In this document: positions 1 through 64,000 of the stretch, in pieces
Layout of the letters: each line of letters starts with the position of its first letter
Position numbering within the stretch: the stretch's first letter is position 1
The notes under the pieces: generated by a model
The model's input: the letters and a program-made list of their open reading frames with translations, nothing else
Databases searched by the model: none
Told to the model about the DNA's origin: nothing
Program-made: the position numbers and the translations under genes
Source: Candidatus Latescibacterota bacterium
GTDB lineage: Bacteria; Latescibacterota; UBA2968; UBA8231
Length of the DNA: 64,000 nucleotides
Assembly (NCBI GenBank): GCA_965218365.1
Contig: OZ244619.1
Span: 3,715,231-3,779,230 of the forward strand
Direction: 5' to 3'

Positions 1-1042
1 AATGCTCCACGGACTGTCTGGCTGCACTGTCACGCTCCCAGAGATCCGCGTCCTCACCGGCATCGACCCGGCGATCGAAGATGTGGACAAGATCTCCATC
101 ATCGCCGAAGAAGAACGCGTACTTCTCGGACCGCACAGTGACGGTTTCGCCATCTTTGTGCACCGCCTGTCCCTCGTGCACGAGCCGCATCCCGGAGTCG
201 CGGCCTTCGATCAAACCGCGCAGAGACATGCCCTGGACATTGTACGGCATGGGGAGCTCGCAGTAGTCGAGTATGGTGGGCAGCACGTCGATCTGGCGCG
301 TGAGCTCCTGGGCGACGGAACCCGGTTGGATGAGTCCGGGACAGCGCACCAGGAGAGGGATTCGCAGGTTGGTGATCCACAGCGTGCCGTGACCGCGCTC
401 GACCCCGTGATCGTTCAAGTGCTCGCCGTGATCGGCGGTGATTGCAGCGAAGGTGTTGTCGGCACCCAGCCGCTCGTCCCAGCCGGCTATGAACCGACCG
501 ATGAGGGTATCGACAAACTCCACCTCGCCCACGTAGGTCTGCGGGAACGGGTCGGGGCAGTTGTCCGGCGTGTGGGGGTCGATGAAGTGTACCCATAGGA
601 ATTGCGGCCGACTCGCATCGACTCTGTCCAACCAGGCCTCCACCCTTTGAAGGGTTTGGTCCCCCCGGTTCTCCTCGGCTCCGGCGCCTCCTTCGCTGTG
701 GGCTTCCTCGAAGCCGAGCACATCCTGGAGCTGGAAACCTCCCCAGCTGGTGATCGCGGTGGTGGCGTATCCCTGCGCCGTCGCGATCTCGGCCAGGGTG
801 GTTCGGCGGCGCGGGGTCTGCACCCCATTCCAGTTGACGCCGTGCACCGACGGCACGCAGCCGGTGAGCAGACTGGTGTGCGAGGGCAGGGTCGTAGCCA
901 AGGAGGACAGGTGCTGCTGAAAACGAGCTCCCGAAGCAGCGAACGCATCCAGGTTCGGGGTGCGGATCTCCATCTCCTGGTAGCAGCCGAGATGGTCGGC
1001 GCGCAGCGAATCGATGGTTATGAGCAAGATGTGCTGGTTCAT
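1..1042 (-). CDS. Sulfatase/alkaline-phosphatase-superfamily hydrolase, N-terminal ~347 aa (gene continues beyond window start)
   Basis: Manual reverse-strand translation from ATG at 1042: MNQHILLITIDSLRADHLGCY...LTGCVPSVHG...ITADHGEHLNDHG. This matches the sulfatase-family N-terminus and metal-binding motifs, but the CxPSR motif is degenerate (CVPSV). The ORF-track + strand ORFs here are antisense artefacts. The start overlaps the upstream PHP gene stop (ATGA). Confidence 0.6.
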   Translation of the reverse strand, partial: MNQHILLITIDSLRADHLGCYQEMEIRTPNLDAFAASGARFQQHLSSLATTLPSHTSLLTGCVPSVHGVNWNGVQTPRRRTTLAEIATAQGYATTAITSWGGFQLQDVLGFEEAHSEGGAGAEENRGDQTLQRVEAWLDRVDASRPQFLWVHFIDPHTPDNCPDPFPQTYVGEVEFVDTLIGRFIAGWDERLGADNTFAAITADHGEHLNDHGVERGHGTLWITNLRIPLLVRCPGLIQPGSVAQELTRQIDVLPTILDYCELPMPYNVQGMSLRGLIEGRDSGMRLVHEGQAVHKDGETVTVRSEKYAFFFGDDGDLVHIFDRRVDAGEDADLWERDSAARQSVEH

Positions 1043-2232
1043 AGTAGCAATCCCTCCGGCATTTCCTGGGTTTCGTTGAGGATCCACAGCGGCTGGCAGA
1101 ACGCCCACTGGCTCAGCTCCGGCTGCTCGTCCGGCCAGCGCGACCGGTCGTTTTCGCACTCGATGCGGACGTAGCCCTCATTGCCAACAATCCGGTACCG
1201 GGCGGACAAGCCTTCGACTTCGAGAAGGGTGCTGCCCCCGTGCCCGATGAAGCGAATGCGCGCAGCGTTTTCGGTACTGACGCAGATATGGTCGCCTTCC
1301 AGCGTGAGCGACGATACCGAAACTCCGGTACTGACGCAGAAACTCCCGGTTCGCAAGGCGCGGAGCACCTCCGCCACACTGAGCGAATCAGCCCAGACAT
1401 CGGTCCATGCTATAAACGGTTCGGCGCCGCCGTCGACACCGTGGGTGTGCATGTCGTCGTTGCCATAGCCCCAACAGCTGACCCGAGCGCTGAGGATACC
1501 GTCCCACAGACGGCGAGCAAATCCCCGCGTGCCGGCGGGATCCTGCTGCTTCCCGTGTCGCATGGTGTACCCGTTGACGACCTCGATGCCGTCGAATCGG
1601 CGCAGCTCGGGGTGATCGAGGAAGAAGGCCGGATCGTCGTCCCAGGCGTGGGGATGGGGCAGGTAGACCACGCCGCCCGCCTGCTGCGTCACCTCCCGGT
1701 ATCCGTGTGTGCCGCGGAAACGAGCGATATCGCTCCCCTCGGTGCAGATGGGATACCCGTTAACCACGATGTGAGGGCCGGTGAAATGGTCCTCGAAACC
1801 GGGCAGCAAGAGCAGCTCGCCCGGTCGCTCGATCTTCCAGTTCTCCGCGACCCACGGTCGTCCCTGTTCGGCGGCCGTCCGGCTGTAATCGCGTACGTAG
1901 GCCTCCCGTCCGGCGTCTTCGGGGATGGCCTTGTGCGGCTTGTGTCCGGTGCCTATCGCGCGGGCCCGCGACATGACGACGCCGTCGAGGTTCCAGTCGT
2001 GGAAGCCGTCGCCGTCCTGGTCGCCATTGGCGTTGTGGTCGGCAATGCAAATGATCTGGTAGCCCGCGCGGGCGTAGAGATCGGCGACTTCTTGCGGAGA
2101 CAGCTTGCCGTCGCTGTGCGTACTGTGGCAATGGAGGTTGGCTTTGAATGCGGGTGCACCGGGATTATGGAAGGTTCCGACGACGAACAGCTTCGATCTG
2201 TTCGTCGTGATTTCGCGGCGTTCCAACATCAT
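1039..2232 (-). CDS. PHP-domain (polymerase/histidinol-phosphatase-like) metal-dependent phosphoesterase
   Basis: ORF-track 397 aa. N-terminal LHCHSTHSDGKLSPQEVADLYARAGY is a PHP signature. It is translationally coupled to its neighbours on both sides by 4-nt overlaps. Confidence 0.7.
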   Translation of the reverse strand: MMLERREITTNRSKLFVVGTFHNPGAPAFKANLHCHSTHSDGKLSPQEVADLYARAGYQIICIADHNANGDQDGDGFHDWNLDGVVMSRARAIGTGHKPHKAIPEDAGREAYVRDYSRTAAEQGRPWVAENWKIERPGELLLLPGFEDHFTGPHIVVNGYPICTEGSDIARFRGTHGYREVTQQAGGVVYLPHPHAWDDDPAFFLDHPELRRFDGIEVVNGYTMRHGKQQDPAGTRGFARRLWDGILSARVSCWGYGNDDMHTHGVDGGAEPFIAWTDVWADSLSVAEVLRALRTGSFCVSTGVSVSSLTLEGDHICVSTENAARIRFIGHGGSTLLEVEGLSARYRIVGNEGYVRIECENDRSRWPDEQPELSQWAFCQPLWILNETQEMPEGLLL

Positions 2233-3092
2233 CCACTCTTTCCGCTCATTACCTCTTCATGGTCAGGTGGTGGAACGAAGTAGTCTCCGGGCCGAAACTC
2301 GTGACCCAGATCTCCCAGGAGCCGCCTTTGCCTCGGCGTGCAGCGCTCGAGCAGCTCCGGTGTGGATTTTTCAAAGTCGTAGGCACGAAGACACATCTGG
2401 TTATAACAGTAGATCAGGGTCTTGCGGGCCCTGCGCGTGCGGTTGGGCGCGGCGCCGTGCCAGAGGGAGTGGGGAAAGATCACCACGTCGCCGGCTTTGA
2501 CGCAGAGCTGCACCGTGCCCGGGGTGTCGACACTGATGGCACCCTGGCCCTTGGGAAAGGGGCGCAGGTGACTTCCCGGGAAAAACACAAAATTTCCGCT
2601 GTCGGGTTTGGATACATTGGTCAGGAAGTACTGGACCTTGAGCTGCAAAGGCCAGCTGGTTTCGGTTGGTCGGATGTGGCGCATGCCGGGGCCGCCGTCG
2701 GTGTGAACAAAACCCTTGAAAACGGGACTGGGCGCGCGCACCACGACCTCGGACATGCTCAGCTGGATGTAGGGTCCCAGGAGCTCGACGACCATGTCGA
2801 AGAGCGGCGGGTAATCGATCAGTTCCACGAAGACATCGCTGTCCTCCATGACGTTTCTGTGGAGCATGGCACCGCTGGGGTGGGCCTCTTCGCGCCTGAG
2901 ATGTGCGCGGTAGAGTTGATCTACGGCACGGGTGAAGTGTTTCACTTCGGGAGGTGAGAGGACGCCCAGCACGTGCAAAAAGCCGTCGATGGCCCATTGG
3001 CGCTTCTGCTCGGCACTCAGTTTTAGTTTACGCTTGCGAGGCGACATTGCATACGCTCCTCGGGTGCAGCGAATTGCGTCGCTTTTGGACAC
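2229..3092 (-). CDS. Phytanoyl-CoA dioxygenase (PhyH)-family Fe(II)/2-oxoglutarate oxygenase
   Basis: 287-aa ORF with an HTDGG...H (HxD...H) facial triad and overall PhyH-like layout. The true start may be the internal MSPRKRK (about 3047). Its stop overlaps the PHP gene start. Confidence 0.65.
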   Translation of the reverse strand: MSKSDAIRCTRGAYAMSPRKRKLKLSAEQKRQWAIDGFLHVLGVLSPPEVKHFTRAVDQLYRAHLRREEAHPSGAMLHRNVMEDSDVFVELIDYPPLFDMVVELLGPYIQLSMSEVVVRAPSPVFKGFVHTDGGPGMRHIRPTETSWPLQLKVQYFLTNVSKPDSGNFVFFPGSHLRPFPKGQGAISVDTPGTVQLCVKAGDVVIFPHSLWHGAAPNRTRRARKTLIYCYNQMCLRAYDFEKSTPELLERCTPRQRRLLGDLGHEFRPGDYFVPPPDHEEVMSGKSG

Positions 3093-3292
3093 TCTTCACT
3101 GGCGATCGGCGAGTTCTCCGGATCGCGATTTGACGAAATCTGCCCCAAACATACACAAATCCGGCGTAGGCCGAAAACAAGGCCTCCGGCACTGGTTGGA
3201 AGTAGTCGACGAATGCCAAGTCAAGTTCAGGATGGCCGAAGTGGACATTCGGGTCGACGAACACGGGACCCTCAGGAGTACTGAGGATGTTA

Positions 3293-3554
3293 GGGTCCCG
3301 CCTCAACCCCAGTTCGAATTCCCAGCCTGCCTCCTCCGCGATGGGCACCGGTGAGCCCTACGGAGGAATGCGTCCTGAATGGTCTCAGCGAGGACCGGGT
3401 TGGACCCGATACGGGCTCACAGGCAACCCAACCCTACTGCGAGCCCTGTCAAACGGCCTGCCAACGATCCTCAGCGAGCTTCCCCTGCCCCTTGCGTGTG
3501 TGTTCGGCGCCTTGACAAGAGGGCCGAAAAGGGGCCTCATTTTTCCTATACTTG
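3293..3554 (+). mobile_element. IS91/ISCR-family element remnant, copy 1 (last ~10 codons of tnp plus ~230-bp conserved 3' end)
   Basis: Begins with ..PPQPQFEF-like codons and ends ...ggggcctcatttttcctatactt. It is about 90% identical to the 12 other copies. Confidence 0.8.
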
Positions 3555-3630
3555 ATCTTCATTGCTTTCCTTTGTCCCTAAGCCGGGGGCACGGACGTGT
3601 TAAATGAAGTTTGCCCAAAATGCTGGTAGT

Positions 3631-4380
3631 TCACGATGCCGCTTTGCGCGCAAGAGCAATCAGCCGCTTTGAGCTACGCCCATACGGACTGCCTTCCAAA
3701 TCCCCATATAGTTGCGTATTACTAAACCCAACTTGCAAGAGGCGATCCTTCAGTTCCTGGCCCGAGTACAGCGTGTGGTGAAACTTGAACGATTTTACCT
3801 GCTCATCCCGGATCAGGAGCCACTCGTTGCGAATCCTCGTCCAATCATCGAAGATCTCGCGACGTTGAACGAGCAATGTCCCGTCGGGACGCACCTCCGA
3901 GGAGGTCGCGGCGAATACTTTGGCCAACCACTCTTTACCTATTATATCCATTACGAGGGCTCCCCCAGGTTTGAGACTCTCGTAAATATTGCTGAGCACT
4001 AGCAGGTCCTCGTCCTTGTCATCGAAATAGCCGAAGGACGTAAACATGTTGAGCACCAAGTCGTACGAGGAGGGCCGCACAAAACGACGCATGTCTTCCT
4101 GCACAAACTCAACGTCTAATTTCCGCTCGTTTGCTCGCGTCCTAGCTTTTTGCAGTAGAAACGCTGTAGCATCAACGCCCGTTACGGAAAATCCTCGCTC
4201 GGCCAAGACCGTGGCATGTCGGCCGGGGCCGCAGCACAGGTCGAGGATATTTGTCCCGCTGAACTCCACCAGCGAAAGAATTTTGTCGACTTGATCTTCC
4301 GCAGATTCAAATCTCTCCTTTGGGAACATATAGGGATACATTTCCGTCCAGAAGTCTTCGTTTTCAAACCATTCGGACAT
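3631..4380 (-). CDS. Class I SAM-dependent methyltransferase
   Basis: 249 aa with motif I ILDLCCGPGRHATVLAERGFSVTGVD. Local GC is lower than the chromosomal background. Confidence 0.7.
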   Translation of the reverse strand: MSEWFENEDFWTEMYPYMFPKERFESAEDQVDKILSLVEFSGTNILDLCCGPGRHATVLAERGFSVTGVDATAFLLQKARTRANERKLDVEFVQEDMRRFVRPSSYDLVLNMFTSFGYFDDKDEDLLVLSNIYESLKPGGALVMDIIGKEWLAKVFAATSSEVRPDGTLLVQRREIFDDWTRIRNEWLLIRDEQVKSFKFHHTLYSGQELKDRLLQVGFSNTQLYGDLEGSPYGRSSKRLIALARKAAS

Positions 4381-4733
4381 AGAACCTCCAGCGTCATGTT
4401 TAGAGGAATGTCAGGACTCAATAGGTAAATTTCACTTAACGGCTTGTACCCGAATGGGTTCGGATAATCGCCCTTATTTGAAACTCATAGAAGGACAAAA
4501 ACTGGGCCAAATCAACCCATTTATTCCTCACCCTGCCAATAGTCGTCGATTCCGCCTTCTGACACGCGAGTCCACCTTGTAAGACCCTCTTTGTTTGCAT
4601 GGAAAGATGGGTGAACGAAAACCTTGTCGCTATCAGGATAGTAGCAGGTGTCAAAGTCAGGATGCTTCTTCGGCGAGTTGCCATTTCAGGGTACTGAGCC
4701 TACGAACATATTCGGAACTTAGTCTGAGGAAAT

Positions 4734-4975
4734 CCGCCTGACCTCCTCCGCGATGGGCACCGGTGAGCCCTACGGAGGAATGCGTCCTGAATGGTCTCAG
4801 CGAGGACCGGGTTTTGGACCCGATACGGGCTCACAGGCAACCCAACCCTACTGCGAGTCCTGTCAAACGACCTGCAAACGATCCTCAGCGAGCTTCCCCT
4901 GCCCCTTGCGTGGGTTCGGCGCCTTGACAAGAGGGCCGAAAAGGGGCCTCATTTTTCCTATACTTTGCCGCCGGG
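4734..4975 (+). mobile_element. IS91/ISCR-family element remnant, copy 2 (non-coding 3' end only)
   Basis: Shares ccgcctgacctcctccgcgatgggcaccggtgagccc...tcctatactt with the other copies. It carries one small internal indel (gggttttgg). Confidence 0.8.
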
Positions 4976-5386
4976 TTCCTGGGATCCTACGCGTTTCTGT
5001 CCCTCGGCATCGTTACCGCCGTGGAGGGCGCCAGGTACACGGCCGCGCGCCTGAGGGGTCTGGTGACGGCCGCTTCGTTTGTGTCGTGCGTGATCGTATA
5101 TCTGACGACGGCAGGATATTTCGTGTACGGCCTGCTGGGGAGTCTTCCAACCGGACCGGCATTGATGGCATACACGGTTCTTTCCGGCCTGGTCTTTCTG
5201 CTGATCGAACTTTTCCTGTTTGAAAAGTTCGTGGAAATTTGGCTGCTGTTCGCGGCGGACTTCGAAGATCCGGCGCGCCGGTCGATAGATAGTCAATACG
5301 AAAGGACGAACCCATGCCGGATACGAATGGGTCATCAGGGAAGTTACAACGGCCGAAGAGACGTTACCCGGACACGGTGCTGGTGA
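4976..5386 (+). pseudogene. Membrane-protein C-terminal fragment, N-terminally cut by element copy 2
   Basis: The hydrophobic open frame (..YLTTAGYFVYGLLGSL..LVFLLIELFLF..) starts immediately after the element end with no start codon or RBS. It overlaps the next gene by about 70 nt. Confidence 0.3.
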
Positions 5387-8300
5387 ACCGCGGCAAACCC
5401 GCGTCGGCCATCGTCTGCCCTGACGATGCGCCCTACCGGGAACTGGCTTCGGAATTGGGAGCAGCGATCCGTGACCTTACCGGCGCGGATGTCCCCCTGG
5501 TGTCGGACGCGGACGCGAAAACGCCGCCCGACCTGCATCTCATTCTGCTCGGGAACGTGAATTCGAACCGCGTCGTCTTCCGTCTCTACGGATACAATTA
5601 TAGCGCTGCGGACGACCTGTATCCGGGGCGCGGCGGGCATCTCGTTCAGACGATTCACGACCCATGGGGGAATGGAATGAACGCGGTGGGGCTGCTGGGA
5701 AGCGACCTGGAAGGCGTCCGCGCGGCGGTCGGCCTGTTCCTGGGGAAATTTGCGAAAGATGAGAAGCTTTCGACCGGTCCTCTCTTCGAGGTGCGGTTCG
5801 GGCCGGACGCGTTGAAGATTCCGAAGCTTGAACATGAGCCGGATGTGGATTTGGAGATGGAGGCCGCGGAGGAGGCGTTGCGCCATGGTGAACATACGGG
5901 CCTCTGGGGCAGGATCGGAGAACAGGGGCTGTTATACGGGCTCACGGGAAATGACGACTACGCCGAGCTATATAAGCGCCTCGTGTATCGGATGTACCGG
6001 CACGCGATGTCCGATCCGGACAACTACGGCGGCATCTGGGGATTCGACGCGGATTTCGCGCTGTACAAGGTGATGCCGGGGTGGGACCTCGTAGAGGAAA
6101 GCCCGGTGATCTCCGACGACGACCGGCTGCGGATTACACGGATCCTGTTCGAGTTCATCAGCGACTGCGTGTCACACGTGGGCAATATGAAGATTCCACA
6201 CGTGAGGCACAACCACACTACGTTTGCCGCATTGGGGCTGCACTATGCCGGCATATATTTCCGGAAGTATTACGGAATGCCGGAAGCGGACGCCTGGCTG
6301 GAGCTGTCCGACGCGTGTTTCCGGTTTCAGGCCAAGGCGTTCAAACCCCACGAAGATTGCAGCGGATACCAGTGGCTGACCCATTACCATCTGACCAGGT
6401 ATTCGCTCTCCAGCGGAGACATGACGTTCTTCGAGAACGGGTGCGCCCGGAAAGCGGCGGACTACGCCATCCTGACAACGGACAATCTGGGATATGCGCT
6501 TCCCTATGGAGACAATGCCTCGCCTTTCGGATGGTGGAGCGAACTGCCCTATCTGCGGGCCGCCGTTTTTGTGCTGCGGGACGGGCGATACCAGTGGATG
6601 CTCGACAGAAAGACGGCCGTCGAGCCGCAATTCGCGGCTTACGAATACCACAGGCGGGTAACCCCTGTCGAGCCGGCGAATCTGGACGGCACACAGGTGT
6701 TCCCGGTGGATCCGCTGTATTACGCGTCGAATCAGGGGAAAGACCATCTGCCATTGAAGAAAACCTTCGACAAGGTGGTGTTCCGGGACGGATACGACCC
6801 GATGTCGCAGTATCTGTTTCTGGACGGGCTCTCAAACGGAGGTCACAAACATTACGACGGGAATTCGATATCCCGCATTACGCAGCGGCGGCGGATCTGG
6901 CTGGCCGACTGCGACTACATCAAGTCGTTGCCCAAGTTTCACAACGGCGTGCTGATTTTCAGGAACGGACAGTCCGCCGAGATCCCGCCGTTCGTGGAGC
7001 TCGAGCGTGCCGCGAACTTCGACAGGTCGGGCTTTTCGGAGACCACGCTGCGCAACTACAGCGGGGTGGACTGGCACCGGAACATTCTCTGGAACCGGGG
7101 CCGTTACTTTCTGGTAATCGATGAGATGGAAGCCCTGTCGGACGACGATTTCGGTTTCAGAGCGATCTGGCAGACGCTGGGCAACGTGGCATTGCGCGGC
7201 GGCGGCCTGACGGTGGAGCAGGACGGCGAGCGGTTCTTTATCCAGGGGTTGAAGGGACCGTCGCTGAAGCTGGAGGACGACGAGGAAACCGGCAGGAACT
7301 GGACTGAATATCCGTACGCGGAACCGGTGGTACGGATCCTTCAGCAGATCGTAGACGTGCGTTTGAAGACTCGTGAGACCTATCGGTTCTTCAACCTTCT
7401 CTATTGTGGCGGTGAGCCAACCACACGGAGTTTGAAGTTGACCCGGCTGACAGATGGGGCTGTCCGGGTGGACGGCGGCGAGGAGGTCGTCTACGCCGGC
7501 GTGGGGGAACCGGATGTTCCGGTCGAGATTACCGGCGGTCCCGCCGTTGCCGCGGCGCAGTTTATGGTCTCTCCGTCCCGGATCGCGGTTGTGGATGGCA
7601 CGCGGGTTGCATGGGGCGGCGTGCGGTTGAGTTCGGAACAGTCGGTGTCTATAGAGTATGATCTGGTTCGGCGTGAGGGTCGGGCAACCGTCCGGCAGGG
7701 CACGAGGTTGTGCCTGTGGTCGGATGGTCGACCGGGCGTCACGGTCAACGGTAAGGCCGTGGATGTGTCCGTTTCTGACGACATGGTGTCTTTTGCATTG
7801 CCCATGGGCGACCATCGATTTCGCGTGGTGCCGGACGCCGTGATGTCTCTGCGCAGGGCCGCCACCGCTACCGTGCGCCCGGATGTGCCGCAACCCGCAT
7901 TGAACCGACCGGGCCGGGGCCGCGCGGGCCGGTTGAAGGCGCTGTGGACTTTTCGTGAGGAGGGTCCGTTTCTCTCGTTGCACGCGGCAGACCTGATGCG
8001 GGACGGATCGGATGTCCTCGTGGCGGCCGGCCGGGGCGCGTCGGTCTGTGCGCTGCGGGACGGTGCGGCGCTCTGGCGTTTCCGTACGGGAGGCGAGGTG
8101 AGATCCGTTTGGGCCGCGGATCTGGCGGGGGACGGCACGACACGGGTGATTGCGGGTTCCGCCGATACGAAGGTCTACGTGCTCAGCGCAAGGGGAAGGG
8201 TGAAGTGGGACTATGAAATCCCCCTGTACTACCGAAAGCCAATGCTGAAAACCGTATTTGCCGGCGATATCAACGGGGACGGCAAACTGGAGGTGATCGC

Positions 8301-9012
8301 GGGAGCCGAGTCCTGGCGCTACTATGCGTTCACCCACGACGGAAAGCTGCTGTGGTATCAGATGACCGTGCACTCATCCACCCACGGCTGCGCGGCGGAT
8401 ATCGATGGAGACGGCAGGGACGAGGTGATTGCCGGCACGGAATACCACCGCTGGCACTGTATTGACGGCAGCGGAGCGATCCGATGGTCCTACCATCCCA
8501 GGACCGGCCCGCGGACCAATGCCACCGCGGCGGGCGATCTGGATGGGGACGGCATGAAGGAAGTGGTCTTCGCGGGGGCGGATACACATATTCACACTCT
8601 TGGCGCAGACGGCAGGCTCCTCTGGCAGTTCAATACGGGGGACGAGGTGACGCAGGTCGTAACCACCGATATGGATGGCGACGGGCTGGATGAGGTGGTG
8701 GCGTCTTCGATGAGTTTCAACGTGTATGTGATAAAGGGCGACGGGCGGACCGTTGTATGGCGAGCGGACCTCGGGGAGGTTGTGCGGTGTATTTCGGTGG
8801 GTGATTTCGACGGCGACGGCAGGCCCGAGGTCGCCGCGGGGACCGAGGACGGCGTCGTGCATCTGCTTGCCAACGGTGATGGACGGACGCTGGCGCGTTT
8901 CAGGACCGGCGGCGCATTGTTGACAATGGCGGCGGCAGACGTGGACGGCGACCGTATTCCGGAGATTGCGGCGGCATCCGAAGACGGGGTTCTGTACGTG
9001 CTGAAGCGGTAG
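5314..9012 (+). CDS. Large (1232 aa) secreted-type protein: central polysaccharide-lyase/heparinase II/III-like region (tentative) plus C-terminal FG-GAP-repeat beta-propeller
   Basis: The C-terminal third carries at least 7 repeats of the xxDxDGDGxxExxxG type (AGDINGDGKLEVIAGAES, AADIDGDGRDEVIAGTEY, VGDFDGDGRPEVAAGTEDG ...), which matches FG-GAP. The middle region (NHTTFAALGLHYAGIYF...) only loosely resembles alginate lyase/heparinase. A good RBS (aaagga) precedes the ATG. Confidence 0.6.
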   Translation: MPDTNGSSGKLQRPKRRYPDTVLVNRGKPASAIVCPDDAPYRELASELGAAIRDLTGADVPLVSDADAKTPPDLHLILLGNVNSNRVVFRLYGYNYSAADDLYPGRGGHLVQTIHDPWGNGMNAVGLLGSDLEGVRAAVGLFLGKFAKDEKLSTGPLFEVRFGPDALKIPKLEHEPDVDLEMEAAEEALRHGEHTGLWGRIGEQGLLYGLTGNDDYAELYKRLVYRMYRHAMSDPDNYGGIWGFDADFALYKVMPGWDLVEESPVISDDDRLRITRILFEFISDCVSHVGNMKIPHVRHNHTTFAALGLHYAGIYFRKYYGMPEADAWLELSDACFRFQAKAFKPHEDCSGYQWLTHYHLTRYSLSSGDMTFFENGCARKAADYAILTTDNLGYALPYGDNASPFGWWSELPYLRAAVFVLRDGRYQWMLDRKTAVEPQFAAYEYHRRVTPVEPANLDGTQVFPVDPLYYASNQGKDHLPLKKTFDKVVFRDGYDPMSQYLFLDGLSNGGHKHYDGNSISRITQRRRIWLADCDYIKSLPKFHNGVLIFRNGQSAEIPPFVELERAANFDRSGFSETTLRNYSGVDWHRNILWNRGRYFLVIDEMEALSDDDFGFRAIWQTLGNVALRGGGLTVEQDGERFFIQGLKGPSLKLEDDEETGRNWTEYPYAEPVVRILQQIVDVRLKTRETYRFFNLLYCGGEPTTRSLKLTRLTDGAVRVDGGEEVVYAGVGEPDVPVEITGGPAVAAAQFMVSPSRIAVVDGTRVAWGGVRLSSEQSVSIEYDLVRREGRATVRQGTRLCLWSDGRPGVTVNGKAVDVSVSDDMVSFALPMGDHRFRVVPDAVMSLRRAATATVRPDVPQPALNRPGRGRAGRLKALWTFREEGPFLSLHAADLMRDGSDVLVAAGRGASVCALRDGAALWRFRTGGEVRSVWAADLAGDGTTRVIAGSADTKVYVLSARGRVKWDYEIPLYYRKPMLKTVFAGDINGDGKLEVIAGAESWRYYAFTHDGKLLWYQMTVHSSTHGCAADIDGDGRDEVIAGTEYHRWHCIDGSGAIRWSYHPRTGPRTNATAAGDLDGDGMKEVVFAGADTHIHTLGADGRLLWQFNTGDEVTQVVTTDMDGDGLDEVVASSMSFNVYVIKGDGRTVVWRADLGEVVRCISVGDFDGDGRPEVAAGTEDGVVHLLANGDGRTLARFRTGGALLTMAAADVDGDRIPEIAAASEDGVLYVLKR

Positions 9013-9079
9013 GCGGACGCCGCCGGTGTGGGTACCGGCGTGAACGGCGTCCTGCAGGATACGCGATATCGGAACCCGT

Positions 9080-9543
9080 CTAAAGATTCAGTTCGTGCGC
9101 GATGCCGGCCATTGCATCCCGCACGAATGCGATGTGTTCGTCCAGGTCCACTCCGAGTTCCGATGCCCCCGTGTGGATGTCGTCCCGGCTGGCGGCCTGC
9201 GCGAATCCTTTCTGTTTTATCTTCCTGCGCACGGACGAGGTCTTCAGGTCCGCCAGTTTCCTGGAAGGCTGCATCAGCGTAACGGCCACGATGAACCCGG
9301 TGAGTTCATCCACGGCGAACAGGGCTCTGTCCAGCAGGCTGTCCCTGGGCACGCCCAGGTAGGTGGCGTGAGATTTGATGGCGTGGACAATTTCCGCGGG
9401 ATATCCTTTTCCGTAAGGATGCGGACCCCGACCATCGGGTGCTCTTCGGGACTGGGGTGTTTTTCGTAATCGAAATCGTGCAGCAGCCCGGTGATGCCCC
9501 ACAGATCCTCGTCCTGCCCGAATTTGCGGGCGTAGGCCCGCAT
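9080..9543 (-). pseudogene. HD-domain phosphohydrolase; frameshifted and N-terminally truncated by element copy 3
   Basis: Two overlapping minus frames join as ..[44 protein letters not shown] / [18 protein letters not shown]..., which is an HD/HDIG signature. The frame change is near 9415. The expected N-terminus lies where the IS remnant at 9558 and beyond now sits. Confidence 0.5.
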
Positions 9544-9557
9544 CGCCGCTTCGACAG

Positions 9558-10109
9558 CGGCTCCATCTTCTGCGCTACCACGGGGTCTTGGCCCCTCGTG
9601 CCCGAGATCATCACCGCATCGTACCGGCGCAGCCGCTAGCCGAGTCGCCGGCGGCCAACCGCGCTTCGAGCGCTGGGCCCTGCGGCCATCGCCTGGGGTG
9701 GGCGGCCCTGCTCGCCCGCGTGTTTGCCACCGACCTCAGCGCCTGCCCGGCCGGTGGCGGTCGCCTGAGGATCATCGCTGCTCTGACCGATCCAGCCTCG
9801 ATCCGGACCAATCTGGAGGGCGTAGGGCTGCCGGCGGTGCCCCCGCCGAGGGTCCCGCCTCAACCCCAGTTCGAATTCGCCGCCTGACCTCCTCCGCGAT
9901 GGGCACCGGTGAGCCCTACGGAGGAATGCGTCCTGAATGGTCTCAGCGAGGACCGGGTTGGACCCGATACGGGCTCACAGGCAACCCAACCCTACTGCGA
10001 GCCCTGTCAAACGACCTGCAAACGATCCTCAGCGATCTTCCCCTGCCCCTTGCGTGTGTTCGGCGCCTTGACAAGAGGGCCGAAAAGGGGCCTCATTTTT
10101 CCTATACTT
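9558..10109 (+). mobile_element. IS91/ISCR-family element remnant, copy 3 (C-terminal ~100 codons of Y2 transposase plus 3' end)
   Basis: Encodes ..[92 protein letters not shown]. This is the Y2-transposase C-terminus with a Cys-x2-Gly-Gly zinc knuckle. The conserved 230-bp tail follows. Confidence 0.8.
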
Positions 10110-10412
10110 TAACTCAACCGCCCTCATTCTAACCAACGCTGATGTGGGTTTCACCTTGGCTTCGGTTTAGTATTACAACGACGGTTGGTGTGATAGGATG
10201 ACTGGGTAGTTGGGGAAGACTTGGGCAAGTGAGGCCGGGAAGTGGATGCGGGGGCTTTCGAGCACGGTGATAGATACTGGCTGCAGTATCAGCGCAAGCG
10301 TTTGTTCGCTCCGCTTGACCCGAAGGGGACTCCTGACTGGTCAGTCCCGATATGCTCCCCGCACTCAACTCCAGGGCCAGAAGTTACACACACCCTAATA
10401 TGGTAATATGAT

Positions 10413-11156
10413 ATGAACAAGGCCATTTGCTTCATTTTCGCGGCTATCGCTTTCCTCGCAACAGGGTGTGCAGCACCTATGACCAAGGTGGTGGCCACGC
10501 GCCAAAGTGGGACCATTGACCAAAATCTATTCAAAGAGGGCGATGAAGTTTGGGTTACCTATCAGGACAAACTAGATACCGTGACAATAAAGAAAGCTTT
10601 TGTCCTCGATACAGACGACGACTCGGTTAAGTTGGATGTAAGGAAGAAAGGGCATTTTGACATCGAATATCGACAGATACACACACTCAGTCGTCCAGTG
10701 AAGGATGTACGGTTTGTGAGTTTATCATCGGGCGCATTTACTACGGTACTTTTGGATCCTCCAATAGTCGGCGCGGGGCTTTCTTTAAGAAACGCGCCTT
10801 ATACAAACTACGGTATTGAGGCGAATCTCTCGCTAGGAGGAGGGAGAGATTCGAACGAGTTCTCGAAATGGCTAAGTGCGACTCTAAATTGGTACGGATA
10901 TACCTTCGTGCCCCGCACGTATATCTTCCTCGGATTTGGATATATATGGCCTAAGCCGACCGAAAGGTTTAGGGAAATTTATTATGATGATGGCGAGCGT
11001 GTCAGTACTGGCCTTATGCGTTTTGGATTTGGAGTGACGAATCCCATTTCAAAGCGGTTCAATATACGCGTAGAGGCTGAATTTAGTGTCCTAGTAGGAT
11101 TAAAGGTCTACCTTGAGCGTAGACTTCATACTGGATCCCAGAAAATTGGTGGATAG
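10413..11156 (+). CDS. Hypothetical lipoprotein (signal peptide plus lipobox LATGC), low-GC
   Basis: 247-aa ORF. Codon usage is atypical and GC about 45% against a background of about 65%. The Y/F/G-rich C-terminal half suggests a beta-rich outer-membrane-type fold. Confidence 0.45.
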   Translation: MNKAICFIFAAIAFLATGCAAPMTKVVATRQSGTIDQNLFKEGDEVWVTYQDKLDTVTIKKAFVLDTDDDSVKLDVRKKGHFDIEYRQIHTLSRPVKDVRFVSLSSGAFTTVLLDPPIVGAGLSLRNAPYTNYGIEANLSLGGGRDSNEFSKWLSATLNWYGYTFVPRTYIFLGFGYIWPKPTERFREIYYDDGERVSTGLMRFGFGVTNPISKRFNIRVEAEFSVLVGLKVYLERRLHTGSQKIGG

Positions 11157-11161
11157 ATAAT

Positions 11162-11824
11162 ATGGATGTCGGAATCAACAAAAATCACCACATCAGCCCT
11201 ACTAATGCAGGGTTGGTTTTGCTCGTATTCTCTCTTCTCTCATTTGTCGATCATGTCCATGCGGATGGGACACGCGACAAACTACTCGCCAAGAAGTTTG
11301 CTCCCATACTGGTACTGACGGAGCATCCAACAATATCCGGCCGTATAGTGCTTAATCCTGAACCGGTTGAAATCATGGGCGCTGACTCCCTGTCCAATGT
11401 CAGGGTGGTCTCCGCGAATCTATTGGGAGGTTACTTCCTGGAAGCGTCCTATTTAGCCGACTGGAACCCACCTTTGAATTTTCCCGGGGTCGATGCTTCG
11501 CGAAATCAATTTGCATTTCTTACTACTCAACGAAGGTTCTATGACGGTATACGGCCAGGAGAAAATTCTGAGTCGGTTAACATGGTGGTGAAGCCACTAT
11601 TTTTTGACTACCCTGGAGACGATAGGGCATCTTGGAACCCTGCGTATCTTGGGACTGGTGGGGATGATGCTCATGCGGGATGGCGGTTCAGGAACACTGT
11701 GTACGCCCGCGTGTTTGAACGTCCCGATTCCTCGGACGGTAAAGGTTCCGTTTTTATCACCTATTTTTCTTTCTATCCTTTTAACGATTCCTCAGCGCCT
11801 GCCCGGCCTGTGGCGGTCGCCTGA
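11162..11824 (+). CDS. Hypothetical secreted protein, 3' end replaced by element copy 4
   Basis: Signal-peptide-like N-terminus. The last 11 codons (SAPARPVAVA) are read from inside the IS remnant, so the native C-terminus is lost. Confidence 0.4.
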   Translation: MDVGINKNHHISPTNAGLVLLVFSLLSFVDHVHADGTRDKLLAKKFAPILVLTEHPTISGRIVLNPEPVEIMGADSLSNVRVVSANLLGGYFLEASYLADWNPPLNFPGVDASRNQFAFLTTQRRFYDGIRPGENSESVNMVVKPLFFDYPGDDRASWNPAYLGTGGDDAHAGWRFRNTVYARVFERPDSSDGKGSVFITYFSFYPFNDSSAPARPVAVA

Positions 11825-12165
11825 GGATCATCGCTGCTCTGACCGATCCAGCCTCGATGCGGACCTATCTGGAGGGCGTAGGGCTGCCGGCGGTGCCCCC
11901 CCCGAGGGTCCCGCCTCAACCCCAGTTCGAGTTCGCCGCCTGACCTCCTCCGCGATGGGCACCGGTGAGCCCTGCGGAGGCATGCGTCCTGAATGGTCTC
12001 AGCGAGGACCGGGTTGGACCCGATACGGGCTCACAGGCAACCCAACCCTACTGCGAGCCCTGTCAAACGACCTGCAAACGATCCTCAGCGAGCTTGCCCT
12101 GCCCCTTGCGTGTGTTCGGCGCCTTGACAAGAGGGCCGAAAAGGGGCCTCATTTTTCCTATACTT
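11790..12165 (+). mobile_element. IS91/ISCR-family element remnant, copy 4 (last ~45 codons of tnp plus 3' end)
   Basis: Starts within ..LSACPACGGRLRIIAALTDP.. and ends with the conserved tail ...tcctatactt. Confidence 0.8.
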
Positions 12166-12366
12166 TGCAGTTCATTGATGATACGGAGAGCATGATAGCC
12201 GGATTCGAGAATGTGGATGCCATGGACAGACGGGCGTTTGCGGTTTTTGTTTTACTGAGGAATAGACGATAGTGGTGGATTTCAGATTATCAGGTCAGAG
12301 AGATGGTTAGTCGAAGAGGCTGGACACGTCAACAATCGCTGCGGATTAGGGCGAAGGAGAGATTGA

Positions 12367-13557
12367 ATGAAGATCACTGACCTTAAGTGCGCCGTCATCG
12401 GCGGCAACCCTGTCGTTCGTATCAAGACCGACGGTGGAATTGACGGTCTTGGGCAGGCTGAGTGGACGAAGCGGTACCTGAAGCCTCACGTGCTTTTCTA
12501 TCGCGACATGATACTGGGGCAGGACCCCACGGACGTTGAGCGGGTCATGGACAGGATCCGCAGGATGGGGAGCTTCAAGCCCTGGGGCGCCGCGGTGAGC
12601 GCAATCGAGGTGGCGCTGTGGGACATCGCTGGGAAGGCGGCGGGACTCCCCGTGTACAAGCTATTGGGCGGCAAGGTGAGGGACAAGGTCAGGGTCTATA
12701 ACGGGGGCGTAAGGGTGCCGCTGGAAGGGAATTCGCCCGAGCACTTCGCTGAGGACATGGCCAGGATGAAGGAGCTCAAAGAGGGGTTCACTATCATCAA
12801 GCAGGGGATCGCTTTCCACTCGCGTACGCCGGAGGAGGTCCCGGACTTCTTCTACGGTGAGCGTCCCCAGGGGGCAAGGCCGGCGTTCGGCGGGCCTCTC
12901 ACGGAGCGCGGGCTGAAGCACACGGTAGCCTGTATAGAGGCGATGAAGGACGTGCTGGGAGACGAGATCGGCCTCGCTCTGGACTGCGGCCCGGGGGTTA
13001 CGGTGCCGGACGCTCTCCGACTCGCCAAGGCGGTGGAGCCGCTGAATGTGATGTGGCTGGAGGACATGATTACGGGGGACTATACGCCCTATGTTCTGCC
13101 GGAACTGTACCGTGAAGTGACAACTGCCACGTCCACGCCGATTCACACGGGTGAGCAGATATACCTCAGGCAGAACTTCAAGGACCTGATCGAAAAGAAG
13201 GCGGTAAACATAATTGGACCGGACCCTCTGGATGTCGGCGGAATTGCCGAGTTGAAGTGGATCGCCGAGTTCGCGGACCTCCACGGAATCCTCGTGGCGC
13301 CGCACGGCATTGCGGACGGGCTCATCGGACTGGCGGCGCACGTCCACCTGGCTGCGACACTTCCGCGGAACTACATCGCGTTGGAGTATCCTGTGGGAAG
13401 GCCGGAGTGGTGGTACGACCTTATTGACGGACTTCCGTCCCCGATAGTGGAGGATGGATTCATTCGGGTCTGGGACACGCCCGGTTTAGGCGTCACATTC
13501 AACGTACCGGAGGCGAAGAAGCGCTTGTCCGAGGAGGACAGGGACTTCTTCGATTAG
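12367..13557 (+). CDS. Enolase-superfamily (mandelate racemase/muconate lactonizing enzyme family) sugar-acid dehydratase
   Basis: MKITDLKCAVIGGNPVVRIKTDGGIDGLG..AIEVALWDIAGKAAGLPVYKLLGG is a hallmark N-terminal/capping-domain motif of MR/MLE-family dehydratases. A strong RBS (aaggagag) is present. Confidence 0.8.
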   Translation: MKITDLKCAVIGGNPVVRIKTDGGIDGLGQAEWTKRYLKPHVLFYRDMILGQDPTDVERVMDRIRRMGSFKPWGAAVSAIEVALWDIAGKAAGLPVYKLLGGKVRDKVRVYNGGVRVPLEGNSPEHFAEDMARMKELKEGFTIIKQGIAFHSRTPEEVPDFFYGERPQGARPAFGGPLTERGLKHTVACIEAMKDVLGDEIGLALDCGPGVTVPDALRLAKAVEPLNVMWLEDMITGDYTPYVLPELYREVTTATSTPIHTGEQIYLRQNFKDLIEKKAVNIIGPDPLDVGGIAELKWIAEFADLHGILVAPHGIADGLIGLAAHVHLAATLPRNYIALEYPVGRPEWWYDLIDGLPSPIVEDGFIRVWDTPGLGVTFNVPEAKKRLSEEDRDFFD

Positions 13558-14557
13558 TACAGCGTCAAGCAAGTTTTGCCATTTGTAAGCCTGCCCTGCC
13601 CTTGGACTGTTGCTTTCGGGGGCTTTTTCGAAACCCTATTCCACCTCCTTTCCGAGGTCTGGGTGGAACGCCCCCTCCACCCCTGGATTCCCGCCTGCGC
13701 GGGGATGACGGATGGTTGTGCGAAGGTCTCCCATGCGAGAATGGCGAAACGAAAGCCAGGCAAGGAAAAGCTGGCTCGGTTAATGGCACAGGTTCGGGCG
13801 TCCACCCGCCGCGAACCGGAAAAGGAGCCTCTTTACCAGATCCTCGCCGAACATTTGGAAACCTTCCTCCAGCAAGCCCACACGTCCGAGCACCGCCTGC
13901 CGCTCCACGTCGAGAAGGAGATGCGCGCCTACCTTCGGGGAACGCGCCGGTCAGCGTTTGCGACGCGCCCTGCAAGATGCGGCCACCGGGGTACGTACGG
14001 CGCCCTTGTGCTTCGCTTCGCGCGGCTTTTCGCTGCATGCAGCGACGCGGATCGCGGGCTCGGACCGGCGAGGGCTCGAACGCTTATGCCGCTACTTGGC
14101 CCGACCGGCCCTGGCCGCCGGGCGCCTCCTCGATCGCCTGGGGTGGGCGGCCCTGCTCGCCCGCGTGTTTACCACCGACCTCAGCGCCTGCCCGGCCTGT
14201 GGCGGTCGCCAGCGGATCATCGCCGCCCTGACCGATCCAGCCTCGATCCGACGCTACCTGGTGGGCGTAGGGCTGCCGCTGAAAGCCCCGCCGAGGGCTC
14301 CACCACAGCTCCAGTTCGAATGCGCCCTCTGACCTTCCATTCTGGATCGCTCCCGGTGACGGCCGCAGGGCCGGGTGCGTCCTCAAGGGCCTCATCGAGT
14401 ACCGCGTTGGACCCGATGCGGGCCCACAGGCTACCCAACCCTACTGCGAGCCCTGCCCAACGACCTGCAAACGATCATCAGCGAGCTTGCCCGGCCTCTT
14501 GCGTGGGTTCAGCGCATTGACAGAGGGCCAAAAAAGGTGCCTCATTTACCTATACTT
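13558..14557 (+). mobile_element. Internally deleted (~1 kb) IS91/ISCR-family element, copy 5; retains the putative left end, the tnp N-terminus and the 3' end (subfamily B tail)
   Basis: N-terminus MAKRKPGKEKLARL...LPLHVEKEMRAYLRCGTLAGGFARLRC is the IS91 zinc-binding N-terminal domain. The sequence then jumps to ..GERAGQRLRRALQDAATGVRTAPLCFASRGF..ERLCRYLARPALAAGRL, and again to ..[28 protein letters not shown]... A small hairpin (cccgcctgcgcggg) lies upstream of the N-terminus. The left boundary is approximate. Confidence 0.7.
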
Positions 14558-14702
14558 CCGAGCGGTTCGGCGTCAGAGAGCGGCAGGTGTTCGCGATTCT
14601 GGCGCAGGGGCCGGGGGGAAGGGGGGCAGCGTAGGTCGCAAGGTTTCCTACTAGACGGCCGTCCAATTATTCTTCAATTCGGAGAGGTTGGGAGGTTTCA
14701 GC

Positions 14703-15005
14703 ATGTCCCGGGCATACTTGGTTCGTGTGCGAGGAGTAAGTTACTCGAATTCGGATGGTACCTCCCGTCAAGTATTAGTTCGTAAACTAAGATGCAGGGA
14801 GCCAGAAGTTTGGCGTTGTCCAGCGGACGGGAATTCTGAATGCGGGCGCCAGGTTCCTTTTGCCAATTCTGTGTTAGGTTCATCACCGGGGTCGTCACAC
14901 TCGCTTATGCGGTTGGTAAGACAGGGTCTCGTCTGCGGACGCAGCGATGCAAGGGCCACACAGCGAAGAATAACCAATGTCGACGACTGTATAAAGCTCA
15001 CGTGA
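14703..15005 (+). CDS. Small hypothetical protein (100 aa), weak HIRAN-domain-like N-terminus
   Basis: A good RBS (ggaggtt) precedes the ATG. YLVRVRGVSYSNSDGTSRQVLVRKLRCREP loosely follows the HIRAN pattern (V.GvqyY....G..V.L.REP). It sits in a low-GC stretch just 3' of copy 5. The call is very tentative. Confidence 0.2.
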   Translation: MSRAYLVRVRGVSYSNSDGTSRQVLVRKLRCREPEVWRCPADGNSECGRQVPFANSVLGSSPGSSHSLMRLVRQGLVCGRSDARATQRRITNVDDCIKLT

Positions 15006-15080
15006 TGGCGCGCGCGCCGGGAGAGATCAGCTTCAAACGCGCAGCATTCCGATTTAACGTTGCGATAGAGGGGAAACAGA

Positions 15081-16436
15081 TTGGCAAACCAAGACCTGGA
15101 CCTATACGAACGCGTTTACGAACTGTTCCACCACCTGGGCCTGACGAAAGCGCACGTGGCCGCCCACCAGTGGCCGGGTGACTGGCAAGGTTTGGCCGGC
15201 GAGCGCCCCGAGCTGCTCTCATCCTTGACCCTCGCCGGCGGATTGCCGCCAGATACCTCTGCGTTGGAAGACATGTCTGTGCCCCTGTTCGTTTTCTACG
15301 GAGAAGGTGGTTCTGCCGATCGCGATATCGGGCCGACCTTGGATTCTTGGACCAACGCAAGCTCATTGAAACTCAGCGGCTATTCCCGAGAGCTGTGGGA
15401 CGATATCGTAGCCGACCGTTTAGAAGAGATCGCGCCGGCCTGGGAAGAGTTCCTTGGTAACGCGGATGCAGCGGTTGCGATTCACGAGGCCACGTGTAAA
15501 GAAGGCGCCATCCATGACGCTGCTTGTAAGGAAGGCAGTGGCGAGCACGCGGGGTTGAGGTATGAGGTGCGCGGCTCGGGACCGGCGCTGGTGTTGTTCC
15601 CCCTGGGACTGGCGAAATCTCAGTGGGAACCGCTCGTGGAACGACTGGCCGAGCGCTATTGCACGATCACCGTTCGGGGGCCACACCTGGGGCCGGCGGC
15701 GGTTCTGGAAGGACGCGCCAGATCGAGTGGATACCTAGATGTGGTAGGAAGGGTTGTGGATGTGGCGCGGCTGCAGCCGGGAGAACGGGTGCTCGAGGTG
15801 GGGTGTGGTACCGGCGCCATTGTGAGAAGGCTGGCCGCGCACAACCCTGAATGTTCCTTCACCGGTGTCGACGTGAACACATATCTACTGGAGGAAGCCA
15901 GGTCACTGGCGGAGGCAAACGCAGCGGAGGCGATCAAATTTGAGGAGGGAAACGCCGAGACGCTGCCTTTCCCGGACGGAAGCTTCGATGCCGCCCTGTC
16001 GTTCACGGTGCTCGAGGAGCTGGATGTGGACAAGGCGTTGGCGGAAATGGTGCGGGCGGTGAAACCGGGAGGTCGGGTGGGCGTTCTCGTCCGTTCGGTG
16101 GATACATATGTGGTCGTGAATGTACCGGTAGGCGCTGAAGTACGACAAAAGTTGGAAGCGCCACCCCGATGGTGGGGCGGGGTAGGGCAGAAAGGGTGCG
16201 CTGACCGGAGTTTGTACCGCAGATTTATCGACGCCGGGCTCAAGGATGTACAGATGTTGCCGCAGCTTGCCACCTACACTGACCGGGAACGATTGGAGGG
16301 AGTGTATCCTCAGTTTGCTGTGCTGCTCGATTCAAAAGAGCGGGATGAATGGTGGACCGCGGTGCAGGCAGCCACGGCGGAGGGAACGGCATTCATCTCG
16401 CAGCCGATGCACAGTGCTGTAGGTACGAAGCGATAG
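15081..16436 (+). CDS. Two-domain protein with a C-terminal class I SAM-dependent methyltransferase domain
   Basis: VLEVGCGTGAIVRRLA (motif I) followed by ..FDAALSFTVLEEL..MVRAVKPGGRVGV (motifs II/III). The N-terminal ~200 aa are unrecognised. Confidence 0.6.
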   Translation: MANQDLDLYERVYELFHHLGLTKAHVAAHQWPGDWQGLAGERPELLSSLTLAGGLPPDTSALEDMSVPLFVFYGEGGSADRDIGPTLDSWTNASSLKLSGYSRELWDDIVADRLEEIAPAWEEFLGNADAAVAIHEATCKEGAIHDAACKEGSGEHAGLRYEVRGSGPALVLFPLGLAKSQWEPLVERLAERYCTITVRGPHLGPAAVLEGRARSSGYLDVVGRVVDVARLQPGERVLEVGCGTGAIVRRLAAHNPECSFTGVDVNTYLLEEARSLAEANAAEAIKFEEGNAETLPFPDGSFDAALSFTVLEELDVDKALAEMVRAVKPGGRVGVLVRSVDTYVVVNVPVGAEVRQKLEAPPRWWGGVGQKGCADRSLYRRFIDAGLKDVQMLPQLATYTDRERLEGVYPQFAVLLDSKERDEWWTAVQAATAEGTAFISQPMHSAVGTKR

Positions 16437-16537
16437 CGCGGTCCGAGCCACGGAGCCGCAGTACGTTTGACCGTGTTGGCCATGCAACGAGCGATCCGTA
16501 TCTGGGAAAACGTCCCCCCAAAAGACAAGATATTCCT

Positions 16538-16737
16538 TGACGGCCGCAGGGCCGGGTGCGTCCTCAAGGGCCTCATCGAGTACCGCGTTGGACCCGATAC
16601 GGCCCACAAGCTACCCAACCCTACTGCGAGCCCTGCCCAACGACCTGCAAACGATCATCAGCGAGCTTGCCCGGCCCCTTGCGTGGGTTCAGCGCATTGA
16701 CAAAGGGCCAAAAAGGGGCCTCATTTTCCCTATACTT
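16538..16737 (+). mobile_element. IS91/ISCR-family element remnant, copy 6 (subfamily B tail only)
   Basis: Matches the last ~200 bp of copy 5 (ggccgcagggccgggtgcgtcctcaagggcctcatcgagtaccgcgttggacccgat...ccctatactt). Confidence 0.8.
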
Positions 16738-16879
16738 CTCGACGGCGTCATGGGGAAAGCGCTGGTCCGAATCCACCTGGTGCCGACGCAGTGCCCGTGC
16801 CGTCTGTCGGTCGGTGCCCGGTGCTCGCCCAAGTCCCAGATCGATCCGTCCCGGATAGAGCGACTTACTCACCGATGCC

Positions 16880-18394
16880 TTAGCCCACATACGCCGCATG
16901 CAGGCAAGCGTCTTCGGGCCGGATGCCTCCCCAGATCACTTTTACCCGAACGGGACCGTCGAGCGCAGCCAACGAATCGCGTTCCGCCCAGCCCACACGC
17001 TGGCGAAAACCAGACTCGGTCACGGCGATGCAATCGTCGCCAGAAAAACCGGGAATCGGCTCGAACTCCCGGGTGAGGATCTCGACCTTCAGGGGGCTGT
17101 GCTCAGATAGTCCTGAGGCGTTCAAATAAACGCAGGTACCCTTGCCCTCCGTCTCCATCGGGCATGAGATAAAGTGGGACGGCTCGACAACGGAACCGAA
17201 GCCCTCGCTCGAATCGAAGTGACGCAGTTGGACCGCAGCTGGATCCGGTGAGAAATGGGCCAATCGGTCCTTGGGCCAGGTGGCGACCCGCACCGCGTTC
17301 TCGGTAGCGGCGGATTCCCGCCAGCCGCCATACCAGAAGATGCTGCGGTCGCCAATGTTTTCGAACCCTTGGCCTTGCAGCAGACGTGGAGACGCGCCGT
17401 CGGGTTCTTCGTAGGCAGGAACCATCTTGAAATCTGGCACCGGTTCCTTGAAGTGCATGGCATCGTTGCTGACTACCAGCCCCAGGTCGCAGGTGCTGAA
17501 GCGGCGGTCGTTGCTCTCGTTGTGGTACTGGCCGTAGATCCCGATGAGCACGTTGCCCCGATTCCACAGGGTGGCCCCGACATGTACCTGTTCGCCTCGA
17601 TGCAGCTCGAAATCGGTAGGGGGACGAGGCGGAATATTGTCGCGGCGAAAGCTGAGGAGCGCGGCTTGAGGCCAATGCTCGAAGTCGTATGACGTGAAGG
17701 TGACCATGGTCCGTTTGCGAGCGCCCTTGATGGGGTGGGGTATGGAGGAACCCTGGCCGTTCATGTAATAGCAGTCGCCGTAACGGACGAGGCCGCCGTG
17801 TTCGAGTCGAGAGCCGCGAATGATCGGGTTGTGTGGCGAGTCGACCCAACGCAAGCCGTCCTCCGAAAAGGCGGCCGACACGGCTGCTGAACTGCCTGCA
17901 TAGACCATCTTGAAACGCCGCTTCGGGTCTGGATCGTCAGGTTCGTAGAGCACGGCCAGATGTTCGGCCGGGATCATTCGAGCTTCCCCGTTCCCAACCA
18001 GACCTACCAGATTGTTGTTCTTGTTGCCGGCGTATTCGAGGATGCCCAGCTTCGGTTTGTCCCAGTCGATTCCGTCCTTGGAGACCGCGTAGCAGACGCG
18101 CCGAACATGATCGGTGCCGGCACCGCCGTACCACATGCGGTACTCCCCATCAACGCAGAGAACGCTGCCGTAATAGACCACTTCGGTGTGATCGGGATCT
18201 TCGGGGCCACCCTGAACGACAACCGGTTTTCCGGGGTGATCGGGGTCGAACCCATGGCCTGTCTCGTATGGGGTTTTTCGCGCGGGCGAAAGCTCCATCA
18301 GCAGGTTTTTGTTGAGCGGAATCGAATAGTCGTCGAAAGGGAAAAGCACCGCTTCGGCGATGGATTGAATCGGCCCACCGTTGTGTACGATCAT
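16880..18394 (-). CDS. Beta-propeller glycoside-hydrolase-like protein (GH43/GH32/sialidase-like fold family), paralog 1
   Basis: Start chosen at [10 protein letters not shown] with RBS ggaaagga. Motifs shared with the paralogs at 33203, 35485, 42059 and 44294: DPDP.RR[FY]K, S.DG..WDKP (Asp-box-like) and HFISCPM. The family assignment is by pattern only. Confidence 0.5.
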
Positions 18395-18598
18395 ATCTGA
18401 GTCCTTTCCACAGCCAAGTTGAAGCGGAAATCTGCTCAAAAGGAAGGGCTGTGTCAACCGATTCGGGGTTCGGGGAGGACGGGAAGGACCAGAGATGTTA
18501 GATTTGGCGCCGGTTTTTCGTGCCAACCTGATTGCACGCAACGATTAGCGTTTCGCGTCTTGAGATACCAGCATAGCGAGCATTCCCGGAGGAGAACA

Positions 18599-19648
18599 AT
18601 GGCTACAGAGCAACTGTTCATCGTGAGCACACTGACGGATTCCGACGGAATCTTCATCTATCGCATAGCCGACGCAGACGGGCATCTCGAGTTGGTTCGA
18701 CAATACAAGGAGATCAGCAATCCGTTCTTTATCGACCTCCATCCGAACGGCAACGTCGTCTACAGCATTTCAGATCCAGACAACGAACAGATGGTGGAGG
18801 CTCTTGCCCTGGATCGTGCTACCGGTGAGCTGACCCCGATAAACAAACAACCGACCCAGGGGGGCTACCCCTGTTACGTCACGGTCGATCCAAGCGGGCG
18901 AATGGTGGTGGCGGCCAACTACAAAGGAGGCAGCGTCATATCTTACCCGCTCGAGGAGGACGGGGCGTTGGGTGCGGTGGGATCTTTCGTGCAGCACGTT
19001 GGCCACAGCGTCGAGCCGCGCCGCCAAATAGAACCCCACGCCCACTGTTTCAAGGTGGCGGCCGACGGCCGGTTTGCTTTTGCCGCCGACCTCGGCATGG
19101 ACAAGGTCATGATCTACGCCCTCGATCTCGAGGCTGGCAGCTTGAGTCCCGGCCAGCAACACTTCGCTCGCGTCCAACCAGGAGGCGGCCCCCGGCATTT
19201 CATCTTTTCACCGGATAGTCGGCACGGCTATGTCATCAACGAGATGGGGAACACAGTTACCTCGTTCGTTTACGACCGGAAACAAGGGTTGTTGTTGGAG
19301 CGGGACTCGGTGCCAACCCTGCCGGCGGATTTCGACGGCCACAGTGCTACAGCCGATCTGGCGTTCACCCCCGACGGACGTTTCCTCTACGGCACCAACC
19401 GGGGTCACGAAAGTCTCGCCATGTTCACGGTGGATATCCAAAGCGGTGCCCTGACTCCCAACGGAATCGAGCCGAGCCGGGGGGAGATGCCACAGAATAT
19501 CACCATCACCCCCGACGGGAAGCTGCTCTTTATAGCCAATACCAAAGGCAACAACCTGGTCGCCTTCCACATAGATCAGTCTTCGGGTAAGCTAAATTTC
19601 AGCTGTGAACTCGAGATGCCGGCACCGGTATGTGGTGTGCTTGGATGA
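18599..19648 (+). CDS. 7-bladed beta-propeller lactonase (6-phosphogluconolactonase / cis-carboxymuconate lactonizing-enzyme-like)
   Basis: MATEQLFIVSTLT..GIFIYRI....LELV......NPFFIDLHPNGNVVYS......VEALALD..TGELTPINKQPTQGGYPCYVTVDPSGRMVVAANYKGGSVISYPL is the typical Lactonase (PF10282) layout. The RBS is ggaggagaa. Confidence 0.65.
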   Translation: MATEQLFIVSTLTDSDGIFIYRIADADGHLELVRQYKEISNPFFIDLHPNGNVVYSISDPDNEQMVEALALDRATGELTPINKQPTQGGYPCYVTVDPSGRMVVAANYKGGSVISYPLEEDGALGAVGSFVQHVGHSVEPRRQIEPHAHCFKVAADGRFAFAADLGMDKVMIYALDLEAGSLSPGQQHFARVQPGGGPRHFIFSPDSRHGYVINEMGNTVTSFVYDRKQGLLLERDSVPTLPADFDGHSATADLAFTPDGRFLYGTNRGHESLAMFTVDIQSGALTPNGIEPSRGEMPQNITITPDGKLLFIANTKGNNLVAFHIDQSSGKLNFSCELEMPAPVCGVLG

Positions 19649-19661
19649 AGGAGATTACCTG

Positions 19662-21290
19662 ATGAATCAAGCAAGACGCGACGCCCGCTGGCGCAAACGA
19701 CGCATCATATACAACAACGACGGTGACGATGCTCTCTATGCCCGCGATGGCCTCGAACACGAACACGACGTCGCCGAGGCGCTGACCGTGCGCACCGCGG
19801 GCGAGCTCATAGACGATTTCCTGAGAGCCCGCAGCACCCCGCTCATCGGATCGCAGGTCGATAGCAACTGGTACGCCAGCTGCATGGCCGGCTTGACATT
19901 CTCCCACAACACCAAGCTTGGCGGGTTCTACGGCAAGGAGCTGCCACTTGAGCTGATCGAGAAATACGGTAAGGACCCCCTCGAGGTGCAGCTGGATTTC
20001 AGCCGGGAGAACGCGATGGAAGCGGTGTGGGCGTTGCGCATGAACGACGCCCACGACGCCTATCCCATGGGCTCCCGCCGGTGGACCTACGGATTGGCCC
20101 CATTCAAAGCGGAGCATCCCGAATGTTTGATGGGAGAAGACGGCGACTGGGAGAAGTACATCGGTGTCAACCAGAAAAATACCTGGACCAAGCTCGACTT
20201 CTCCCTACCAATCGTGCGAGACCACATCTTCGGCATCATTCAGGAGGTGGCCCAGAACTACGACGTCGACGCCATCGGCATGGAGTTCTTCAAGTACAAC
20301 CCATTCTTCCGCGAGTCCCACGAAGGCGAAGCGGCCACCCCCGAGCACGTCGAGATCATGACCGATCTCTTACGGCGGATCCGTAAGATGGCGGACGAAG
20401 AAGGGCAAAAGCGCGGCCGGCCGATTCTGCTGGCGGCGCATACACCCCCGGACCTTGCCTGGTCCCGGTTCATCGGTCTCGATCTGGAAACCTGGCTCGC
20501 CGAACAGCTGATCGACCAGCTGATGCCAGGCGGTTTGAGCGAGTCGGTCTATTGTGACTCGCACAGCGAGATGATCGAGCTGGGGCACCGCCACGATATT
20601 CCGGTCTACCCCTGCATGAGTTGGGGCTTCTGGACACGATGGGCCTATCTCGACCTGTCCGCGGGCAAGCACCGAACCGCTGCCTCGTACCTCGAGAACC
20701 TATACGGTGGGCAAACCGACCGCCTGGGGAAACCGTCCTATATCCTGACCTACAACGGCTGGAAGGACACCCATGCCGCCTGGCGCGGCGCCGCGATGAA
20801 TCTCCTCAATGACGGCGCCGACGGTTTGTACATCTTCAATCCCGCTCTGGGCGAACCGGAATGGTGGCAAGACATCGGTGAAGTAGCGACCATGGAGGGC
20901 AAAGACAAGCTGTTCGGTATGGATCGTTTTCCGGGCGCGAGGGGAAATGTGGATCAGGTGGAGCTGAAGCAGGGCGAGAAGGTGACGTTGAGCTTCCTGG
21001 TCGGCGAAGACCCATCTGCAGTTGACGCCCGGCTCCAGTTTCGCGCCCACCTGTGGGATCTCACTACAGACGACGAGGTCGTCGTTGAACTCAATGGGAA
21101 GCTATTGTCCACCCTTGAGGTCAACGACGCTTTCACCTCACCGGAAGAGGGACAATGGTTCGAGGGCGATCTTAGGGCCGATCACGTGGTGCGCGGGCAG
21201 AATTCGGTGGTACTGGTATTGAACAAGCGAGCCGGGTCCGTACAGAGACCGCTGCTGCTGAACACCATTCAGCTCGCGGTTCGGTATTAA
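19662..21290 (+). CDS. Conserved hypothetical protein (possible TIM-barrel glycoside-hydrolase-like), paralog of 42661..44292
   Basis: Over 543 aa it is about 60% identical to the ORF at 42661 (RRIIYNNDGDD...TPLIG[ST]QVDSNW[YF]ASCMAGLTFSH[NH]TKLGGFYGK...). No family is confidently recognised. Confidence 0.45.
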   Translation: MNQARRDARWRKRRIIYNNDGDDALYARDGLEHEHDVAEALTVRTAGELIDDFLRARSTPLIGSQVDSNWYASCMAGLTFSHNTKLGGFYGKELPLELIEKYGKDPLEVQLDFSRENAMEAVWALRMNDAHDAYPMGSRRWTYGLAPFKAEHPECLMGEDGDWEKYIGVNQKNTWTKLDFSLPIVRDHIFGIIQEVAQNYDVDAIGMEFFKYNPFFRESHEGEAATPEHVEIMTDLLRRIRKMADEEGQKRGRPILLAAHTPPDLAWSRFIGLDLETWLAEQLIDQLMPGGLSESVYCDSHSEMIELGHRHDIPVYPCMSWGFWTRWAYLDLSAGKHRTAASYLENLYGGQTDRLGKPSYILTYNGWKDTHAAWRGAAMNLLNDGADGLYIFNPALGEPEWWQDIGEVATMEGKDKLFGMDRFPGARGNVDQVELKQGEKVTLSFLVGEDPSAVDARLQFRAHLWDLTTDDEVVVELNGKLLSTLEVNDAFTSPEEGQWFEGDLRADHVVRGQNSVVLVLNKRAGSVQRPLLLNTIQLAVRY

Positions 21291-21319
21291 GGTTGTGGCG
21301 ATCGGATGCCAAAAGCCAT

Positions 21320-22420
21320 CTAATCGAGCTCAAGCCTGACCCAGCGCGTGTGGGTCACCCCATCTGACTTACACCAGAAATAAGTGAGCAGATCGTCGTC
21401 CGGAAGTTGCAGCCCTCCCGGTTTGCCGAAGGCGATCTGTATGTGGTCGGCGTGAAAGCTATCGGCGGCCGGCGGCCCCATGGTCGCCTCCGCGCCGGCA
21501 TCGAACAAGACCACTTCGCGCTCGACGTCGAAACGACCAAGGTCTTCGCTGAGTGCGATATGCACTCCTTGTGGTTCGTGACGAAAATTGTAGACCGCCG
21601 CCACCCGCCCGTCCGCCAGGGCGATAGGGGCGCAGACCTGACCGCGCAGGTTGGTGGGTTTGGGAGTCGACCAAGTGTGCCCCTGATCAGAGGAAACAAT
21701 CCAGTGGTTGTTCAGGTCTTCGGAGGTCCCATCCACGTGGGTCCACAGCAAGATACAAACCCTGCCGTCGGGCAGGACGGCTCCCAGCTGGTCGTAATAC
21801 ATCAGCTTGTTGTCCGAATCGTCGGCCGTCGCTGTCAGCTCGCCCCAGGTCTGGCCCCCGTCGGCGGAAAACACGGCGGCCGATTTCTGATCGAGTGGAG
21901 CGGTTGAGCCCTCTGGTTTCCAGGTTTCAAGGGTGTAGATCCAACGGTTCGGACTCACTTGCAACACCGGGCCGGTCCCGTTCCAACTGTATCTCTCCGG
22001 CGGCAAGTCGACGGGCACGACCTGCGGTTCGGACCAGGTCTTTCCTCGGTCCTCCGACCAGATCAACAGCATCTCCGATCGCGACAGGGTCTCTGACTCC
22101 AGGTTGAAGAGTGCAGCCGTATTCTGCGGGTAACGGTCGGCGGAGATGAGAAGGCGGCCATCCGGTATTGCAACGATCTTCGGCGCGCGATAGGTGTATC
22201 GCTCATCTGGACCTTCGCCACCGTGAATGCTGCCGCGGTTATCCCAGGTTGCCCCCTCGTCTCGAGAAATAAGGAACTCGATGTGGTTGTCCGCCGAACC
22301 GAGGCTCTGTCCCACGTGCTGGGCGGCAACCCAGGTGCCGTCGGCCAGCGGGGCGATGGTCGGCATATAGGCTCCAATCCCGGGCCGGCGGGATATGGTT
22401 CCGCTGTCGACGATTTTCAA
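21320..22420 (-). CDS. BNR/Asp-box repeat exo-alpha-sialidase-like glycosidase
   Basis: Four Asp-boxes: SRDEGATW, SEDRGKTW, SADGGQTW and SSDQGHTW, with beta-propeller spacing. Confidence 0.75.
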   Translation of the reverse strand: MKIVDSGTISRRPGIGAYMPTIAPLADGTWVAAQHVGQSLGSADNHIEFLISRDEGATWDNRGSIHGGEGPDERYTYRAPKIVAIPDGRLLISADRYPQNTAALFNLESETLSRSEMLLIWSEDRGKTWSEPQVVPVDLPPERYSWNGTGPVLQVSPNRWIYTLETWKPEGSTAPLDQKSAAVFSADGGQTWGELTATADDSDNKLMYYDQLGAVLPDGRVCILLWTHVDGTSEDLNNHWIVSSDQGHTWSTPKPTNLRGQVCAPIALADGRVAAVYNFRHEPQGVHIALSEDLGRFDVEREVVLFDAGAEATMGPPAADSFHADHIQIAFGKPGGLQLPDDDLLTYFWCKSDGVTHTRWVRLELD

Positions 22421-22563
22421 TCGGCTATTGCTCCTTGGTTAGTTATCGGTGGCCGCAGGTTTTATGGTCACCGACAGTGTCTTACTGTCGGGGTGACGAG
22501 TCAAGAAATGCCCCAGCTCGTCGACGATGACCGTCATGCCGCCGCCGTGCTCATTGCTGCCGT

Positions 22564-22942
22564 ACCTCAGTGCCTGCCCGGCCTGTGGCGGTCGCCTGCG
22601 GATCATCGCCGCCCTGACCGATCCAGCCTCGATCCGACGCTACCTGGTGGGCGTGGGGCTGCCGCCGAAAGCCCCGCCGAGGGCTCCGCCACAGCCCCAG
22701 TTCGAGTTCTCCGTCTGACCTCCTCCGCGATGGGCGCCGGTGAGCCCTTACGGAGAACATGCGTCCTGAATGGTCTCAGCGAGGACCGGGTTGGACCCAA
22801 TACGGGCCCACAGGCCACCCAACCCTACTGCGAGCCCTGTCAAACGACCTGTAAACGATCCTCAGCGAGCTTGCCCTGCCCCTTGTGTGTGTTCGGCGCC
22901 TTGACAAGAGGGCCGAAAAGGTGCCTCATTTTTCCTATACTT
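22564..22942 (+). mobile_element. IS91/ISCR-family element remnant, copy 7 (last ~45 codons of tnp plus subfamily A' tail)
   Basis: LSACPACGGRLRIIAALTDPASIRRYLVGVGLPPKAPPRAPPQPQFEFSV followed by the conserved tail. Confidence 0.8.
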
Positions 22943-22997
22943 TAGGTCACTTGAGTCGGACGGACGGGAAGAGGGGAGACCGGCCGGTGACGGTCGA

Positions 22998-23026
22998 TTG
23001 ACGAAATAACTGCACATATGTATATT
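22998..23026 (+). promoter_or_regulatory. Candidate sigma70-type promoter (TTGACG-17 nt-TATATT) upstream of the HD dNTPase operon
   Basis: Near-consensus hexamers with a 17-nt spacer in an AT-rich island directly 3' of copy 7. It would give a ~200-nt leader. Confidence 0.25.
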
Positions 23027-23228
23027 ATTTCAATAAAGCCGTGTCAACGGAAAAAATGGCAGCTTGGCAGTTTTGACGGAATCCCCGGCGTTGGATTTCC
23101 TTACGATGCTTTTGAAGAAACACAGGGGATCTCTCCACACCCTGGGCAACGGAAAATCTTGTCGCGATGGATACTGTTGCCGAGGTATTCGACTGCGTTG
23201 CGCAGAACGGTAGTCGATATGAAAGCTG

Positions 23229-24578
23229 ATGAACGATAAAGAGACGCAACGCATCCGCGATCCGGTCCATGGTCTTATCGTGTTCGGCGGCGGGAACGAC
23301 GCACACCAGAACGAGACGGACCGAATCGCGTGGCGTCTGCTCAACACCCGAGAATTCCAGAGGCTGCGCCGGATTCGTCAGTTGGGCTTCTCCGACCTGG
23401 TATATCCCGGCGCGACGCACAGCCGCCTGGCGCACGCCATCGGTGTCTACCACACCGCGCGCCGGCTCATCGAGGTGATTCGCCGACGGCAGGACGAAAC
23501 GCACGAGGACAAGGAACGCGAACGAGTCGTACTTTTGGCGGCGCTTCTTCACGACATCGGGCACGGGCCGTTCAGCCACGTCTTCGAGCACGCGCCCTAT
23601 GCCGCGAAACGCCATGAAGATTGGGGCGCGGAGATCGTCCAGGGCGAAACCGAGGTCAACCAAGTGTTGAGGGAAGTGGACGAAGTGTTGCCTGAGCACA
23701 TTGGAGCGCTGCTGAAAGAGGACACCCCCAAGGATTTCTACGCCACAGTTGTCTCCAGTCAGTTCGACGCCGACCGGCTCGATTACGTGCAGCGGGATCG
23801 CCTGATGACCGGAGTCGAGTTCGCGCATCTCGATTTTGACTGGCTGCTCGATTGCCTCGAGGTCGGAACGATCACTATTGATGATAGGGATGCACTGGTC
23901 GAAGAGCCTTGCCTGTATCTGAACTTCAAGGGTGTGCAGGTGGCCGAGGAGTACCTCCAAGCGCGCTTCCGCCTCTACACAATGGTCTACATGCACAAGA
24001 CCACGCGGGCCGCCGAGAAGATGCTCGACGCTCTGCTGAAGACAGTTGCGGAGGATTTTAGAAACTGCGAATTGGCGAGCCGGGATCCAGTTCTACGCTA
24101 CTTTACGTCTGAATCGCCGTCTTTGGATTCATATCTCGATCTCGACGATGCCGCGGTTTGGGCGACCTTGGCGGCCCTTGCCGAATCACCATCACACCCA
24201 CTGGTTTCGGATCTGGCACGTCGTCTGCGAGAGCGCCGTCTTTACAAATGTTTTGACATCGGTATACAGGACAGCTCGGGCGGCAATTTGTACACCCGCT
24301 TCAGGCGCAAACTGCGTGAAAGTCATACTGAGAAGTACAGCACTCTTTTTTTCGACGACGCGAAAGTCGCGCTTTATAAATGGTACGACTTTGCCGATTC
24401 TTCAGCGCTCAATAAGGTTCTGGTAAAAGTACGCGCCGAGGATCAAGAACCAAGGGACATTGCAGATGTATCGAACATCGTCCCTGCGCTTCGTGAAGAG
24501 GAGCGGATTCAGAGAGTTTACGCGCCAGACCAGAACCAGATAGATGAAGTCAGGCAGACAATGGAGGAGATCAGATGA
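23229..24578 (+). CDS. SAMHD1-like / dGTPase-like HD-domain dNTP triphosphohydrolase
   Basis: IRDPVHGLI...FQRLRRIRQLGFSDLVYPGATHSRLAHAIGVYHTARRL...LLAALLHDIGHGPFSHVFE...DADRLDYVQRD is closely collinear with the SAMHD1/Dgt-family HD core. Confidence 0.7.
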   Translation: MNDKETQRIRDPVHGLIVFGGGNDAHQNETDRIAWRLLNTREFQRLRRIRQLGFSDLVYPGATHSRLAHAIGVYHTARRLIEVIRRRQDETHEDKERERVVLLAALLHDIGHGPFSHVFEHAPYAAKRHEDWGAEIVQGETEVNQVLREVDEVLPEHIGALLKEDTPKDFYATVVSSQFDADRLDYVQRDRLMTGVEFAHLDFDWLLDCLEVGTITIDDRDALVEEPCLYLNFKGVQVAEEYLQARFRLYTMVYMHKTTRAAEKMLDALLKTVAEDFRNCELASRDPVLRYFTSESPSLDSYLDLDDAAVWATLAALAESPSHPLVSDLARRLRERRLYKCFDIGIQDSSGGNLYTRFRRKLRESHTEKYSTLFFDDAKVALYKWYDFADSSALNKVLVKVRAEDQEPRDIADVSNIVPALREEERIQRVYAPDQNQIDEVRQTMEEIR

Positions 24579-25114
24579 AGGCCGAAGAAATCGTGGTCAA
24601 CCTAATCATATTGAGTGGCGGCGAACTGACCGGGCGGACGCGGCTGCAGAAGGAGGCATATCTTTTGGACCGTTGCGGAGCAAAGTTCGGGTTGTCGTTT
24701 ACTTATTACTATTACGGTCCTTACTCCTTCGAGCTTGCCGATGGATGGGAGGACGCGCGGGCAGAAGGTCGGATTGAAATCGCCGAAGAGCCGGGCCGGT
24801 ACGGTGTCCCGTATTCGATCTTCAAACTGAAGAAACCCGGCGGCGCCCCGGACCGCCTGGGTAACATGTCGGTTGACGCTGCTCGCGCACGGCTGAACGA
24901 GATGGTGGGTGTTTCGGACATTGTTCTCGAGCTCGCTGCCACCATCGTTTATCTGAAGGAAGAAGGTTACGGCGAGCAGACCATCGAAGAATTGAAAATC
25001 CGCAAGCCTCTCAAGGCGACGGACCAGCTGATCGAAAAAGCCAAGAATCTGCTGGGCGGCCTCGGATTGTCGCCTGTAGGTGCCGAAGATTCTGCAGGAC
25101 CGCTTACCCACTGA
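24575..25114 (+). CDS. Small protein with Panacea (DUF4065/SocA-like antitoxin) domain-like N-terminus
   Basis: ATGA overlap with the HD gene. LTGRTRLQKEAYLLDRCGAKFGLSFTYYYYGPYSFEL follows the Panacea pattern (s.TKLqKLLYla....g.plf...f.aw.yGPv). The call is tentative. Confidence 0.4.
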   Translation: MKAEEIVVNLIILSGGELTGRTRLQKEAYLLDRCGAKFGLSFTYYYYGPYSFELADGWEDARAEGRIEIAEEPGRYGVPYSIFKLKKPGGAPDRLGNMSVDAARARLNEMVGVSDIVLELAATIVYLKEEGYGEQTIEELKIRKPLKATDQLIEKAKNLLGGLGLSPVGAEDSAGPLTH

Positions 25115-25335
25115 GAAAGAACTTCATCCGGCCGGCGAACCTCTCGGCATGACTGGACTGGAGAACTTCAACAATCCGACACCTGGGATCCGGATCGGCT
25201 CGGACGGCTGGGTCGCCATCCGGGGTCTCTATGGAGCCGCGCTGGAGTTCCAACATGCCTTCGCTGCAGGTGAGAAGAGGCGGCAAGTCACTGCTACTCA
25301 CGCCTTGAGTATCTCACGCGCCTGAAGCCGAACGG

Positions 25336-26160
25336 ATGATCCTTCCGCCTCTCCTTCATCTGGCCGCGGCCGCTTTTGCCGCCGCGTTGGCGGGGTGCAG
25401 CCACACCGCCCCGTACTACCGGGCCGACGTCGCCGGCGGGGCCGCCGGCCCGGCCCTGCCCGCAGAGGACCTCGCTTTCCGCGTGATCCTGATCGGCGAC
25501 GCCGGCGCCCCGGGTCCCCGGGAACCGGTGCTGGCCACCCTGAAGGCGTGGGCGCGCAGAGACCCGGACCGCACCCTGGTCGCCTTCCTGGGGGACAACG
25601 TCTACGAGGACGGCTTCTCGGGGGCGGACCGGCGCGACGAGGAGCGGCGCCTGGAGCGCCAGCTGGAGACCCTCGAGGGATTGCCCGGGCCGCGGGGGCT
25701 GTTCATCCCGGGCAACCACGACTGGGCCGGGGGTTCGGAAGCGGGGCTGGCGGCGCTGAAGGCGCAGCAGGAGTACGTCGAGGCCCGCCTGTCGCCGGGG
25801 AGCTTCCTGCCCCGGGACGGCCGCCCCGGACCGGTGAAGATCGACCTGCCGGATTCCGCTGGCGCCGTGCTGCGGCTCGTCGCCGCGCTCGTGCGCTGCC
25901 TGACGACGGATCTGCCGGTGGTCGTGCTCGCCCACCACCCGCTGGAGTCCGCCGGCAACCACGGCGGGTTCTTCGACTGGCGCGACTGCCTGTTTCCGGC
26001 GACCCGGGCCACCGATGCCCCGTGGGCCTGGCTGATCCCGGCGCCCCTGGTCTATCCGCTGGGGCGGAGGTTCACGCCGCTGGGGACCGGGCAGGACATC
26101 TTCGCGCCGGCCTACCGGCAGATGAAGGAAGATCGGGGACGAACTCCGGTTTTCGTAGCC
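25336..26160 (+). pseudogene. Calcineurin-like metallophosphoesterase lipoprotein, C-terminus replaced by an IS91-family tnp fragment (chimeric ORF continues to 26982)
   Basis: Signal peptide plus lipobox LAGC; phosphoesterase motifs ILIGDAG, GDNVYEDG, GNHDW, VLAHHP. From about 26150 the same ORF reads ..QRIVQTIAHRIIRLYTKRGLLDD..AASVRGIIATGERAGQRLRRAL.. and on into the Y2 transposase C-terminus. The junction is approximate. Confidence 0.5.
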
Positions 26161-27205
26161 GCCCCGCCGTTGTCCGACCCGGAGGTGCAGCGGATCGTGC
26201 AGACGATTGCACACCGCATCATCCGCCTGTACACGAAACGCGGCTTGCTCGACGACCCTCCAGCCGACCGGCTCGCCGACGAGGAGCCCGTGCTGGCCGT
26301 CCTCACGGCCGCCTCGGTGCGGGGGATCATCGCCACCGGGGAACGCGCCGGCCAGCGCTTGCGACGCGCCTTGAAAGATCCGGCCACCGGGGTGCGTACC
26401 GCGCCCTTGTGCTTCGCTTCGCGCGGCTTTTCTCTGCATGCAGCGACGCGGATCGCGGGCTCGGACCGGCGGGGGCTCGAACGCTTATGCCGCTACGTGG
26501 CCCGACCGGCCCTGGCCGCCGGGCGCCTGCGCCTGCTCGATTCGCAACAGCTTTCCTTCGCGCTCAAAACGCCGTGGTCGGATGGGACCATCCATCTGCT
26601 CCTCTCTCCGATGGAATTACTGGAAAAACTGGCGGCTCTGGTCCCCCCTCCCCGGCTCCATCTCCTACGCTACCACGGGGTCTTGGCCCCTCGTGCCCGA
26701 GATCGTCACCGCATCGTGCCGGCGCAGCCGCTAGCCGAGTCGCCGGCGGCCAACCGCGCTTCGAGCGCTCCGCCTTGCGGCCATCGCCTGGGGTGGGCGG
26801 CCCTGCTCGCCCGCGTGTTTGCCCCCGACCTCAGCGCCTGCCCGGCCGGTGGCGGTCGCCAGCGGATCATCGCCGCCCTGACCGATCCAGCCTCGATCCG
26901 ACGCTACCTGGTGGGCGTGGGGCTGCCGCCGAAAGCCCCGCCGAGGGCTCCGCCACAGCCCCAGTTCGAGTTCTCCGTCTGACCTCCTCCGCGATGGGCG
27001 CCGGTGAGCCCTTACGGAGAAATGCGTCCTGAATGGTCTCAGCGAGGACCGGGTTGGACCCGATCCGGGCCCACAGGCCACCCAACCCTACTGCGAGCCC
27101 TGTCAAACGACCTGCAAACGATCCTCAGCGAGCTTGCCCTGCCCCTTGTGTGTGTTCGGCGCCTTGACAAGAGGGCCGAAAAGGTGCCTCATTTTTCCTA
27201 TACTT
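26150..27205 (+). mobile_element. IS91/ISCR-family element remnant, copy 8 (C-terminal ~275 codons of tnp plus 3' end), fused in frame to the upstream gene
   Basis: Contains ..[112 protein letters not shown].. and the conserved tail. Confidence 0.75.
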
Positions 27206-27242
27206 AGCTACTCAGCGTCATTGCGAAAGGGGAGTATCGAGC

Positions 27243-28316
27243 ATGAGAAGAATGGTCATCGTCATCCTGAGCGTGGGCCATCTCGTCGGAGCCCAGCCTC
27301 TTGTGTCCCAGAGTGTGGGCGACCGCGTACGCGTCACGACGGCTACTGGCGCCGTGACCGGTCGAGTCCTGGCCGTCACCGAATCCTCACTTGATTTGAG
27401 CCTCGGCGACGGGCGATCCGAGTCTTTTGGCCGTACCGCGATCATCCGGCTGGAGCGGAGCGGCCTGAGCCGCGCGACGCGGAGCCTACACGGGTTCCTC
27501 CATGGCACAGGTGTATTTAACTCGACCTGGCTGTTTTTTGTTGAATCGGACCGTCGAAAGCTGGAATCTGAAGCCGAGGCTGTTACAATATTGGCCGTAT
27601 CTGCCATCTTGGGTGGAGGATTGGGTGCAGCCATTGGGCTTCTCAGGGGCGAGGCGTGGGAAGACATCACGTTCGGCAGCACGGACGTCGCGGCATCCAA
27701 CGGACGGCAGACGCTGGTGGGTATCCGGGCCGGGTACGGGGTTTCCAGCCATTCTGCCGCTGTCCCCGCTGATGAATTCGGCATAGCGCGCATGATCGCG
27801 GGTGTCGATGTTGCCGTTCCGTTGAGGAGCGGGATCGAGTTGCGCATCGGAGGGGCTTTTGCGCCCAAGGGTTATGGGGACTGGGAAACGGTCGAGACTA
27901 ACTACGTGCAAGGGTCGGTTCTGGTGAGAGCAGGAACGCCACGCGATCGGGGACCATCGGCTGGCTTGCTTTTCGGTCCGTGGCTAGCCTTCGGCCTTTC
28001 CTGCAGCGTTTTTGAATGGGAAGCCCGCCAGGAACTACTTGGGGGCAAGTCCTACGTAAAGACCCAATCCCGGCCTTGCGGCGAGGAGTTTAGGAAGCTG
28101 GACTTAGGAATAGCCATGGGGGCCGCGGTAGAAGTACCGTTCCGAACATCTTGGATTCGGAGGCTGGATATCGATCTGGTCTACTCCTTCGGGTTTGGGA
28201 CGCACACCACGTATAACTTCTTTGACTTTCCTCCGGAGCGCTGGGTGTTTGAGACCGGCGGCAGGACGAGGCATCTGACGATCCAGACCGGCTTCGTGAT
28301 TCCGGTTGGAAACTGA
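27243..28316 (+). CDS. Hypothetical secreted protein
   Basis: 357 aa with a signal-peptide-like N-terminus and no recognisable domain. The G/A/S-rich and aromatic-rich C-terminal part suggests a beta-rich fold. Confidence 0.4.
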   Translation: MRRMVIVILSVGHLVGAQPLVSQSVGDRVRVTTATGAVTGRVLAVTESSLDLSLGDGRSESFGRTAIIRLERSGLSRATRSLHGFLHGTGVFNSTWLFFVESDRRKLESEAEAVTILAVSAILGGGLGAAIGLLRGEAWEDITFGSTDVAASNGRQTLVGIRAGYGVSSHSAAVPADEFGIARMIAGVDVAVPLRSGIELRIGGAFAPKGYGDWETVETNYVQGSVLVRAGTPRDRGPSAGLLFGPWLAFGLSCSVFEWEARQELLGGKSYVKTQSRPCGEEFRKLDLGIAMGAAVEVPFRTSWIRRLDIDLVYSFGFGTHTTYNFFDFPPERWVFETGGRTRHLTIQTGFVIPVGN

Positions 28317-28487
28317 CCGAGATGGGCCGGTCGGTCGGGGCCAGAGAAATCGGTCCCCCATCGGCGGGACCATGCTGAATTGGGGCCTACGCGACAAGAC
28401 GAACGAAATGAAGGAGGAATCGACGGTGAATCGTGATAGGACATCTCGGCTGGCGGTCGCCTTGCTCGCGGGACTGGTATGGGCTCC

Positions 28488-29314
28488 CGGCGGCCACCGG
28501 GGTGCGTACGGCGCCTTTGTGCTTCGCTTCGAAGGGCTTTTCTCTGCATGCGGCGACGCGGATCGCAGGCCCTGACCGGCGGGGGCTCGAACGCTTATGC
28601 CGCTACGTGGCCCGACCGGCCCTGGCCGCCGGGCGCCTGCGCCTCCTCGATTCGGCACACCTTTCCTTCGCGCTCAAAACGCCGTGGTCGGATGGGACCA
28701 GCCATCTCCTCCTCTCTCCGATGGAGTTACTGGAAAAACTGGCGGTTCTGGTCCCCCCTCCCCGGTTCCATCTCCTACGCTACCACGGGGTCCTGGCCCC
28801 ACGGGCCCGAGACCGCCACCGCATCGTGCCGGCGCAGCCGCTAGCCGAGTCGCCGGCGGCCAACCGCGCTTCGAGCGCTCCGCCCTGCGGCCATCGCCTG
28901 GGGTGGGCGGCCCTGCTCGCCCGCGTGTTTGCCCCCGACCTCAGTGCCTGCCCGGCCGGTGGCGGTCGCCTGCGGATCATCGCCGCCCTGACCGATCCAG
29001 CCTCGATCCGACGCTACCTGGTGGGCGTGGGGCTGCCGCCGAAAGCCCCGCCGAGGGCTCCGCCACAGCCCCAGTTCGAGTTCTCCGTCTGACCTCCTCC
29101 GCGATGGGCGCCGGTGAGCCTTCCGGAGAAATGCGTCCTGAATGGTCTCAGCGAGGACCGGGTTGGACCCGATCCGGGCCCACAGGCCACCCAACCCTAC
29201 TGCGAGCCCTGTCAAACGACCTGCAAACGATCCTCAGCGAGCTTGCCCTGCCCCTTGTGTGTGTTCGGCGCCTTGACAAGAGGGCCGAAAAGGTGCCTCA
29301 TTTTTCCTATACTT
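28488..29314 (+). mobile_element. IS91/ISCR-family element remnant, copy 9 (C-terminal ~190 codons of tnp plus 3' end)
   Basis: Nearly identical to copy 11. It starts at ..cggccaccggggtgcgtacggcgcc (ATGVRTAPLCFASKGF...). Confidence 0.8.
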
Positions 29315-29467
29315 GACCCACGGCCACCAGTATTCCCCATTCAACTGTCACGAGAACCTCCATGTCTGTGCATTACGCCTAACGTATTCACGGTTTGCGA
29401 ACCTGCGAAGCAGGTTGCCGAAGGCCAAGGCGGCGTAGCCCGCCGCAGCGAAAACCATGTCCCCGGA

Positions 29468-30292
29468 CTATTCTGTAAACCATCTACTCGACCGCTCACG
29501 GCTCTCATACCGCGAAGATGGAAGCGCAACCCTTACATCATTGCAATTGCTTTTTTCTATGAAGAAAGTCGGCACAACACTATCTCGGTTCTTCACATTC
29601 GCGACTTTTGGCGGAAATAGCGGCTCAGAAATCTCAACAAGTTGAAATCGGCTAGCGGATAGGGTATTGAGGTAAGTCGATAGCATTCGATGATGACTTC
29701 CCAGAGTCCCGCACATCCCCGTTCCGCCGGAGTACCACTTACCCTCTTGGCTATATCTTGAAACGCGTAGCGCTTGGAAATTGCCATCTTCGTCGAATTC
29801 TTCTGGCGGATCCTCGACATTGAAAGGACTGACAAAGCACGGGTGAAGAATGCGGAAAATGAACTTGCCGCCGTCGACAAGAACACGACGAATACTGGAA
29901 AACGTTGCAGACAGGTCAAGAATGTCCATGAGCGCCATGTTGCAGATAACGGCATCCATGCTGGCATCAGAAACTTGCTTCATTGACTGCGCGTCGTCCA
30001 AGACATACGTGATTCCAGCTTGGTTCGAATGTTCCTGTGCATTGCGAAGCAGAATTCGTGAGATATCGATGCCAGTAACCAACGCACCGCGACTTGCGAG
30101 GACGCGGGCCAGATAGCCTTCACCACATGCCAAGTCACATGCGCGAACTCCTTGGACATCACCGAGCATATTGAGCATGATCTCTGTTGACGGATTGATT
30201 CGCTCGTCCCTATCCGGAAGGTTCTTGTCCAGCCAGTTGATATAGAAATCTTCAACTTTGTCATATTCTGACTCTGGCAAATCGTTGGTCAA
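29468..30292 (-). CDS. Class I SAM-dependent methyltransferase
   Basis: ACDLACGEGYLARVLASRGALVTGIDIS (motif I) and ..DAVICNMALMDI.. (motif II). GC is about 48% in the low-GC island. Confidence 0.7.
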   Translation of the reverse strand: MTNDLPESEYDKVEDFYINWLDKNLPDRDERINPSTEIMLNMLGDVQGVRACDLACGEGYLARVLASRGALVTGIDISRILLRNAQEHSNQAGITYVLDDAQSMKQVSDASMDAVICNMALMDILDLSATFSSIRRVLVDGGKFIFRILHPCFVSPFNVEDPPEEFDEDGNFQALRVSRYSQEGKWYSGGTGMCGTLGSHHRMLSTYLNTLSASRFQLVEISEPLFPPKVANVKNRDSVVPTFFIEKSNCNDVRVALPSSRYESRERSSRWFTE

Positions 30293-30337
30293 GATCGACC
30301 TCCACTTTCTTGATCTACCATGAAATAGTTGACACTC

Positions 30338-31195
30338 TCAAACAGCTTTCGTGTAACGTTTTCGCGGTGCCGAACCGCGAAGCCGGAGCGTAACACCGCT
30401 GCTGTTATGAGCCTTGCGGTTCCTCGCTGAAGCCAATAAGGTCATACTCTTCGTGCAGTTTGTATCCAAGCTTTTCTGCGAGTCCATCAGATCGGGGATT
30501 CGCGGTGGTCGTCCAATGTGGATCTTTTTTGATCTTGAGGCACTCTGATAGTAGGGCGGCGGATGTAACATCGCCAACCCCAATCGCCCGAATTCATCAT
30601 CGGTCCCGACGCCAACCTCGATTGAGGAGTTGCTAACCCCGAATGTTGTGGCCTCGGAGACTCGCCTTCCGTCCTTGAGGACCCAGAAGCTAATCCCACC
30701 TTTGTCAAAGAATTGTCTGATTTTGACAAAAGCCAAACTCGCTCAGGCCATGTCGATACCTAACTCCTCGGCTATCGTTTCGTCGAAACGCCGGAGCTCA
30801 AATCCCGGAGGTAACACACTCATTAGCTCAGCGAGGTGGTTTGGGTCAAGATAGCGGGATGAGTAAACTCTTTTCCTCTGCCTCACGGAACGTCGTTTTG
30901 TAGAGTCGAGTACGGCTGCCTCCCACTCCTCTGTTTCCGGGGTCACAAATCCTCCGGTGAAATCGGCACTCCACTGTGGAACCGTATTCGTCGTAGGAAT
31001 TCTTGAACAAATTTCGGTAAGATGCGGGGAAGATGAATTGCCCTCGAGCAGAATATCTGTTCCTACCCGTAGTTGGGCGATCTCAGGTTCGGCAATGGCA
31101 TCCACAGACAGCTCTACAGAATTTCCATACCCATCAAAGTAGCCCTCGAATGTGGCATCAATAAGCGGGCGAAATCTCCTGTGTTCTCCGAACAA
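30338..31195 (-). pseudogene. GNAT-family N-acetyltransferase with N-terminal extension, disrupted by an in-frame TGA (30743-30745) and a +1 frameshift (~30560)
   Basis: ORFs 30743..31195 and 30338..30736 are in the same frame, separated by one TGA. Motif A is ..VGVGTDDEFGRLGLA... After a shift in a ccgccgccc run the frame continues ..ALLSECLKIKKDPHWTTTANPRSDGLAEKLGYKLHEEYDLIGF*, which is the GNAT C-terminal motif B. Confidence 0.45.
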
Positions 31196-31568
31196 GTTAC
31201 GACATCGGGACCACTGGTTAGGACTCAGTTTGACCAGAACATACCTCTTGTCTCAGAGCATTGTATAACGCCGGCATTCGAACGCCTCGTCCCAGCGCCA
31301 GGGCGAAGCGAAGACGAAGCGCAATGCCGCGAAGAACGGAAGCACTGGGCGCCTGCTACGGAGCTCTCTGGCGAATTCCCCGACCGGACTTGCATCGGTT
31401 AGCAGATGGTAACCTGCAAGTCCTGCAAGGCACACTAAACCGATGTGTTATTCGAAGTCGCCACCCAGTACGGCCTTCCAGAAGAACTTGCGGAAATTCT
31501 TTGTCCTTTGCATATTATATCACGACGATATCATTGTGATATCATCAGAAAATGGAGACTCCGGATTA

Positions 31569-32434
31569 TGACTGCCGAGAAACCTACACCTCAGCCTGAC
31601 GGTTGGATAGTGTTCGCGGTTCTAACGTTTCTGGTCGTCGTTAGTATCGCAGGCTTGGTTCTGGCCATCCTCTCACTATTGGCTTGGGCAATAGTCGTTA
31701 CGTCGGTACTACTGGTTGTACTGGGTTTCATGTATCGAGGTTTGTTCATCGTCGAACCGAACGAAGCAGTGGTCATGCTCCTGTTTGGGAAATACAAAGG
31801 TACGGAGACGAAATCTGGCTTGCGCTGGACTAACCCACTTCGGTCTCGCAGAAGAATTTCACTGAGGGCCCGTAACTTTGATAGTGACAGACTGAAGGTC
31901 AACGATAAGAAAGGGAACCCGATCGAAATATCTGCGGTGGTCGTATGGCGGGTGAAGGACACTGCGCAAGCTATCTTTGATGTTGATGACTATGAGGAAT
32001 ACGTCCATGTCCAAGCCGAGTCAGCTGTGCGCCACCTTGCAACTAGCTATCCATATGATGCCGCCGAAGGGGAGCAACTAAGCCTGCGCTCCTCAATCGA
32101 CGAGGTGTCCAGAGCACTTAGCAGGGAAATCCAGGAGCGTGTTGGTGCCGCCGGCGTTTCGGTAGATGAGGCCCGTATCAATCATTTGGCCTATGCGCCA
32201 GAAATTGCGCAAGCTATGCTCCAGCGACAGCAAGCGGAAGCGATCATCGCTGCACGCGCGAAGATTGTTGATGGTGCAGTCGGTATGGTCGAAATGGCTC
32301 TCAAACGCCTCGAAGACGAAAGTGTGCTTGATCTAGACGAAGAGCGCAAAGCCAATATGGTAAGCAATCTGATGGTTGTGCTATGCTCACATGAGGCCAC
32401 CCAACCAATAATAAACACTGGCTCCTTGTACTAA
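31569..32434 (+). CDS. SPFH/band-7 (stomatin/prohibitin/HflC-like) membrane protein
   Basis: An N-terminal TM segment is followed by [33 protein letters not shown]...[19 protein letters not shown], a canonical SPFH core. A coiled-coil C-terminus follows. Confidence 0.7.
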
Positions 32435-32445
32435 TTCGATCTAGT

Positions 32446-32601
32446 ATGGGCAAAAGAAAGTCGGTCCCACTCCGAATCGACATAGAATTGTGGAACGATT
32501 TGAACGCATGGGCGAAGGATGAGCTGCGCAGTTTAAATGGTCAGATGGAATATATTCTTCGTGAGGCCGTTCGAAAGCGCAAGAAGAATAGAACTTCCTG
32601 A
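32446..32601 (+). CDS. Small ribbon-helix-helix (Arc/CopG/antitoxin-like) DNA-binding protein (51 aa; not in ORF track)
   Basis: Manual translation: MGKRKSVPLRIDIELWNDLNAWAKDELRSLNGQMEYILREAVRKRKKNRTS. It has the beta-strand-then-two-helix RHH pattern, 11 nt after the SPFH stop. Confidence 0.4.
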   Translation: MGKRKSVPLRIDIELWNDLNAWAKDELRSLNGQMEYILREAVRKRKKNRTS

Positions 32602-32723
32602 TTTTCCAAAGAGCCATCTGGCAATGCACTTGCAATTTCGAGTAACGCTCTCACAATTCACGAAGCCGCGAATACGGAATACCGAATGCCCAGCGCCGAA
32701 CGGCGCCGTCAGGGTCGCTCGTG

Positions 32724-33031
32724 TCACCTTTCAAAGAAATCATCAGCCCATACGAAATCCGTGATGCCAGCGTTCTGAGCGGTTTTTCTGTCACTTTCTG
32801 AATCGCCGACCATAACTGACCGTGCAAGATCGACGAAGTGTTTATCAGCAAGTCCAGTTATCATTCCCGGCTTGGGCTTTCTGTACACCGATTCGACCCA
32901 CGGACAAGCCCAGAAGTCAGTAACAAGACCGCCAATCGCTTTGTCAACTTGGTCGATAAACGAGTTTGATGTTTCGACCGTTATTAAACCTTTCTCTATC
33001 CCGGACTGATTCGTAACGACGAAAAACATGT
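32724..33031 (-). pseudogene. HAD-IIIA (GmhB/histidinol-phosphatase-like) hydrolase C-terminal fragment, N-terminus replaced by element copy 10
   Basis: ..FVVTNQSGIEKG...ACPW...YRKPKPGMITGLA...SVMVGDSESDRKTAQNAGI are HAD motifs II-IV. The first 15 codons of the ORF-track ORF are read from the IS remnant. Confidence 0.5.
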
Positions 33032-33198
33032 TCAGCGAGGACCGGGTTGGACCCGATACGGGCCCACAGGCCACCCAACCCTACTGCGAGCCCTGTCAAA
33101 CGACCTGCAAACGATCCTCAGCGAGCTTGCCCTGCCCCTTGTGTGTGTTCGGCGCCTTGACAAGAGGGCCGAAAAGGTGCCTCATTTTTCCTATACTT
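33032..33198 (+). mobile_element. IS91/ISCR-family element remnant, copy 10 (shortest, ~167 bp of tail)
   Basis: tcagcgaggaccgggttggacccgatacgggcccacaggccacccaaccc...tcctatactt. Confidence 0.8.
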
Positions 33199-33202
33199 CT
33201 TC

Positions 33203-34636
33203 GACATCGGCAGCCGGAAGCAATTGTTTGTCGACGATCTGCTCGTCGATGAAGCCAGCCGCATCTCGCGCTACCAGTACCGGCCCACCAAGTACGCCGA
33301 GAATCCCGTTATGGTCGCAGACCACCCCTGGGAGCAGGGCAAGTACGGCGGCAAGAACGAGGGCGTGGAGATCGTGGGCCAGACGGTGCTCTACGACGAG
33401 GAGGAAAAAATCTTCAAGATGTGGTACGTGCCCTGGGCCCTGGAAAAGGGGCGCCGGCCCTGGTGTTACGCCACCTCCGAAGATGGCTACAACTGGGACA
33501 AGCCGGAGCTCGGCCTCATCGAATTCGACGGCTCGACCAGGAACAACCTGCTTGGCATACACGGCGAGCCGAGCTACTACAACACCTTCAAGGACCCCCA
33601 CGACCCGGACCCCCAGCGCCTCTACAAAGCCCAGGGTGAGATGCATGGCCCCGGCGGCCACACGCCGCCCGGCGGCATGGTCAACGCCTACTCCCCCGAC
33701 GGCCTGCACTGGACCTACAACAACAAGGCAGTAGTGATGTACCCCACCAACGTGGCCGATGCGGCCGCCGTGCTGGGGTGGGACCATCTGCGCCAGAAAT
33801 ACGTGGGCTACTACCGGCCCGGTCATCCCCTCGCCTACGAGATCGACAACATCGGCAAGCATCGCCATATCCGCACCGTCGGCTACGCGGAAAGCGATGA
33901 CTTCGAAAACTGGACCGACACGCGCATGATGCTGGCACCGGACGCCAAAGACCGGGTGGACCACCAGTACCAGTACTTCACCGCCGGCATCTTCGGCGAG
34001 TTCTATCTGGGGTTTCTCATGGTGCACAAGACCCACGACCAGGTCTGGGACATCTTCCTCATGAGCAGCCGCGACGGCTTCCACTGGAACTGGGTCGACC
34101 GCGACATGCCCTTTCTCTACCGCGGCGAAGTCGGCTCCTACGATGCCGGCTATCTGATGCCTTCGGGACCGATCCTGCACGACGGTCAAATCTGGATCTA
34201 CTATACCGGCTTCAGCGGCGCTCACAGCTCCAACCCCACCGTGCTGGGGGAACGCTGCGTCATGACCGTCGCCCTCGCCACGACGCCGGAAGACCGCTGG
34301 GCCGGCCTGCTGGCGGGGCCCAATCAAGGGCGCATCATCACCCGTCCGATCACCTTCAAGGGATCGAAGCTGTTGATCGATGTCGACGCATCGGTGCCGC
34401 AAAGCATTCCTACCGAGGAGATGAACTTCGACGAGTGCGAAGTGCGGGGCTCCCTGACCGATCAGTCCGGGGGCGAGCTCGAAGGTTTCTCCTTCGAGCG
34501 CTCCAGCCGCATTCTGGAGAGCGGCGTGTTTGAAATGAGCTGGGAGGGCGCCGATCTTTCTCGGTTGGAGGGAAAGCCGGTGCGCCTCAATCTGGAGATT
34601 CGGTCTGCCTGTCTGTATTCGATCCAGTTTGTTTGA
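33203..34636 (+). CDS. Beta-propeller glycoside-hydrolase-like protein, paralog 2; the native N-terminus (~10-12 codons including the start) appears to have been removed by element copy 10
   Basis: The open frame begins DIGSRKQLFVDD two codons after the element end. The homolog at 44294 has MAEPTVPRLPVVLDIGNERQLFVDD. The ORF track starts it at a TTG (33224). Family motifs DPHDPDPQRLYK and SEDGYNWDKP are present. Confidence 0.5.
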   Translation, partial: DIGSRKQLFVDDLLVDEASRISRYQYRPTKYAENPVMVADHPWEQGKYGGKNEGVEIVGQTVLYDEEEKIFKMWYVPWALEKGRRPWCYATSEDGYNWDKPELGLIEFDGSTRNNLLGIHGEPSYYNTFKDPHDPDPQRLYKAQGEMHGPGGHTPPGGMVNAYSPDGLHWTYNNKAVVMYPTNVADAAAVLGWDHLRQKYVGYYRPGHPLAYEIDNIGKHRHIRTVGYAESDDFENWTDTRMMLAPDAKDRVDHQYQYFTAGIFGEFYLGFLMVHKTHDQVWDIFLMSSRDGFHWNWVDRDMPFLYRGEVGSYDAGYLMPSGPILHDGQIWIYYTGFSGAHSSNPTVLGERCVMTVALATTPEDRWAGLLAGPNQGRIITRPITFKGSKLLIDVDASVPQSIPTEEMNFDECEVRGSLTDQSGGELEGFSFERSSRILESGVFEMSWEGADLSRLEGKPVRLNLEIRSACLYSIQFV

Positions 34637-34765
34637 TGCCGGATCGACGAGGTCTCGCAGTGGAGGCGTTTTTCACGGCCTCGAGGGGCCGGGGTTTTTT
34701 TACTTGCTTTCGGCAGCCGCAATCGCTAATTCATGGGGAGACAACAATTTCGAGGGAGGTCCTTG

Positions 34766-35296
34766 ATGAGACTGCTATCGATTCTGGGCGTGGTCCTGCT
34801 GTTGCACACCGCAGAGGCTGCTTACGACGGGAATGTCCCGAATGGATCGCCGGTCCCGGCGAATTCCGATTGCCACGTTGCCGCCAAGCCGGCCGGCGCC
34901 AATGGCGCCTCATGTAAGATCAAGGGACCTACACCGAGAGAAAAACCGGTATGCAGCTCGCCCCACGGCGCCCATTTCAACGGCCCCTTGGGAACCGATG
35001 TTCTTGCCACCAGCCCCGGTGTCGTCGAGCGGGTGGGGACCAACAATCATCTCGGCAACTACGTGGTCATCAACCACAGCTCCAATGTGAAGACCTCCTA
35101 CGGCCACCTGGAGTCTTCCAGCGTGAGGCGGGGCCAGCGGGTGATGCTTGGGGATGTCATCGGCACGATCGGCAAGTCTGGCAGCACCACCGGGCCCGGA
35201 TTGCATTACATGATTACCCAGGGCAGGCGGTCTCTAAACCCGATTCAGTACATCAGAGCGGAACGGCGCGGCCCGCAAAGGCGCGGCGCCCGCTGA
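34766..35296 (+). CDS. Secreted M23 (LytM-type) metallopeptidase
   Basis: Signal peptide MRLLSILGVVLLLHTAEA with RBS gagggagg. The LytM core is ..GTDVLATSPGVVERVG..GNYVVINHSSNVKTSYGHL....GQRV..GDVIGTIGKSGSTTGPGLHYMI. Confidence 0.7.
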   Translation: MRLLSILGVVLLLHTAEAAYDGNVPNGSPVPANSDCHVAAKPAGANGASCKIKGPTPREKPVCSSPHGAHFNGPLGTDVLATSPGVVERVGTNNHLGNYVVINHSSNVKTSYGHLESSSVRRGQRVMLGDVIGTIGKSGSTTGPGLHYMITQGRRSLNPIQYIRAERRGPQRRGAR

Positions 35297-35484
35297 CGCT
35301 GCGAGCGGTCCGCCGACCTACCCGTACAGCTACGCAACTCTGCAGCATCGGACCGGGGATTCGCCTCGTTTCCCCGGTCCGATGCGAAATCACTCTCGCT
35401 CAGACAGGTCGATGTTCTCGTCCGGCGCGGTCGGTCGCTCTCGTCGACTGCCAATCGCGCTTTGATCGCGAGGACCGTCCGACC

Positions 35485-37064
35485 TCAGTGAGGCGCCGGC
35501 TCCTCCACCTCGTCGAACCAGTAGGAGTAGATGGCGGCGTTGTTCGCCGCGAAACGCAGCTGCACCGGGCGATTGACCGAGGCCGCCAGATCGCCCGACG
35601 TCCATCGCACCGGGTAGCGCGGATAATCCCTCGCGATCGGCTCCGATTCCGCGATCGAGCTGCCCGACTCATCCACCACCTGCACCCCCACCGATCCCCC
35701 GGCGGCATCCACATTGACCGACAACCACGGGCTCGGCAACAGGAACGGCTCGGTCGAGACGGAACCTCCGCCGGCGCCGCCATCCAGGGAGATGAAGCCG
35801 TCGCGCCGCAACACCGCCAGACACGCAGCGCTATGCCTGGGGTCTGGATCCGTTGGCGCCGTGCGGTACCGCGAGCCGTTGTAGTAGAACCACAGCTCGT
35901 CCCCCCGGTAGATCGGCTTCGAGGGCGGCATGATTCCGTTGAGATCGAAGGCTCCCGATTCGATCGTCGACGGTCCGATGAACGGCTCGCGATCGCCCAG
36001 CCGACTCCAGGTGCGCAGGTCCCGGCTCGAGGTCAGCTGCACCCGGTGGAAGCCGTCCGAGTTTTCGTTCCGGTCCCCGGTGTGGTGGAAGAAAGCGGGA
36101 AGACCGATGTACAGGCCCTCATACCGAAAAACCCCCATGTTGTAGACGTCGACGAAATACTCCTCGGGGACATTGTAATGGGGATGTACCAGTGAAGGAT
36201 TCTCGAACCGCGCCGCGATCACCTCGCGATTCAGCTCCTGATCCTTTTCGTCGGCGTGGAACACTAGCTCCGGCTGCGACCACCGCTCGAAGTCCTTGCT
36301 CGTGGCCAGGGAAATCGATCGACCGTACCGGCCCATCTCCCCTTCCTTGAGCGTGGCGATATAGATCCCGGCTTCTTCGTCGATACTCAGGTTGGCCTCA
36401 TCCCCGGTTGGCAGTCCGGGGCTGTCCAGGGTGCGCCAGTGGATGCCGTCGGCGCTGACCACCAGGTCCTGGGTCTGGAACCGGCCCAAACCTTCGAAGC
36501 GCTCCTCCGCAGGCGCGCCGGGACGCTCGCTGACCTGGATGACCCAGCTGAGCTGATACTGCCGCGGATTGTTCAGCGCGTGGCCCCGCGGGTACGCCAG
36601 CCGCCACGGGTTGTGGCCCAGCTTCCAGTGGTCCGCGATCGGGCTCACCACCCGTTCGGAGGAGCCGCGCAACTTCAGCCCCTTGTAACGGCGCGAGGGA
36701 TCCGGCTCCATCGGGTCGAAGATCACCTGCTCGCCACACGGCCCCGACACCAGACAGTTCTCCAGCGAACCCCTGTGCTCTCGCACCTTCAGGACCGGGC
36801 GTTCCCAGTGGACTCCATCCAGGCTCTCGGCAAGTCCCGTCCCACCATCGCAGGTGATCCAGATCTTGTACCGCCGCGCCTCCGGATCCCACGCCGGCGC
36901 GCAGCGGATCTGAACGTTCTCCTCCTGCCCTTCCGGCTCGATGACCGCACCCTTCTTTTCAGGGGAGTGCAAGGTGCGCTGGAGGTCTTGGATATCGGCG
37001 ATCCCCAGATCGTCCAGGAAGAGCTGACGCCGGCCGATGGGAACATGAAATGGTTTGCTGTTCA
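35485..37064 (-). CDS. Beta-propeller glycoside-hydrolase-like protein, paralog 3
   Basis: Start at MNSKPFHVPIGRRQLFLDDLGIAD. It carries the family motifs EPDPSRRYK and S.DG..W. Confidence 0.5.
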
Positions 37065-37374
37065 TGAGCTGCTTTCGGTGAAATGGCAAAGTAATGGATG
37101 CGAGATTGTTATCGCCGCCGAACTGGGGCAATTCTAAGCTGATCGCACCACCCGAGCAATGCGTGCGCGTTTGGCCCGAACGACGCGGAAGGGAGCGACG
37201 CGGCCGGGCGTTTCGGTCGTTCGACCGATTTCGGCGCCGAGCCTGTGCCCCTTGAGAATTCTGCGCACCGAGACGAGCTTTCGGCGGCCCTCCCATGTCC
37301 GAGCTCAGCTACCGTAATCTGATCACCCTGTCCGTCCCCGCCATCCTCTCCGTCGCCATGGAGCTGAAAGATGC

Positions 37375-38198
37375 GGCCACCGGGGTGCGTACGGCGCCTT
37401 TGTGCTTCGCTTCGAAGGGCTTTTCTCTGCATGCGGCGACGCGGATCGCAGGCCCTGACCGGCGGCGGCTCGAACGCTTATGCCGCTACGTGGCCCGACC
37501 GGCCCTGGCCGCCGGGCGCCTGCGCCTCCTCGATTCGGCACACCTTTCCTTCGCGCTCAAAACACCGTGGTCGGATGGGACCAGCCATCTCCTCCTCTCG
37601 CCGATGGAATTACTGGAAAAACTGGCGGTTCTGGTCCCCCCTCCCCGGCTCCATCTCCTGCGCTACCACGGGGTCCTGGCCCCACGGGCCCGAGACCGCC
37701 ACCGCATCGTGCCGGCGCAGCCGCTAGCCGAGTCGCCGGCGGCCAACCGCGCTTCGAGCGCTCCGCCCTGCGGCCATCGCCTGGGGTGGGCGGCCGTGCT
37801 CGCCCGCGTGTTTGCCACCGACCTCAGTGCCTGCCCGGCCGGTGGCGGTCGCCTGCGGATCATCGCCGCCCTGACCGATCCAGCCTCGATCCGACGCTAC
37901 CTGGTGGGCGTGGAGCTGCCGCCGAAAGCCCCGCCGAGGGCTCCGCCACAGCCCCAGTTCGAGTTCTCCGTCTGACCTCCTCCGCGATGGGCGCCGGTGA
38001 GCCCTTACGGAGAAATGCGTCCTGAATGGTCTCAGCGAGGACCGGGTTGGACCCGATCCGGGCCCACAGGCCACCCAACCCTACTGCGAGCCCTGTCAAA
38101 CGACCTGCAAACGATCCTCAGCGATCTTGCCCTGCCCCTTGCGTGTGTTCGGCGCCTTGACAAGAGGGCCGAAAAGGTGCCTCATTTTTCCTATACTT
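37375..38198 (+). mobile_element. IS91/ISCR-family element remnant, copy 11 (C-terminal ~190 codons of tnp plus 3' end); left bracket of the HEPN cassette
   Basis: Nearly identical to copy 9. Confidence 0.8.
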
Positions 38199-38395
38199 CT
38201 CTACCGTCGTCGCTTAATCCGAGACGTGATGTACAAGCACGACGCCTCGTGGAACCACCATACGACCTTCGATCCGAGGCGAGGGGCGCTCGACCAGTAT
38301 CGTCGTTAGGCAATCACGTTACCCCCAGAAAATCTACATTAGATAAACTTCACCAAGCAAAGCACCTGAGAGCGTATAGCGCTGGAGCGAGGCAC

Positions 38396-38821
38396 ATGAG
38401 TCTTTTGAAGCAACAGAACGGCGACGATTACCCTGAAGCTGCAAACAAGCATTTACAGGATGGGTACGTACTCCTGAAGGGCAACCGCTTCGATGGAACT
38501 GCTTATCTGGCCGGGTACGTGGCCGAGTGCGCAATAAAGACGCTGATTCAAGTAGAAACCGGATCAGGTTTTCGCTCTCACGAGCTTGTTGAATTGCAAA
38601 ATACCTTTGGTACACTTGCCGCACAGTTCGGTGCTCGTACTAGCCGGTTCTACAATCCATTGGCAGCGCAGCTAAAAAACTCCGAGGTTATCAAATGGAA
38701 CCCGGAAATGCGCTACCGCGGTCCTGCGATCACCGAAAACAGTGCCCGCGAGATGGTTCGGGAGGCAAACGAGATATATGGATTGGTAATCGGCGAACTC
38801 ATTCTGGACGGAGTGATCTGA
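38396..38821 (+). CDS. HEPN-domain protein (pfam05168-like; no Rx4-6H motif seen)
   Basis: MSLLKQQNGDDYPEAANKHLQDGYVLLKGNRFDGTAYLAGYVAECAIKTLI..GSGFRSHELVELQNTF...EMRYRG..ENSAREMVREANEIYG matches the HEPN pattern LL..G.Y..A...AYYA.E.ALKALL......SH.L..L...F....R..Y...A.E....A.E. The RBS is ggagcgagg. The stop overlaps the next start. Confidence 0.5.
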   Translation: MSLLKQQNGDDYPEAANKHLQDGYVLLKGNRFDGTAYLAGYVAECAIKTLIQVETGSGFRSHELVELQNTFGTLAAQFGARTSRFYNPLAAQLKNSEVIKWNPEMRYRGPAITENSAREMVREANEIYGLVIGELILDGVI

Positions 38822-40146
38822 TGCAACACTTGGACGATGCCTACCGACAGGCAGAAAAAATTCTAGCGGGATTTCTAGAAGACAAGTCAGTAAACTGGCG
38901 CATCCTTTTGATTAAAGATGTCTTTGCCAAGCTACGTATCGTCCTTTGGTGTCCCAAAAAAAGTAGGGAATCCGGCCGCGAAGAAATCAATCAAAGCCTT
39001 CGTCAGGTCTCATCGCCCTACTGGTCAGAAAACGTGTTGTTCGGGCAGAAAAAGGATGAACCGCCCAATGGCCCTTGGCAAGATGCTGCTTGGCGTAAAG
39101 CACAAGATGTCGAGGGAGTGAATGGTCTTCGGGTCTTGGAGCGACACCGAGCCAAGACGGGTTGGTTTGAATCCCCCGACGAGCCGCCATGGACCCTCAA
39201 AAAAAACACTGGAGTTCCTATTTGCCTCTTCTATTCGTTTAAAGGGGGCGTAGGTCGGTCGATGGCCCTCGCGGCGACTGCGTTGCATCTGGCTACTGCC
39301 GGTGATCGAGTTGTCGTGCTAGATGCGGATCTTGATGCACCCGGAGTAGGTTCCTTACTCGCGGGATACGACAGCGCGACTGCCCCGTGGGGCATTGTGG
39401 ACTATCTACTCGAGTACCCCATCTTGGCCGAAAATGGAGGACTGGATATCGGAGATTACTATCACCTCTGTCCGTCCGAACTCGTGCCTGGGCAAGGAGA
39501 AATTCTCGTATTTCCGGTGGGGGTTTTCGATGATCGGTATCTTAACAAGCTCGCACGGCTCGACTACGGAGTTCCACCGGATCATCCAGAACATCCCTTC
39601 GTTTCACTTCTGAAACAGATTGGCCGAGACCTCGCACCAGATTGGATTCTGGTTGATGCCCGTGCTGGACTGGGCGATGTGTCGGGGTTCTTAACTGGAG
39701 GTTTGTGTCACCTTCATGTGTTGTTCGGCACACTGGCAGACGCGAGTTGGCAGGGTATGAAGCAGATCGTAGATCGGCTCGGGGGCACTCGGGTACGGGA
39801 AGGCAAGCCCCAAGCTGAGTGCCTAGTAGCAGCGGCGATGATACCGCGATCTCAAGAGGCCCAGTATCAAGAATCCGTGGAATGGTTCACGGATCAAGCA
39901 CGCGATGTGTTCTCCAATTACTATTACGCAGAAGCAGGACACCAAGACAAATTTTGGACGATGGACGACATGGAGAACACCGATGCCCCGCATGTCCCTA
40001 TCGTACTGCCCTACGACGAACGCCTTGCTCTTTTCCGAAATCTGAGCGAAGTCAATTCCATCCTGCTTACTCCGAACGGGCCTTATGGAGAGCTTGCTGA
40101 GCATCTGAAAGCTGGCTCCCGTCGATTGAAGGAGACAACTAAATGA
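38821..40146 (+). CDS. ParA/MinD-like deviant-Walker-A ATPase with unique ~170-aa N-terminal domain (Walker A KGGVGRS, with Arg in place of the P-loop Lys)
   Basis: ICLFYSFKGGVGRSMALAATALHLATAGDRVVVLDADLDAPG is the KGGxG[KR]S P-loop plus DxD. The Walker B candidate is WILVDARAGLGD. The TGATG overlap with the HEPN gene and the ATGA overlap with the next gene indicate translational coupling. Confidence 0.5.
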   Translation: MQHLDDAYRQAEKILAGFLEDKSVNWRILLIKDVFAKLRIVLWCPKKSRESGREEINQSLRQVSSPYWSENVLFGQKKDEPPNGPWQDAAWRKAQDVEGVNGLRVLERHRAKTGWFESPDEPPWTLKKNTGVPICLFYSFKGGVGRSMALAATALHLATAGDRVVVLDADLDAPGVGSLLAGYDSATAPWGIVDYLLEYPILAENGGLDIGDYYHLCPSELVPGQGEILVFPVGVFDDRYLNKLARLDYGVPPDHPEHPFVSLLKQIGRDLAPDWILVDARAGLGDVSGFLTGGLCHLHVLFGTLADASWQGMKQIVDRLGGTRVREGKPQAECLVAAAMIPRSQEAQYQESVEWFTDQARDVFSNYYYAEAGHQDKFWTMDDMENTDAPHVPIVLPYDERLALFRNLSEVNSILLTPNGPYGELAEHLKAGSRRLKETTK

Positions 40147-41651
40147 ACAACACATCGAGACTCACTAAAGAGCGGTGTACTGACCTGCGTGGTCAGCTCA
40201 GCGATCTTGGCTATGGGCAGGCTGAATCGGAAACGTCGGAACTCTTCTCACACAGACTTTATCTCGTCCCGGAACATCTACGAGCACTTGATCCGCGTGT
40301 CGTACTGGTCGTCGGTCCCCGCGGTGCAGGGAAGAGCGCGTTATTCAGAGCCATCTTCTTAGGGATGGATCTCGGCGATGCGATCATTCGTCGCGTACCA
40401 CAAATCGCAAGCACCGCTATGCAGTTTGACTCTACGACTTGGAAGGCCGCCTTTCCTGAAGGCACTAGTTTTCCCGACACTCAAGCCCTTGAGCGACACA
40501 TCAATTCGGACGAGCAGGCGAAGCGCATTTGGTATCTGATGCTCGTCCGGTGTCTGACGTGCGAGTTCGACGACGCCCAAAAAGCAAGCTTGCGGCCCCT
40601 GACCGAGCCAAGAGCTGCAGAAATCGACAAAATACTCGCTGCTGCTAACTCACTGGAAGCCAATCCTACAGCGGTTCTGGACGCACTGGAAGAGCGACTC
40701 GAACGCGAAGGACGCTGGGTTTTTGTCGGCTACGATGAGCTTGATACGTTAGGAGGTTTCAATTGGACATTGATGGCACGAATGGTGCGCGGGCTTGTCG
40801 CTTTCTGGTCTGACTACAGTAGACGTTGGCGACGGATTCGGGCAAAGATATTCCTCCGCTCCGATCTTTTTCGCCGACACGCAGGCATGGGTACCGCAGA
40901 CTTTGCAAAGCTTGCTGCCAATCGCGCCATACTTGGCTGGTCTGACGCAGCAATACTCGGAATGCTGGTGAAGCGCATCGCCAACACATCTGACGAATTA
41001 GAGTCCTACTGTCAAGGGGCAAGGGTTACGTTTGAAAAGGATGATACGCTCGGGTTGGTTCCCAATATACAAGCGCCTGATGTTGCCCACCCATTGCTGG
41101 AGCGGATGGTAGGCGAGTACATGGGCTCCGACAAGAAGAAGGGGTTTGTCCGCAATTGGATACTTGCCCATCTACGAGATGGAAACGGCGATCTCTGCCC
41201 GCGTACGCTCGTGCGACTGGTAGAGATCGCCGCCGCGAATAACTCGGCGAACCGAACTCTGCGCCCGCCGCGGCTGATCCATCCCACAGCACTACGCCAA
41301 GCCCTCAATGACGTGTCAAGCGACCATGTAACCCAAGGAATTAGCAGCGAATGGCCATGGTTGGAGGGGGTTAAAAGGCGACTGAAACAACAGCAGCTTG
41401 TGCCGTGGCAGAGTAGTGAGATTGTGAATCTGCTCAACTCGGACTGGGATGAAACTTGGGGACTACCAAGTAGCACTCCCGTGCGACCGCCCGAGGAAAG
41501 GCCGGCGGATCTCGTTAATTATCTCGTCGAGCTTGGTATTTTCCGGAGACGCTCCGATGGGCGGGTTGATGTGCCTGACCTGTATCTGTTTGGCCTAGAA
41601 CTCCGTCGCAAAGGCGGCGTTAAGGTAGGTGCTCGTCGCCAAAGAAGCTGA
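40143..41651 (+). CDS. AAA+/STAND-like P-loop NTPase (502 aa)
   Basis: ..HRLYLVPEHLRALDPRVVLVVGPRGAGKSALF (Walker A GPRGAGKS) and RWVFVGYDELDTL (Walker B hhhhDE). The sensor-2-like segment is PRTLVRLVEIAAANN. The C-terminus is unrecognised. Confidence 0.45.
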   Translation: MNNTSRLTKERCTDLRGQLSDLGYGQAESETSELFSHRLYLVPEHLRALDPRVVLVVGPRGAGKSALFRAIFLGMDLGDAIIRRVPQIASTAMQFDSTTWKAAFPEGTSFPDTQALERHINSDEQAKRIWYLMLVRCLTCEFDDAQKASLRPLTEPRAAEIDKILAAANSLEANPTAVLDALEERLEREGRWVFVGYDELDTLGGFNWTLMARMVRGLVAFWSDYSRRWRRIRAKIFLRSDLFRRHAGMGTADFAKLAANRAILGWSDAAILGMLVKRIANTSDELESYCQGARVTFEKDDTLGLVPNIQAPDVAHPLLERMVGEYMGSDKKKGFVRNWILAHLRDGNGDLCPRTLVRLVEIAAANNSANRTLRPPRLIHPTALRQALNDVSSDHVTQGISSEWPWLEGVKRRLKQQQLVPWQSSEIVNLLNSDWDETWGLPSSTPVRPPEERPADLVNYLVELGIFRRRSDGRVDVPDLYLFGLELRRKGGVKVGARRQRS

Positions 41652-41822
41652 GGATTGGCCTGCTTTTCATTTGAGAGTAAGATGATCGAATACTAAAGGT
41701 CTGATTCGGCAGCTTCATCGGTGCTTTGCTGCGCTACTTAGTCGCAATACAGATCCAGAGTCGACGAGTGGAACAACCTCGTCGGTGTCGCCGAACACGC
41801 CGCAACTGAAACGCGCCTGCCC

Positions 41823-42057
41823 TCTCCGTCTGACCTCCTCCGCGATGGGCGCCGGTGAGCCCTTACGGAGAAATGCGTCCTGAATGGTCTCAGCGAGGAC
41901 CGGGTTGGACCCGGTACGGGCCCACAGGCCACCCAACCCTACTGCGAGCCCTGTCAAACGACCTGCAAACGATCCTCAGCGAGCTTGCCCTGCCCCTTGT
42001 GTGTGTTCGGCGCCTTGACAAGAGGGCCGAAAAGGTGCCTCATTTTTCCTATACTTT
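41823..42057 (+). mobile_element. IS91/ISCR-family element remnant, copy 12 (tail only); right bracket of the HEPN cassette
   Basis: tctccgtctgacctcctccgcgatgggcgccggtgagccc...tcctatactt. Confidence 0.8.
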
Positions 42058-42058
42058 C

Positions 42059-42606
42059 CCGATTTCAAGCTGATCCCCGCCGCGGTGGAACCGGAGCAAC
42101 CGGACGACCGTGGCCGCGGGCTCACCCATGCCCACGGGCCGGCGATGATCAACCGCGGCGACCGGACCCTGATGTGGTACGGGATGTTCTTCGGCAGCGA
42201 CGTGCGCTGCGCCAGCTGGCACCGGGACCGGCTTGGGTGTTTCGAGACCTTCGACGAGATGATCTTCGGCGAGGGGGAGTTCTTTCCGATCACGCGGCCG
42301 CGGCCGCACTTTATCAGCTGCCCTATGTGCGCTGGGGACGGTCCGCTGAAACTGTTCGCCAACGCCGATCTGAACGAGCACTGTCCGCTGACGGTGGAGG
42401 TGCTGGATGAGGGGTTCCATCCGCTGCCGGGGTATTCCGGGGATGCCTATGTGCCGCTGGCGGAGGATGGCTTCCGGTTGCCGGTGCGCTGGAAGGAAAG
42501 GGATGAGCTGCCGGCGGGGGAGACGTTGCGCCTGCAGGTGAACTACGGCGATGGGCTGCGGCCGGAGGATGCCAAGGTGTACGCGCTCTACGTGGCGAAG
42601 GAGTAG
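42059..42606 (+). pseudogene. C-terminal ~170-aa fragment of a beta-propeller GH-like paralog, N-terminally cut by element copy 12
   Basis: ..HFISCPMCAGDGPLKLFANADLNEHCPLTVEVLDEGFHPLPGYSGD...LRPEDAKVYALYV aligns with the C-terminus of the 16880..18394 protein ([13 protein letters not shown]...[13 protein letters not shown]). Confidence 0.5.
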
Positions 42607-42660
42607 GTCGATCCGACGAAAATCATGGATCCAATTAACCGAGAGCGAGGAGATTGAGAC

Positions 42661-44292
42661 GTGAATGCAGACCATATGAAGGCGCGCTGGCGGCAACGCC
42701 GGATCATTTACAACAACGACGGCGACGATGTAATCGAAGCACGCTCCGGAGTGGAACATGAGTATGACGTCTCCGCAGCCACGACGGTACGCGCCACCGG
42801 AGATCTGGTACAAGATTTTCTCGATGCCCGCAGCACGCCTCTGATCGGCACCCAGGTGGACAGCAACTGGTTCGCCAGCTGCATGGCGGGCCTCACCTTT
42901 TCACACCATACGAAGTTGGGCGGATTCTACGGCAAGGGGATCCCGCTGGAGCTGGTGGAGAAATACGGGCGCGACAGTTTGCAGGTACAGCTGGATTTCA
43001 GCCACGAGCACGGCATGGAAGCAGCTTGGTGCCTGCGCATGAACGATGTCCACGACGCGTTCCCCATGGGTTCGCGTCCATGGACCTACGGTCTGGCCAA
43101 GTTCAAGCGAGACCATCCGCAATGCTTGATGGGCAAGGAGGGCGATTGGGAGAAATACGGCCAGCACGACCCGCGGTCTGGATGGACGCGATTGGATTTC
43201 GCTGTTCCAGAGGCGCGCGAGCACATCTTCGGCATCATTCAGGAGGTGGCGCAGAACTACGACGTGGACTGTATCGGCATGGAGTTCTTCAAGTACTGGC
43301 CCTTCTTCCGTGAGTCGCTGGAGGGCAATCCCGTCGAACCGGAGCATCTGGAGTTGATGAACGATTTTTTGCGGCGCATCCGGCACATGGCGGACGAGCA
43401 GGCCAACCGCCGCGGCCGCCCACTGCTGCTGGCGGCGCATACCCCGTTCAGCCTCGCCGATTCGATCCACGTGGGGGGCGACCTGGAAACGTGGCTGAAG
43501 GAAGGATTGATCGATCAGCTCATGCCCGGCGGCAACTACGAATCGGTTTTCTGCAGTTCCTACAGCGACATCATCGCACTGGGACACAAGTACGAGGTTC
43601 CGGTCTATCCCTGCGTGTCCTGGGGCTTCTGGGATCGCTGGGCCTTTCTCGGACTTACCGATGGCAAATACAGACAGTTCGGGTCGTGGTTAGAGACCCT
43701 CTACGGAGCTCAGCCCGAGCGCGTCGGCAGACCGTCGTTTATTCTGGTGTTCAACAGCTGGGAGGGCACAATGGCCGCGTGGCGGGGAGCCGCCTCGAAT
43801 CTGTTCAATTCCGGCGCCGATGGGCTCTACCTCTTCAATCCCCAGTTCGGGGAGCCGCAATGGTGGCGCGAGATCGGCGAACCGGCAACCATGGCCGGCA
43901 AAGACAAGCTCTACGGCATCGAGCGTTTTACAGGCCCCGACAGCTTTACCGAAACTCCGGAGGTTACCCTCCCCGTGTCCGCGGGTTTTCAGGTGGGCGA
44001 GGAGGTCGGATCCGCCGGTGCGCGCAGCATCGATTTCAGCCTGCATCTGTGGGATTGGGCTCCCGGCGACGACCTCTCGGTGAAACTCAACGGCGCGGCG
44101 GTCGAGGGGCTAAATCCGGTCGATCCGGACCGCAACCCCAAGGAAGGTCAGTGGCTGCGGGGCACGCTCGATGCCAGACAGATCCGTCGCGGTGAGAATC
44201 AGCTGGACGTGGCGGTTAAGAACCGCGGCGAGTCCGCTTCGTCTGCGGTCGTGCTTGACGCAGCGCAGCTGCGGGTTCGTGCGAAGGAGTAG
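42661..44292 (+). CDS. Conserved hypothetical protein, paralog of 19662..21290
   Basis: See 19662..21290. Full length and intact. Confidence 0.45.
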   Translation: MNADHMKARWRQRRIIYNNDGDDVIEARSGVEHEYDVSAATTVRATGDLVQDFLDARSTPLIGTQVDSNWFASCMAGLTFSHHTKLGGFYGKGIPLELVEKYGRDSLQVQLDFSHEHGMEAAWCLRMNDVHDAFPMGSRPWTYGLAKFKRDHPQCLMGKEGDWEKYGQHDPRSGWTRLDFAVPEAREHIFGIIQEVAQNYDVDCIGMEFFKYWPFFRESLEGNPVEPEHLELMNDFLRRIRHMADEQANRRGRPLLLAAHTPFSLADSIHVGGDLETWLKEGLIDQLMPGGNYESVFCSSYSDIIALGHKYEVPVYPCVSWGFWDRWAFLGLTDGKYRQFGSWLETLYGAQPERVGRPSFILVFNSWEGTMAAWRGAASNLFNSGADGLYLFNPQFGEPQWWREIGEPATMAGKDKLYGIERFTGPDSFTETPEVTLPVSAGFQVGEEVGSAGARSIDFSLHLWDWAPGDDLSVKLNGAAVEGLNPVDPDRNPKEGQWLRGTLDARQIRRGENQLDVAVKNRGESASSAVVLDAAQLRVRAKE

Positions 44293-44293
44293 C

Positions 44294-44440
44294 CAACAAT
44301 GGCCGAACCCACAGTACCCCGCCTGCCGGTAGTCCTGGACATTGGCAACGAACGCCAGCTGTTCGTCGACGACTATTTGATCGACGGACTGGAGAATATC
44401 TCGCGCTTCGTCCACCAGCCGGTGTCGCGCGCAAGATGGT
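44294..44440 (+). pseudogene. N-terminal fragment of a beta-propeller GH-like paralog (internally deleted)
   Basis: MAEPTVPRLPVVLDIGNERQLFVDDYLIDGLENISRFVHQPVSRAR, followed directly by ..KMVTFASYDFETWTQAS.. (compare ..[21 protein letters not shown] in paralog 1). A premature stop follows. Confidence 0.4.
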
Positions 44441-44452
44441 GACCTTCGCCTC

Positions 44453-44646
44453 CTACGATTTCGAGACCTGGACCCAGGCCTCCTGTCTCAGTTTCCGCTG
44501 CGATGAGGTGTCGCCACGGCGCATGCAGCTCTGCGGGGTGCCCGACTTGCCGTCGCGGCTGTGCCCCAACTGAGCCAGCTCACAGTGGCTGCCCTCGAAG
44601 TAGGTCGAGGTCAGGTCGTAGAGCACCAGCGTGTGCTCGCTGAGGT
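44453..44646 (-). pseudogene. IS4-superfamily (IS1634-like) transposase N-terminal fragment
   Basis: ..HTLVLYDLTSTYFEGSHCELAQLGHSRDGKSGTPQ.. corresponds to the conserved YDxTSxYFEG...G[HY]S[KR]D.RPD.[KP]Q N-terminal motif of IS1634/IS4-type DDE transposases. It abuts the 5' end of element copy 13. Confidence 0.4.
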
Positions 44647-44873
44647 GCTCCTCCGCGATGGGCGCCGGTGAGCCCTTACGGAGAAATGCGTCCTGAATGG
44701 TCTCAGCGAGGACCGGGTTGGACCCGATACGGGCCCACAGGCCACCAAACCTTACTGCGAGCCCTGTCAAACGACCTGCAAACGATCCTCAGCGAGCTTG
44801 CCCTGCCCCTTGTGTGTGTTCGGCGCCTTGACAAGAGGGCCGAAAAGGGGCCTCATTTTTCCTATACTTTGAC
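44647..44873 (+). mobile_element. IS91/ISCR-family element remnant, copy 13 (tail only)
   Basis: ctcctccgcgatgggcgccggtgagccc...tcctatactt. Confidence 0.8.
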
Positions 44874-45215
44874 GAATGAGCTGACCACGCTGCCGGCAAG
44901 CAGCCTTGTGTCGCTGATGTGCCTCCGTTGCTACCAGGATGCTCTCACAACGGGCAAACATGGCATATCCGACCTTGTCGATGAGCTCCTCATCGCGAAT
45001 ACCCAATTCTTCTGTTGCGTAGAGACCCCTTATCCAATTCGGAGATACCCGCCCTGCCCACTGTGGAATTTCATTTCTCATGCCATGCCAATTTCAGGTA
45101 ACGTTATGCCGGTTGCCGAACCTGCGAAGTGGATTGCCGAAGGCCAAGGCGCGAACAGCGCCGAAGCGCAAACCGTGCTGTTACCCGATGTGTCAAACCA
45201 CCCGACGCGCCGGCG

Positions 45216-45596
45216 CTACTTCACTCGCTCTCGAGGAACGACACGAATTGCATCATCTAGCTGGCGCGACAATGGCGAAAATTCGGCACCAGACTTCGGA
45301 TCAATCACTGCAATCGTGTAGTCAACTGTGGTATCAGCGTAAACCTGAACAACCTTGTAGTCGATGGACGGGTTCGGCTCCACAACGCGGATTGAATACT
45401 TAGCGCCCAACTCAGGAACATCCACGTGGCGCATTTGTTTCAAAGCGTGCTCGACCCTTCGAACCAAAGACGAGTCATCTTGAACGACCAGCGATAATGG
45501 CTCTTCTGCGGGCTCGTCGCAGCTAGTCGCCAGGAGTGCCCCTACTGCTGAACAGATAATCCAGAGTCGTCGTCGCATCATGTTCTGATCTCGCAT
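45216..45596 (-). CDS. Hypothetical lipoprotein (signal peptide plus lipobox LATSC)
   Basis: 126 aa with RBS gaggaaa. A 14-bp perfect inverted repeat sits immediately upstream. Confidence 0.4.
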   Translation of the reverse strand: MRDQNMMRRRLWIICSAVGALLATSCDEPAEEPLSLVVQDDSSLVRRVEHALKQMRHVDVPELGAKYSIRVVEPNPSIDYKVVQVYADTTVDYTIAVIDPKSGAEFSPLSRQLDDAIRVVPRERVK

Positions 45597-45807
45597 TTCC
45601 TCTAACTGCCAGTATGCGAACCATTGGTTCGCATACTGGCCGCCAAGTGCTACATATCTGAAACGAAGGTTTCTATTATTGTGAACAGTGGCAACCAGTA
45701 TCCTCGAGGCCGAATATTCTCATAACTCTTTGCTATTGTTTGAGATAGATCGATTCTTCTGAGGTCTGTCGCATCTCGCATGCATTTCCCTGGCAAAGGT
45801 TTGGAGA

Positions 45808-46000
45808 ATGCACGCAATGCGGAAATATCGCGGACACCCGGGCCTGACCGATGAAGAGATAGCTGTCCTCGGCCGGGTCGAGTTGGAGCTGAAGCTGAGG
45901 GGATACGCCAGGAAGACGCGGAAGTCGTACAAGGGCTACTGCCGGCGACTCCTTCAATGGAAACGGGGCTACCGCGGCAAAGGGCAGTCGGCGTTATTGT
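45808..46000 (+). pseudogene. Tyrosine recombinase (phage-integrase family) N-terminal SAM-like domain fragment
   Basis: ..LTDEEIAVLGRVELELKLRGYARKTRKSYKGYCRRLLQW resembles the core-binding N-domain (L.LRGYS..T...Y......F..W). Recognisable integrase sequence ends after about 60 aa. Confidence 0.3.
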
Positions 46001-46117
46001 CAACAAGCAACCTCAATCAATCAGACTTTATCCCAATAGCTGCAGCACAAGATACACGGTTGTTTGATTACTTTCTCCCCACTTCTGGCGCGCCGCTCGA
46101 CTAGCCCCTGTCACCCA

Positions 46118-46741
46118 TCATATTCTCTTCCCAATAGACATGAAATGGTGAGGATAGACGTAGGGATCGTAGGGTTTCCTGCTCGTTGTTTCGGGACGTT
46201 CCTTGAAGTGCTGCCTGATTATAAAGTTTATCTGGATGAACCATGATTCGTTCCAGGCATAGCCGAGTCCTGCCAATACATTCCATCCCATTCCTCCAAA
46301 TCCATCCCCGGTGAAAGTCCACCCACCTCCAGAACGCCTGTGTTTCTTCGCAGTTACGTGAGATACCCCTAAATCGAGCCGGTAGAACCATCCCTGGGCC
46401 TTTTCCTGGGAATCGAACTGTATGGCGCTGATGTTCAGATTCAGGGGAATGGCCCAGGTCCAGGAGTCTCTATACTTCCTGCTTCCGAATGAATCTACTA
46501 TGGCGGTAAACGATATTCCTGCAAACAGGAATTCATTTCCAATCGGATGATTTAGAGCTATCTGAGATCCCAGGGCACCATCCGTAAAAGGGAAGGGAAC
46601 TAGCGTAGAAGGAAATATGTAGTGCCGACCATAGCCCAGACTCCACCAGCTTTTCCATCCCTTTTCTTTGGTTGGCTCGAGCTCGAGAGTGGAACTTCCG
46701 GCTGGAAGGATCAACAGGATGATCAGAAGGATCGGTTTCAT
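46118..46741 (-). CDS. Hypothetical secreted protein, low-GC
   Basis: 207 aa. Signal peptide MKPILLIILLILPAGSS. Rich in aromatic residues and Gly. Confidence 0.35.
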   Translation of the reverse strand: MKPILLIILLILPAGSSTLELEPTKEKGWKSWWSLGYGRHYIFPSTLVPFPFTDGALGSQIALNHPIGNEFLFAGISFTAIVDSFGSRKYRDSWTWAIPLNLNISAIQFDSQEKAQGWFYRLDLGVSHVTAKKHRRSGGGWTFTGDGFGGMGWNVLAGLGYAWNESWFIQINFIIRQHFKERPETTSRKPYDPYVYPHHFMSIGKRI

Positions 46742-46759
46742 TTTACCTGTCTGATATCC

Positions 46760-47040
46760 TGAATCCTATCTTGGGATTGGGAGGTCCGTCGGTTGGCGAT
46801 TGCTTTGACAATGCCCTGTGCGAAAGTTTCTTTGCTACTTTGGAATGCGAACTCATAGATCGCCATACCTTTCGCTCTCAAACCCAGGCTCGCATCGCCC
46901 TTTTCCGTTTTATCGAGGGTTGGTACAACCCCCATCGCAGCCACTCGGCCATAGACTATATGTCGCCCATCAGCTATGAAAAGAGATGGAAGGAACGTCC
47001 GCAAATCTCAAGTCCAAAACTGTCCACCAAACCGGGGTAA
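46760..47040 (+). pseudogene. IS3-family transposase (OrfB/rve integrase core) C-terminal fragment
   Basis: ..GDCFDNALCESFFATLECELIDRHTFRSQTQARIALFRFIEGWYNPHRSHSAIDYMSPISYE is the canonical IS3-family OrfB C-terminus (G.C.DNA..ESFF..LK.E......T...A......YIE.WYN..R.HS.L.Y.SP..YE). Confidence 0.65.
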
Positions 47041-47195
47041 CTCCACCTCTGCTATTGGGGGCTTTCGAGGTATTCATTTCGAACTCGTTTCTATACAGGG
47101 AAGTGTAAGCCCGATAGTCCATCCGTCTGGCAAAATATACCATACATCCTACACACCTCGGACTTTCGAAAATATCTCGGTTTTTCAACGGACTG

Positions 47196-48116
47196 CTAGA
47201 ACAGGCCGGCGTAGATCCTGATCACCTTGTCGAGAAGTTCGAGGGCCGAGCTGCGCTGGCGCTGGAAGGCGTTGCGTCCGATGATGGAGCCGAATCCGCC
47301 CCCGTCGCGGATGCCGCGGATCTCCTCGAAAATTTCCGCCTCGCCCCTGGCAGCGCCGCCGGAGAAGATCACCACGCGGCGTGCGTCGAAGGCGGACTGG
47401 ACAACGTGGCGGACGCGGTCGGCGAGGGTGTCCAGGGGCACTTCGCTGCCGGCGTAGGCCTTGCGGCTCTCTTCCTGCGCGATGTGCGCGCCTGGGGGTT
47501 TGACCTTGATGAGATGGGCTCCCGCCTGAGCCGCGATCTGGGCGGCGTAGGCCGATACGTCCACCGCGGTCTCGCCCTCCTTGCTGATGTCCGAGCCCCG
47601 CGGATATGACCACACCACCACCACCAAGCCGCAGCCCTTGGCCTCTTCGGCCAGGGCCTGCAGCTTCTCGTACATTTCGGTGCGCCGGGAGGAGCCGGGG
47701 TAGACGGTGTAGCCGATGCCGGCACAGCCCAGGCGCAGGGCGGCCTCAATGGAGCCGGTCAGGGCCTGGTCGGGATCTCTCTCGCCTCGGAGATTCTCGC
47801 GGTTGTTCAACTTGAGGATCAGGGGCAAATCGCCGGCATAGTCGCGGGCGCCGGCTTCGAGAAAACCCAGAGGGGCGGCGTAGGCGCTGAGACCGGCCTC
47901 GATGGCCAACTCGAAGTGGTAGTGCGGGTTGTAGGCCGGGGGATTGGGTGCGAAGCTGCGCCCCGGTCCATGCTCGACCCCCTGGTCGACGGGTAGAATC
48001 ACCACTTTTCCGCTGCCGCCCAGTTTGCCGTGATTGAGTATGCGCGCCAGATTGGAAAGAGTGCCGGGATTGTCGCTGCCGTACCAGCTCAGGATCTCGC
48101 GTATGCGCTTTTTCAT
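47196..48116 (-). CDS. fbaB: Class I fructose-bisphosphate aldolase (FbaB/DhnA type)
   Basis: Start at [11 protein letters not shown] with RBS aaggaagg. ..[38 protein letters not shown].. is collinear with E. coli FbaB (..[31 protein letters not shown]..). Confidence 0.75.
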
Positions 48117-48319
48117 GGAATCGCCTTCCTTTTGTCCCTGCCCTCGTTTCTGAAATAATGAGCCAATCCGCCGCTTGGAGCAAGGAATTCCCATCGGGAG
48201 AAGGACGGCCTGGAAAGGAAGGAACCATCGAATACCCGCCCCTGACGGGATGGGAACTTTGGTCCGAAATTGGAGTTTTGAATATAAGCATCCACCTAAA
48301 CCGGAGAGGTGTAAACCAG

Positions 48320-49646
48320 ATGGCTGACAGAGAAGAAGAGATAAATGCGCTGGAGATGGCCCAGCAACAATTGGACAATGTCGCCGCCCGCATCAACCTG
48401 GACGAGGGCGTGCGCCGCCGCCTGCGCCGGCCCCAGCGCGCCCTCACCGTCTCCATTCCCACCGAGATGGACGACGGCACCCTCCAGATTTTCACCGGTT
48501 TCCGGGTGCAGCACAATCTCCAGCGTGGTCCGACCAAAGGCGGCATCCGCTACCATCCGGAGGTGACCCTGGACGAGGTGACGGCCCTGGCCATGTGGAT
48601 GACGTGGAAGTGCGCCCTGGTGAATATTCCATACGGGGGCGCCAAAGGCGGGGTGATCTGCAATCCCAAGGAGATGAGCCTCAAGGAGGTGGAGCGCATG
48701 ACCCGGCGCTTCACGGTGGAATTGATGATCATCCTGGGCCCCGACAAGGACATTCCCGCCCCCGACGTCAACACCAATGCCCAGATCATGGCGTGGATTC
48801 TCGACACCTACAGTATGAACGTGGGCCACTCGGTTCCCAGCGTGGTCACGGGCAAGCCCCTGGTGGTGGGGGGGTCGCGCGGGCGCGAGGAAGCTCAAGC
48901 CGGGACGCATGCACGAGCGCGCCGAGACGGGGGGGGGGGGGTCGCGCGGGCGCGAGGAAGCTACCAGCCGGGGTTGCGTCTGCACCGTGATGGAGGCCCT
49001 GAAACACCTGGGCATGTCGGTTGAAGGGGTGCGCGTGGTGGTGCAGGGCTTCGGCAACGTCGGGCGCACTGCGGCGCGGCTGCTTCAGGATGCGGGCGCC
49101 ACGGTGGTGGCGGTCAGCGACTCTCAAGGTGGAATCTACCATGCCCGGGGCCTGGACATGGACAGGGTTCAGGGCCACAAGCGCGAAGCGGGACAAGTGG
49201 GGGGATTCCCCGGGGCCGATGCGGTGAGCAACGAGGAGTTGCTGGAGCTGGACTGCGACGTGCTGATTCCGGCGGCACTGGGCAACCAGATCACCGAGGC
49301 CAACGCCGACCGCATTCGCGCCAAGATCGTGGCCGAAGGAGCCAACGGTCCCACCACCCCCGGCGCCGACCGCATTCTGGCCGCGCGCGATATATTCCTC
49401 CTCCCCGATATTCTCGCCAACGCCGGCGGCGTCACCGTCTCCTACTTCGAGTGGGTGCAGGGCCTCATGCAGTTTTTCTGGAGCGAGGAAGAGGTTAACG
49501 AGCAGCTCTACCGCATCATGGGCCAGGCCTTCCGGGACGTCCTGCAAGTGGCGCTTGCGGAAAAAGTGTACCTGCGCACCGCGGCGCAGATTCTGGCGGT
49601 GAAGCGGGTGGCTCAGGCGGACGAGGTGCGCGGCAAGTATCCCTAG
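48320..49646 (+). CDS. gdhA: Glutamate (Glu/Leu/Phe/Val) dehydrogenase, reading frame broken by a ~60-bp internal tandem duplication (possible pseudogene or assembly artefact)
   Basis: The N-terminal half (..[55 protein letters not shown]..) and the C-terminal half (..[17 protein letters not shown]...[14 protein letters not shown]..) are in different frames. The junction at 48868-48960 holds two copies of ggggtcgcgcgggcgcgaggaagct and a 13-G homopolymer. Confidence 0.65.
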
Positions 49647-49785
49647 AAGGGCGCCGTGAATCCACCCTGTCAGCGGCGCGCTGGGCAACCGTAGCACCGC
49701 CTCCGGCTTTACTCCAGTAGCGGATTAGTCCATATTTATTTTCCTGATTGCTGCAGATACGAACAACTCCCGCCATGGGTAATAT

Positions 49786-50946
49786 ATGATCATCGGCGTT
49801 CCCAAAGAGACCTATCCCGGGGAAAAGCGCGTAGCCCTCGTTCCGGATACTCTGGCCTCCCTGATTTCAAAGGGAGTTGCGGTGCTGGTGGAGCGCGATG
49901 CGGGAAGAATGGCCGGGTTCACCGATGCGGCCTACCGGGAAAAGGGTGCCAAGATCGTCCTCTCCCGCGCCGACGTTTTCGCCCGGGCAAATGCCGTCCT
50001 CCAGGTGCGCAGCCTCGGGGCCAACCCGGAGAGAGGCCGCGCCGACCTCGAGTTCATGCGGCCCGGCCTGGTCGTCGTCGGTCAGTGCGAGCCTCTGCGC
50101 GCCCTGGAACAGGTGCAGGAACAGGCCCAACGCCGGGTAACCCTTTTCGCTCTGGAACTCATGCCGCGCATCCCGCGCGCCCAGAGCATGGACGTGCTCT
50201 CCTCCATGGCCACTATCGCCGGTTACAAGGCGGTGCTCCTGGCCGCCGGTGAGCTCCCCAAGATGTTTCCCCTGCTGATGACCGCGGCCGGTACCGCAAC
50301 CCCGGCGCGGGTCCTGGTTATCGGCGCCGGAGTCGCCGGACTGCAGGCCATTGCCACCGCCCGGCGCCTCGGCGCCGTAGTGGAAGCTTACGATGTGCGC
50401 CCGGTGGCCAGGGAACAGGTGGAAAGTCTGGGCGCCAAGTTCGTGGAGTCGGGGATGGAGAGCGAAGACAGCGAGGGGGCCGGAGGCTACGCCGTGGAGC
50501 AGGACGCCGACTTCTACCGCCGCCAGCAGCAAGCCCTGGGAAGGGTGGTGGCCGGGAGCGACGTAGTGATCACCACCGCGGCGGTTCCGGGCGGCAAGGC
50601 GCCGGTTCTGGTGGACAGAGAAATGGTGGCCAGCATGGCGCCCGGGTCGGTGGTGGTGGACCTGGAGGCCGAATACGGCGGCAATTGCGAAATCACCCGG
50701 CCGGGCGAAACCACGGTGGAATCTGGTGTGCGCATCGTCGGTACGGTAAACCTGCCGGCCACCGTGCCCCATCACGCCAGCCAGATGTTCGCCCACAATA
50801 TCTCCGCCTTCCTGGGGCATTTGCTCGAAGAGGGGGAACTGCGCCTCGACCTCGAGGACGAAATCACCGCTGGGACCCTGGTTGCCCGGGAGGGACGGAT
50901 CGTCCACCCGCAGGTTCGCGAGCGCCTAGAATCAACGGAGGTGTGA
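49786..50946 (+). CDS. pntAA: NAD(P) transhydrogenase subunit alpha, part 1 (dI)
   Basis: MIIGVPKETYPGEKRVALVPDTLASLISKGVAVLVERDAG plus the Rossmann motif VLVIGAGVAGLQAIATARRLGAVVEAYD. The alanine-dehydrogenase/PNT fold is recognisable. Confidence 0.8.
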   Translation: MIIGVPKETYPGEKRVALVPDTLASLISKGVAVLVERDAGRMAGFTDAAYREKGAKIVLSRADVFARANAVLQVRSLGANPERGRADLEFMRPGLVVVGQCEPLRALEQVQEQAQRRVTLFALELMPRIPRAQSMDVLSSMATIAGYKAVLLAAGELPKMFPLLMTAAGTATPARVLVIGAGVAGLQAIATARRLGAVVEAYDVRPVAREQVESLGAKFVESGMESEDSEGAGGYAVEQDADFYRRQQQALGRVVAGSDVVITTAAVPGGKAPVLVDREMVASMAPGSVVVDLEAEYGGNCEITRPGETTVESGVRIVGTVNLPATVPHHASQMFAHNISAFLGHLLEEGELRLDLEDEITAGTLVAREGRIVHPQVRERLESTEV

Positions 50947-51227
50947 TGGAAACACTTGTCGCCGGCTTGACTATTTTCTTCCTCGCCGTGTTCGTCGGGT
51001 TCGAGGTCATCACCAAGATCCCGCCCACCCTGCACACACCGTTGATGTCCGGATCCAACGCCATTTCCGGCGTCACCCTGATCGGGGCTCTGCTGGCTGC
51101 CGGATCCCAGCACACCGAGCTCACTACCTGGCTGGGAATCGCAGCCGTGGTCCTGGCCACCATCAACGTGGTGGGTGGTTTTCTGGTTACCCACCGCATG
51201 CTGTGGATGTTCAAGAGGCGGAACTGA
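50946..51227 (+). CDS. pntAB: NAD(P) transhydrogenase subunit alpha, part 2 (membrane dII fragment)
   Basis: 93-aa hydrophobic protein METLVAGLTIFFLAVFVGFEVITKIPPTLHTPLMSGSNAISGV.. The start overlaps the pntAA stop. Confidence 0.7.
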   Translation: METLVAGLTIFFLAVFVGFEVITKIPPTLHTPLMSGSNAISGVTLIGALLAAGSQHTELTTWLGIAAVVLATINVVGGFLVTHRMLWMFKRRN

Positions 51228-51233
51228 TTTCCT

Positions 51234-52622
51234 ATGAGCGCCGTGCTGATCAAGGCAGCCTACCTGTTGGCTTCCGTCCTTTTCATCCTTGGGCTCAAAG
51301 GGCTCACCCACCCGCGCACGGCCGTGCGCGGCAACCTTCTGGGCGCGCTGGGGATGCTGATCGCAGTGGTCGTCACCCTGCTGAATCGGCAAATCCTCAG
51401 TTTCGAGTTCATCCTCGCCGCAGTGGTGGTCGGCGCGGCCATCGGCGCCGCCCTCGCTCTCAATATCCGCATGACCGCCATGCCCCAGCTCGTGGCTCTG
51501 TTCAACGGCTTCGGGGGCGCCGCCTCGGTTCTGGTGGCTACGGCGGCCCTGGCCGAAAGCGAGGTTGAGGGAGGGGTGCCATCGGTGCAGTTCGCCGTGG
51601 CCGTGGCCGCTTCCGCGCTCATCGGCGCGGTCACCTTCTGGGGCAGCCTGTTCGCCTTCGCCAAGCTGCAGGAATGGATGAAGCGCACCGTTTCTCTTCC
51701 GGGGCTGAATTTTTTCAATGTCCTGCTGTTGCTGGCGAGCGTGGGAGCGGGTGGATGGATGGTGACCCAGTCCGTTTCCTTCGACTCCTTCTGGATCATG
51801 GTCGCCCTGGCCTCGCTCCTGGGCATTCTCCTGGTGGTGCCCATCGGCGGGGCGGACATGCCGGTGATCATCGCCTTTTTGAACTCCTGCTCGGGATTGG
51901 CGGCCGCGGCGACAGGGTTTGTTCTGGGTAACGATGTCCTCATTATCGCCGGATCTCTGGTGGGGGCCTCGGGCCTCATCCTCACCCGGATCATGTGCCG
52001 GGCGATGAACCGCTCTCTGGCCAATGTCTTTTTCGGCGGCGTCGGGGCGGCAAGGCCGGAGGCCGCCAGCGATGATGAGGTCTACGCCGGCAAGGTCAAG
52101 TCCACCTCGGCGGCGGAACTGGCCATGCTCTTCGAAGTCGCGCGCCGGGTGGTGATAGTCCCGGGCTACGGCATGGCGGTGGCCCAGGCACAGCACGCAG
52201 TGTGCGACCTGTTCAACCTGCTCGAGAGCCTCGGCATCGAGGTCGAGTTCGCCATCCATCCGGTGGCCGGGCGCATGCCGGGCCACATGAACGTGCTTCT
52301 GGCCGAGGCCGAGGTGCCCTACGACAAGTTCAAGGAGATGGTCCGCGCCAATCCAACCTTCGCCCAAAGCGACATCGCACTGGTCATAGGGGCCAACGAT
52401 GTGGTCAATCCCCTGGCGCGCACCGAGTCCACCGGTCCCATCGCCGGCATGCCGATTCTGGACGTGGACAAGGCGCGCACGGTGGTGGTGATCAAACGCA
52501 GTCTGAGTCCGGGATTTGCGGGGATCGCCAATCCGCTCTTCGCAGCCGACAACACCCTGATGTATTTCGGCAGTGCCAAGGAAGCGGTTCTGGATCTCGT
52601 CAAGGCATTGAAGGAAGGATGA
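51234..52622 (+). CDS. pntB: NAD(P) transhydrogenase subunit beta
   Basis: 462 aa with a multi-TM N-terminus and a C-terminal dIII domain (..VVIVPGYGMAVAQAQHAV..GANDVVNP..). Confidence 0.8.
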   Translation: MSAVLIKAAYLLASVLFILGLKGLTHPRTAVRGNLLGALGMLIAVVVTLLNRQILSFEFILAAVVVGAAIGAALALNIRMTAMPQLVALFNGFGGAASVLVATAALAESEVEGGVPSVQFAVAVAASALIGAVTFWGSLFAFAKLQEWMKRTVSLPGLNFFNVLLLLASVGAGGWMVTQSVSFDSFWIMVALASLLGILLVVPIGGADMPVIIAFLNSCSGLAAAATGFVLGNDVLIIAGSLVGASGLILTRIMCRAMNRSLANVFFGGVGAARPEAASDDEVYAGKVKSTSAAELAMLFEVARRVVIVPGYGMAVAQAQHAVCDLFNLLESLGIEVEFAIHPVAGRMPGHMNVLLAEAEVPYDKFKEMVRANPTFAQSDIALVIGANDVVNPLARTESTGPIAGMPILDVDKARTVVVIKRSLSPGFAGIANPLFAADNTLMYFGSAKEAVLDLVKALKEG

Positions 52623-52630
52623 TCATCTCA

Positions 52631-53671
52631 TCAACGCAGGTGAGGCTGCGCCACCTGCGGGCGTGAATCCACCACGGCGCGGAATGCTCCGATGTGGCCG
52701 GGACCGGTGCCGCAACACCCACCTACCAGATAAGCCCCTTCCTCCAGCAAATCCACCACCCCGGCGCTCATTTCCTCTGGACCCTGCTCGTAATAGGTGC
52801 GCATGTTGCGGTCGAGACGGGGAAGCCCCGCGTTGGGATAGGCCATTATGCGCTTGGACGAGATGCTTCTTTCGTCCAGGGCCCGGCGCAGTTGCCGGGT
52901 GCCGTTTAATGCATAGGGCATGCCGGTGTGCTCGCTGCGCCTCGATTCGGCGCCGCAATTGGTGCCGAGTATGTGGACCCAATCGAGCAGATTGTCACCC
53001 CTGGAAAATTCGCCGGCAGCGAGAATGTCCAGCAGATCGGCGGGTGAATGACCCCAATCGGTGCGATATACGGTTGCGCCGCTTCGGCGGTCCCGGGTGT
53101 ACTTGTAGGTCATGTTCACCGCGATGGGCAGCCCGAACCCTCGCAGCACCTCCACCGCCAGGGCCGCCTCTTTGGCTGAAAACATGGTTTCCACGCAAAA
53201 GAAGTCGACCCCGCCCTCAGCCAGCGCATTCCCCAGTCTTTCGTGCGCCTCTCTGACGGCGGAGTTGGAAATGCCCAGGTCCACGTCGCCGCTGTCGGCT
53301 TCGATGGCGCCCGGAGAAGGACCGATGGAGCCGGCGATATAGGCGTCTCTGCCGCTCTTTTCGACCGCCCTTCGGGCATGCTCCACCGCAAGCCTGACGA
53401 TGCGGTCCGCGTCCGCTCCGTCTTTCCCGGCCATGTCGAGGTGCAAGGTGGAAGCTACGAAGGTATTGGTCCCGATGGCATCGGCGCCGGCGTCGAGATA
53501 GGCGGAGTGAATTTCTACCACCGTGTCGGGATTCGATTCGTTGGCCAGGGAGCTGTTGACCAGTTCCACGCCGCGGTGAAACAAGGTGGCGCCGAATCCC
53601 CCATCGTAGATCATGGGAGTGGGATCCTGCAGTCGTTTCAGAAATGGAATCACGGGAATTTCTCGTCGCAA
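52631..53671 (-). CDS. Homocysteine S-methyltransferase-family (Hcy-binding domain) protein
   Basis: ..[38 protein letters not shown]...VAGSIGP...[14 protein letters not shown] follows PF02574 collinearly, including the zinc-binding GGCCG. Confidence 0.65.
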
Positions 53672-53779
53672 AGGGAGGTGTCATCAAAATATCCCAATGT
53701 TGACATCTGTCAATATATCCCTAGCTTCTCGAAACCCGATTTGACCCCCCTGAACTCATCGCGCAAGAGGACGCAATCC

Positions 53780-55111
53780 ATGACGACGAATACTGCAAGA
53801 GCGGAAACAGAAAGAAACGGCAAGATGGACTACAAGGTAGCCGACATTGCCCAGGCGGCCTGGGGCCGCGAGGAAATCATTCTCGCCGAAAAGGAGATGC
53901 CCGGCCTGATGGCTCTGCGCCGGGAATACGGCGGCCGCAAGCCGCTCGCGGGCGCCCGCATTTCCGGCTCGCTGCACATGACCATCCAGACCGCCGTCCT
54001 CATCGAAACCCTCATCGCTCTGGGCGCCCGCGTGAGGTGGGCATCGTGCAATATCTTTTCCACCCAGGACCACGCCGCGGCGGCCATCGCCCGGGAGGAG
54101 ATTCCGGTATTCGCCTGGAAGGGAGAGACCGAAGAAGAATACTGGTGGTGCACCAACCAGACCTTGTACTGGCCCGGAGGCGAAGGGCCCAACCTGATCC
54201 TGGACGACGGCGGCGATCTGACCAACTGGGTGCATCGCCGGCGCCCGGAGATGCTCGGCGAGATCCGCGGCACCTCCGAGGAGACCACCACGGGGGTGCA
54301 CAATCTCTACCGCATGATGGAGCAGGGCGAACTCAGAATCGCAGCCATCAATGTCAACGACAGCGTGACCAAGTCCAAGTTCGACAATCTCTACGGCTGC
54401 CGTGAGTCGCTCCTGGACGGGATCAAGCGGGCCACGGATATCATGGTGTCGGGCAAGGTGGCGGTGGTGGCGGGATACGGGGACGTGGGCAAAGGCTGCG
54501 TCCAGTGCATGAAGGAGTTCGGAGCCCGCGTCATCGTCACCGAGGTGGACCCGATCTGCGCCCTGCAGGCGGCCATGGAGGGCATAGAGGTCATTCCCAT
54601 GGATCAGGCGGTGGAAGAAGGCGATATCTTCGTGACCACGACGGGGTGCAGGGATGTCCTCACCCTCGATCACATGATCAGGATGAAGGACGGGGCCATA
54701 GTGTGCAACATCGGTCACTTCGACATTGAGATTCAGGTGGAGGCGCTGAACGGTTTTCAGGGGATCATCAAGGAGACGATCAAGCCGCAAGTGGACAAAT
54801 ACACCTTTCCCGACGGCCACTGCATCATTCTCCTGGCCGAGGGACGGCTGGTGAACCTGGGCTGCGCCACCGGGCACCCCTCCTTCGTGATGTCCATGTC
54901 CTTCACCAACCAGGTCCTGGCGCAAATCGAATTGTTCACCAACGACTACGAGGTGGGAGTCCATCGCCTGCCGCGAAAATTGGACGAACAGGTGGCGCGT
55001 CTGCACCTGGAGAAACTGGGGGTAAAGCTGGATCGACTCAGTGGCGGACAGGCGAATTATCTAGGCGTCGAAGCGCAGGGGCCGTACAAGCCGGAGCACT
55101 ACAAGTACTAG
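53780..55111 (+). CDS. ahcY: Adenosylhomocysteinase (S-adenosyl-L-homocysteine hydrolase)
   Basis: ..[60 protein letters not shown]...[14 protein letters not shown]... is highly conserved AhcY. It is divergent from the Hcy-methyltransferase gene, consistent with a methyl-cycle locus. Confidence 0.85.
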
Positions 55112-55505
55112 TGCCTGCTTGCGCAATTCCGCGTGAATTCGTCCGCCGCTGCATCCCGTCTCGCGGCGTTGCCCTCGCTCGCCGTACACCCCCGGTACGA
55201 CTCGCTCAGGCGCCTGGCGAGCCGGGCGCAATCGGCGCCTTCGTTCGTACGCTTACTTACGCGCGCAGGCACTAGTTCTGTTTCGCAGGATGGCCGGGGC
55301 GGGGGTCGATGGCGCTTGCTGCCGGGATAGTCCGGTGCTTCAGGAGGGAGCCACTATCACACCGCCGCCCCCCCTGCCGGAATGGGTCGATCCTTCCAGC
55401 GGGAGCCACTATCGCGCCGCCGACCGGGGTAGGCCGGTTGCTGATTACAGGCCGGGCTGGCGCGGAGGTGGGTCACCGAGCCGGCGTTTTCCAATAATTT
55501 CCAGT

Positions 55506-56192
55506 TTATTCCGCCGCCGTCCCGGAGCGGATCTCGGCGATCCAGCCGATAAGCTCCCGCACCTTTGCGGCGAGGGCTTCAAAGTCGCGGGAGGCGATGA
55601 TCTCCCGCGTGATCAGGGTGGAACCGATGCCGACGCAGGCGACACCGGCCCCGAACCACGCCTCCATGCTCTCGCGGCTGGCGTCCACTCCTCCGGTGGG
55701 CATGATGCGGGTCCAGGGACAGGGCCCCAATACCGCTTTGACGAAGGATGGACCACCCACTTCCTTTCCCGGAAAAACCTTGACGATCTCCACACCCAGC
55801 TCTTCGGCCCGGGCGATCTCGCTGACGCTGCCGCATCCGGGCGAGTAGGCGATCTTGCGGCGATTGCAGAGGCGGGCGACCTCGGGATTGAGCAGGGGGC
55901 CGACCACGAAGTTGGCGCCGTTGCCGATGTAGAGGGCGGCGGTGGGAGCGTCCACGACCGAGCCGACGCCGAGGATGACGTCGACTTTGTTGGCGATGAT
56001 GTGTTGCATGGCGGCGGCGAAGACGTGGTGGGCAAGGTCGCCGCGATTGGTGAATTCCACTGCCCGGGCGCCTCCTCTGGCGCAGGCCTCTATGATGGAG
56101 ATGACGGTCTCGGCGTTTTGGTGGTAGAACACCGGAACAACGCCGACGTCGAGGATGGCGTTGAGGACGGCCATCCTGTCGTACTGGGCCAT
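55506..56192 (-). CDS. eda: KDPG / 4-hydroxy-2-oxoglutarate aldolase (Eda family)
   Basis: ..VVPVFYHQNAETVISIIEACARGGARAVEFTNR....ILGVGSVVDAPTAALYIGNGANFVVGPLLNPEV... has the Eda topology (VvPVi...ea.a.GG...iEvT.rt; GAGTV...a.GA.F.vSP). Confidence 0.7.
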   Translation of the reverse strand: MAQYDRMAVLNAILDVGVVPVFYHQNAETVISIIEACARGGARAVEFTNRGDLAHHVFAAAMQHIIANKVDVILGVGSVVDAPTAALYIGNGANFVVGPLLNPEVARLCNRRKIAYSPGCGSVSEIARAEELGVEIVKVFPGKEVGGPSFVKAVLGPCPWTRIMPTGGVDASRESMEAWFGAGVACVGIGSTLITREIIASRDFEALAAKVRELIGWIAEIRSGTAAE

Positions 56193-56420
56193 GGCATACT
56201 CCTTTTATCGTGACTCGGCGGTCTATTTCCGCGGTCAGAATATAGGGGGTCCCAACTACCTCTGCCAGCCGCCATGACCTTCCGATTCTCGCTTGCCACC
56301 AAGGCGTCGAACCATCGGCGCCCGCCCCCGCGAAGCTTGCCCTGTATACCTTGGCCGGATTCGAATCCAGTTGATCCCGCCGGAAAGTGGATATAACTTC
56401 ATTGCACCGGAGGTGAGCAG

Positions 56421-57653
56421 ATGGTTGGATTACAGGTAAACGAGGGCTTGCTGGCAGACGTCGCCTACTTTGCCGACGAGAGGCGCCGGATGATCGAGTT
56501 TTTCGGCTTCGAGCAGCGCCGTGTCATTTTTGGGGAAGGGGCGCTCCACACTCTGGGGCAGGAGTGCGGCCGGCTGGGAGCCGGGCGCGTTTTTCTGGTG
56601 CGCGATCCGGGGATAGAAGCCTTGGAGGCACCGGTGCGAGCCGCCCTCGGAGAAGTGGAGGTGGTGGGGGTGTACGACGACATTGTACCCAACCCCACAG
56701 TGGACAGCGTCGACCGCTTTGCAGCCAGGATGGGGACGGTGGAGTGCGATGCGGTCGTTGCATTGGGCGGGGGCAGCACTCTCGACACGGTCAAGACCGG
56801 GCTCTGCGTTGCGAGCGCAGGCGGGTCCGTGGCGGATTTGCTGGGAATCGATCTGGTGCCGGAGGCGGCGCGCTGGCCTTTGATCGCAATCCCAACCACC
56901 GCGGGTACGGGAAGCGAGGTCAGCCGCGGCGCGGTGGTGGCGGACGAGAGCGGCAAAAAGGGGGTTATCAGCGATCACCTGTGGCCCAGAGTAGCCATCG
57001 TGGATCCGCAAATGAGCCGCGACATGCCGCCTGGGCTGACTGCCACCACCGGGCTCGACGCCCTGGGCCATGCCATCGAGTGCATGGCCTCCAAGCTGAC
57101 CAACTCCATCGGCGACGCCGTGGCTCGCGAGGCATTGCAGGCCGGCTGTCCCTGGATCGTGCGAGCCATCGAGAAGGGTGCCGAGGATCCTCAGGCGCGC
57201 TACCAGATGGCGCGCTGCAGCCTGCTGGCGGGCCTGCTCCTCAGTCACATCAATACGGGCGCAGCCCACGCCTTGGGCTACGGCATCGAGAAGTTGTCCG
57301 CCGCGGCCGGCAGGCCCGTGCCCCACGGCACGGCGGTAGCCCTTATGCTGCCGGGGGTGATGCGCCACAATATGGCCGCGGTGGCGGACAAGTACTACTA
57401 CGCGGCCGGGGTGGCGGGCTTGGACCTGGGTGGCAGGAGCCGCGAGGAGGGAGTGAGGATGGCGGCCGGGTGGGTAGACCATCTCAGGCGCGCCCACACT
57501 CCCTTCGGCTCGCTGCAGACAGCGGGCCTGGGGGCCGACCATATCCCGCAAATGGTGGAAATCGGCCTGTCCGTGCGCCGCCTGATGGACCAGAACCCGG
57601 TGGAAGTGAGCGCTGCGGAGGCGGCTGCGATCTATCGCGGGGTGCTGACCTGA
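56421..57653 (+). CDS. Iron-containing (group III) alcohol dehydrogenase
   Basis: ..VVALGGGSTLDTVKTG... plus the His-rich metal site ..LDALGHAIE... ..HALGYGI... is the Fe-ADH layout. The start could alternatively be the internal MIEFFGFEQ (56490). Confidence 0.7.
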   Translation: MVGLQVNEGLLADVAYFADERRRMIEFFGFEQRRVIFGEGALHTLGQECGRLGAGRVFLVRDPGIEALEAPVRAALGEVEVVGVYDDIVPNPTVDSVDRFAARMGTVECDAVVALGGGSTLDTVKTGLCVASAGGSVADLLGIDLVPEAARWPLIAIPTTAGTGSEVSRGAVVADESGKKGVISDHLWPRVAIVDPQMSRDMPPGLTATTGLDALGHAIECMASKLTNSIGDAVAREALQAGCPWIVRAIEKGAEDPQARYQMARCSLLAGLLLSHINTGAAHALGYGIEKLSAAAGRPVPHGTAVALMLPGVMRHNMAAVADKYYYAAGVAGLDLGGRSREEGVRMAAGWVDHLRRAHTPFGSLQTAGLGADHIPQMVEIGLSVRRLMDQNPVEVSAAEAAAIYRGVLT

Positions 57654-57713
57654 CAAGCAGCAGGATCGGAGACCAACCAGACAAAACCAACCGCAAATCG
57701 AAAGGAGTCGACC

Positions 57714-59051
57714 ATGTCCAAGTTTCCCGAAGTTTCGCGCTCCATGGAGCTCTACAAACGCGCCGGCGAAATCATTCCCGGGTGGACCCAGTTGATCAGC
57801 CGCCGGGCGAGCCAGTTGGCCCTTGGGATCAATCCGGTCTATGCCCGAAGTGCCAAAGGGGCGCGCTTCGTCGACGTGGACGGCAACGAGTACATCGACT
57901 GGATCAACGCGGTCAGCGCCGTGATTCTGGGCCACGCCGACGAGGTGGTGGACGCGGCGGTCAAGGAGCAGATCGACCGCGGCAGCATCTACACCGTCAA
58001 CGATCCTCAGGAAATCGAGCTGGCCGAGGAGTTGATCGCCACCATACCCAGCGCCGAGATGGTGCGCTATACCAAGGGCGGAGGCGAGGCCTGTGCGGTG
58101 GCGGTGCGCATTGCAAGGGGAACCACGAACAAGGACAAGATCCTTTTCTGCGGCTATCACGGCTGGCACGACTGGTACCAATCGGCGAACTACCTGGTGG
58201 ACCCGGAAAGCGGTGAGTACCCCTTTGCCAACATCGACCCCACCGGGGTTCCCCGCGTTCTCGCCGGCACGGCCATACCCTTTTCCTACGGCGACCTCGA
58301 CATGCTGGGGGATCTGCTCAAGGAGCATCGCGGCGAGGTGGCGGCGGTCATGATGGAGCCGGCGCGCTCGGAACTGCCCGAGCCCGGTTATCTGGAGGCG
58401 GTAAAAGACCTGGCGCACGAGCACGATGCCCTGCTGATCTTCGACGAAGTATCCTGTGGCTGGCGTTGCAGACTCGGCGGAATCCAGCAATACGTGGGGG
58501 TGACCCCCGACATGACCACGGTGGCCAAGTCCATGTCCAACGGCTACGCCATGGGTGCGGTGGTGGGCTCGCGCGCGGCGATGGAGCCGGCGGCGCGCAT
58601 GTTCATCTCCAGCTCCTACTGGAGCGACAACGTGGGACTGGCCGCAGCCATCGCCACCATTCGCGAGTTGAAGCGCAGAAATTCCGAGACCTTCTTCGAG
58701 GAGTTCGGCGAGAAGATACGCGCGGCCATGAACCAGGCCATTGCGGCGGCAGGTCTGTCGGGTTCCTGCACCGGGCTCTACGTCAATCCGACCATTTCTC
58801 TGGACCTGCCCGATCCGGCGCTGCAACCCAAGGTAGCGACCTTGTTCGTCCAGGAGATGGCGCGGCGCGGGGTGCACTCTTTCATGGGCTTCAAGGCAAC
58901 CATGGCGCATACGGTAGAGGATATCGAGATCACGGCGCGAAAGGCCACCGAGGCCTTGCAGGTGATCAAGTCGGGGCTGGATTCGGGGGACCTGGACAGC
59001 CTGCTGGTATGCAATACGAAGGAAGATCCCTTTCGCCGGCAGGTGCGGTAA
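57714..59051 (+). CDS. Class III PLP-dependent aminotransferase (glutamate-1-semialdehyde aminomutase-like)
   Basis: ..[16 protein letters not shown]...[14 protein letters not shown]... and ..[12 protein letters not shown]...[24 protein letters not shown], with the lysine in the AKSMSNG motif. Confidence 0.7.
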
Positions 59052-59058
59052 ACTGAGG

Positions 59059-59481
59059 ATGGTCCGTGGACAAGGAGACGTGGAAATGGGGGAAAAGGTA
59101 GTCAAGAGTGCGGAGGAGTGGCGCGAGCAACTCACCCCGGAGCAGTTCGAGGTTGCGCGGCAGAAGGGGACTGAGCGGGCCTTTAGCGGGGAGTATTACA
59201 ACTTCAAAGGGGACGGCCTCTACGCCTGCGTCTGCTGCGGCAGTGAGTTGTTCAGCTCGGAGACCAAGTACGACTCGGGAACGGGCTGGCCCAGCTTCTG
59301 GGAACCGATAGCCGCCGAACGGGTGCGGGAAGAGGAGGACAAGAATTACGGGATGGTGCGCGTGGAGGTGTTGTGCAGCGGATGCGATGCCCACCTGGGC
59401 CATGTCTTTCCCGACGGACCGCAGCCAACGGGACAGCGCTATTGCATGAATTCGGCGGCTCTCAAGTTCGCTCCCCGATAA
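59059..59481 (+). CDS. msrB: Peptide-methionine (R)-S-oxide reductase MsrB
   Basis: ..[53 protein letters not shown]...[16 protein letters not shown]....RYCMNSAAL is a textbook MsrB sequence with both CxxC pairs. An alternative start is the second ATG (59086) with the better RBS. Confidence 0.8.
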
Positions 59482-59641
59482 GAAGGCCGAGGCCTTGTGC
59501 GGAAAGTTGGAACTCCGGAAGAGCACCCCAGGTAAGCGATTTTCCCATTCCCGTCGGTTCTTTTAACCCCTTCCCTCTCATGGATAGGCCGTCGCCGGGC
59601 TCGAACAGGTGCAGGCCTTTCCACTCTTTCCCCCAGGGCCA

Positions 59642-60028
59642 TCACTCGGGATAGAGATCAATGGTCTCTCCCTTGTCGGTCGTGAAAGTCAGGTGTGCGC
59701 CGCTAAGGCTGGCGCCGGATTCATTATTGCGGTGCAGGCGGACCCGGCACCCCGGCCAGGGATTCTCGACGCTGCAATCGCGCCCGGCTTCGCGGTGGAT
59801 TTTGACGAACCTGACCCTGCCCCCTTTGAGCTCGCTGCTCGCCAGAAAGGCGCCGTTGCAGCGGATATTCTCGAACCTGGCGTCCCTATCCGGCGGCCAT
59901 ACCTTGAACAGCCGCAGCACCCCCTGATGTGACATGCAGAGCATCATGTTGACGCTGACGATGGCCGCGGTGCAAAGCCCGATGCTGTGGGGATTGTCTC
60001 CGTGCTTTAAGCCGTTGGGATGTTTCAT
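59642..60028 (-). CDS. Hypothetical protein
   Basis: 128-aa ORF with no recognisable domain. It is kept because it is non-overlapping and has in-phase codon bias. Confidence 0.25.
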   Translation of the reverse strand: MKHPNGLKHGDNPHSIGLCTAAIVSVNMMLCMSHQGVLRLFKVWPPDRDARFENIRCNGAFLASSELKGGRVRFVKIHREAGRDCSVENPWPGCRVRLHRNNESGASLSGAHLTFTTDKGETIDLYPE

Positions 60029-60205
60029 GGTCGCTCAGCGGCGCAGGTGGTGGAGGATAGTTCCGGGGTCAAAACCTACTTGCACCGCCGCAGGGTAGAA
60101 GCTGTTGGTGCCGTTGCCGTCGTACCAGCCGTGGAGCGCCTCGATGGTGTTGCGGGCAATCGAAAACGTTGCGATGCTGGGAAACGATGCGCCGGCTTTC
60201 CTGGT

Positions 60206-61339
60206 TCATGCGCTTTTCAGCGCCTCCCGCAGGGCATCCAGCAGTTTTTCGATGTCGCCCATGGTATTGTAGCCGTGGATCGCGACCCGCAGCCGCCCGG
60301 CGTGGCTCATGATGTGGACGTTGCGCTGGTGCAGAATGCGGTTGATGTGTTCGGCGCCCGGGTGGCGGAAGGAGACGATCCCGGCCAGCGCGTCCGCCTC
60401 CTCCGGGGTGATCAGCTCCACCGGCAACTTCTTCAGGCCCTCCAGACACGCCTGCACCAGGGGGTCGGCGTGACCGGCGATGGCCTCCACCCCGGCCGAA
60501 TCGATATAGCCGAGGGCGGCGTTCACCGCGTATACCGCGGCGTAGTTGGGCATTCCCACGCTGAAGCTGTCGGCGCCCGGCTTGCTGACCGCGCGCTCGA
60601 AGCGGTCCCCGCGCAAAAAGGGATCCTCCAGATTGAACCAGCCGCCGGCGGGCACGGTCCACTCCGCCGTCCGCCTCCGGGGCACCCCGACCAGGCCGCC
60701 GCCGTGAGTGGCGAGAATCCACTTGTGGGTGGAGCTGACGATCAGGTCGGCGCCCTCCAGGTTGAGGGGAACCCGCCCCAGGGCCTGGGTCACGTCCACC
60801 GCGACCAGGGCGGCCGAATGGCGCCGGGTGGTTTCCACCACCGCCTCCAGGGGCACCTTGAAACCGTTGAAGAAGCTCACCAGGGAAACGGCGAGGAGGC
60901 GCGTTCTGGGGCCGAGCAGTAGTTGCAGGTCGTCGAGGCGCAAGGCGCCCTGGCGCGCCCGCCACACCTTGACCGCGGCGGCGCAACTGGGTTGCAGCCA
61001 CGGAGTGGCGCCGGCGGGGAAATCCAGATCGGTGATGATCACCTCGTCCCCGGGCCGTAGTTGGAGGGCGAGGGCGGCCAGGTTGTAGGCTTCGGAAGAG
61101 CACGAGCAGAGGCCGATTTCCTCCGGCTCCAGCCCCAGGGCCCGGGCCGCCCGCGCCCGCAGCGACCGGCGCTGGGCTTCGTGGAGCTGGCGCCCGTCCA
61201 TGCCGAGCAATTTGTCCTCGCCGTACTGTGCCAGGGCGTCGAGAACGACCCGGGGCGGGATGCCCTCCGCCGCTGTATTCAGGTATGCCTGGTTCTCCAG
61301 GGAGGGGAAATCCCTCCGCCGCGAGGCTTGGTCAAGCAA
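60206..61339 (-). CDS. Class V aminotransferase (cysteine desulfurase / isopenicillin-N-epimerase-like)
   Basis: ..AYLNTAAEGIPP....EVIITDLDFPAG....ADLIVSSTHKWILATHGGGLVGV has the PLP lysine in the SSTHKW motif. Confidence 0.7.
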   Translation of the reverse strand: MLDQASRRRDFPSLENQAYLNTAAEGIPPRVVLDALAQYGEDKLLGMDGRQLHEAQRRSLRARAARALGLEPEEIGLCSCSSEAYNLAALALQLRPGDEVIITDLDFPAGATPWLQPSCAAAVKVWRARQGALRLDDLQLLLGPRTRLLAVSLVSFFNGFKVPLEAVVETTRRHSAALVAVDVTQALGRVPLNLEGADLIVSSTHKWILATHGGGLVGVPRRRTAEWTVPAGGWFNLEDPFLRGDRFERAVSKPGADSFSVGMPNYAAVYAVNAALGYIDSAGVEAIAGHADPLVQACLEGLKKLPVELITPEEADALAGIVSFRHPGAEHINRILHQRNVHIMSHAGRLRVAIHGYNTMGDIEKLLDALREALKSA

Positions 61340-61411
61340 TGTCCGTTCCTTTCTTGCAGTTGTAGCGCCGCGGGTCCGGTTCCGGGAGGGCGCTTCCTTG
61401 CCGGGAGTGCT

Positions 61412-64000
61412 CTATTTTCCCCGCGCCACCAGTTCTTCCAGGTTCCAGCGGACCGGAATGCGCATGCGCCCCTCGTCCTTGCGGTCGAAGAGAAGGTAGC
61501 CCCGCTCCACTCCGTAGTGAAAGAGATCGCGGGTGATCTCCACGTCCTTGCGGCAATATTTCTCGATCAGGTCCATGCGGCCCTCCTTGTACCAGCGCAA
61601 CGCCTGCAGCCCGTCCGCCGATTTGGGGGTGTTCAGGGTAGCCCTGGCGAGGGCGTCCAGGCTGACCCGGTAGTTGAGCCGGGCGTAAACTTCGCGCAGG
61701 ATGTCGAGGGTGTTCAACTGGCGGAAGTCGAAGTTGGTGTAGCCTTTGAGAACGCTGTAGTCGAAGCCGGCGATATTGAAGCCGATGACCATGTCGGCAC
61801 GGCGCAAGTGCTCGATCAGGGCTTCCACGTCGTTCTCGAAATAAGGGGAAAAATCGTTGAGATGGCTGTCCCAGACCAGGCCCACGGACATGCCCATGAG
61901 ATAGGCCTTGTGCCAGCCGCCCACCTCGCCGGCGCTGCGCATGGTCTCCAGGTCGAAGACCGCCAGGCGCGGTCCCCGGTTCGCCTTTTCTTTCGCCTCC
62001 CCTTCTTCCTTCTCCCCTTCCCACGGAGCGAAGAGCGGCGGCTCGTCCTCGTCGCGGGGCAGGGGATCGACCCCCAGGGCCTGGCGCCCGGTGAGGAGGC
62101 GGAGCAGATGAATGCAGCCGGCCTTGTCCAGGGGCGCGTTGCCGGCGCCGCAGGTGGGAAAGTGGATGCAGGAAGGACAGCCGAGCTCGCACTGGCAGCC
62201 TTCCACCAGCTCCAGGGTCATCTGCAGGAGCCGGTCCAGAACCTCGAAGCCCTTCTCGGCCAGGCCGATGCCTCCGGGATAGTAGTCGTAGACGAAGATC
62301 GCTCCCTTGCGCAACTGGGGATGGAGGGGATAGCAGATGCCGCCCACGTCGGTGCGGTTGCTCAGGGCAAGAAGCGGGAAAAGGGACTTCATGGCGTGCT
62401 CGACGGCGTGAATCGAGCCCATGTAGTGGCAGCCGCGGCGCCGCAGCGCCTTCTTGAAGGGGGAATCCAGTTCGAGCCAGAAGCCGGTGGTTTCGAAGTG
62501 CTGCACCGGAGCCTCCAACGGGTGGCGGCTGAGGACGAACTGGTCGCCGACGCGGATTTTCTCGTAGCCCACCACCTGAGAGCTGACCTTGAGGCGGCCG
62601 AACTTGGCGAGGAAGCCTTGCATGGGCCTGGACCTCAGCTCCTCGAGAATTTCGGTCTCCTTCTCGGTGACGGCGCGAGTGTAGTAGGGCTCGTCCACTT
62701 CGCGGGCGAAGATCCGGCGCTTGTCCGCATCTCTGCCGGCGATGAGAAACTGGCGCCCGCGGTGCAGGTAGAGGGCCCCGTCGTAACACTCGGAGTAGAC
62801 CTGGCTGCCGCTCACCGTGGCGATGACCTTTTTGGTATCCTGGCGGCAGATGGTCCAGGCCTCGCCGATGGCGCGCATGTTGACCAGGCGGTGGGGCCGC
62901 CGCCGCGCCGCGTGCCAGGCGTCGCCCTCGGCGCTCTGCAGCAGGACGCCCTCTTGCACCAGTTCGTCCAGGGCCTGGCGCCAGCCCGGAATGTCGTATT
63001 CGGCCTCGTCAAGGGTGAGCGGCAGTTCGCGCGCGGCGCAGGCCAGGTGGCTCTTGAGGATGTAGGGGTTGGAAGGGTCGACCACCGCGTCTTCGAAGGA
63101 GCCCTCGAAGAAATGCCCCGGGTGCTTCATGAAGAACTGGTCCAGGGCGTCCTTGCTGGCGATGAGTATGATCAGGGACTCGCGGCTGGAGCGGCCGACG
63201 CGTCCGGCGCGCTGCCAGGTGCTGACGATGGAGCCGGGATAGCCCACCAGGATGCATACGTCCAGGCTGCCCAGGTCGATCCCCAGCTCCAGAGCCGAGG
63301 TCGATACCACCCCGATGAGGTCGCCGCTGTTGAGCCCGGCTTCGATCTGGCGCCGTTCCTCGGGAAGGTAGCCGGCGCGGTAGGAGCTGATGAGGTGGCG
63401 CAGGTCCGGGCGCTTGCTGGTGGCCCAGCGGTAGATGAGCTCGGTGATGACCCGGGCGCGGGTGAAGACGATGGTGCGGAAGTTGCGGCCCACGCTGAGT
63501 TGCAGCAGGTGCGCCGCCAGGGTGTTGGGGCTCTCTCCGGGGTTGAGGAAGACGAAGTGGCGCGGGGCACTCGGGGCGCCGTTTTCCACTATGGGGTGGA
63601 AGGTCCGGTTCACCAGCCTGGAGGCCAGATCCTCGGGGTTGCCGATGGTGGCCGAGCAGGCGATGTAGGTGGGGTCGCTGCCGTAGGAGGCGCAGACGCG
63701 GTTGAAGCGGCGGAAGAGGTGGAGGACGTGGGAGCCGAAGACGCCGCTGTAGGTGTGGAGCTCGTCGATGACGACGAATTTGAGCGCGGCGAAGAAGGAG
63801 GCCCAGTGCTCGTGGAAGGCGAGCAGGGCGGCGTGCAGCATGTCCGGAGTGGTGATGAGCACGTGCGGCGGAGCGGCCTTGATTTTACTGCGGTGGTGGG
63901 CGGTGGTGTCGCCGTCGTAGATATCCACCCGCAAGTCCGAATCGAGGCGGCCCAGCAGGGTCTTGAGCTCGTCGAACTGGTCCTGCTCCAGGGCCTTGAG
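61412..64000 (-). CDS. YprA/MrfA-like DEAD/DEAH-box helicase with DUF1998-type zinc domain and fused C-terminal DEDDh 3'-5' exonuclease domain (partial; N-terminus beyond window end)
   Basis: Helicase motifs VVIDELHTYSG (II), SATIGN (III), ..ILVGYPGSIVSTWQRAGRVGR (VI). The cysteine cluster CQCELGCPSCIHFPTCG marks DUF1998. The C-terminal LAVFDLETMRS...MVIGFNIAGFDYSVL...YCRKDVEITRDLFHY gives Exo I/II/III motifs. The ORF is still open at 64000. Confidence 0.7.
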   Translation of the reverse strand, partial: LKALEQDQFDELKTLLGRLDSDLRVDIYDGDTTAHHRSKIKAAPPHVLITTPDMLHAALLAFHEHWASFFAALKFVVIDELHTYSGVFGSHVLHLFRRFNRVCASYGSDPTYIACSATIGNPEDLASRLVNRTFHPIVENGAPSAPRHFVFLNPGESPNTLAAHLLQLSVGRNFRTIVFTRARVITELIYRWATSKRPDLRHLISSYRAGYLPEERRQIEAGLNSGDLIGVVSTSALELGIDLGSLDVCILVGYPGSIVSTWQRAGRVGRSSRESLIILIASKDALDQFFMKHPGHFFEGSFEDAVVDPSNPYILKSHLACAARELPLTLDEAEYDIPGWRQALDELVQEGVLLQSAEGDAWHAARRRPHRLVNMRAIGEAWTICRQDTKKVIATVSGSQVYSECYDGALYLHRGRQFLIAGRDADKRRIFAREVDEPYYTRAVTEKETEILEELRSRPMQGFLAKFGRLKVSSQVVGYEKIRVGDQFVLSRHPLEAPVQHFETTGFWLELDSPFKKALRRRGCHYMGSIHAVEHAMKSLFPLLALSNRTDVGGICYPLHPQLRKGAIFVYDYYPGGIGLAEKGFEVLDRLLQMTLELVEGCQCELGCPSCIHFPTCGAGNAPLDKAGCIHLLRLLTGRQALGVDPLPRDEDEPPLFAPWEGEKEEGEAKEKANRGPRLAVFDLETMRSAGEVGGWHKAYLMGMSVGLVWDSHLNDFSPYFENDVEALIEHLRRADMVIGFNIAGFDYSVLKGYTNFDFRQLNTLDILREVYARLNYRVSLDALARATLNTPKSADGLQALRWYKEGRMDLIEKYCRKDVEITRDLFHYGVERGYLLFDRKDEGRMRIPVRWNLEELVARGK

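Follow-up and report, generated by a model that had tools for sequence, protein, structure and literature searches.

How does a bacterial chromosome come to carry thirteen pieces of a single transposable element that all lie on one strand and all retain the same end? The question is raised by a ~42 kb stretch of the chromosome of an uncultured soil bacterium of Candidatus Latescibacterota, which lies within the 64,000 nt of DNA analysed here (OZ244619.1:3715231-3779230; hereafter the window).

Thirteen co-oriented repeats in the window

A scan of the window for the 23 nt terminus of the repeat gave 12 matches with at most 3 mismatches, against 0 in 100 shuffles, and the thirteenth copy (t5), whose terminus carries a 1 nt deletion, was recovered by repeat search and BLAST. 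All thirteen copies, here called tails, lie on the + strand, in agreement with the original prediction. The shared end, ...CCTATACTT, is the 3′ (oriIS) end of one element; it had been described as identical in every copy, but it is exact in five, has the variant GGTGCC in six and takes other forms in t5 and t6. The terminus is followed by CTT and a pyrimidine-biased base, not by the GAAC/CAAG motif suggested earlier; just 2 of the 13 copies have canonical CTTG, which reads CAAG on the opposite strand. The variable lengths previously noted were confirmed, with the range corrected from ~170 bp to ~1.05 kb to 167–1,071 bp, and the starts of copies 5 and 8 were moved from 13558 to 13798 and from ~26150 to 26135, respectively. 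Element coordinates (el) refer to an intact 1,703 bp copy on a metagenome contig (L056:9955-11657) that is 95–98% identical to t7-t13.

3292-3553, + strand: t1, el 1442-1703; non-coding 3′ region and last ~13 codons
4733-4965, + strand: t2, el 1472-1703
9558-10109, + strand: t3, el 1151-1703; encodes transposase residues ~369-459
11790-12165, + strand: t4, el 1327-1703
13798-14557, + strand: t5, three pieces, el 77-213, 836-1026 and 1281-1703
16538-16737, + strand: t6, el ~1521-1703
22564-22942, + strand: t7, el 1326-1703
26135-27205, + strand: t8, el 632-1703; longest tail, encodes transposase residues 195-477
28490-29314, + strand: t9, el 878-1703
33032-33198, + strand: t10, el 1537-1703; shortest tail, 167 bp
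37364-38198, + strand: t11, el 869-1703
41823-42056, + strand: t12, el 1470-1703
44648-44869, + strand: t13, el 1482-1703; end of the array

Sensitive BLASTN and TBLASTN searches of the window with the intact element and its protein as queries revealed no − strand fragment, no fragment without the 3′ end and no intact transposase gene, bearing out the claim that every copy keeps its 3′ end, loses its 5′ end and points in one direction. The tails form subfamilies that sort by position, with t1-t4 (subfamily B, in which t1 is 98% identical to t2-t4), t5-t6 (subfamily C) and t7-t13 as contiguous blocks. The gene adjoining t10 lacks ~16 N-terminal codons, t12 adjoins a truncated gene of which the C-terminal ~190 codons remain, and the transposase part of t8 is in frame with a 3′-truncated metallophosphoesterase gene (fused ORF 25336-26982).

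Identity of the element and its intact copies

The thirteen repeats are remnants of the oriIS end of a single rolling-circle element of the ISCR type (IS91 family) from Candidatus Latescibacterota. In its intact form (~1.70 kb) the element consists of a short left (terIS) end, a gene for a 477 aa zinc-finger/HUH transposase and a 223 bp non-coding oriIS region that terminates in ...TTGAC..GCCTCATTTTTCCTATA-CTT. Intact relatives carry both the Zn_Tnp_IS91 and Y2_Tnp Pfam domains. The fused t8 ORF matches Y2_Tnp (E=5e-20) as well as Metallophos, and t5, once a near-full-length copy, retains a fragment of the zinc-binding N-terminus (residues 11-75), as the family assignment and the description of copy 5 had held. 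The best NCBIfam profile, ISCR_clade_Ia, was matched over nearly its full length (positions 24-484 of 509), a likeness to ISCR1, ISCR2 and ISCR28, at a score of 351 bits that is far under the clade cut-off of 925 and sets the element apart from them. Its 108 bits against the IS91 equivalog model (transpos_IS91, cut-off 125) and the lack of an orf121-like gene here distinguish it from IS91.

The suggestion that the family survives only as remnants, with no intact transposase, held within the window and failed beyond it. Apart from the L056 copy, the genome of a sister strain holds two intact elements (476 and 479 aa) and three tails, all co-oriented, at L055, the two intact elements being ~85% relatives of the window element; a further intact transposase (P0005, 476 aa) lies on a 5,907,301 bp contig equal in size to the contig with the window's proteins. 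For the subfamily to which the window copies belong, the genome of the window yielded no intact transposase.

Gain and loss of units between strains

Comparison of three strains, namely the window, its 99.5%-identical sister and the 97%-identical OZ242318.1, showed that the array changes rapidly. Four indels, each of one intervening segment (seg) plus one tail, separate the window from its sister, three of them being units found in the window.

10110-12165, no strand: seg3 + t4, 2,056 bp; in the window, absent from the sister strain
27206-29314, no strand: seg8 + t9, 2,109 bp; in the window and L060, absent from the sister strain
38199-42056, no strand: seg11 + t12, 3,858 bp; absent from the sister strain

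Segment seg3 has a low GC content (0.51) and ends in a truncated gene, and seg11 carries candidate defence genes (PDC-M28B/C). Both alleles of the seg8 + t9 unit are present in the sister's own sample, from which L060, a 5x contig, derives. The fourth indel is an extra unit in the sister strain 3′ of t13, of 956 bp plus a 168 bp tail (t14). Where units are absent, the sister's remaining tails are mosaics of two window tails: a single mosaic tail replaces seg3 + t4, the tail at the seg11 + t12 site resembles t11 up to a single switch point and t12 on the 3′ side of it, and the t8/t9 and t3/t4 hybrids are patchworks. Because the remaining tails are mosaics, the comparison points to units coming and going between adjacent tails by homologous recombination. 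The sister strain also has t1, and t2 with the same 5′ end. The genes of seg4-seg6 are syntenic with OZ242318.1, where no tails lie between them, so that at least t5 and t6 are simple insertions into the backbone and not imported units.

A single example of direct mobilisation was found, in a genome other than that of the window. In CBDCXV010000010.1 a 1,354 bp segment, made up of a 588 bp tail and the 766 bp of flank upstream of it (with a VOC gene and a GNAT gene), has a co-oriented, 100%-identical duplicate 1.8 kb downstream, whose right edge falls exactly at CCTATACTT; the VOC ORF is intact in the donor copy and lacks its first 22 codons in the new one. This duplicate suggests that a tail without a transposase can still move upstream DNA. 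Break-induced copying, primed in a tail that was already present, is an alternative account, since a tail adjoining the same flank occurs in a related genome too.

These observations bear on an alternative that we consider unlikely, though worth weighing, in which the array is a cassette-like platform: sequential oriIS sites would bound mobilisable units in an integron-like gene-shuffling device driven in trans by an ISCR transposase. In its equally tentative details, replication from oriIS might run leftwards, stop at the previous oriIS and free a circle of segment plus tail, and that circle might conceivably re-enter the array beside or inside another tail. Each of the four polymorphisms between strains consists of precisely one segment and one tail; the cargo is accessory, mixed in its GC content and in part made up of candidate defence genes; and the t13/t14 switch falls 20 nt or less from the end of the tail, at or beside the nick site, where homologous recombination is an improbable cause (about 0.13). 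OZ242214.1, moreover, has U-tail joined to F2a, as predicted for the junction of a circle derived from the CBDCXV order (a tail followed by F2a-F2b-U-tail), and there is a two-oriIS precedent in ISCR28, where a remnant and a second oriIS 'sandwich' captured genes (Yuan 2024, as cited in PMC12772301). However, three of the four polymorphisms have internal switches or patchworks in their tails, the mark of homologous recombination or gene conversion and not of nick-site cleavage; the single clear-cut case of mobilisation ended within a gene, at 1,354 nt from oriIS, and not at the previous oriIS, which lies 4.5 kb beyond that point; and part of the array is ancestral syntenic backbone.

Truncation, orientation and conservation

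In two tails the loss of 5′ sequence demonstrably postdates insertion and came about through ordinary microhomology deletions. The t4 ortholog in OZ242318.1 is cut to ~66–100 bp by a deletion that joins an FG-GAP gene to the tail across a 9 bp microhomology (CGACCTGCA), and the sister strain lacks window positions 13625-14068, a 444 bp deletion with an 8 bp microhomology that removes the 5′ part of t5 and so leaves the sister's t5 further truncated. Also absent from OZ242318.1 are a 1,402 bp block spanning the whole t5 region (13651-15052) and a 311 bp block containing t6 (16447-16757) that is flanked by an imperfect 12 bp direct repeat, and in the window 197 bp of flank just upstream of t2 was deleted between 12 bp direct repeats. 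No common tetranucleotide, terIS-like sequence or termination motif was found at the 5′ ends of the tails. Clustering of these ends is marginal, with 8 pairs no more than 1 nt apart where 3.7 would be expected (P about 0.05). The t7 end differs by at most 1 nt from the ends of t4 and of L030, which is in another genome, as does the t10 end from those of L055:66-233 and of t14 in the sister strain. With no motif and marginal clustering, truncation at insertion is at most a plausible origin for any copy in the window, and the LINE-like truncation first proposed is retained in part, alongside the two tails trimmed later.

Across the phylum, 9 metagenome-assembled genomes of Latescibacterota have ~45 sites with the terminus pattern, and these sites form clusters of 2–9 on one strand. 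A census of 45 loci in ~10 genomes recorded 74 tails, 4 full copies and 20 other fragments; all 98 fragments were co-oriented with their neighbours, with 0 local conflicts. Fragments without the 3′ end are frequent in other genomes (20/~98, and 2/3 in the orthologous region of OZ242318.1), so that retention of oriIS is not universal and the 13/13 in the window needs a further cause.

It is doubtful that the array is a graveyard of independent full-length insertions, strand-biased and coupled to replication as in IS200/IS605, that later suffered random 5′ deletion with no local copying. Such a history fits t5, formerly near full length and decaying by internal and 5′ deletions, the frequency of microhomology deletions in the lineage, the position of t5 and t6 in intergenic gaps of syntenic backbone, and CBDCXV010000010.1, where element orientation and GC skew switch together (0.35–0.57 Mb against 1.46–1.6 Mb). 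Random deletion should nevertheless leave 5′ or internal fragments, which make up 0/13 in the window against ~70% of unselected bystander fragments elsewhere, and junctions cut genes whose missing parts do not lie across the tail. Nor was support found for orientation being tied to replication direction, as had been proposed: copies occur in both orientations genome-wide, the sister's two arrays are oppositely oriented relative to local GC skew (+0.03 to +0.05 against −0.02), and orientations in OZ242214.1 and OZ252098.1 do not match two equal replichores. The other option originally offered, serial local events, is the better fit, given the subfamilies in contiguous blocks, co-orientation at 45 loci and four unit indels.

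A further reading, which we consider improbable, is that the tails are kept by selection, with the oriIS region serving the host, for instance as an outward promoter, terminator or insulator. The 232 bp oriIS region of ISCR1 has two outward promoters (POUT) that raise downstream gene expression (PMC6218425), a + strand gene comes next after ~9/13 tails, and the last 28 nt of the element are near-invariant across the phylum. Yet sigma-70-like promoters were found in 0/13 tails and one weak terminator-like match in t13, 9/13 is near the proportion of + strand genes in the window as a whole, tails are easily lost between strains, several adjoin truncated, probably dead genes, and a conserved terminus is expected anyway of a transposase recognition site. 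Collapsed or chimeric repeats, an artefact named at the outset, are effectively excluded: the sequences come from long-read metagenome assemblies with repeats 95–99% alike, but flanks and 5′ end are distinct for every tail, and the same tails and junctions recur in the independent 44x assembly of the 99.5%-identical strain, in the 5x contig and, for t4, in the 97%-identical OZ242318.1.

Proposed history and comparison with known systems

The reading we prefer, with a probability of roughly 60%, is that rolling-circle entry followed by tail-tail recombination and microhomology deletion built the array. Copies would enter by rolling-circle transposition from oriIS, driven in trans by an intact transposase elsewhere in the genome; since transposition would start at oriIS, every product would carry that end. 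The end point would vary, giving a full copy at terIS, a short tail when inside the element, and a tail with captured upstream DNA when beyond it. Co-oriented tails would then recombine, adding, removing and reshuffling segment-plus-tail units and patch-converting tails, while microhomology deletions would wear away the 5′ sides and interiors of copies. What the repeat is and to which family it belongs, its co-orientation at each locus, the turnover of units between strains, the mosaicism of tails and their 5′ shortening through deletion are directly shown. We infer that the truncated copies were made by one-ended transposition, that tails are still mobilised in trans, and that this is the reason for the survival of oriIS ends alone in the window.

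One-ended transposition has precedents. In IS91 the last 82 bp and the adjacent 5′-CTTG suffice as oriIS and termination often fails (PMC13181058); IS801 yields right-end miniatures of 229, 360 and 679 nt (PMC3189936), and its right-end fragments transpose in Pseudomonas syringae, where upstream DNA can move too (PMC3189936, PMC13181058). Like IS91, IS801 and IS1294, the present element appears to require the oriIS end alone, with leaky termination and without target duplication, and a specific tetranucleotide adjoins oriIS (5′-CTTG in IS91, CTT plus a pyrimidine-biased base here). IS801 miniatures, however, begin at a tetranucleotide resembling the left end, which the window tails lack, and most P. 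syringae fragments are ascribed to rearrangement and do not form co-oriented arrays. With ISCR elements the window shares two dissimilar ends, an oriIS region 3′ of the gene (~223 bp against 232 bp in ISCR1; PMC6218425), variable DNA 3′ of oriIS, co-oriented intact and partial copies bracketing gene segments (ISCR2-tet(X), PMC7722449; ISCR28, PMC12772301), and homologous recombination invoked beside rolling-circle events. It differs in its host, an uncultured phylum, in its chromosomal site without an integron, in its metabolic and candidate defence cargo instead of resistance genes, in having 13–14 sequential oriIS in ~42 kb against two or three, and in its consistent co-orientation at all loci sampled in the phylum.

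More distant systems offer partial parallels. Helitrons also have a HUH/Rep-type transposase, asymmetric ends with one essential initiating end, and imprecise termination that gives truncated copies and captured gene fragments (PMC4778049), but they are eukaryotic Rep-helicase fusions that initiate at the 5′ (left) end and read through at the 3′ end, and no sequence relationship extends beyond the HUH fold class. In LINEs and group II introns, too, the 3′ end is constant and the 5′ end varies, through synthesis from one fixed end; there, unlike here, reverse transcription is involved, and at least part of the truncation here is post-insertion deletion. Integron cassette arrays resemble the window in their co-oriented recombination sites between gene units, accessory cargo and gain or loss of units between close strains, whereas the window array has neither integrase nor attC, its segments often start or end within genes, and unit exchange bears the marks of homologous recombination between 170–830 bp repeats.

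The locus thus holds an element of a known kind whose array is unusually dense and changes fast, and it does not represent a new mechanism. To our knowledge, ISCR mobility has never been demonstrated experimentally, and the array is a natural test bed for it.

The co-oriented array in the window

The window carries thirteen tails (t1-t13, 3292-44869, + strand), each a 5′-truncated remnant of one IS91/ISCR-like element that ends at the terminus of the initiating end, oriIS. The 23-nt terminus gave 12 matches on the + strand with at most three mismatches, compared with 0 in shuffles of the window, and a thirteenth copy with a 1-nt deletion in the terminus was recovered by repeat finding and self-BLAST. 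In element coordinates the end point is constant and the start variable for every window copy, and the DNA beyond the terminus is unrelated among copies save for the common ...CCTATACTT. Translation showed that the longer copies encode C-terminal pieces of an IS91-type transposase and that copy 5 encodes an N-terminal zinc-finger piece, t5 being alignable to residues 11-75 of P0009, the transposase of the intact reference element. Sensitive BLASTN and TBLASTN searches of the window with that reference found no − strand fragment, no 3′-less fragment and no intact gene. Retention of oriIS in 13/13 window copies is real, and decay alone is insufficient to explain it. The tails fall by position into three sequence groups (t1-4, t5-6 and t7-13), a pattern consistent with copying or conversion, or both, on a local scale.

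Several features of the DNA between and around the tails were recorded alongside the array. Inter-tail segments 10110-11789, 29315-33031 and 38199-41822 have a lower G+C content (0.51-0.55) than their surroundings (0.60-0.65), which suggests a foreign origin for some units (one inter-tail segment plus one tail). PADLOC identified the candidate defence system PDC-M28 in two adjoining genes at 38695-41651 (B, E=4e-56; C, E=8e-68), with no A component evident; this B/C unit (38199-42056) is missing as a whole from a 99.5% identical sister strain. An ORF of 548 aa (25336-26982) reads in frame from a 3′-truncated calcineurin-like phosphoesterase (metallophosphoesterase) gene into the last 283 residues of the transposase, and gene callers report the fusion as a single protein in related assemblies (548 aa in L060, a contig from the sister's sample). 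Two old paralogous pairs, each with ~72% DNA identity, were found: GHL10-like genes at 19596-21290 and 42658-44292, and a 554-aa gene at 16880-18544 (−) with a truncated fragment at 42057-42606 (+), the latter matching the C-terminal ~190 codons of the 554-aa gene and lying directly after t12. An uncharacterised gene family (motif ...YFYPYNHWWNRHEGDW...) is cut by a tail 5′ junction at window 11162-11824 and in the Latescibacterota loci L031/L038; the genes are truncated in two different genomes at differing points, and either this is coincidence or the gene travels with tails. Just outside the array, an IS3-family transposase fragment (integrase core C-terminus, 46771-47040) is 96% identical to L056:4093-4349 and thus represents a second, unrelated IS remnant. 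No tRNA or integrase was found at the array borders, and the whole shows a strain-variable island organised by IS tails rather than by integrases or tRNA sites.

A divergent ISCR-like transposase

The t8 ORF matched Y2_Tnp (PF04986) in Pfam with 72.6 bits (E=5e-20; cut-off 20.9), and both the PF14319 zinc-binding domain and the PF04986 core are present in P0009 and in P0004, another intact transposase; the original prediction had rightly recognised a real IS91/ISCR remnant array. A protein search returned full-length transposases of 475-480 aa with Zn_Tnp_IS91 and Y2_Tnp, among them P0009, with which the longest fragment in the window shares 92% identity. The HUH motif of P0004 reads NLNPHVHVLMLDG (H-V-H), and its LCRYLARP motif holds one Tyr; we take these residues to be catalytic by analogy with IS91/ISCR. 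The single Tyr of P0004 resembles ISCR rather than IS91. The best NCBIfam match for P0009 was ISCR clade Ia (NF052416; 351 bits, profile positions 24-484 of 509), far below the curated cut-off of 925 bits, while the IS91 equivalog NF033538 gave 108.5 bits for P0009 and 100.6 bits for P0004, below its curated cut-off of 125. These profile scores place the element as ISCR-like and outside ISCR clade Ia; with that clade nearest and both scores under their cut-offs, the IS91 family gains in it a new ISCR-like member that is divergent.

Element ends and junctions

The intact 1,703-bp element of L056 (9955-11657) is 95-98% identical to t7-t13, ~90-92% to t1-t4 and ~86% to t5-t6, and has 223 bp between the end of the gene and the terminus. 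Full copies in L056 and in L055, the second array of the sister strain, have a common left end, CGGACGCG.../CGAATGCG..., and a right end, ...CCTATACTT, which are unrelated to one another. Two functionally different ends, an oriIS 3′ of the gene and the absence of terminal inverted repeats match the IS91-family end structure, and >70 copies share the conserved 3′ terminus. Comparison of the flanks of the two L055 full copies (left, ...ATACAA and ...CAGACT; right, after CTT, CGAAAC and CAAATG) found no target-site duplication. CTT is invariant next to the terminus at 64/64 distinct junctions, where the following base is C (23), T (24), G (9) or A (8), that is, a pyrimidine in 47/64. By analogy, CTT-N may be a target tetranucleotide, or CTT could belong to the element; in IS91 an essential 5′-CTTG adjoins oriIS (PMC13181058). 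Past the terminus of one full copy in L055, and 70 bp downstream of it, a second CCTATACTT was noted (L055:20130-20159) with just ~20 nt of resemblance upstream (GTGTTTATTCTTCCTATACTT), perhaps an origin remnant of very small size, perhaps the end of another IS91-family element.

The 5′ junctions were resolved to the base for all window tails except t5 and t8, and their first 4 nt are AGGG, TCCG, CGGC, CCTC, TGAC, ACCT, CGGC, TCAG, TGAA, TCTC and CTCC. Aligned in pairs, these junctions share no motif that would mark termination. Some 5′ ends coincide across subfamilies, at element positions 1326/1326/1327 and 1536/1536/1537, a coincidence only marginally above chance overall in a hot-spot simulation. 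At the other end, RNAalifold on the last 110 nt of 16 diverse tails found no conserved hairpin (−5 kcal/mol, no covariation), and conservation there is of primary sequence. Scanned for promoters and terminators, the array gave nothing consistent within tails, and Rfam had 0 matches in the window; none of these features, nor a conserved hairpin, explains why oriIS is retained.

Intact copies and distribution in the phylum

A terminus-pattern scan of one genome per species found ~45 true sites, all in nine Candidatus Latescibacterota MAGs; terminus matches in other phyla were rejected as element copies because upstream homology was absent. The sister strain (ENA ERZ25067264, 5.73-Mb contig, 99.5% identical) has the same array at L001, L059 and L058. 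Its second array (L055), ~3.85 Mb from the first in contig coordinates, contains two intact copies (476 and 479 aa; ~85% identical to window tails) and three tails, with 5/5 co-oriented. The window's proteins are carried by a 5,907,301-bp contig, and a contig of 5,907,301 bp is also recorded for the intact 476-aa transposase P0005. The claim that no intact transposase is present thus stands for the window and fails beyond it, where L055 (two) and L056 hold intact copies.

By contig coordinates, OZ242318.1 has a further same-strand cluster, of nine copies in 64 kb; CBDCXV010000010.1 has clusters of five, three and two copies, and those on other contigs are smaller. Across 45 loci, a census counted 74 tails, 4 full copies and 20 3′-less fragments, the last common in genomes other than the window's. 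Fragment orientation was uniform within each of these loci, and either orientation is possible among different loci of one genome. A recurring structure in four loci of other Latescibacterota genomes (L011, L046, L050 and L041) consists of a 5′ element fragment, a 1-3-kb insert and then a tail, the fragment ending at X and the tail starting at Y <= X with an overlap of 3-378 bp, which is the shape expected of an element-fragment circle integrated by homologous recombination.

The proposal that orientation follows the replication strand is not supported. GC skew agreed with orientation in ~11 clusters and disagreed in 7 across the 8-kb loci, a weak signal from loci too noisy to use, leaving the window and L001 versus L055 as the only usable contrast. 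Skew in element orientation is positive in the window and L001 and negative in L055, which argues against a simple replication link. Under strand-specific, fork-coupled insertion of the IS200/IS605 kind, element orientation would track the replichore or GC skew genome-wide; the two arrays of the sister strain are discordant in skew versus orientation.

Differences between strains

We found four unit indels between the window and its sister strain, and 4/4 correspond to exactly one segment plus one tail.

Units differing between the two strains (window coordinates; window tails on the + strand)
10110-12165, one segment and one tail: present in the window only
27206-29314, one segment and one tail: present in the window and in a 5x contig from the sister's own sample
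38199-42056, one segment and one tail: present in the window only
After t13, 1,124 bp, one segment and one tail: present in the sister strain only

The sister's remaining tails are hybrids, with one switch in t11/t12 and patchworks in t8/t9 and t3/t4, mosaics that mark homologous recombination, with gene conversion, between tails of like orientation. In t13/t14 alone (t14 being the sister's extra tail) does the switch fall within the last 20 nt. Distinguishing unit gain from loss by SNP patterns was abandoned, as a single crossover yields an identical hybrid in both cases. The 5x contig (L060, ENA ERZ25067264 ctg667275_5x, 10,365 bp, low coverage) is 99.83% identical to window 25021-35385; since it derives from the same sample as the sister and carries a unit absent from it, both array alleles co-exist in one community.

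In OZ242318.1 the orthologous region (L057, 97% identical) shares the gene order of the window (sulfatase, PHP, MR, MT451, 504-aa gene, lactonase, BNR), with t5 and t6 absent between these backbone genes, and this synteny implies that part of the array is ancestral chromosome that received copies. We did not accept that OZ242318.1 shows a clean 'empty site' of either t5 or t6, because some flanking DNA is missing along with the tails; with a 12-bp direct repeat at the edges of one missing block, these losses may be secondary deletions. The t4 ortholog in L057 is cut to ~66-100 bp by a deletion that fuses codon ~75 of an FG-GAP gene to the tail, with a shared 9-mer, CGACCTGCA, at the joint, and the 5′ part of t5 was removed in the sister strain by a 444-bp deletion with 8-bp microhomology. 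These two deletions document shortening from the 5′ side after insertion. Further microhomology deletions occur in the flanks, and such events are frequent in the lineage. Differences from L001/L058 unrelated to the tails lie at window 4663-4676, 12323-12337 and 45601-45622. The window has a 197-bp deletion between 12-bp direct repeats relative to L001/L058, and the sister alone has a 576-bp HNH-nuclease gene fragment and a 2.46-kb block (metallophosphoesterase, NUDIX, GNAT).

Origin of the array and possible activity of tails

The history that best accounts for the array has three parts: rolling-circle transposition would seed tails in the region, after which the tails would recombine with each other and deletion would erode the copies.

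Whether tails might themselves act as origins is addressed by one locus on CBDCXV010000010.1 (L036), where two co-oriented, 100% identical copies of a 1,354-bp segment lie 1.8 kb apart. The duplicate consists of 766 bp of upstream flank and a 588-bp tail; both copies end on the right at the terminus. On the left the segment starts within a VOC-family gene, which is complete at one copy and short of 22 codons at the other. Its structure fits the prediction for one-ended rolling-circle transposition from a tail without a transposase. Recombination is a possible alternative source, since a tail adjoins the same right flank in a related genome as well. No example of one-ended mobilisation was found inside the window. 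At the origin junction, two other Latescibacterota loci, L049 and L023, differ by the presence or absence of 246 bp beside oriIS, bounded by CTTT and CTTC, a difference that hints at transposase action.

A more ambitious reading, which we consider unlikely, is that the chromosomal oriIS-tail arrays of Latescibacterota are a working gene-shuffling platform, in which transposase-less tails of 170-1,000 bp would serve as portable origins fired in trans by a distant intact ISCR-type transposase, circles would be released and re-enter, and strains would exchange units. Equally doubtful, as parts of the same joint reading, are the re-entry of 'segment + tail' circles into arrays via transposase or homology, and an exchange between co-existing strains in which accessory genes, candidate defence genes among them, pass as units. 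If true, rolling-circle chemistry would underlie a system akin to an integron, and DNA movement by ISCR-type elements would have its first demonstration in nature.

Comparison with known systems and significance

ISCR elements have been blamed for the assembly and spread of antibiotic-resistance gene clusters. Together with IS91/IS801 they are the closest known systems to the Latescibacterota element. ISCR elements have an oriIS region of ~230 bp (PMC6218425) with variable DNA downstream, and co-oriented intact and partial copies bracket genes (PMC6218425, PMC7722449); a 'sandwich' of two oriIS is described for ISCR28 (PMC12772301). One-ended transposition and right-end miniatures are described for IS91/IS801 (PMC3189936, PMC13181058), but IS801-type miniatures have their 5′ end at a left-end- or target-like tetranucleotide, unlike the tails here. 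An integron comprises a tyrosine-recombinase integrase and attC sites, whereas the window repeats are IS tails; no integrase domain was found among the 30 window ORFs, a subset, scanned with Pfam. BLASTN of the longest tail against the PLSDB plasmid database gave no match and so provides no link to known resistance plasmids. New here are the phylum of the host, the divergence of the transposase, how many origins follow one another, and a co-orientation that is strictly local.

As of 2026, ISCR transposition is still without experimental demonstration (PMC6218425, PMC13393415). The Latescibacterota genomes offer test material in the form of an intact ISCR-like transposase and dozens of natural origin-end deletion variants, down to ~50-170 bp, as well as a 100% identical duplicate resembling a fresh one-ended event and unit presence/absence differences within one sample. 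They provide a concrete, testable system for the questions of minimal oriIS and termination, and for the share of "ISCR gene capture" that is due to homologous recombination between co-oriented remnants. For annotation, the lesson is that IS tails can structure a strain-variable island in an uncultured phylum.

Follow-up and report, generated by a model that had tools for sequence, protein, structure and literature searches.

The closest described systems are the ISCR elements, such as ISCR2 beside sul2 and ISCR1 in complex class 1 integrons; they are the branch of the IS91 family that captures genes. Rolling-circle capture combined with homologous recombination is the accepted explanation for ISCR2-tet(X) structures, and likewise for the ISCR1 and ISCR2 contexts. 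ISCRs are usually described as being without a recognizable terIS. In IS91 itself, transposition starts at oriIS, at the right end of the element downstream of tnpA, for which the last 82 bp is enough; in one-ended transposition, termination fails at terIS, at the opposite end, and adjacent DNA is mobilized (PMC13181058). Integron cassette arrays and CALINs are a further parallel, being one-directional series of interchangeable units, located at a constant place in the chromosome, that differ between close strains.

We analyzed a 64,000-nt window of a Latescibacterota chromosome, in which a 44-kb stretch is a one-directional ISCR-like array: 13 beheaded copies of an element, with constant 3' ends, form the joints between exchangeable segments. 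The array resembles ISCRs in having the same two transposase domains, an origin-type 3' end downstream of the gene, and truncated or full copies in direct orientation around unrelated cargo. It differs in its host, since ISCRs are known from proteobacterial plasmids; in holding 13 copies in one array, none of them intact; in the defined left boundary of four copies; and in its cargo, which comprises methyltransferases, lipoproteins, attC-type cassettes, a PDC-M28 candidate defense module, and ordinary chromosome rather than antibiotic resistance. As in one-ended transposition of IS91, IS801, and IS1294, there appear to be distinct ori and ter ends, with an ori downstream of tnpA that would be sufficient in cis, a constant ori end, a variable other end, and no target duplication (seen in an insertion in strain L019). 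Unlike in those systems, most products here are shorter than the element, through 5' truncation inside tnpA, rather than longer. We favor, with a probability of roughly 0.6, the reading that 3.3 to 47.2 kb is a chromosomal hotspot of origin-type ends of an IS91-family, ISCR-like rolling-circle element, whose units consist of a segment and the partial copy on its right.

All 13 copies lie on the + strand and share a sharp 3' end, (T)CCTATACTT; the pattern TCCTATACTT with at most 1 mismatch matches 13 times in the window, against 0.97 matches expected. Each repeat combines the 3' portion of a transposase gene of the IS91 family (Zn_Tnp_IS91 plus Y2_Tnp) with a tail of ~220 nt. On alignment, the copies start at variable positions, and no copy is intact (0/13), the 5' parts being gone at differing points in almost every one. 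When 19 copies from other loci are added (32 copies in five genomes), the terminal ~26 nt is kept in 32/32, the 5' loss remains variable, and the shortest copy is 56 nt long. The copies are named c1 to c13, R is the last base (3' end) of a copy, and S denotes the segment that follows the copy of the same number; segments are listed without strand.

c1, 3292..3553, + strand: 262 nt, 5'-truncated 3' end of the IS91-family element, subfamily A
S1, 3554..4732: GC 0.50; SAM methyltransferase and GrpB 3' fragment
c2, 4733..4965, + strand: 233 nt; 5' break adjoins the truncated GrpB fragment at the right end of S1
S2, 4966..9557: normal GC; FG-GAP protein
c3, 9558..10109, + strand: 552 nt; 5' break cuts an HD-domain gene at the right end of S2
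S3, 10110..11789: GC 0.48; lipoprotein (lipobox LATGC) and a second protein
c4, 11790..12165, + strand: 376 nt; R|S4 junction kept in the relative L021
S4-S5-S6, 12166..22553: native synteny; MR_MLE, 451-aa methyltransferase-domain protein, 553-aa protein, GHL10-like, BNR
c5, 13797..14557, + strand: subfamily B; internal deletion, true left boundary of the element kept; within an indel (13570-15063) relative to L021
c6, 16538..16737, + strand: 200 nt, subfamily B; within an indel (16500-16838) relative to L021
c7, 22554..22942, + strand: 389 nt
S7, 22943..26134: composite; HD/dGTPase-like gene and 179-aa gene (22943-25335), Metallophos fragment (25336-26134)
c8, 26135..27205, + strand: 1071 nt, the longest copy in the window
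c9, 28491..29314, + strand: 824 nt
S9, 29315..33031: GC 0.51; methyltransferase, split GNAT gene, SPFH protein
attC-like site in S9, 29378-29456, - strand: profile match 8e-15
c10, 33032..33198, + strand: 167 nt
S10, 33199..37363: normal GC; first gene 5'-cut at R of c10
c11, 37364..38198, + strand: 835 nt; forms one hybrid copy with c12 in strain L019
S11, 38199..41822: GC 0.54; PADLOC PDC-M28B and PDC-M28C candidate defense genes
c12, 41823..42056, + strand: 234 nt; 3' end cuts a 553-aa-family gene at the first base of S12
S12, 42057..44647: normal GC; C-terminal 186 aa of the 553-aa-family gene, then a GHL10-like paralogue of the S6 gene
c13, 44648..44869, + strand: 222 nt; in L019 followed, exactly after its 3' end, by extra cargo and a copy
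S13, 44870..47190: GC 0.51; small minus-strand genes; palindrome at 45608-45640
attC-like site in S13, 45094-45191, - strand: profile match 4e-24

Pfam comparison identifies Y2_Tnp in the window copies, and only the C-terminal part of PF04986 is matched (profile positions 79 to 179 of 183), consistent with truncation. A near-full-length copy from a related genome (L001) carries both Zn_Tnp_IS91 and Y2_Tnp, its pieces matching PF14319 (9e-18) and PF04986 (1.5e-20). No intact transposase gene was found within the window. Outside it, an intact-length, 476-aa transposase with both domains (P0215) is encoded on a 5,907,301-bp contig, which we took as the source genome because the window proteins match there at 100%; in a close relative of that genome, P0216 (L026 6001-7431) is likewise a 476-aa protein with both domains. 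An H-V-H motif ("NPHVHVLMLDG") can be read in the L026 translation, as can RY..RP and RYHG stretches. The best-listed IS91-family transposases on clinical plasmids, 15 records out of a matching set of at least 5000, all stay below 60%; they share 39 to 41% amino acid identity with the 476-aa transposase over ~90% of its length, and the single plasmid match that was read in context adjoins sul2. Exact-protein look-ups with the window DeoC, two small window ORFs, P0001, and P0215 gave no match. By its domains, the repeat is an IS91-family element, in agreement with the initial annotation of the region as IS91/ISCR type.

The left boundary of the element (GCGTACCGCCGCC...) and its right end (...TCCTATACTT) are unrelated in sequence, with no terminal inverted repeats. 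In three aligned copies (c5, L001, and L010), similarity begins at one position, a short way into the 5' end of tnpA, and the BLAST coordinates of the match between L026 and the Latescibacterota genome CBDCXV01 place its start near the corresponding point. The element has a defined left boundary that is common to these four copies. By contrast with IS91, IS801, and IS1294, no conserved tetranucleotide (CTTG/GTTC) is seen outside the ori end, which is a hallmark of IS91; the four bases after R are variable. The last bases of the element are CTT, and the base after them varies; if the true end were ...CCTATA, the retained "CTTN" would be a relaxed form of the target tetranucleotide. Alignment of the copies and their junctions revealed no common motif at the 5' breaks or in the DNA to their left. 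Retention of the 3' end alongside 5' loss down to 56 nt fits an origin rather than a bypassed terminator, and comparative evidence suggests that the 3' end in the window is the essential, origin-type (oriIS-like) end and the sole cis requirement.

Other properties of the tail were considered. Simple scans detected neither a sigma-70 promoter nor an intrinsic terminator at its end, and an outward promoter is not supported, as the first downstream gene lies on the + strand in just 8/13 cases. Consensus folding gave a weak covariation term (-0.12) and both-side changes in 4/39 pairs, too little to propose a structured RNA; a gathering-threshold scan of the window against Rfam returned no family. 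A metagenome scan with the terminal 20-mer returned six chance matches in unrelated low-GC contigs and no element.

The initial annotation had placed low-GC foreign DNA directly, and specifically, on the 3' side of c1, c3, c5, c7, c9, c11, and c13. For five of these copies (c1, c3, c9, c11, and c13), a low-GC block does begin at the base after R. The GC content of these blocks is 0.50 (3554-4732), 0.48 (10110-11789), 0.51 (29315-33031), 0.54 (38199-41822), and 0.51 (44870-47190), in each case lower than that of every same-size window of the flanking chromosome (mean, 0.64). The 523 nt after c5 is borderline (GC 0.558), and the case of c7 is weak (258 nt at GC 0.50; 0.56 over 22943-25335). Specificity for the 3' side did not hold: four of the five run precisely up to the point where the copy that follows (c2, c4, c10, and c12) is broken on its 5' side, and they lie equally upstream of that copy. 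Mean GC is 0.566 in the 300 nt after R versus 0.572 in the 300 nt before the 5' breaks of the 13 window copies, and 0.562 versus 0.592 for the 19 copies in other loci (Wilcoxon P = 0.37); with after-R and before-break values this close, side specificity is absent. The odd/even alternation is nevertheless strict, with 5/5 clear low-GC segments following odd-numbered copies (chance, 0.016; post hoc test).

Comparison with related loci shows that the segments differ in origin. S1 is present at 91.7% identity in related contigs (L022-24), where it belongs to a cassette array with attC sites and the nearest 10 kb holds no tail; relative to these contigs it is cut at both ends. For this segment, the outcome that the initial annotation had named as refuting its view, low-GC DNA in related genomes with no tail beside it, is what is seen. 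Homologues of the S3 proteins (39 to 49% amino acid identity) are encoded in a low-GC segment between two tails in CBDCXV01, a second genome with the same architecture. In S2, which has truncated genes at either end, homology to a tail-free chromosome region (L025) begins 3 nt after R of c2 and stops where c3 is broken off on its 5' side. Homology between the first gene of S10 and a 501-aa paralogue in L026 begins at base 33198, and the missing N-terminal part of the gene that is interrupted at R of c12 does not occur upstream of c11 or c12. The normal-GC segments S2, S10, and S12 are displaced fragments with cut genes, and in the alignments genes are cut at both kinds of junction. The idea that the DNA upstream of the copies represents native genes interrupted by insertion fits S4 to S6, which are in native synteny, but not these three segments, which are cut at one or both ends. 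No case was found in which deleting a single copy restores an intact gene, and the flanks of a copy never rejoin into one gene.

S4-S5-S6 is contiguous in L021 at 98% identity, except for the indels that contain c5 and c6. Both have unique DNA on each side of the copy (220 and 506 nt for c5; 38 and 101 nt for c6), and an 11-nt direct repeat borders the c6 indel. Neither the 506 nt after c5 nor the short stretches beside c6 have a match among the loci compared. These two indels do not fit a simple model of segment-plus-copy units. A DeoC homologue at 80% (L027) was discarded as a tail-free comparison for the adjacency of S0 (PHP/PhyH) and S14 (the aldolase/GDH side), as it is not syntenic.

The array also differs between strains. 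L019 is 99.5 to 99.8% identical to the window in shared DNA, and the array indeed holds exchangeable, partly foreign cargo that differs between such near-identical strains, in line with the earlier proposal of cargo capture; L020 is collinear with the window and adds nothing. In L019, one hybrid copy replaces c11-S11-c12 and S11 is absent, with a crossover 73 to 140 nt from R. The hybrid differs from c11 at 16/835 positions, and its flanks differ from the window at 0/420 and 3/2591. A second difference in L019 is an additional unit, made up of 956 nt of cargo and a 168-nt copy, that sits precisely where R of c13 meets S13 and is not accompanied by a duplication. The 5' break of this copy is at most 1 nt from that of c10, although the upstream DNA is different. 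A G/T variant 22 nt from R is placed on the side opposite to that expected from a crossover and leaves <22 nt of homology, which argues against recombination as the source of this insertion. L019 also has 2.46 kb of extra cassettes at S13. These alignments show that units come and go between strains, with one crossover located in the tails and one join precisely at R.

Recombination might act without any transposase today. The tails would then be dead relics that provide portable homology, and looped-out circles would reintegrate at any tail. The crossover behind the presence or absence of S11 falls inside the tails, most copies in the five genomes are truncated, and the window has no intact transposase gene. 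Copies are also mosaic, and their R-proximal parts are homogenized within genomes, so that a copy-to-copy phylogeny is unusable for ordering events. For the S11 difference, homologous recombination is a sufficient explanation, and it could account for much of the array as well, which counts against our preferred reading. We nonetheless consider it unlikely that recombination is the whole process: the extra L019 unit is joined exactly at R with too little homology beyond the variant, the first capture of a new segment at R, with genes cut arbitrarily, needs a nonhomologous step, and both strains carry intact-length transposase genes.

The initial annotation invoked rolling-circle read-through to explain cargo on one fixed side. 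In such a Helitron-like 3' transduction, copying would proceed from the 5' side past the tcctatactt end, so that each block would belong to the copy on its left. Such a process would account for the five low-GC blocks that begin at the base after the 3' end, for S13, which has a copy on its left side only, for the 506 nt 3' of c5 taken in by the indel relative to L021, and for short CTT-like matches that donor-like sequence shows immediately to the left of two R|cargo junctions. However, nearly every copy has lost the 5' parts needed as a start, each up to a different point, whereas none has lost the 3' end, the GC side bias is absent, and S1 occurs free of tails in related contigs. Moreover, the origin of IS91 lies downstream of tnpA, with read-through at the opposite end (PMC13181058). 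A cassette shared by two other Latescibacterota genomes (CBDCXV01, 7690-12934; OZ242214, 4216-9265) already contradicts the model. The two are 97.6 to 99.7% identical and have an identical 5' break in the right copy; identity is ~99% through the cargo into the right copy, which falls to 94% past its first 314 nt, whereas the left copies share 90%. The left, R|cargo junctions are 246 nt apart, and a gene is cut in one genome only. On the basis of this shared cassette and the strain-specific insertion in L019, low-GC cargo seems to travel with the copy on its right and not with the one on its left. We regard 3' transduction as quite improbable.

Least probable of all is that thirteen pre-truncated copies inserted independently, oriented by a target preference, into an older island of integron-type cassettes and native DNA, the low-GC DNA being unrelated to the copies; S1, S9, and S13 do carry or derive from attC-type arrays that are tail-free elsewhere, and c5 and c6 interrupt otherwise native synteny, but four blocks have GC shifts that coincide exactly with a copy end at either side, the flanks of a copy never rejoin into one gene (as at R of c12), and the strain differences involve whole segment-plus-copy units.

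According to the reading we prefer, each copy would be a beheaded element of which only the end required in cis is left, and the working unit would be a DNA segment together with the partial copy on its right. Two routes may change the array. By the first, units would come or go precisely at the final base of a tail already in place, where a transposase provided in trans would nick the resident origin and insert a circular unit; the second would be ordinary homologous recombination between tails. We infer both the direction of replication and that a transposase, beyond recombination, makes the R junctions. The segments would be arbitrary stretches of DNA that end within genes; some have the host's GC, and others are low-GC integron-type cassette or defense pieces. 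To judge from the two strain differences, the odd/even alternation would reflect solo tails, lying in older array DNA of normal GC, that each gained a single low-GC unit on the 3' side, and each such unit would have brought its own short tail.

Similarities to integrons extend to the cargo. With a profile built from four L019 sites, whose structure was judged by eye, we detected the attC-like sites in S9 and S13 listed above and intergenic matches in L022/23 (7e-16 and 3e-06), so that S9, S13, and the source context of S1 share attC-like sites of one family. S1, S9, and S13 look like integron-type cassettes. A scan for the strict R''/R' attC pattern identified no site, and an inverted-repeat scan found a single clear palindrome. 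In contrast to integrons and CALINs, the unit borders here are IS91-type tails of 167 to 1071 nt rather than attC sites, the units are arbitrary fragments with cut genes rather than precise one-gene cassettes, and an integrase-type domain is absent among about 40 window ORFs scanned. ORF 47196-48194, considered as an integron integrase, is a class I aldolase. One could go further and regard the tails as a rolling-circle counterpart of the integron, with a Y2 HUH transposase from elsewhere in the genome favoring the resident origin ends as places to land and inserting circular units of segment and origin fragment exactly after them. We put this forward as a doubtful but conceivable extension; if true, a one-directional cassette array would be built and reshuffled at a fixed site, sampling defense genes, integron cassettes, and ordinary chromosome.

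ISCR-type gene capture has been known almost only from proteobacterial resistance plasmids, and the locus extends it to the chromosome of an uncultured phylum, where a long-used ISCR-like system takes the form of an array of origin-end stubs serving as joints. The strain pairs capture datable single events, one recombination and one exact-end insertion, and such events could be used to measure the turnover of defense and cassette genes in natural populations. The array also advises caution in calling DNA foreign from its GC content, as segments of normal GC have been displaced as well, and the low-GC DNA probably comes from the cassette pool of the lineage itself. GC departs from the flank mean in the opposite direction at c8, where ORF 25336-26982 joins a fragment of a Metallophos gene in frame to the transposase part of the copy; that gene has a GC content of 0.74, above the flank mean of 0.64 and near that of the element's transposase gene (about 0.68 to 0.72).

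A pattern search of the window with TCCTATACTT, allowing at most one mismatch, returned 13 matches where about one would be expected by chance, all in + orientation and spread from 3.5 to 44.9 kb. On alignment, the copies that carry them (c1 to c13) form a single repeat family whose 3' end (R) is sharp and shared and whose 5' starts differ. The copies are 167 to 1071 nt long, none of the 13 is intact, and their three subfamilies track position (c1 to c4, c5 and c6, and c7 to c13). Between the transposase stop codon and R lies a non-coding tail of ~220 nt; Rfam, promoter and terminator scans gave no match. Only three GTDB species genomes contain the terminal 20 nt, each of them Candidatus Latescibacterota; there, almost all copies are likewise 5'-truncated (minimum, 56 nt) with a 3' end identical to that in the window. 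The final ~26 nt are near-invariant between genomes. In three aligned copies, similarity begins at a single point slightly inside the 5' end of the transposase gene, indicating a defined left boundary of the element.

The initial annotation assigned the repeat to the IS91/ISCR family, and the domain content bears this out. Zn_Tnp_IS91 and Y2_Tnp domains are present in a near-full-length but frameshifted copy (locus L001) and in two 476-aa transposases: P0215, on a 5.9-Mb contig taken as the genome of the window (window proteins match at 100%), and P0216, from a close relative (L026 6001-7431), which has an HVH motif. More than 5000 records match; the best listed on plasmids are IS91-family transposases with 39-41% identity over ~90% of the length, and the one match whose context was read adjoins sul2. 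Linkage to sul2 is the usual context of ISCR2. The array is of the IS91/ISCR kind, unusually long, composed of stubs only, and located in an uncultured phylum. A second, smaller array lies at 5.56 Mb in the 5.73-Mb relative that carries P0216, with same-strand tails at L026 2200-2471, 6030-7658, and 11455-11749, one of them an intact-length element. The window ORF at 25336-26982 is an in-frame fusion of an N-terminal Metallophos fragment (GC 0.74, above that of the host) and a C-terminal Y2_Tnp end (residues 79-179 of a 183-position profile); a collinear contig (L020) has this 548-aa ORF as well. Upstream of the L001 copy, at 2236-4022 (+), two genes of 271 and 324 aa look, by eye, like an AbiEi/AbiEii-type toxin-antitoxin pair.

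Five of the segments delimited by the copies (S1 to S13) are clearly low in GC, each falling below every same-size window of the flanking chromosome (GC 0.64).

Low-GC segments of the window
3554-4732, segment S1, GC 0.50
10110-11789, segment S3, GC 0.48
29315-33031, segment S9, GC 0.51
38199-41822, segment S11, GC 0.54
44870-47190, segment S13, GC 0.51

Such DNA had been described as lying specifically 3' of the copies. The blocks are real and begin one base past R, but four of them (S1, S3, S9, and S11) also abut the next copy, with their right limit exactly at its 5' break. The low GC after c5 (523 nt at 0.558) and c7 (258 nt at 0.50; 2.4 kb at 0.56) is weak. Side specificity does not survive comparison of the means: for the 13 window copies, GC is 0.566 in the 300 nt after R versus 0.572 in the 300 nt before the 5' breaks, and for 19 copies from other genomes it is 0.562 versus 0.592 (p = 0.37). 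All five clear low-GC segments come after odd-numbered copies (chance 0.016, post hoc).

In IS91, transposition starts at oriIS, which follows the transposase gene at the right end and of which the last 82 bp are enough; terIS, at the left end, ends transposition, and failure of termination in 1-10% of events mobilizes adjacent DNA by one-ended transposition (PMC13181058). In the array family the 3' end is always kept and the 5' end lost, which fits an origin at the 3' end; the direction of replication is one that we infer. Read-through is therefore known from the 5' side of the transposase gene, opposite to the 3' read-through invoked in the initial annotation.

A 5.73-Mb genome (L019) that is 99.5-99.8% identical to window 36.9-58.3 kb differs from it by two kinds of event. 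Despite this identity in shared DNA, S11 is wholly missing from L019. A single copy replaces c11-S11-c12; it resembles c11 as far as 140 nt from R and c12 over the last 73 nt, indicating that this difference arose by recombination within tails. L019 also carries an additional unit, in which 956 nt of low-GC DNA are followed by a 168-nt copy; it sits exactly after R of c13 and directly before the first base of S13, and the insertion point is not duplicated. A G/T difference lies 22 nt from R, on the side that a crossover would not explain, and its position points to an exact-end event. Between window 37364-38198 and L019 421-1255 (reverse complement), the copy shows 16/835 differences and the flanks show 0/420 and 3/2591; on this sequence comparison, copies swap sequence among themselves (gene conversion) much faster than their flanks mutate.

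Other relatives indicate where the segments come from. A 5.75-Mb genome about 88% identical (L025) carries S2 in a chromosomal context without tails. The homology runs from 3 nt past R of c2 to the 5' break of c3, and the two ends of S2 truncate a 217-aa gene and an HD gene, indicating that this normal-GC segment is also displaced cargo. S1 occurs at 91.7% identity in loci L022-24, within a long series of small genes on one strand that has no tail in the surrounding 10 kb; compared with these loci, S1 is truncated on both sides. S12 begins with the C-terminal 186 aa of a gene from a 553-aa family, truncated at R of c12, and the first gene of S10 is truncated at R of c10 by comparison with a 501-aa paralogue. 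A 246-kb contig about 98% identical (L021) has an array of its own at this chromosomal location, with other contents (ADH, BNR, two Fic genes, and a WD40 gene) and shares the R-S4 junction of c4. There, MR_MLE, a 451-aa gene, a 504-aa homologue of the window 553-aa gene, a GHL10-like gene, and BNR are contiguous, so that S4 to S6 keep the native gene order and the regions around c5 and c6 are indels. DNA upstream of the copies, previously taken as native, is thus so in S4 to S6 but not in S2, S10, and S12, with their cut genes. GHL10-like paralogues (window 19605-21290 and 42661-44292, 61% amino acid identity) and an unannotated ~550-aa family (16880-18541, 33224-34636, 35485-37296, and 42055-42597), of which one member retains just its C-terminal 186 aa, recur across S6, S10, and S12.

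Two different species, CBDCXV01 and OZ242214, have one cassette in common. CBDCXV01 7690-12934 and OZ242214 4216-9265 are 97.6-99.7% identical across the cargo and the identical 5' break of the right copy; the left copies are just 90% identical. At the R-cargo junction, OZ242214 has 246 nt extra and an intact 342-aa gene, which in CBDCXV01 is cut by R near codon 14. The conserved right-copy break and divergent left copies and junction link the cargo to the right copy, with a variable left end. An 854-bp sequence that splits one OZ242214 tail (L010+L007, 9265-10118) and recurs in OZ252098 (L004, reverse complement, 6893-7746; 88% identity) is probably a different kind of small mobile element.

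The best reading is an ISCR-like array with origin-end stubs as joints. Its units would consist of a segment plus its right-hand stub, captured from arbitrary DNA, hence the cut genes at segment ends. Units would be joined at the exact end of a resident stub, a step that we infer is made by the transposase, or exchanged via stub-stub recombination, and an intact-length transposase gene elsewhere in the genome may act in trans. Each solo stub in older, normal-GC array DNA would have received one low-GC unit, hence the odd/even alternation; both L019 differences show exactly this pattern. The model has four weak points: linkage to the right-hand copy comes from few cases, tails are homogenized within genomes, no tetranucleotide is conserved outside R, and at the c5 and c6 indels relative to L021 unique DNA flanks the copy on either side, unexplained by the simple unit of segment and right copy. 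The 339-nt block bearing c6, not in L021, is bracketed by an 11-nt direct repeat (window 16489-16499 and 16839-16849) and could reflect an L021 deletion between short repeats rather than a window insertion.

The L019 version of S13 has 2.46 kb extra with several small genes (Metallophos, NUDIX, acetyltransferase, and ABM), and its intergenic DNA contains sites of ~100 nt that are bounded by TAAC...GTTA, have palindromes inside, and resemble integron attC. A profile built from four of these sites matches window 45094-45191 (-) in S13 and 29378-29456 (-) in S9, as well as intergenic sites in L022/23, where GC is ~0.52 in the array part and ~0.62 at the right-hand end. On this evidence, at least S1, S9, and S13 look as if they were drawn from a pool of integron-type cassettes belonging to the lineage; S9, S13, and the source context of S1 resemble a CALIN-like cluster, with no integrase close by. 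Among about 40 window ORFs scanned, none gave an integrase-type domain. Sites of this family follow small genes and lie in L019 at 13488-15505 and in L022 at 286-378 and 8209-8296, with a weak one at window 30349-30386 (-). S3 carries a lipoprotein pair with homologues (39-49% identity) in CBDCXV01, in a block of low GC that has a tail on either side. Two genes of S11 match candidate defense proteins of the PADLOC candidate system PDC-M28: 38695-40146 matches PDC-M28B (4e-56) and 40143-41651 matches PDC-M28C (8e-68). In S9, the ORFs 30338-30736 and 30743-31195 (-) match successive stretches of one Pfam profile and together make up a split GNAT acetyltransferase gene, probably a pseudogene.

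Follow-up and report, generated by a model that had tools for sequence, protein, structure and literature searches.

Nucleotide depletion is an antiviral strategy common to humans, through SAMHD1, and to bacteria, and the depletion of dNTPs in particular is established in this role. SAMHD1 and its relative EF1143, the biochemically characterised chromosomal dNTPase of Enterococcus faecalis, are regulated by nucleotides that bind to the enzyme itself, and to our knowledge neither has been described with a dedicated partner protein. A single-gene form of dGTPase defence in bacteria was reportedly described by Tal and colleagues in 2022. How cells protect themselves from their own dNTPases is only starting to be understood, and the first worked example is the Clover system (2025), in which the dNTPase CloA, strongly toxic without its partner gene, is restrained by the nucleotidyltransferase CloB via the small-molecule signal p3diT (Yamaguchi et al. 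2025 preprint, PMC12265719). Restraint by direct binding has been established experimentally for the DarT-DarG pair, where DarG's C-terminal domain by itself binds DarT and eliminates its toxicity (PMC7003065).

Here we describe a two-gene module from a Candidatus Latescibacterota bacterium that joins a predicted dNTPase of the SAMHD1/EF1143 branch to a small protein which, judged by its sequence profile and fold, is a relative of the DarG C-terminal domain. We compare the locus with the systems above and weigh what the pair is likely to do.

Results

Organisation of the locus

The window, that is, the whole stretch of DNA analysed, comprises 64,000 nucleotides of contig OZ244619.1 (positions 3,715,231 to 3,779,230), and the features of the locus, numbered from the first letter of the window, are as follows.

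22709..22942, + strand: 3' tail copy of an IS91-family element (Y2_Tnp), abutting the module; context, not a part of it
22943..23228, + strand: conserved region ahead of the HD gene, containing a promoter-like site (22998-23026) and a leader of ~200 nt
23229..24578, + strand: HD gene, 449 aa; homologue of dNTP triphosphohydrolases of the EF1143/SAMHD1 branch; proposed effector/toxin
24563..24578, + strand: coupling junction, a GGAGGAG ribosome-binding site inside the HD gene plus an ATGA stop/start overlap, read from the sequence
24575..25114, + strand: small gene, 179 aa; DarG-C-terminal-domain-like, 'YwgA' in JGI annotation; proposed neutralising partner
25336..26134, + strand: metallophosphoesterase remnant, calcineurin-like, truncated by an IS91-family fragment; context

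Both open reading frames lie where a preliminary description of this DNA had placed them, and the translational coupling that it proposed is borne out by the junction, in which the GGAGGAG site (24563-24569) stands ahead of the ATGA (24575-24578) where the stop codon of the HD gene overlaps the start codon of the small gene. The AT-rich pocket noted in the same description is also real, GC content being 0.54-0.57 at the pair vs. 0.62-0.70 in the flanks, and the pair does begin just 3' of an IS tail, the IS91-family copy that ends at 22942. This tail is a member of a 12-copy direct repeat family (D1) whose sister copies carry Y2_Tnp domains. We rejected it as a part of the module, given that none of the 70 related loci has it and that homology to the closest relative, locus L001, begins at 22943, right behind the tail. 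The region from there to 23228 is 87% identical to the sequence that precedes the pair in L001 and L054, and it contains the motif TTGACG-17-TATATT (22998-23026), which matches at 10 of 12 positions. A near-consensus sigma70-type site therefore exists as previously reported, but with 0.8 such sites expected by chance in the region it does not, on its own, exceed chance. A search of the ~200-nt leader for a riboswitch or other RNA element gave no Rfam match.

On the other side, the native neighbour of the window pair is the metallophosphoesterase gene, and the earlier claim that an IS copy had broken it is correct: a Metallophos domain (residues 48-215) is followed in the same ORF by a Y2_Tnp fragment (residues 352-454). 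Synteny with L001, to which the window locus is ~90% identical at the nucleotide level, ends at 26134. The phosphoesterase neighbours the pair in L001 and L054 only and was rejected as a third component. The pair in the window stands alone between IS91-family fragments, with no restriction-modification (RM) or other recognisable defence gene nearby.

The HD protein is a predicted dNTP triphosphohydrolase

By sequence, the HD protein is a homologue of SAMHD1/EF1143-type dNTP triphosphohydrolases, and the collinearity with this family claimed in the preliminary description was confirmed. It aligns with EF1143 (PDB 2o6i) at E 2.5e-49, residues 32-435 against 53-447, with full-length collinearity that includes the C-terminal region, and Pfam recognises both an HD domain (1e-12) and HD_assoc_2 (7e-14); the match to SAMHD1 (~1e-19) covers the N-terminal part only. 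R66, H69, H108-D109, H112, H117, H129-E130, D182, Y186 and D190 are invariant in 15 homologues, and the H...HD...D metal ligands (H69, H108-D109, D182) and the H-E dyad (H129-E130) are all intact in the window protein. Following our mapping to SAMHD1 numbering, we take R66, Y186 and D190 to be substrate-binding residues and H129-E130 to be the catalytic dyad. In Clover, the HD motif and the HE dyad are both needed for dNTP hydrolysis (PMC12265719), and we predict that the present enzyme hydrolyses dNTPs as well.

Assignment to the Dgt-type dGTPases was rejected, as the protein falls below every NCBIfam Dgt cut-off (best model TIGR01353, 39 bits vs. 152). The NCBIfam model for anti-phage dGTPases gave 23.5 bits against a cut-off of 400, PADLOC v2.0.0 returned a dGTPase match at 3.7e-8 and weak Cas3 HD models but no others, and SpdGTPase (PDB 9p8w) was matched at 7.8e-6. 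An HD protein 100% identical to that of the window was also encountered among the sequences collected (P0179).

The partner resembles DarG's C-terminal domain

The preliminary description had likened the N-terminus of the small protein to the Panacea domain (DUF4065, SocA/PanA) and had named an hmmscan with PF13274 as the check, a missing Panacea match or a match to a different family counting against the idea. This is what we found. PF13274 gave no match to the window protein at E<=1, nor to six distant members of its family at E<=10, while the positive control, PanA of phage phi52237, scored 65.8 bits (gathering score 25.7 bits), and with the model silent on all seven members we rejected Panacea membership at the family level. 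The N-terminal motif LQK..Y..(n)..F.Y..YGP is nevertheless real in the small protein and aligns with the Panacea motif, albeit with weak statistics: when the small-family profile was aligned by hhalign to one PanA sequence the result was E 0.048, and 127 family members against 13 Panacea proteins gave P 0.0043, a score of 25.5 over 140 collinear columns and a probability of 7.9%, compared with 14.5 for the reversed control and at most 22.9 for 30 block shuffles. In a comparison of folds, Foldseek against viral proteins yielded no match below 1e-3.

By sequence profile and by fold, the small protein is instead best described as a stand-alone homologue of the C-terminal, DarT-binding domain of DarG, which is its closest relative by a wide margin and also its sole characterised one. 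The fold combines a winged helix with a helical bundle, the N-terminal half being a generic winged helix of the MarR/PadR kind. The protein carries no Macro domain and aligns solely to the C-terminal half of DarG models, with the NCBIfam DarG model reaching 19.6 bits vs. a cut-off of 250. In PADLOC v2.0.0 it has weak DarG and PDC-M19A matches and no others, and this catalogue holds no single system whose models match both proteins of the pair. A Bacillota member of the small family matches LmuC models (3.5e-6) and, below cut-off, Pfam MC2 (4.7e-5). No nucleotidyltransferase match was found in Pfam or NCBIfam. Since its pI is just 5.1, the protein is mildly acidic and shows no sign of the nucleic-acid mimicry proposed for DarG, and we rejected a role as such a mimic. 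Several family members are named 'YwgA' by JGI, after Bacillus subtilis YwgA, and clusters at 50% identity include ~740 representatives of this family at E<=1e-10.

Loss of the Panacea label strengthens rather than weakens the functional idea behind it, because the DarG C-terminal domain has been shown to bind and neutralise its toxin. The suggestion of a partner of the antitoxin type survives in this altered form, resting now on an antitoxin-type fold of the DarG C-terminal kind.

The two genes are inherited as a coupled unit

With search patterns that were narrow, we found 70 small-gene loci in 185,579 species genomes. In 67 of the 70 the gene immediately upstream encodes an HD homologue, and in essentially all of them it is the HD gene or its remnant. 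Seen from the other gene, each of the 73 HD loci that leave space for it (73 of 73) has the small gene immediately downstream, at HD identities of 34-68%, and its full length is covered except where the contig runs out. Across more than 140 independent loci the pair is found with its gene order and shared strand unchanged, and it reaches as far as Bacillota (L069, L070). Such recurrence is far beyond chance, and the conservation elsewhere on which the preliminary description had made its proposal depend is evident.

Seventy of 106 intact pairs share the -4 nt (ATGA-type) overlap, and nearly all others are spaced within 20 nt. The distance matrices of the two proteins, compared by the mirror-tree method, are correlated with r 0.93 vs. 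a permutation maximum of 0.11. The HD-small pair is obligate across the sampled clade, and its genes, adjacent, co-directional and coupled, are inherited as a unit in the manner of type II-like toxin-antitoxin pairs. Co-inheritance and coupling would also fit an activating or scaffolding subunit.

The HD gene decays while its partner persists

Beside an intact small gene, the HD gene is deleted, interrupted, frameshifted, stopped or absent in 17 of the 70 loci, a count in which some frameshifts may be assembly errors. Both genes are broken in one locus of the 70, and a broken small gene next to an intact HD gene was seen in none. Were decay simply proportional to gene length, the chance of 17 out of 17 cases falling on the HD side would be 0.714^17, or ~0.003, keeping in mind that the asymmetry is partly open to ascertainment bias, as genome loci were found via the small gene and metagenome loci via intact HD motifs. 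With this caveat on ascertainment, the toxin-like gene decays and its partner persists, never the reverse, as is the case in type II-like toxin-antitoxin pairs.

Some related pairs sit inside type I restriction-modification operons

At least 15 genome loci, spread over several phyla, have the pair within a type I RM operon, and remnants of this arrangement occur in three more; RM genes are the commonest flanking families in the related loci. The operon in L072 and L073 reads hsdR-hsdM-HD-small-hsdS, followed by vsr and dcm. HsdR and HsdM of the embedding operons are 70-92% identical across Acidobacteriota, Alpha- and Gammaproteobacteria, and the HD proteins 62-65% across phyla, which together indicate horizontal transfer. 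Most flanking sequence is unrelated from one locus to the next, 286 of the 395 flank ORFs being singletons, and two genomes have two copies each (L021 and L053; L025 and L040). We looked for the pair on phage, viral or plasmid records and found none there. Embedding of this sort is a validated guide to defence genes ('guilt by embedding'), and an anti-phage context of this kind, with the pair set within a known defence system, is present at the related loci, not at the window copy. Metabolic neighbours, found at many related loci, count against the defence reading, as do the missing defence neighbours of the window copy and the negative outcome on phage, viral and plasmid records.

Comparison with described systems

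DarTG2 of EPEC (E. coli) lies within a type I RM system, as related copies of the present pair do, and the slots are comparable, DarTG2 sitting between hsdS and hsdR and the HD-small pair between hsdM and hsdS. The small protein shares with the DarG C-terminal domain (7yk3) the motifs QK..Y.., YGPYS and EL.A..HW, and in both systems the toxin-type gene comes first and the partner second, darT preceding darG. Unlike DarG, the small protein has no macrodomain (ADP-ribosyl glycohydrolase), so that no enzymatic reversal of damage is to be expected of it, and there is no DarT beside its gene; in the window and in the more than 140 loci that place is taken by an HD phosphohydrolase (449 aa in the window) rather than an ADP-ribosyltransferase.

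The resemblance to Clover lies in the two-gene operon and, on the side of the HD pair as a prediction, in a dNTPase effector restrained by the product of the adjacent gene (CloA being toxic alone), with a balance struck between defence and self-toxicity. CloB, however, is a Pol-beta-type nucleotidyltransferase, whereas the partner described here lacks such a domain and, we predict, works through protein-protein binding; the two enzymes also differ in that CloA belongs to the Dgt/SpdGTPase-like branch and the HD protein, with its weak match to 9p8w, to that of EF1143/SAMHD1. With EF1143 and SAMHD1 themselves the HD protein has in common the HD fold, the catalytic residues, the C-terminal associated region and the predicted chemistry, but in contrast to them its gene has an obligatory partner across the whole sampled clade. 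As in the PanA/SocA systems, a small protein with the LQK..Y ... YGP motif is encoded beside a much larger, unrelated toxin-type gene; Panacea partners are promiscuous, whereas the small family was seen with the HD gene alone. Lastly, PrrC and other genes embedded in type I RM systems are likewise inserted between hsd genes and move with the operon between phyla, which suggests a second line of defence backing up restriction. PrrC is an anticodon nuclease kept in check by the RM enzyme itself, whereas the HD module comes with a partner of its own and, as in the window, is also found where RM genes are lacking.

Discussion

On balance, and with confidence only a little above even, we favour the interpretation that the pair is a toxin-antitoxin-like module, most likely serving anti-phage defence, in which the partner restrains a toxic dNTPase. 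The interpretation draws on the observed homologies, catalytic residues, obligate pairing and coupling, one-sided decay and RM-operon embedding. The HD enzyme would hydrolyse dNTPs and, if unrestrained, would starve DNA replication, whether the cell's or an infecting phage's. The small protein would be made by coupled translation from the same mRNA and, by analogy with DarG sequestering DarT, would bind the HD enzyme directly and keep it inactive, so that both the physical contact and its inhibitory direction are modelled on that system. Infection, or loss of the partner, may then free the enzyme, and protection from phage would presumably follow.

A rather unlikely explanation, in our estimate, is that the HD protein is a housekeeping enzyme of the dNTP pool and its partner an ordinary subunit, allosteric or regulatory. 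The pair would then be the counterpart of B. subtilis ywfO-ywgA (two genes that we take, from the order of gene naming, to be adjacent) and would tune or clean the pool for replication, with no role in conflict. The 'YwgA' names, the presence of the pair in Bacillota and the metabolic neighbours at many loci are consistent with it, as is EF1143, a chromosomal dNTPase from a branch (EF1143/YwfO) that includes enzymes regarded as housekeeping; moreover, YwfO co-evolves with PolC in Firmicutes, and a YwfO homologue is kept in the minimal genome discussed in PMC4993169. Against this stand the HD gene, dead or missing in 17 of 70 loci, the occurrence of just 70 loci among all the species genomes searched (though with narrow patterns), the signs of horizontal transfer in the HD and RM-embedded Hsd proteins, the variable flanks and the duplicate copies in some genomes, as well as the fact that the sole characterised relative of the partner is an antitoxin domain.

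We give somewhat less credence still to the possibility that the small protein acts positively, as an adaptor or sensor similar to the LmuC/MC2 middle components of Lamassu and ABC-3C, which would recruit, assemble or activate an HD enzyme that is inert alone, perhaps after its winged helix has recognised phage DNA or protein. The LmuC and MC2 matches of the Bacillota member and the MarR/PadR-kind N-terminal half are in keeping with this, and obligate pairing and co-evolution suit any tight complex. If the HD gene were inert and harmless without an activator, however, it should sometimes occur without one, which was seen in 0 of 73 and 0 of 70 loci, and the partner persists intact beside dead HD genes in 17; in addition, the closest relative of the partner is a sequestering inhibitor, and dNTPase effectors are known from Clover to need restraint. 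Least probable of all, we think, is that the substrate of the HD enzyme is not dNTPs but, for instance, nucleic acid, NTPs or a signalling nucleotide, in which case the effect of the module would not be dNTP depletion. The HD superfamily is chemically diverse, and the protein scores far below the NCBIfam dGTPase cut-offs and matches defence dGTPases (PADLOC, SpdGTPase) only weakly, but its similarity to the characterised dNTPase EF1143 extends over the full length, C-terminal region included, and the SAMHD1-type catalytic residues, which in our mapping include the H-E dyad, are invariant.

Returning to the favoured interpretation of a restrained toxic dNTPase, it leads to a broader proposal that we advance more tentatively, at slightly under an even chance: that the DarG C-terminal domain, rather than being confined to DarTG, is a portable module for restraining toxins, a stand-alone version of which has been recruited to restrain a SAMHD1-like dNTPase. 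The result would be a new toxin-antitoxin or defence class whose poison is dNTP starvation, one that spreads between phyla alone or as cargo of type I RM systems and could fire when restriction fails. The preliminary description regarded a dNTPase restrained by a partner as undescribed. This holds in part: in the literature that we searched on YwgA, YwfO and dNTPases with toxin-antitoxin systems, no description of the HD-small pairing and no protein partner of the DarG-C-terminal type was found, but the logic of restraint as such has its precedent in Clover (PMC12265719).

If our interpretation is true, the pair would represent a second and mechanistically different solution to the problem of self-protection from dNTPases, namely a dedicated inhibitory protein taken over from an antitoxin. 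It would also add a new class of toxin to those controlled by the DarG-type antitoxin fold and assign a role to the uncharacterised proteins of the 'YwgA' family, and it would provide a compact two-gene system, together with a natural five-gene RM version, in which the layering of restriction and abortive or starvation defences may be studied.

Organization and surroundings of the gene pair

The unit comprises two open reading frames:

23229-24578, + strand: HD gene, ORF of 449 aa
24575-25114, + strand: small gene, ORF of 179 aa, on the same strand as the HD gene

As the preliminary description had it, both ORFs lie at these coordinates, and the stop codon of the HD gene and the start codon of the small gene overlap in the sequence ATGA; a GGAGGAG ribosome-binding site is located inside the HD gene, 5 nt 5' of the small-gene start. 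The AT-rich pocket proposed for the pair proved to be a region of somewhat lower GC (0.54-0.57 vs. 0.62-0.70 in the flanks), and the proposed promoter (22998-23026) is present as TTGACG-17-TATATT, although one such match is the chance expectation for the stretch. No Rfam family matched the 200-nt leader or either gene.

The closest relative of the pair, locus L001 in a Latescibacterota MAG, is syntenic with the window over 22943-26134 at 90-95% nucleotide identity, a stretch containing the pair and a metallophosphoesterase gene. The limits of this syntenic stretch coincide exactly with an IS91-family tail whose last position is 22942, i.e. the pair does lie 3' of an IS tail, and with an IS91-family fragment that truncates the phosphoesterase gene, a disruption also recognized earlier. 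The pair was not found in the phage, viral and plasmid records searched.

The window carries 12 direct, same-orientation 3' tails of the IS91 family (Y2_Tnp) within 42 kb (3318-44869), starting at 3318, 4732, 9876, 11932, 14325, 22709, 26972, 29081, 32965, 37965, 41823 and 44636. Some copies include longer transposase-gene fragments, and 3' of several lie lower-GC stretches with unrelated cargo (SAM methyltransferases, unknown ORFs, an enolase-superfamily gene, P-loop ATPases). In layout the copies recall a cassette array or what repeated rounds of one-ended rolling-circle transposition would leave behind. One low-GC pocket, directly after the tail at 37965-38198, holds genes of 483 and 502 aa (38695-41651) with a 4-nt overlap and weak P-loop/AAA_16 matches; they are candidates for a further mobile or defence-type pair. 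Elsewhere, two stretches 22,999 nt apart (19683-20936 and 42682-43935) are 72-77% identical and fall, respectively, within long ORFs at 19605-21290, with a weak GHL10 glycosyl-hydrolase-like match, and 42661-44292, which look like diverged paralogues.

The HD protein belongs to the EF1143/SAMHD1 branch

Pfam detected an HD domain (1e-12) together with PF19276, an HD-associated region (7e-14). Among solved structures the best match was the characterised dNTP triphosphohydrolase EF1143 of Enterococcus faecalis (2o6i), with an E-value of 2.5e-49 over residues 32-435, followed by SAMHD1 entries (~1e-19, N-terminal part only); the Shewanella defence dGTPase (9p8w) reached only 7.8e-6. Every NCBIfam Dgt model scored far under its cut-off, and a Dgt-type identity was rejected. 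Aligning 15 homologues (62-85% identity) showed R66, H69, H108-D109, H112, H117, H129-E130, D182, Y186 and D190 to be invariant; by SAMHD1 numbering we take these residues to be metal ligands, the His-Glu dyad and substrate contacts. Judged by sequence, we conclude that the protein is an intact enzyme of this branch and not a Dgt-type dGTPase, so that its earlier description as a SAMHD1-type HD dNTPase holds, with dNTPase activity predicted.

The small protein resembles the DarG C-terminal domain

The partner had been described as Panacea-like at its N-terminus. No Pfam family matched it at E<=1, and PF13274 found no match in six distant family members even at E<=10, while PanA of Burkholderia phage phi52237 scored 65.8 bits as a positive control. 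The protein instead matches the C-terminal half of DarG (NCBIfam 4e-4; PADLOC 6e-6), and distant relatives match the PADLOC model at 3e-12 to 5e-9 over positions 165-320 of 329. The sole PDB sequence matched by the family profile was 7yk3_B (8.7e-4), the DarG C-terminal domain from the M. tuberculosis DarT-DarG complex, which shares with the family the motifs QK..Y..F..YGPYS and EL.A..HW. The AlphaFold model, a winged helix followed by a four-helix bundle (pLDDT 89, pTM 0.86), likewise retrieved 7yk3_B/D as top Foldseek matches over its whole length (probability 1.0, TM 0.63-0.65).

Membership of PF13274 is thus not upheld, but the shared motif is real: hhalign placed LQKEAYLL...FTYYYYGPYS against IQKLAYF...FEAWRFGPV of Panacea. 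Profile-profile comparison of 127 family sequences with 13 phage Panacea proteins gave 140 collinear columns (P 0.0043, probability only 8%) and a score of 25.5; the reversed control reached 14.5, and none of 30 block shuffles exceeded 22.9. On these alignments a remote common origin is possible. Because a Bacillota member also shows some similarity to the LmuC and MC2 models, the fold probably belongs to a broader set of winged-helix adaptors in conflict systems. The family numbers 107, 741 and 3088 representatives (50%-identity clusters) at E<=1e-30, 1e-10 and 1e-3; nearly all of the best 150 are stand-alone proteins of ~165-180 aa, and JGI labels several members 'uncharacterized protein YwgA'. 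A Panacea-like gene was also noted in Cylindrospermopsis phage Cr-LKS4 (record 88205-88663), annotated between two CRISPR arrays.

Conservation and one-sided decay

The arrangement proved conserved when approached from either gene. A single scan across 185,579 species genomes with the small gene yielded 70 loci in Latescibacterota, Acidobacteriota, Spirochaetia, Alpha- and Gammaproteobacteria, Rhodothermales, Chloroflexota and Bacillota, and 67 of these have an HD homologue that ends at the small-gene start. Conversely, scanning metagenomes for the HD gene gave 80 loci (HD identity 34-68%). Every one of the 73 with room for the small gene has it immediately 3' of the HD gene in the same orientation, so that none has a partnerless HD gene, and in the other seven the contig ends before it could lie there. 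The stop and start codons are spaced by -4 nt in 70 of 106 intact pairs and by at most ~20 nt in nearly all others, and the distance matrices of the two proteins correlate across these pairs with r 0.93 (permutation maximum 0.11).

Seventeen of the 70 genome loci combine a damaged HD gene with an intact small ORF (L001, L002, L003, L012, L013, L016, L021, L022, L023, L025, L030, L035, L036, L037, L043, L062 and L065); the lesion is a deletion, an N-terminal truncation, an interrupting insertion of 1-1.3 kb, a frameshift, a stop codon or loss of the whole HD gene. The reverse was seen in none of the 70, and both genes are damaged in L054. If damage were proportional to length (HD share 0.714), the probability of 17/17 would be ~0.003, or ~0.009 with a conservative 14 independent events. 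Genome loci were found via the small gene and metagenome loci via intact HD motifs, and isolated frameshifts could reflect errors of assembly; with these caveats, the one-sided damage is what one would predict for an HD enzyme that does harm when its partner is missing.

Both closest relatives of the window pair are damaged, leaving the window copy as the lineage's intact one: in L001 (4657-5998) the HD gene is frameshifted at residue 252, and in L054 (5063-8088) it carries a deletion and the small gene, with a stop codon, is split by ~1.5 kb. In L025 (3317-5962) a single 881-aa ORF joins hsdM to the HD gene minus its first ~70 residues, which reflects either gene decay or a naturally occurring fusion.

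Association with type I restriction-modification operons

Flanks are mostly unrelated, 286 of 395 flank ORFs having no counterpart in any other locus; the recurrent neighbours are type I restriction-modification (RM) genes. The pair is embedded in a type I RM operon in 15 genome loci, with remnants in three more, and L072 and L073 hold the complete operon hsdR-hsdM-HD-small-hsdS, then vsr and dcm, and a PIN gene lies close by. Embedded copies occur in L015, L019, L024, L025, L027, L035, L039-L042, L044, L047, L050, L052, L063, L072 and L073; vsr often lies 3' of the operon, and dcm is also present in L072, L073 and L050. Across Acidobacteriota (Bryobacterales), Alpha- and Gammaproteobacteria, HsdR and HsdM of these loci, mostly MAGs apparently from one sequencing project, are 70-92% identical; the whole five-gene block therefore moves horizontally, and the sequences indicate recent inter-phylum transfer of the operon. 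The window copy is unlike the embedded ones: its syntenic stretch comprises the pair and a metallophosphoesterase gene, and RM genes are absent from its vicinity. PADLOC v2 matched neither protein to a catalogued system as such.

Discussion

A toxin-antitoxin-like module is the best-supported reading of the pair. The HD enzyme would lower dNTPs, and the coupled partner would bind and silence it, as the homologous DarG domain does DarT; the isolated DarG C-terminal domain binds DarT and renders it non-toxic (PMC7003065). The HD enzyme would be freed on infection or when the partner is lost, and the module would protect against phage. Embedding is a validated predictor of defence genes, and the pair resembles DarTG2 of enteropathogenic E. 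coli, itself embedded in a type I system (PMC12255303), in that both sit within type I RM.

The HD protein could conversely be a housekeeping enzyme of the dNTP pool and the small protein its regulatory subunit, the counterpart of B. subtilis YwfO-YwgA, which we consider unlikely, or the partner could activate or scaffold the enzyme in the manner of LmuC/MC2, which seems slightly less likely still. Frequent loss of the HD gene, horizontal spread, RM embedding and the lack of partnerless HD genes argue against both. That the enzyme acts on a substrate other than dNTPs is the least probable of these alternatives.

The toxin-antitoxin-like logic has a precedent in the recently described Clover system, whose defence dNTPase can be lethal when the neighbouring gene's product is missing (PMC12265719); Clover imposes restraint through an enzymatically made nucleotide, whereas here the restraint would be a protein. 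The arrangement had been presented as undescribed, and while this precedent qualifies the claim for a restrained dNTPase, a SAMHD1-branch dNTPase paired with a stand-alone DarG-C-terminal-type protein was not found in the literature searched. The components are of known kinds, and the pair is directly testable as a two-gene construct.

Follow-up and report, generated by a model that had tools for sequence, protein, structure and literature searches.

A PDC-M28 candidate defence operon within an array of ISCR tails in an uncultured Latescibacterota bacterium

PDC-M28 is one of 145 PADLOC "phage defence candidates", which were defined by their embedding inside BREX, DISARM or type I RM systems (Payne et al., bioRxiv 10.1101/2024.01.29.577857). 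A search of the literature found no paper naming PDC-M28. Domains described as "inactive MinD/ParA-like" have been reported from NTP-dependent conflict systems (Kaur et al., eLife 2020, PMC7159879), and these are among the closest described counterparts of one of the proteins considered here. Direct, 5'-truncated ISCR copies around unrelated cargo are found in ISCR1 complex class 1 integrons and in ISCR2/ISVsa3-tet(X4) units. The window analysed here, a stretch of 64,000 nucleotides from an uncultured Candidatus Latescibacterota bacterium, joins these themes in a single locus, a triad of genes (A, B and C) that lies between two ISCR tails (Table 1). We consider that the triad is a PDC-M28 operon which was captured by ISCR activity and which encodes a defence-type relay, an explanation to which, taken whole, we assign a probability of about 0.6. 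Family membership and ISCR capture, which are read from the sequence, are in themselves highly probable.

Table 1. Positions of the triad and of its flanking features in the window
Feature	Position	Strand	Description
ISCR/IS91-family tail, copy 11	37365-38198	+	transposase C-terminal part and non-coding 3' sequence
Donor-locus remnant 1	38199-38309	+	last 111 nt of sulfatase gene, ...LYRRRLIRDVMYKHDASWNHHTTFDPRRGALDQYRR, including stop
Gene A	38396-38821	+	141 aa; HEPN; single-domain protein
Gene B	38821-40146	+	441 aa; ParA/MinD-like ATPase, KGGVGR variant
Gene C	40143-41651	+	502 aa; Sll1717-family P-loop ATPase
Donor-locus remnant 2	41762-41820	+	59-nt internal sulfatase coding fragment, DEWNNLVGVAEHAATETRL
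ISCR tail, copy 12	41823-42056	+	last 234 nt only; same oriIS-like terminus

The operon and its family

A preliminary description of this DNA had reported three overlapping genes, and the open reading frames are indeed present at the positions it gave, with overlaps of TGATG at 38819-38823 and ATGA at 40143-40146. It had also regarded the triad as undescribed, which does not hold, as PADLOC-DB v2 already contains PDC-M28, and the M28A, M28B and M28C models match the three genes in order. The assignment was made from matches to the PADLOC-DB v2.0.0 HMM library (PDC-M28A, 8e-11, residues 10-131 on profile positions 3-129 of 138; PDC-M28B, 3e-56, residues 1-410 on 1-407 of 438; PDC-M28C, 8e-68, residues 11-494 on 5-477 of 480), together with the gene order A>>B>>C, adjacent and co-directional. 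The triad corresponds to the three-family cassette CAS_00115, with B and C matching their models over the full length and with no family-level difference; the present copy stands out by its place in an uncultured 5.9-Mb genome, within an array of ISCR tails. Judged by these profile matches, what was known is the family, catalogued as a candidate, and what is new is this further member of it.

A check of co-occurrence across genomes agreed with the view of the triad as a unit, as B has C after it in 76 of 78 loci and A before it in at least 67 of 73 (55 of 73 by tblastn, to which a profile search adds 12, plus one fragment). Homologous loci bear out the conserved, co-directional and overlapping arrangement that had been proposed: the A-B-C order is maintained across many phyla at 25% to 91% identity, and gene sizes and overlaps are alike in independent contigs. 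The family has at least 585 matches in species genomes and a scattered distribution that takes in Spirochaetia, Acidobacteriota, Gemmatimonadota, Planctomycetota, Myxococcota, Cyanobacteria, Bacteroidota and one archaeon; only five relatives lie on viral contigs, and these are weak and partial. Elsewhere the triad is inserted as a bare 3.4-kb unit amid unrelated genes. Some of its neighbours are pAgo, SIR2-APAZ and ABC-ATPase defence genes and, as the record annotates it, a type III restriction subunit. Such neighbours are in the minority: even the most frequent defence families match only 2-3 of 132 flanking ORFs apiece, counts that stand with no background set for comparison, and many triad loci sit amid metabolic genes.

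The GC content of the cassette is below that of its surroundings, as had been claimed, but the figures first given were off: the cassette has 53.6% and not ~52%, and the background is 60.3% as the mean of the window, or 63.7% outside the tail array, and not ~65%. Low GC of the triad (53.6% vs 60-64% here) recurs in a second, different host, at 52.7% vs 61%.

The three proteins and related conflict systems

The earlier domain calls, a HEPN protein for A, a ParA/MinD-like ATPase with a K-to-R change for B and an AAA+/STAND-like protein for C, have held up. Gene B comprises an N-terminal alpha/beta domain (residues 1-110), a P-loop domain and a poorly modelled C-terminal region, and it scores 150.2 bits against NCBIfam NF047398, AAA_KGGVGR (cutoff 90; profile positions 2-189 of 190). 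Its P-loop is of the form KGGVGR(S/T), with Arg146 in place of the second Lys of KGGxxK[ST]. The KGGVGRS motif, already recognised in the preliminary description, is invariant across 29 homologues aligned, and Arg146 is also kept in relatives from Burkholderia and Calothrix that are about 27-35% identical; on the strength of such alignments the K-to-R P-loop is a hallmark of the family, which has its own NCBIfam model in NF047398. The signature Lys141, the switch residues D168, D170 and D172, the Walker B D279 and the ParA/MinD fold are kept. A search of 1.84 billion representatives gives the N-terminal domain just 107 relatives, in nearly all of which it stands at or near the protein N-terminus, and it has no PDB or Pfam match; from these searches we regard it as family-specific. 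Like the domains of the VMAP ternary and AP-ATPase-linked systems (PMC7159879), NF047398 has a SIMIBI ParA/MinD fold and is predicted to be catalytically impaired, and the likeness to B lies in fold, predicted impairment and use beside STAND-type ATPases. Unlike those domains, B stands as a protein of its own, has a private N-terminal domain and is paired with a HEPN protein and an Sll1717 ATPase rather than fused to vWA, kinase or AP-ATPase.

Gene A, a stand-alone HEPN protein of the classical type, matches Pfam PF05168 (28.2 bits, cutoff 22; profile positions 6-114 of 117), and its listed homologues are all single-domain proteins of ~140 aa. The Rx4-6H motif, which the preliminary description had not seen in A, is absent both from A and from 50 aligned family members. 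Residues invariant in the family include H19, R31, Y37, Y41, E44, C45, K48, H62, W101, R106 and Y107. The R106-Y107 pair, just ahead of a conserved C-terminal stretch, lies at what we take, from HEPN topology, to be the expected position of Rx4-6H; R106 is invariant in the family alignment but has no His after it, and the likewise invariant H62 has no conserved Arg 5-7 residues upstream. As a small HEPN protein encoded first in a tightly coupled operon, A resembles the corresponding members of HEPN-MNT modules and the HEPN RNases (Cas13, Csm6, ApeA, HEC-08), but differs from them in that only the Arg of the motif, R106 followed by Y107, remains. Because Rx4-6H is absent family-wide, it is doubtful that A is an RNase effector, and no other obvious effector domain was found in the triad proteins.

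Gene C scores 91.8 bits against NCBIfam NF047389, the Sll1717 family (cutoff 75; residues 23-474 on profile positions 2-422 of 454), and below cutoff against the Pfam NACHT, nSTAND and AAA_16 models. The Walker A (GPRGAGKS) and Walker B (VGYDELD) motifs noted earlier are present and conserved, and no other protein of the triad has a canonical Walker A/B pair. At its C-terminal end C carries the motif PD(L/I)Y..G....RRKGGV, which is kept down to about 25% identity. An AlphaFold2 model (pLDDT 86) predicts an ORC/Cdc6/STAND-type AAA+ fold. In comparison with the STAND/ORC-type NTPases of defence (Avs, bacterial NLR-like proteins, RADAR RdrA and BREX BrxC), C is short at 502 aa, lacks both a TPR, WD40 or LRR sensor array and a fused effector, and has its own model, NF047389, and a unique conserved RRKGGV tail.

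ISCR tails and the origin of the cargo

The cassette does lie between two same-strand tail copies, as had been described, and the IS91-like nature proposed for them can be specified as ISCR-type, ending at an oriIS-like terminus. The window holds 13 tail copies in 42 kb, all sharing the sharp right end ...TTTTTCCTATACTT. Copy 11 retains the C-terminal ~170 transposase codons (ORF 37295-37975), a third of the protein, with the HUH/N-terminal half absent, and 221-223 nt of non-coding sequence after the stop codon, with the oriIS-like terminus ...CCTATACTT. Its transposase matches Pfam Y2_Tnp (73 bits, profile positions 84-179 of 183) and NCBIfam ISCR_clade_Ia (128 bits, positions 313-485 of 509), and the fragment shares 40% identity with that of ISVsa3/ISCR2. 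The tail terminus in the window is GAAAAGGTGCCTCATTTTTCCTATAC, and ISVsa3 has a near-identical end, GAAAAGGGCGTTTATTCTTCCTATAC, 234 nt past its stop codon. Copy 12 is 98% identical to 37965-38198. No autonomous ISCR/IS91 element is present in the window, in which every tail copy is 5'-truncated and no transposase is intact; in the longest "transposase" ORF, transposase and phosphoesterase sequences form a chimera, and no terIS was identified in the window.

With the ISCR-bracketed units already described the array has in common its direct truncated copies, a precise oriIS-side boundary shared by all copies and a terminus close to that of ISVsa3. It differs from them in its environmental uncultured host, in the number of tails within so short a stretch, and in a cargo that consists not of resistance genes but of metabolic, methyltransferase and candidate-defence genes; with respect to ISCR2 it differs also in the low identity of its transposase and in the absence of an intact copy from the window. 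Placement between IS tails had been listed among the grounds for a mobile defence module. The other cargo of the array consists mostly of metabolic or methyltransferase genes and is mostly non-defence, and therefore the ISCR context argues for mobility and not for defence. It is a speculative and rather improbable proposal that the 13-tail array acts as an integron-like cargo platform of an environmental bacterium, recruiting modules such as the triad from chromosomal loci.

Spacers of 197 nt on the left and 171 nt on the right separate the triad from the tails, and both contain pieces of a sulfatase gene (Table 1). The left-hand piece continues the sequence of intact sulfatase genes in two homologous loci, L001 (7994-9490) and L093 (993-2489), and the homology to both begins precisely at 38199, immediately after the last base of the tail; at the right-hand end it extends to 41820 with L001 and to 41759 with L093. 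The 59-nt fragment is 90% identical to L093 2261-2319 and 83% identical to L001 9262-9320, is continuous with the duplicate of the sulfatase 3' end located after the L001 triad (12945-13003), and corresponds to a part of the intact gene about 60 nt upstream of the left-hand piece. Two nucleotides, 41821-41822, are assignable neither to the cargo nor to the tail. On the L093 contig, a copy of the cassette with 99% nucleotide identity and an identical B protein lies directly after the intact sulfatase gene. The hairpin at 41762-41784 that had been listed with the cassette exists, but it is not a feature of the cassette since it lies within the sulfatase coding fragment, and no T-run follows it.

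The sulfatase stubs at both ends and the copies in native context bear out the proposal that the triad is mobilised cargo. By comparison with these loci, the cassette was lifted, with its two stubs, from a chromosomal "sulfatase-triad" locus. On the left it now abuts the oriIS terminus of one tail without a gap, and on the right it meets the following tail at the point where that tail is truncated at its 5' end. Movement would likely have occurred by rolling-circle mobilisation, or else by a circular "cargo + tail" unit recombining into a resident tail. As the window contains no intact copy, the transposase would have to be supplied in trans.

Proposed function and alternative explanations

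The defence role suggested in the preliminary description is plausible. We put a role of the triad in defence or conflict at somewhat better than even odds, the triad likely being an NTPase-switched conflict or abortive-infection module. In favour of such a role are the scattered distribution, the low GC in two hosts, the insertion as a bare unit, the defence genes among some of the neighbours, the way in which PDC candidates were defined and the precedent of inactive MinD/ParA-like domains in conflict systems. Against it are the family-wide absence of Rx4-6H from A, the small share of defence neighbours, the mostly metabolic or methyltransferase cargo elsewhere in the array and the scarcity of relatives on viral contigs. 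In such a module C would be the ATP-driven switch and the sensor of an invader cue, either DNA or protein. B would be a dimerising adaptor that probably binds nucleotide but, because Arg replaces the P-loop Lys, probably hydrolyses it poorly. A would be the output, or a regulatory nucleotide/RNA-binding subunit, and the response would end in growth arrest or abortive infection. The private N-terminal domain of B and the invariant basic RRKGGV tail of C may, as a conjecture, be the points of contact. This specific A-B-C relay is tentative and, in its details, doubtful.

An unlikely alternative is that the triad is a toxin-antitoxin-like module for addiction to, or stabilisation of, mobile DNA, with a HEPN toxin restrained by the two ATPases. 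HEPN proteins are often toxins, as in HEPN-MNT modules, but the absence of Rx4-6H speaks against such an activity here, and two large ATPases would make an unusually costly antitoxin. The tight gene overlaps would suit this arrangement. Some triads are on plasmids or adjoin transposases, and the present one is inside an ISCR array, which would also be expected of a stabilisation module; most copies, however, are chromosomal and outside recognisable mobile elements. This alternative is only partly distinct from the defence-type relay, because toxin-antitoxin and abortive-infection functions overlap.

DNA-directed exclusion of plasmids or foreign DNA is, in our view, just as improbable. B and C would bind DNA, the HEPN protein would be a non-catalytic nucleotide/RNA-binding regulator, and killing or exclusion would fall to a host factor or to the ATPases. 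The folds nearest to C, which are those of the DNA-binding AAA+ proteins Cdc6/ORC, TnsC, MuB and BrxC, are consistent with this, ParA/MinD ATP-dimers typically bind DNA or membrane, and classical PF05168 HEPN proteins without Rx4-6H are generally regarded as binding modules. Against it, profile searches indicate that the operon encodes no nuclease or other DNA-acting effector, the P-loop Arg of B suggests a non-working motor, and DNA binding by B and C is a prediction only.

It is very improbable that the operon is inert, a decaying hitch-hiker carried by ISCR activity and with no present function here. A or C is truncated at some other loci (such as L017, L020 and L049), but in the present copy the three ORFs are intact and their overlaps kept. 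No ISCR copy in the window has escaped truncation, whereas the cassette is 99% identical to a native-context copy and encodes an identical B protein. No sigma-70-type promoter was detected upstream of the triad, in a scan that covers that promoter type only, and dN/dS against the L001 copy is 0.24 for A, 0.20 for B and 0.15 for C; on these ratios and the intact frames we regard the cassette as a complete operon copy under selection.

It is hardly credible that the operon is a housekeeping ParA-type system which, with two accessory proteins, serves the positioning or partition of a chromosome, plasmid, Tad pilus or organelle. B does have the ParA/MinD fold, signature lysine and switch aspartates and weakly matches MinD, ParA and VirC1 models, but all its ParA/MinD equivalog scores are far below cutoffs, in contrast to its score against the KGGVGR variant model, and the family as a whole has lost the P-loop lysine. 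The fixed partners are a HEPN protein and an ORC/STAND-like ATPase, with no adjacent ParB, MinE or pilus genes. The distribution of the family is patchy and its composition foreign, and its genomic contexts vary and are unrelated to partition or division.

The defence-type relay that we prefer may be taken one step further, to a speculative and rather improbable proposal in which PDC-M28 would be a new kind of immune switch. Here the tail of C, in the manner of a ParB or MinE peptide, would drive the hydrolysis-impaired dimer of B, and B would then release or activate A. If this were true, the family would represent a three-part relay that operates without a fused effector and without a known catalytic motif in its output subunit, A.

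Identity and anatomy of the three-gene cassette

The cassette is, with high confidence, a member of PDC-M28, a PADLOC candidate anti-phage system, and cargo captured by an ISCR-type element. The preliminary description had read it as an undescribed mobile defence or abortive-infection triad; its observations held, but its interpretation was only partly right, as the system is already catalogued in PADLOC and all three PDC-M28 models match in order. The three overlapping open reading frames it had proposed, here genes A, B and C, were located in the window, with start/stop overlaps of TGATG between A and B (38819-38823) and ATGA between B and C (40143-40146). Its domain calls (HEPN, ParA/MinD-like with a Lys-to-Arg change, and AAA+/STAND-like) are in agreement with motifs and with Pfam and NCBIfam scores: gene A scores 28.2 bits against Pfam HEPN (threshold 22), gene B 150 bits against NF047398 'KGGVGR-motif variant AAA ATPase' (cutoff 90) while falling far under the cutoffs of the MinD, ParA and VirC1 equivalog models, and gene C 91.8 bits against NF047389 'P-loop ATPase, Sll1717 family' (cutoff 75). 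The matching PADLOC-DB v2 profiles are PDC-M28A (8e-11), PDC-M28B (3e-56) and PDC-M28C (8e-68), the latter two over their full length. PDC-M28 is the three-family cassette CAS_00115 in the supplement of a study reporting 145 candidate systems detected by 'guilt by embedding' in BREX, DISARM and type I RM loci (bioRxiv 10.1101/2024.01.29.577857). A literature search found no published characterisation of PDC-M28, KGGVGR, Sll1717 or a HEPN + ParA/MinD phage system. The triad therefore belongs under PDC-M28 and should not be filed as a new system.

Coordinates of the cassette genes and of the bracketing tails (5'-truncated 3' ends of an ISCR/IS91-type element)
Feature	Position	Length	Description
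Left tail copy	37365-38198		same strand as right copy
Gene A	38396-38821	141 aa	HEPN
Gene B	38821-40146	441 aa	KGGVGR ParA/MinD-like ATPase
Gene C	40143-41651	502 aa	Sll1717-family ATPase
Right tail copy	41823-42056		same strand as left copy

The absence of an Rx4-6H motif, first remarked for gene A itself, extends to all 50 family members in the alignment, which keep H19, R31, Y37, Y41, E44, C45, K48, H62, W101, R106 and Y107. Of the motif gene A retains the arginine alone, R106, just before the C-terminal conserved stretch, and this is where we presume the motif would be expected, going by HEPN topology in general and not by a model of A. Since every homologue is a stand-alone, single-domain protein of ~140 aa, there is no fusion ('Rosetta stone') evidence for gene A among them. 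The arginine in place of the P-loop lysine of gene B is likewise a family trait: KGGxGR(S/T) is invariant, and the same holds for the signature lysine, for the switch (DxDxD) and for the aspartate of Walker B. By analogy with what is established for Lys-to-Arg changes in the P-loops of related ATPases, B is predicted to bind nucleotide with poor hydrolysis, and 'inactive MinD/ParA-like' domains occur in NTP-dependent conflict systems (PMC7159879). Structure modelling of B confidently predicts a small alpha/beta domain at residues 1-110 and gives the C-terminal ~160 residues a pLDDT below 50. The N-terminal domain has only generic ferredoxin-like structural matches, no sequence relatives found in the PDB, and 107 relatives among 1.84 billion representative proteins, in which it lies nearly always at or near the N-terminus of a protein of at most ~530 aa.

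Gene C has canonical Walker A and Walker B motifs and a structure model with pLDDT 86. Its extreme C-terminus (window 41560-41648) carries the motif (I/V)PD(L/I)(Y/F)..G....(K/R)R(K/R)GG(V/I), which is kept to ~25% identity across the Sll1717-type family (C homologues in the fetched contigs L007-L095), the Burkholderia and Calothrix proteins included, and which runs out into a basic, disordered tail (pLDDT below 50). The KGGV core of this motif resembles the KGGVGR P-loop of B, which is probably a coincidence. A PDB search with the three family profiles gave matches to the P-loop stretch only, or a marginal HEPN match (1WOL, E 0.22).

The tail array and capture from a sulfatase locus

The window contains 13 same-strand copies of one repeat over 42 kb (3292-44869), and two of them bracket the cassette, much as the preliminary description had it. 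In a multiple alignment all 13 copies end at one base, ...GGCCTCATTTTTCCTATACTT, to the right of which the sequence is unrelated in every copy, and their left ends are truncated at differing points, leaving tails of 169 to 834 nt. The open reading frame at 37295-37975 corresponds to no more than the C-terminal part of an IS91/ISCR transposase, with 73 bits against Pfam Y2_Tnp (profile positions 84-179 of 183), coverage of positions 313-485 of 509 in the NCBIfam ISCR clade Ia model, and 40% identity to the transposase of ISVsa3 (ISCR2), which occurs on thousands of plasmids. Because ISVsa3 has GAAAAGGGCGTTTATTCTTCCTATAC at 234 nt past the stop codon and the window tail has GAAAAGGTGCCTCATTTTTCCTATAC at 221 nt past it, the right end that the copies share is the oriIS-type terminus of an element of the ISCR family. 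An intact transposase is absent from every copy in the window. The longest candidate, 25336-26982 (+, 548 aa), is a junction chimera made by a truncated IS copy, joining a calcineurin-like phosphoesterase (residues 48-215) in frame to an ISCR transposase C-terminal fragment (residues 352-454). Four tails (ends 14558, 27205, 29314 and 38198) have nearly one left boundary, at tail position ~37365-37373, which could reflect either a derivative of ~835 nt that is non-autonomous or a site where termination is preferred.

That the cassette was mobilised as ISCR cargo is borne out by its relation to two contigs from elsewhere. Along its whole length it is 91% identical (38199-41820 against 9380-13003) to part of L001, a 151-kb contig without an ISCR tail, in which an intact sulfatase gene is followed by the triad and then by a second copy, 220 nt long, of the 3' end of the sulfatase (direct duplication at 9262-9480 and 12945-13163). 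The second contig, L093 (ENA ERZ25067264 ctg613450), has the order AP endonuclease, sulfatase, triad and FAA hydrolase without the duplication; its positions 2379-5938 match window 38199-41759 with 99.0% identity, and the B proteins of the two do not differ. The first 111 nt of the cassette are the 3' end of the sulfatase gene and the last 59 nt an internal fragment of the same gene. Since homology to both contigs starts at 38199, the first base past the oriIS terminus, the window copy is a piece of such a sulfatase-triad locus, with both of its ends inside sulfatase sequence, and now lies between two ISCR tails. The junction 'gatccaga|gtcgacgagtgg' is common to the window and L001 and absent from L093, and over the ~100 nt leading up to 41759 the divergence from L093 is much greater than elsewhere, so the history involves more than one recombination event. 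A further contig, L002, comes from a sister sample, is 3683 nt long and joins end to end without a seam. Its length is that of a single unit, 3463 nt of unique sequence and one 220-nt repeat, and its break point coincides with the ISCR junction of the window; a circular form, a tandem repeat or a loop in the assembly graph could each account for it. If ISCR1 and ISCR2 units are a guide, transfer may have been by rolling-circle co-mobilisation of 'cargo + tail' or, alternatively, a circular unit may have recombined into a tail already in place.

The low GC of the cassette, already recognised, stands with a small correction of the figures, to 53.6% against 60.3% for the window and 63.7% outside the tail array, and the triad is low in GC in the host of L001 as well. 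Since the split from L001, purifying selection has acted on all three genes (dN/dS 0.24 for A, 0.20 for B and 0.15 for C). A promoter scan found no sigma-70 promoter upstream of the triad, and scans for Rfam families and tRNAs found none. The hairpin 3' of gene C is ruled out as a terminator, being sulfatase coding sequence without a T-tract.

The array as a defence island is unsupported: most of its cargo is of other types (methyltransferases, a beta-propeller protein, an enolase-family enzyme, and GNAT, SPFH and glycosidase-like genes), and the only defence-type matches, dGTPase-like and DarG-like, are weak. These come from a low-GC two-gene cassette between tails at 23229-25114 (+), which may be a second defence-type cargo: its first gene has HD and HD_assoc_2 domains with a weak PADLOC dGTPase match (4e-08), and the second, overlapping it, encodes 179 aa with a weak DarG-like match (6e-06). 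Three different SAM-dependent methyltransferase genes lie in separate inter-tail segments, at 3631-4380 (-), 15081-16436 (+) and 29468-30292 (-), two of them matching PADLOC mad2 at ~1e-19 through the generic methyltransferase domain. At 30338-31195 (-), within a low-GC cassette, two adjacent short open reading frames cover consecutive halves (22-133 and 149-199) of a single model for GNAT acetyltransferases and are probably one pseudogene split by a frameshift. Two GHL10-like glycosidase-type genes (42661-44292 and 19605-21290), exactly 22,999 nt apart, are diverged paralogues, as they occupy different inter-tail segments and share 72-77% DNA identity.

Distribution, neighbours and possible function

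Co-occurrence of the three families in other genomes, proposed earlier as a check, was found. A scan of one genome per species gave at least 585 loci, the matches listed including Spirochaetia, Acidobacteriota, Gemmatimonadota, Planctomycetota, Myxococcota, Elusimicrobia, NC10, Cyanobacteria, Bacteroidota, Verrucomicrobia and one archaeon, and on independent contigs the operon recurs at these sizes (141/440/500 aa), its overlaps unchanged, although the genes around it are unrelated. Among 80 fetched loci, C lies directly 3' of B in 76 of the 78 whose contig allows it, and A directly 5' of B in 55/73 by tblastn, the family profile adding a HEPN open reading frame upstream of B in 12 more loci and one fragment. 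A search for relatives among viral contigs showed phage-borne copies to be almost absent. Annotated examples from cultured organisms lie on plasmids of Burkholderia glumae 336gr-1 (NZ_CP023206, 38938-42133) and Calothrix PCC 7716 (AP025020, 90275-93605), the latter adjoining a type III restriction subunit, a large AAA ATPase and a gene annotated DUF450. The commonest defence families among 132 open reading frames flanking ~50 loci, each with only a few matches (pAgo 3, SIR2-APAZ 3, several ABC-ATPase candidates 2 each), suggest an association with defence genes, although these counts have no control set and so are not statistical enrichment. We hold with moderate confidence that the triad is a defence or conflict system, as a candidate function.

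Confidence in any specific relay among the three proteins is low. C would be the likely sensor, as the only subunit with a standard ATPase site and with the fold of sensor/loader switches, and B would likely be a nucleotide-dependent dimerising adaptor. A would be the sole candidate output or, alternatively, a binding or regulatory subunit; an RNase role is uncertain, given that A lacks the catalytic motif. It may be conjectured that the basic tail of C could act on B as ParB, ParG or MinE peptides do on ParA-type ATPases.

The interest of the locus is moderate, and lies in the family together with an unusually clear capture history: it offers a clean and datable case in which a candidate defence operon left its chromosomal site as a copy, taking stubs of the gene beside it, and entered an array of ISCR tails. 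PDC-M28 is worth study, being widespread and tightly conserved, and joins a HEPN protein without its catalytic motif, a ParA/MinD ATPase whose P-loop is naturally 'dead', and an ORC/STAND-like ATPase that is short. For such study the locus supplies concrete residues, and the Burkholderia glumae 336gr-1 and Calothrix PCC 7716 plasmids are cultured sources.
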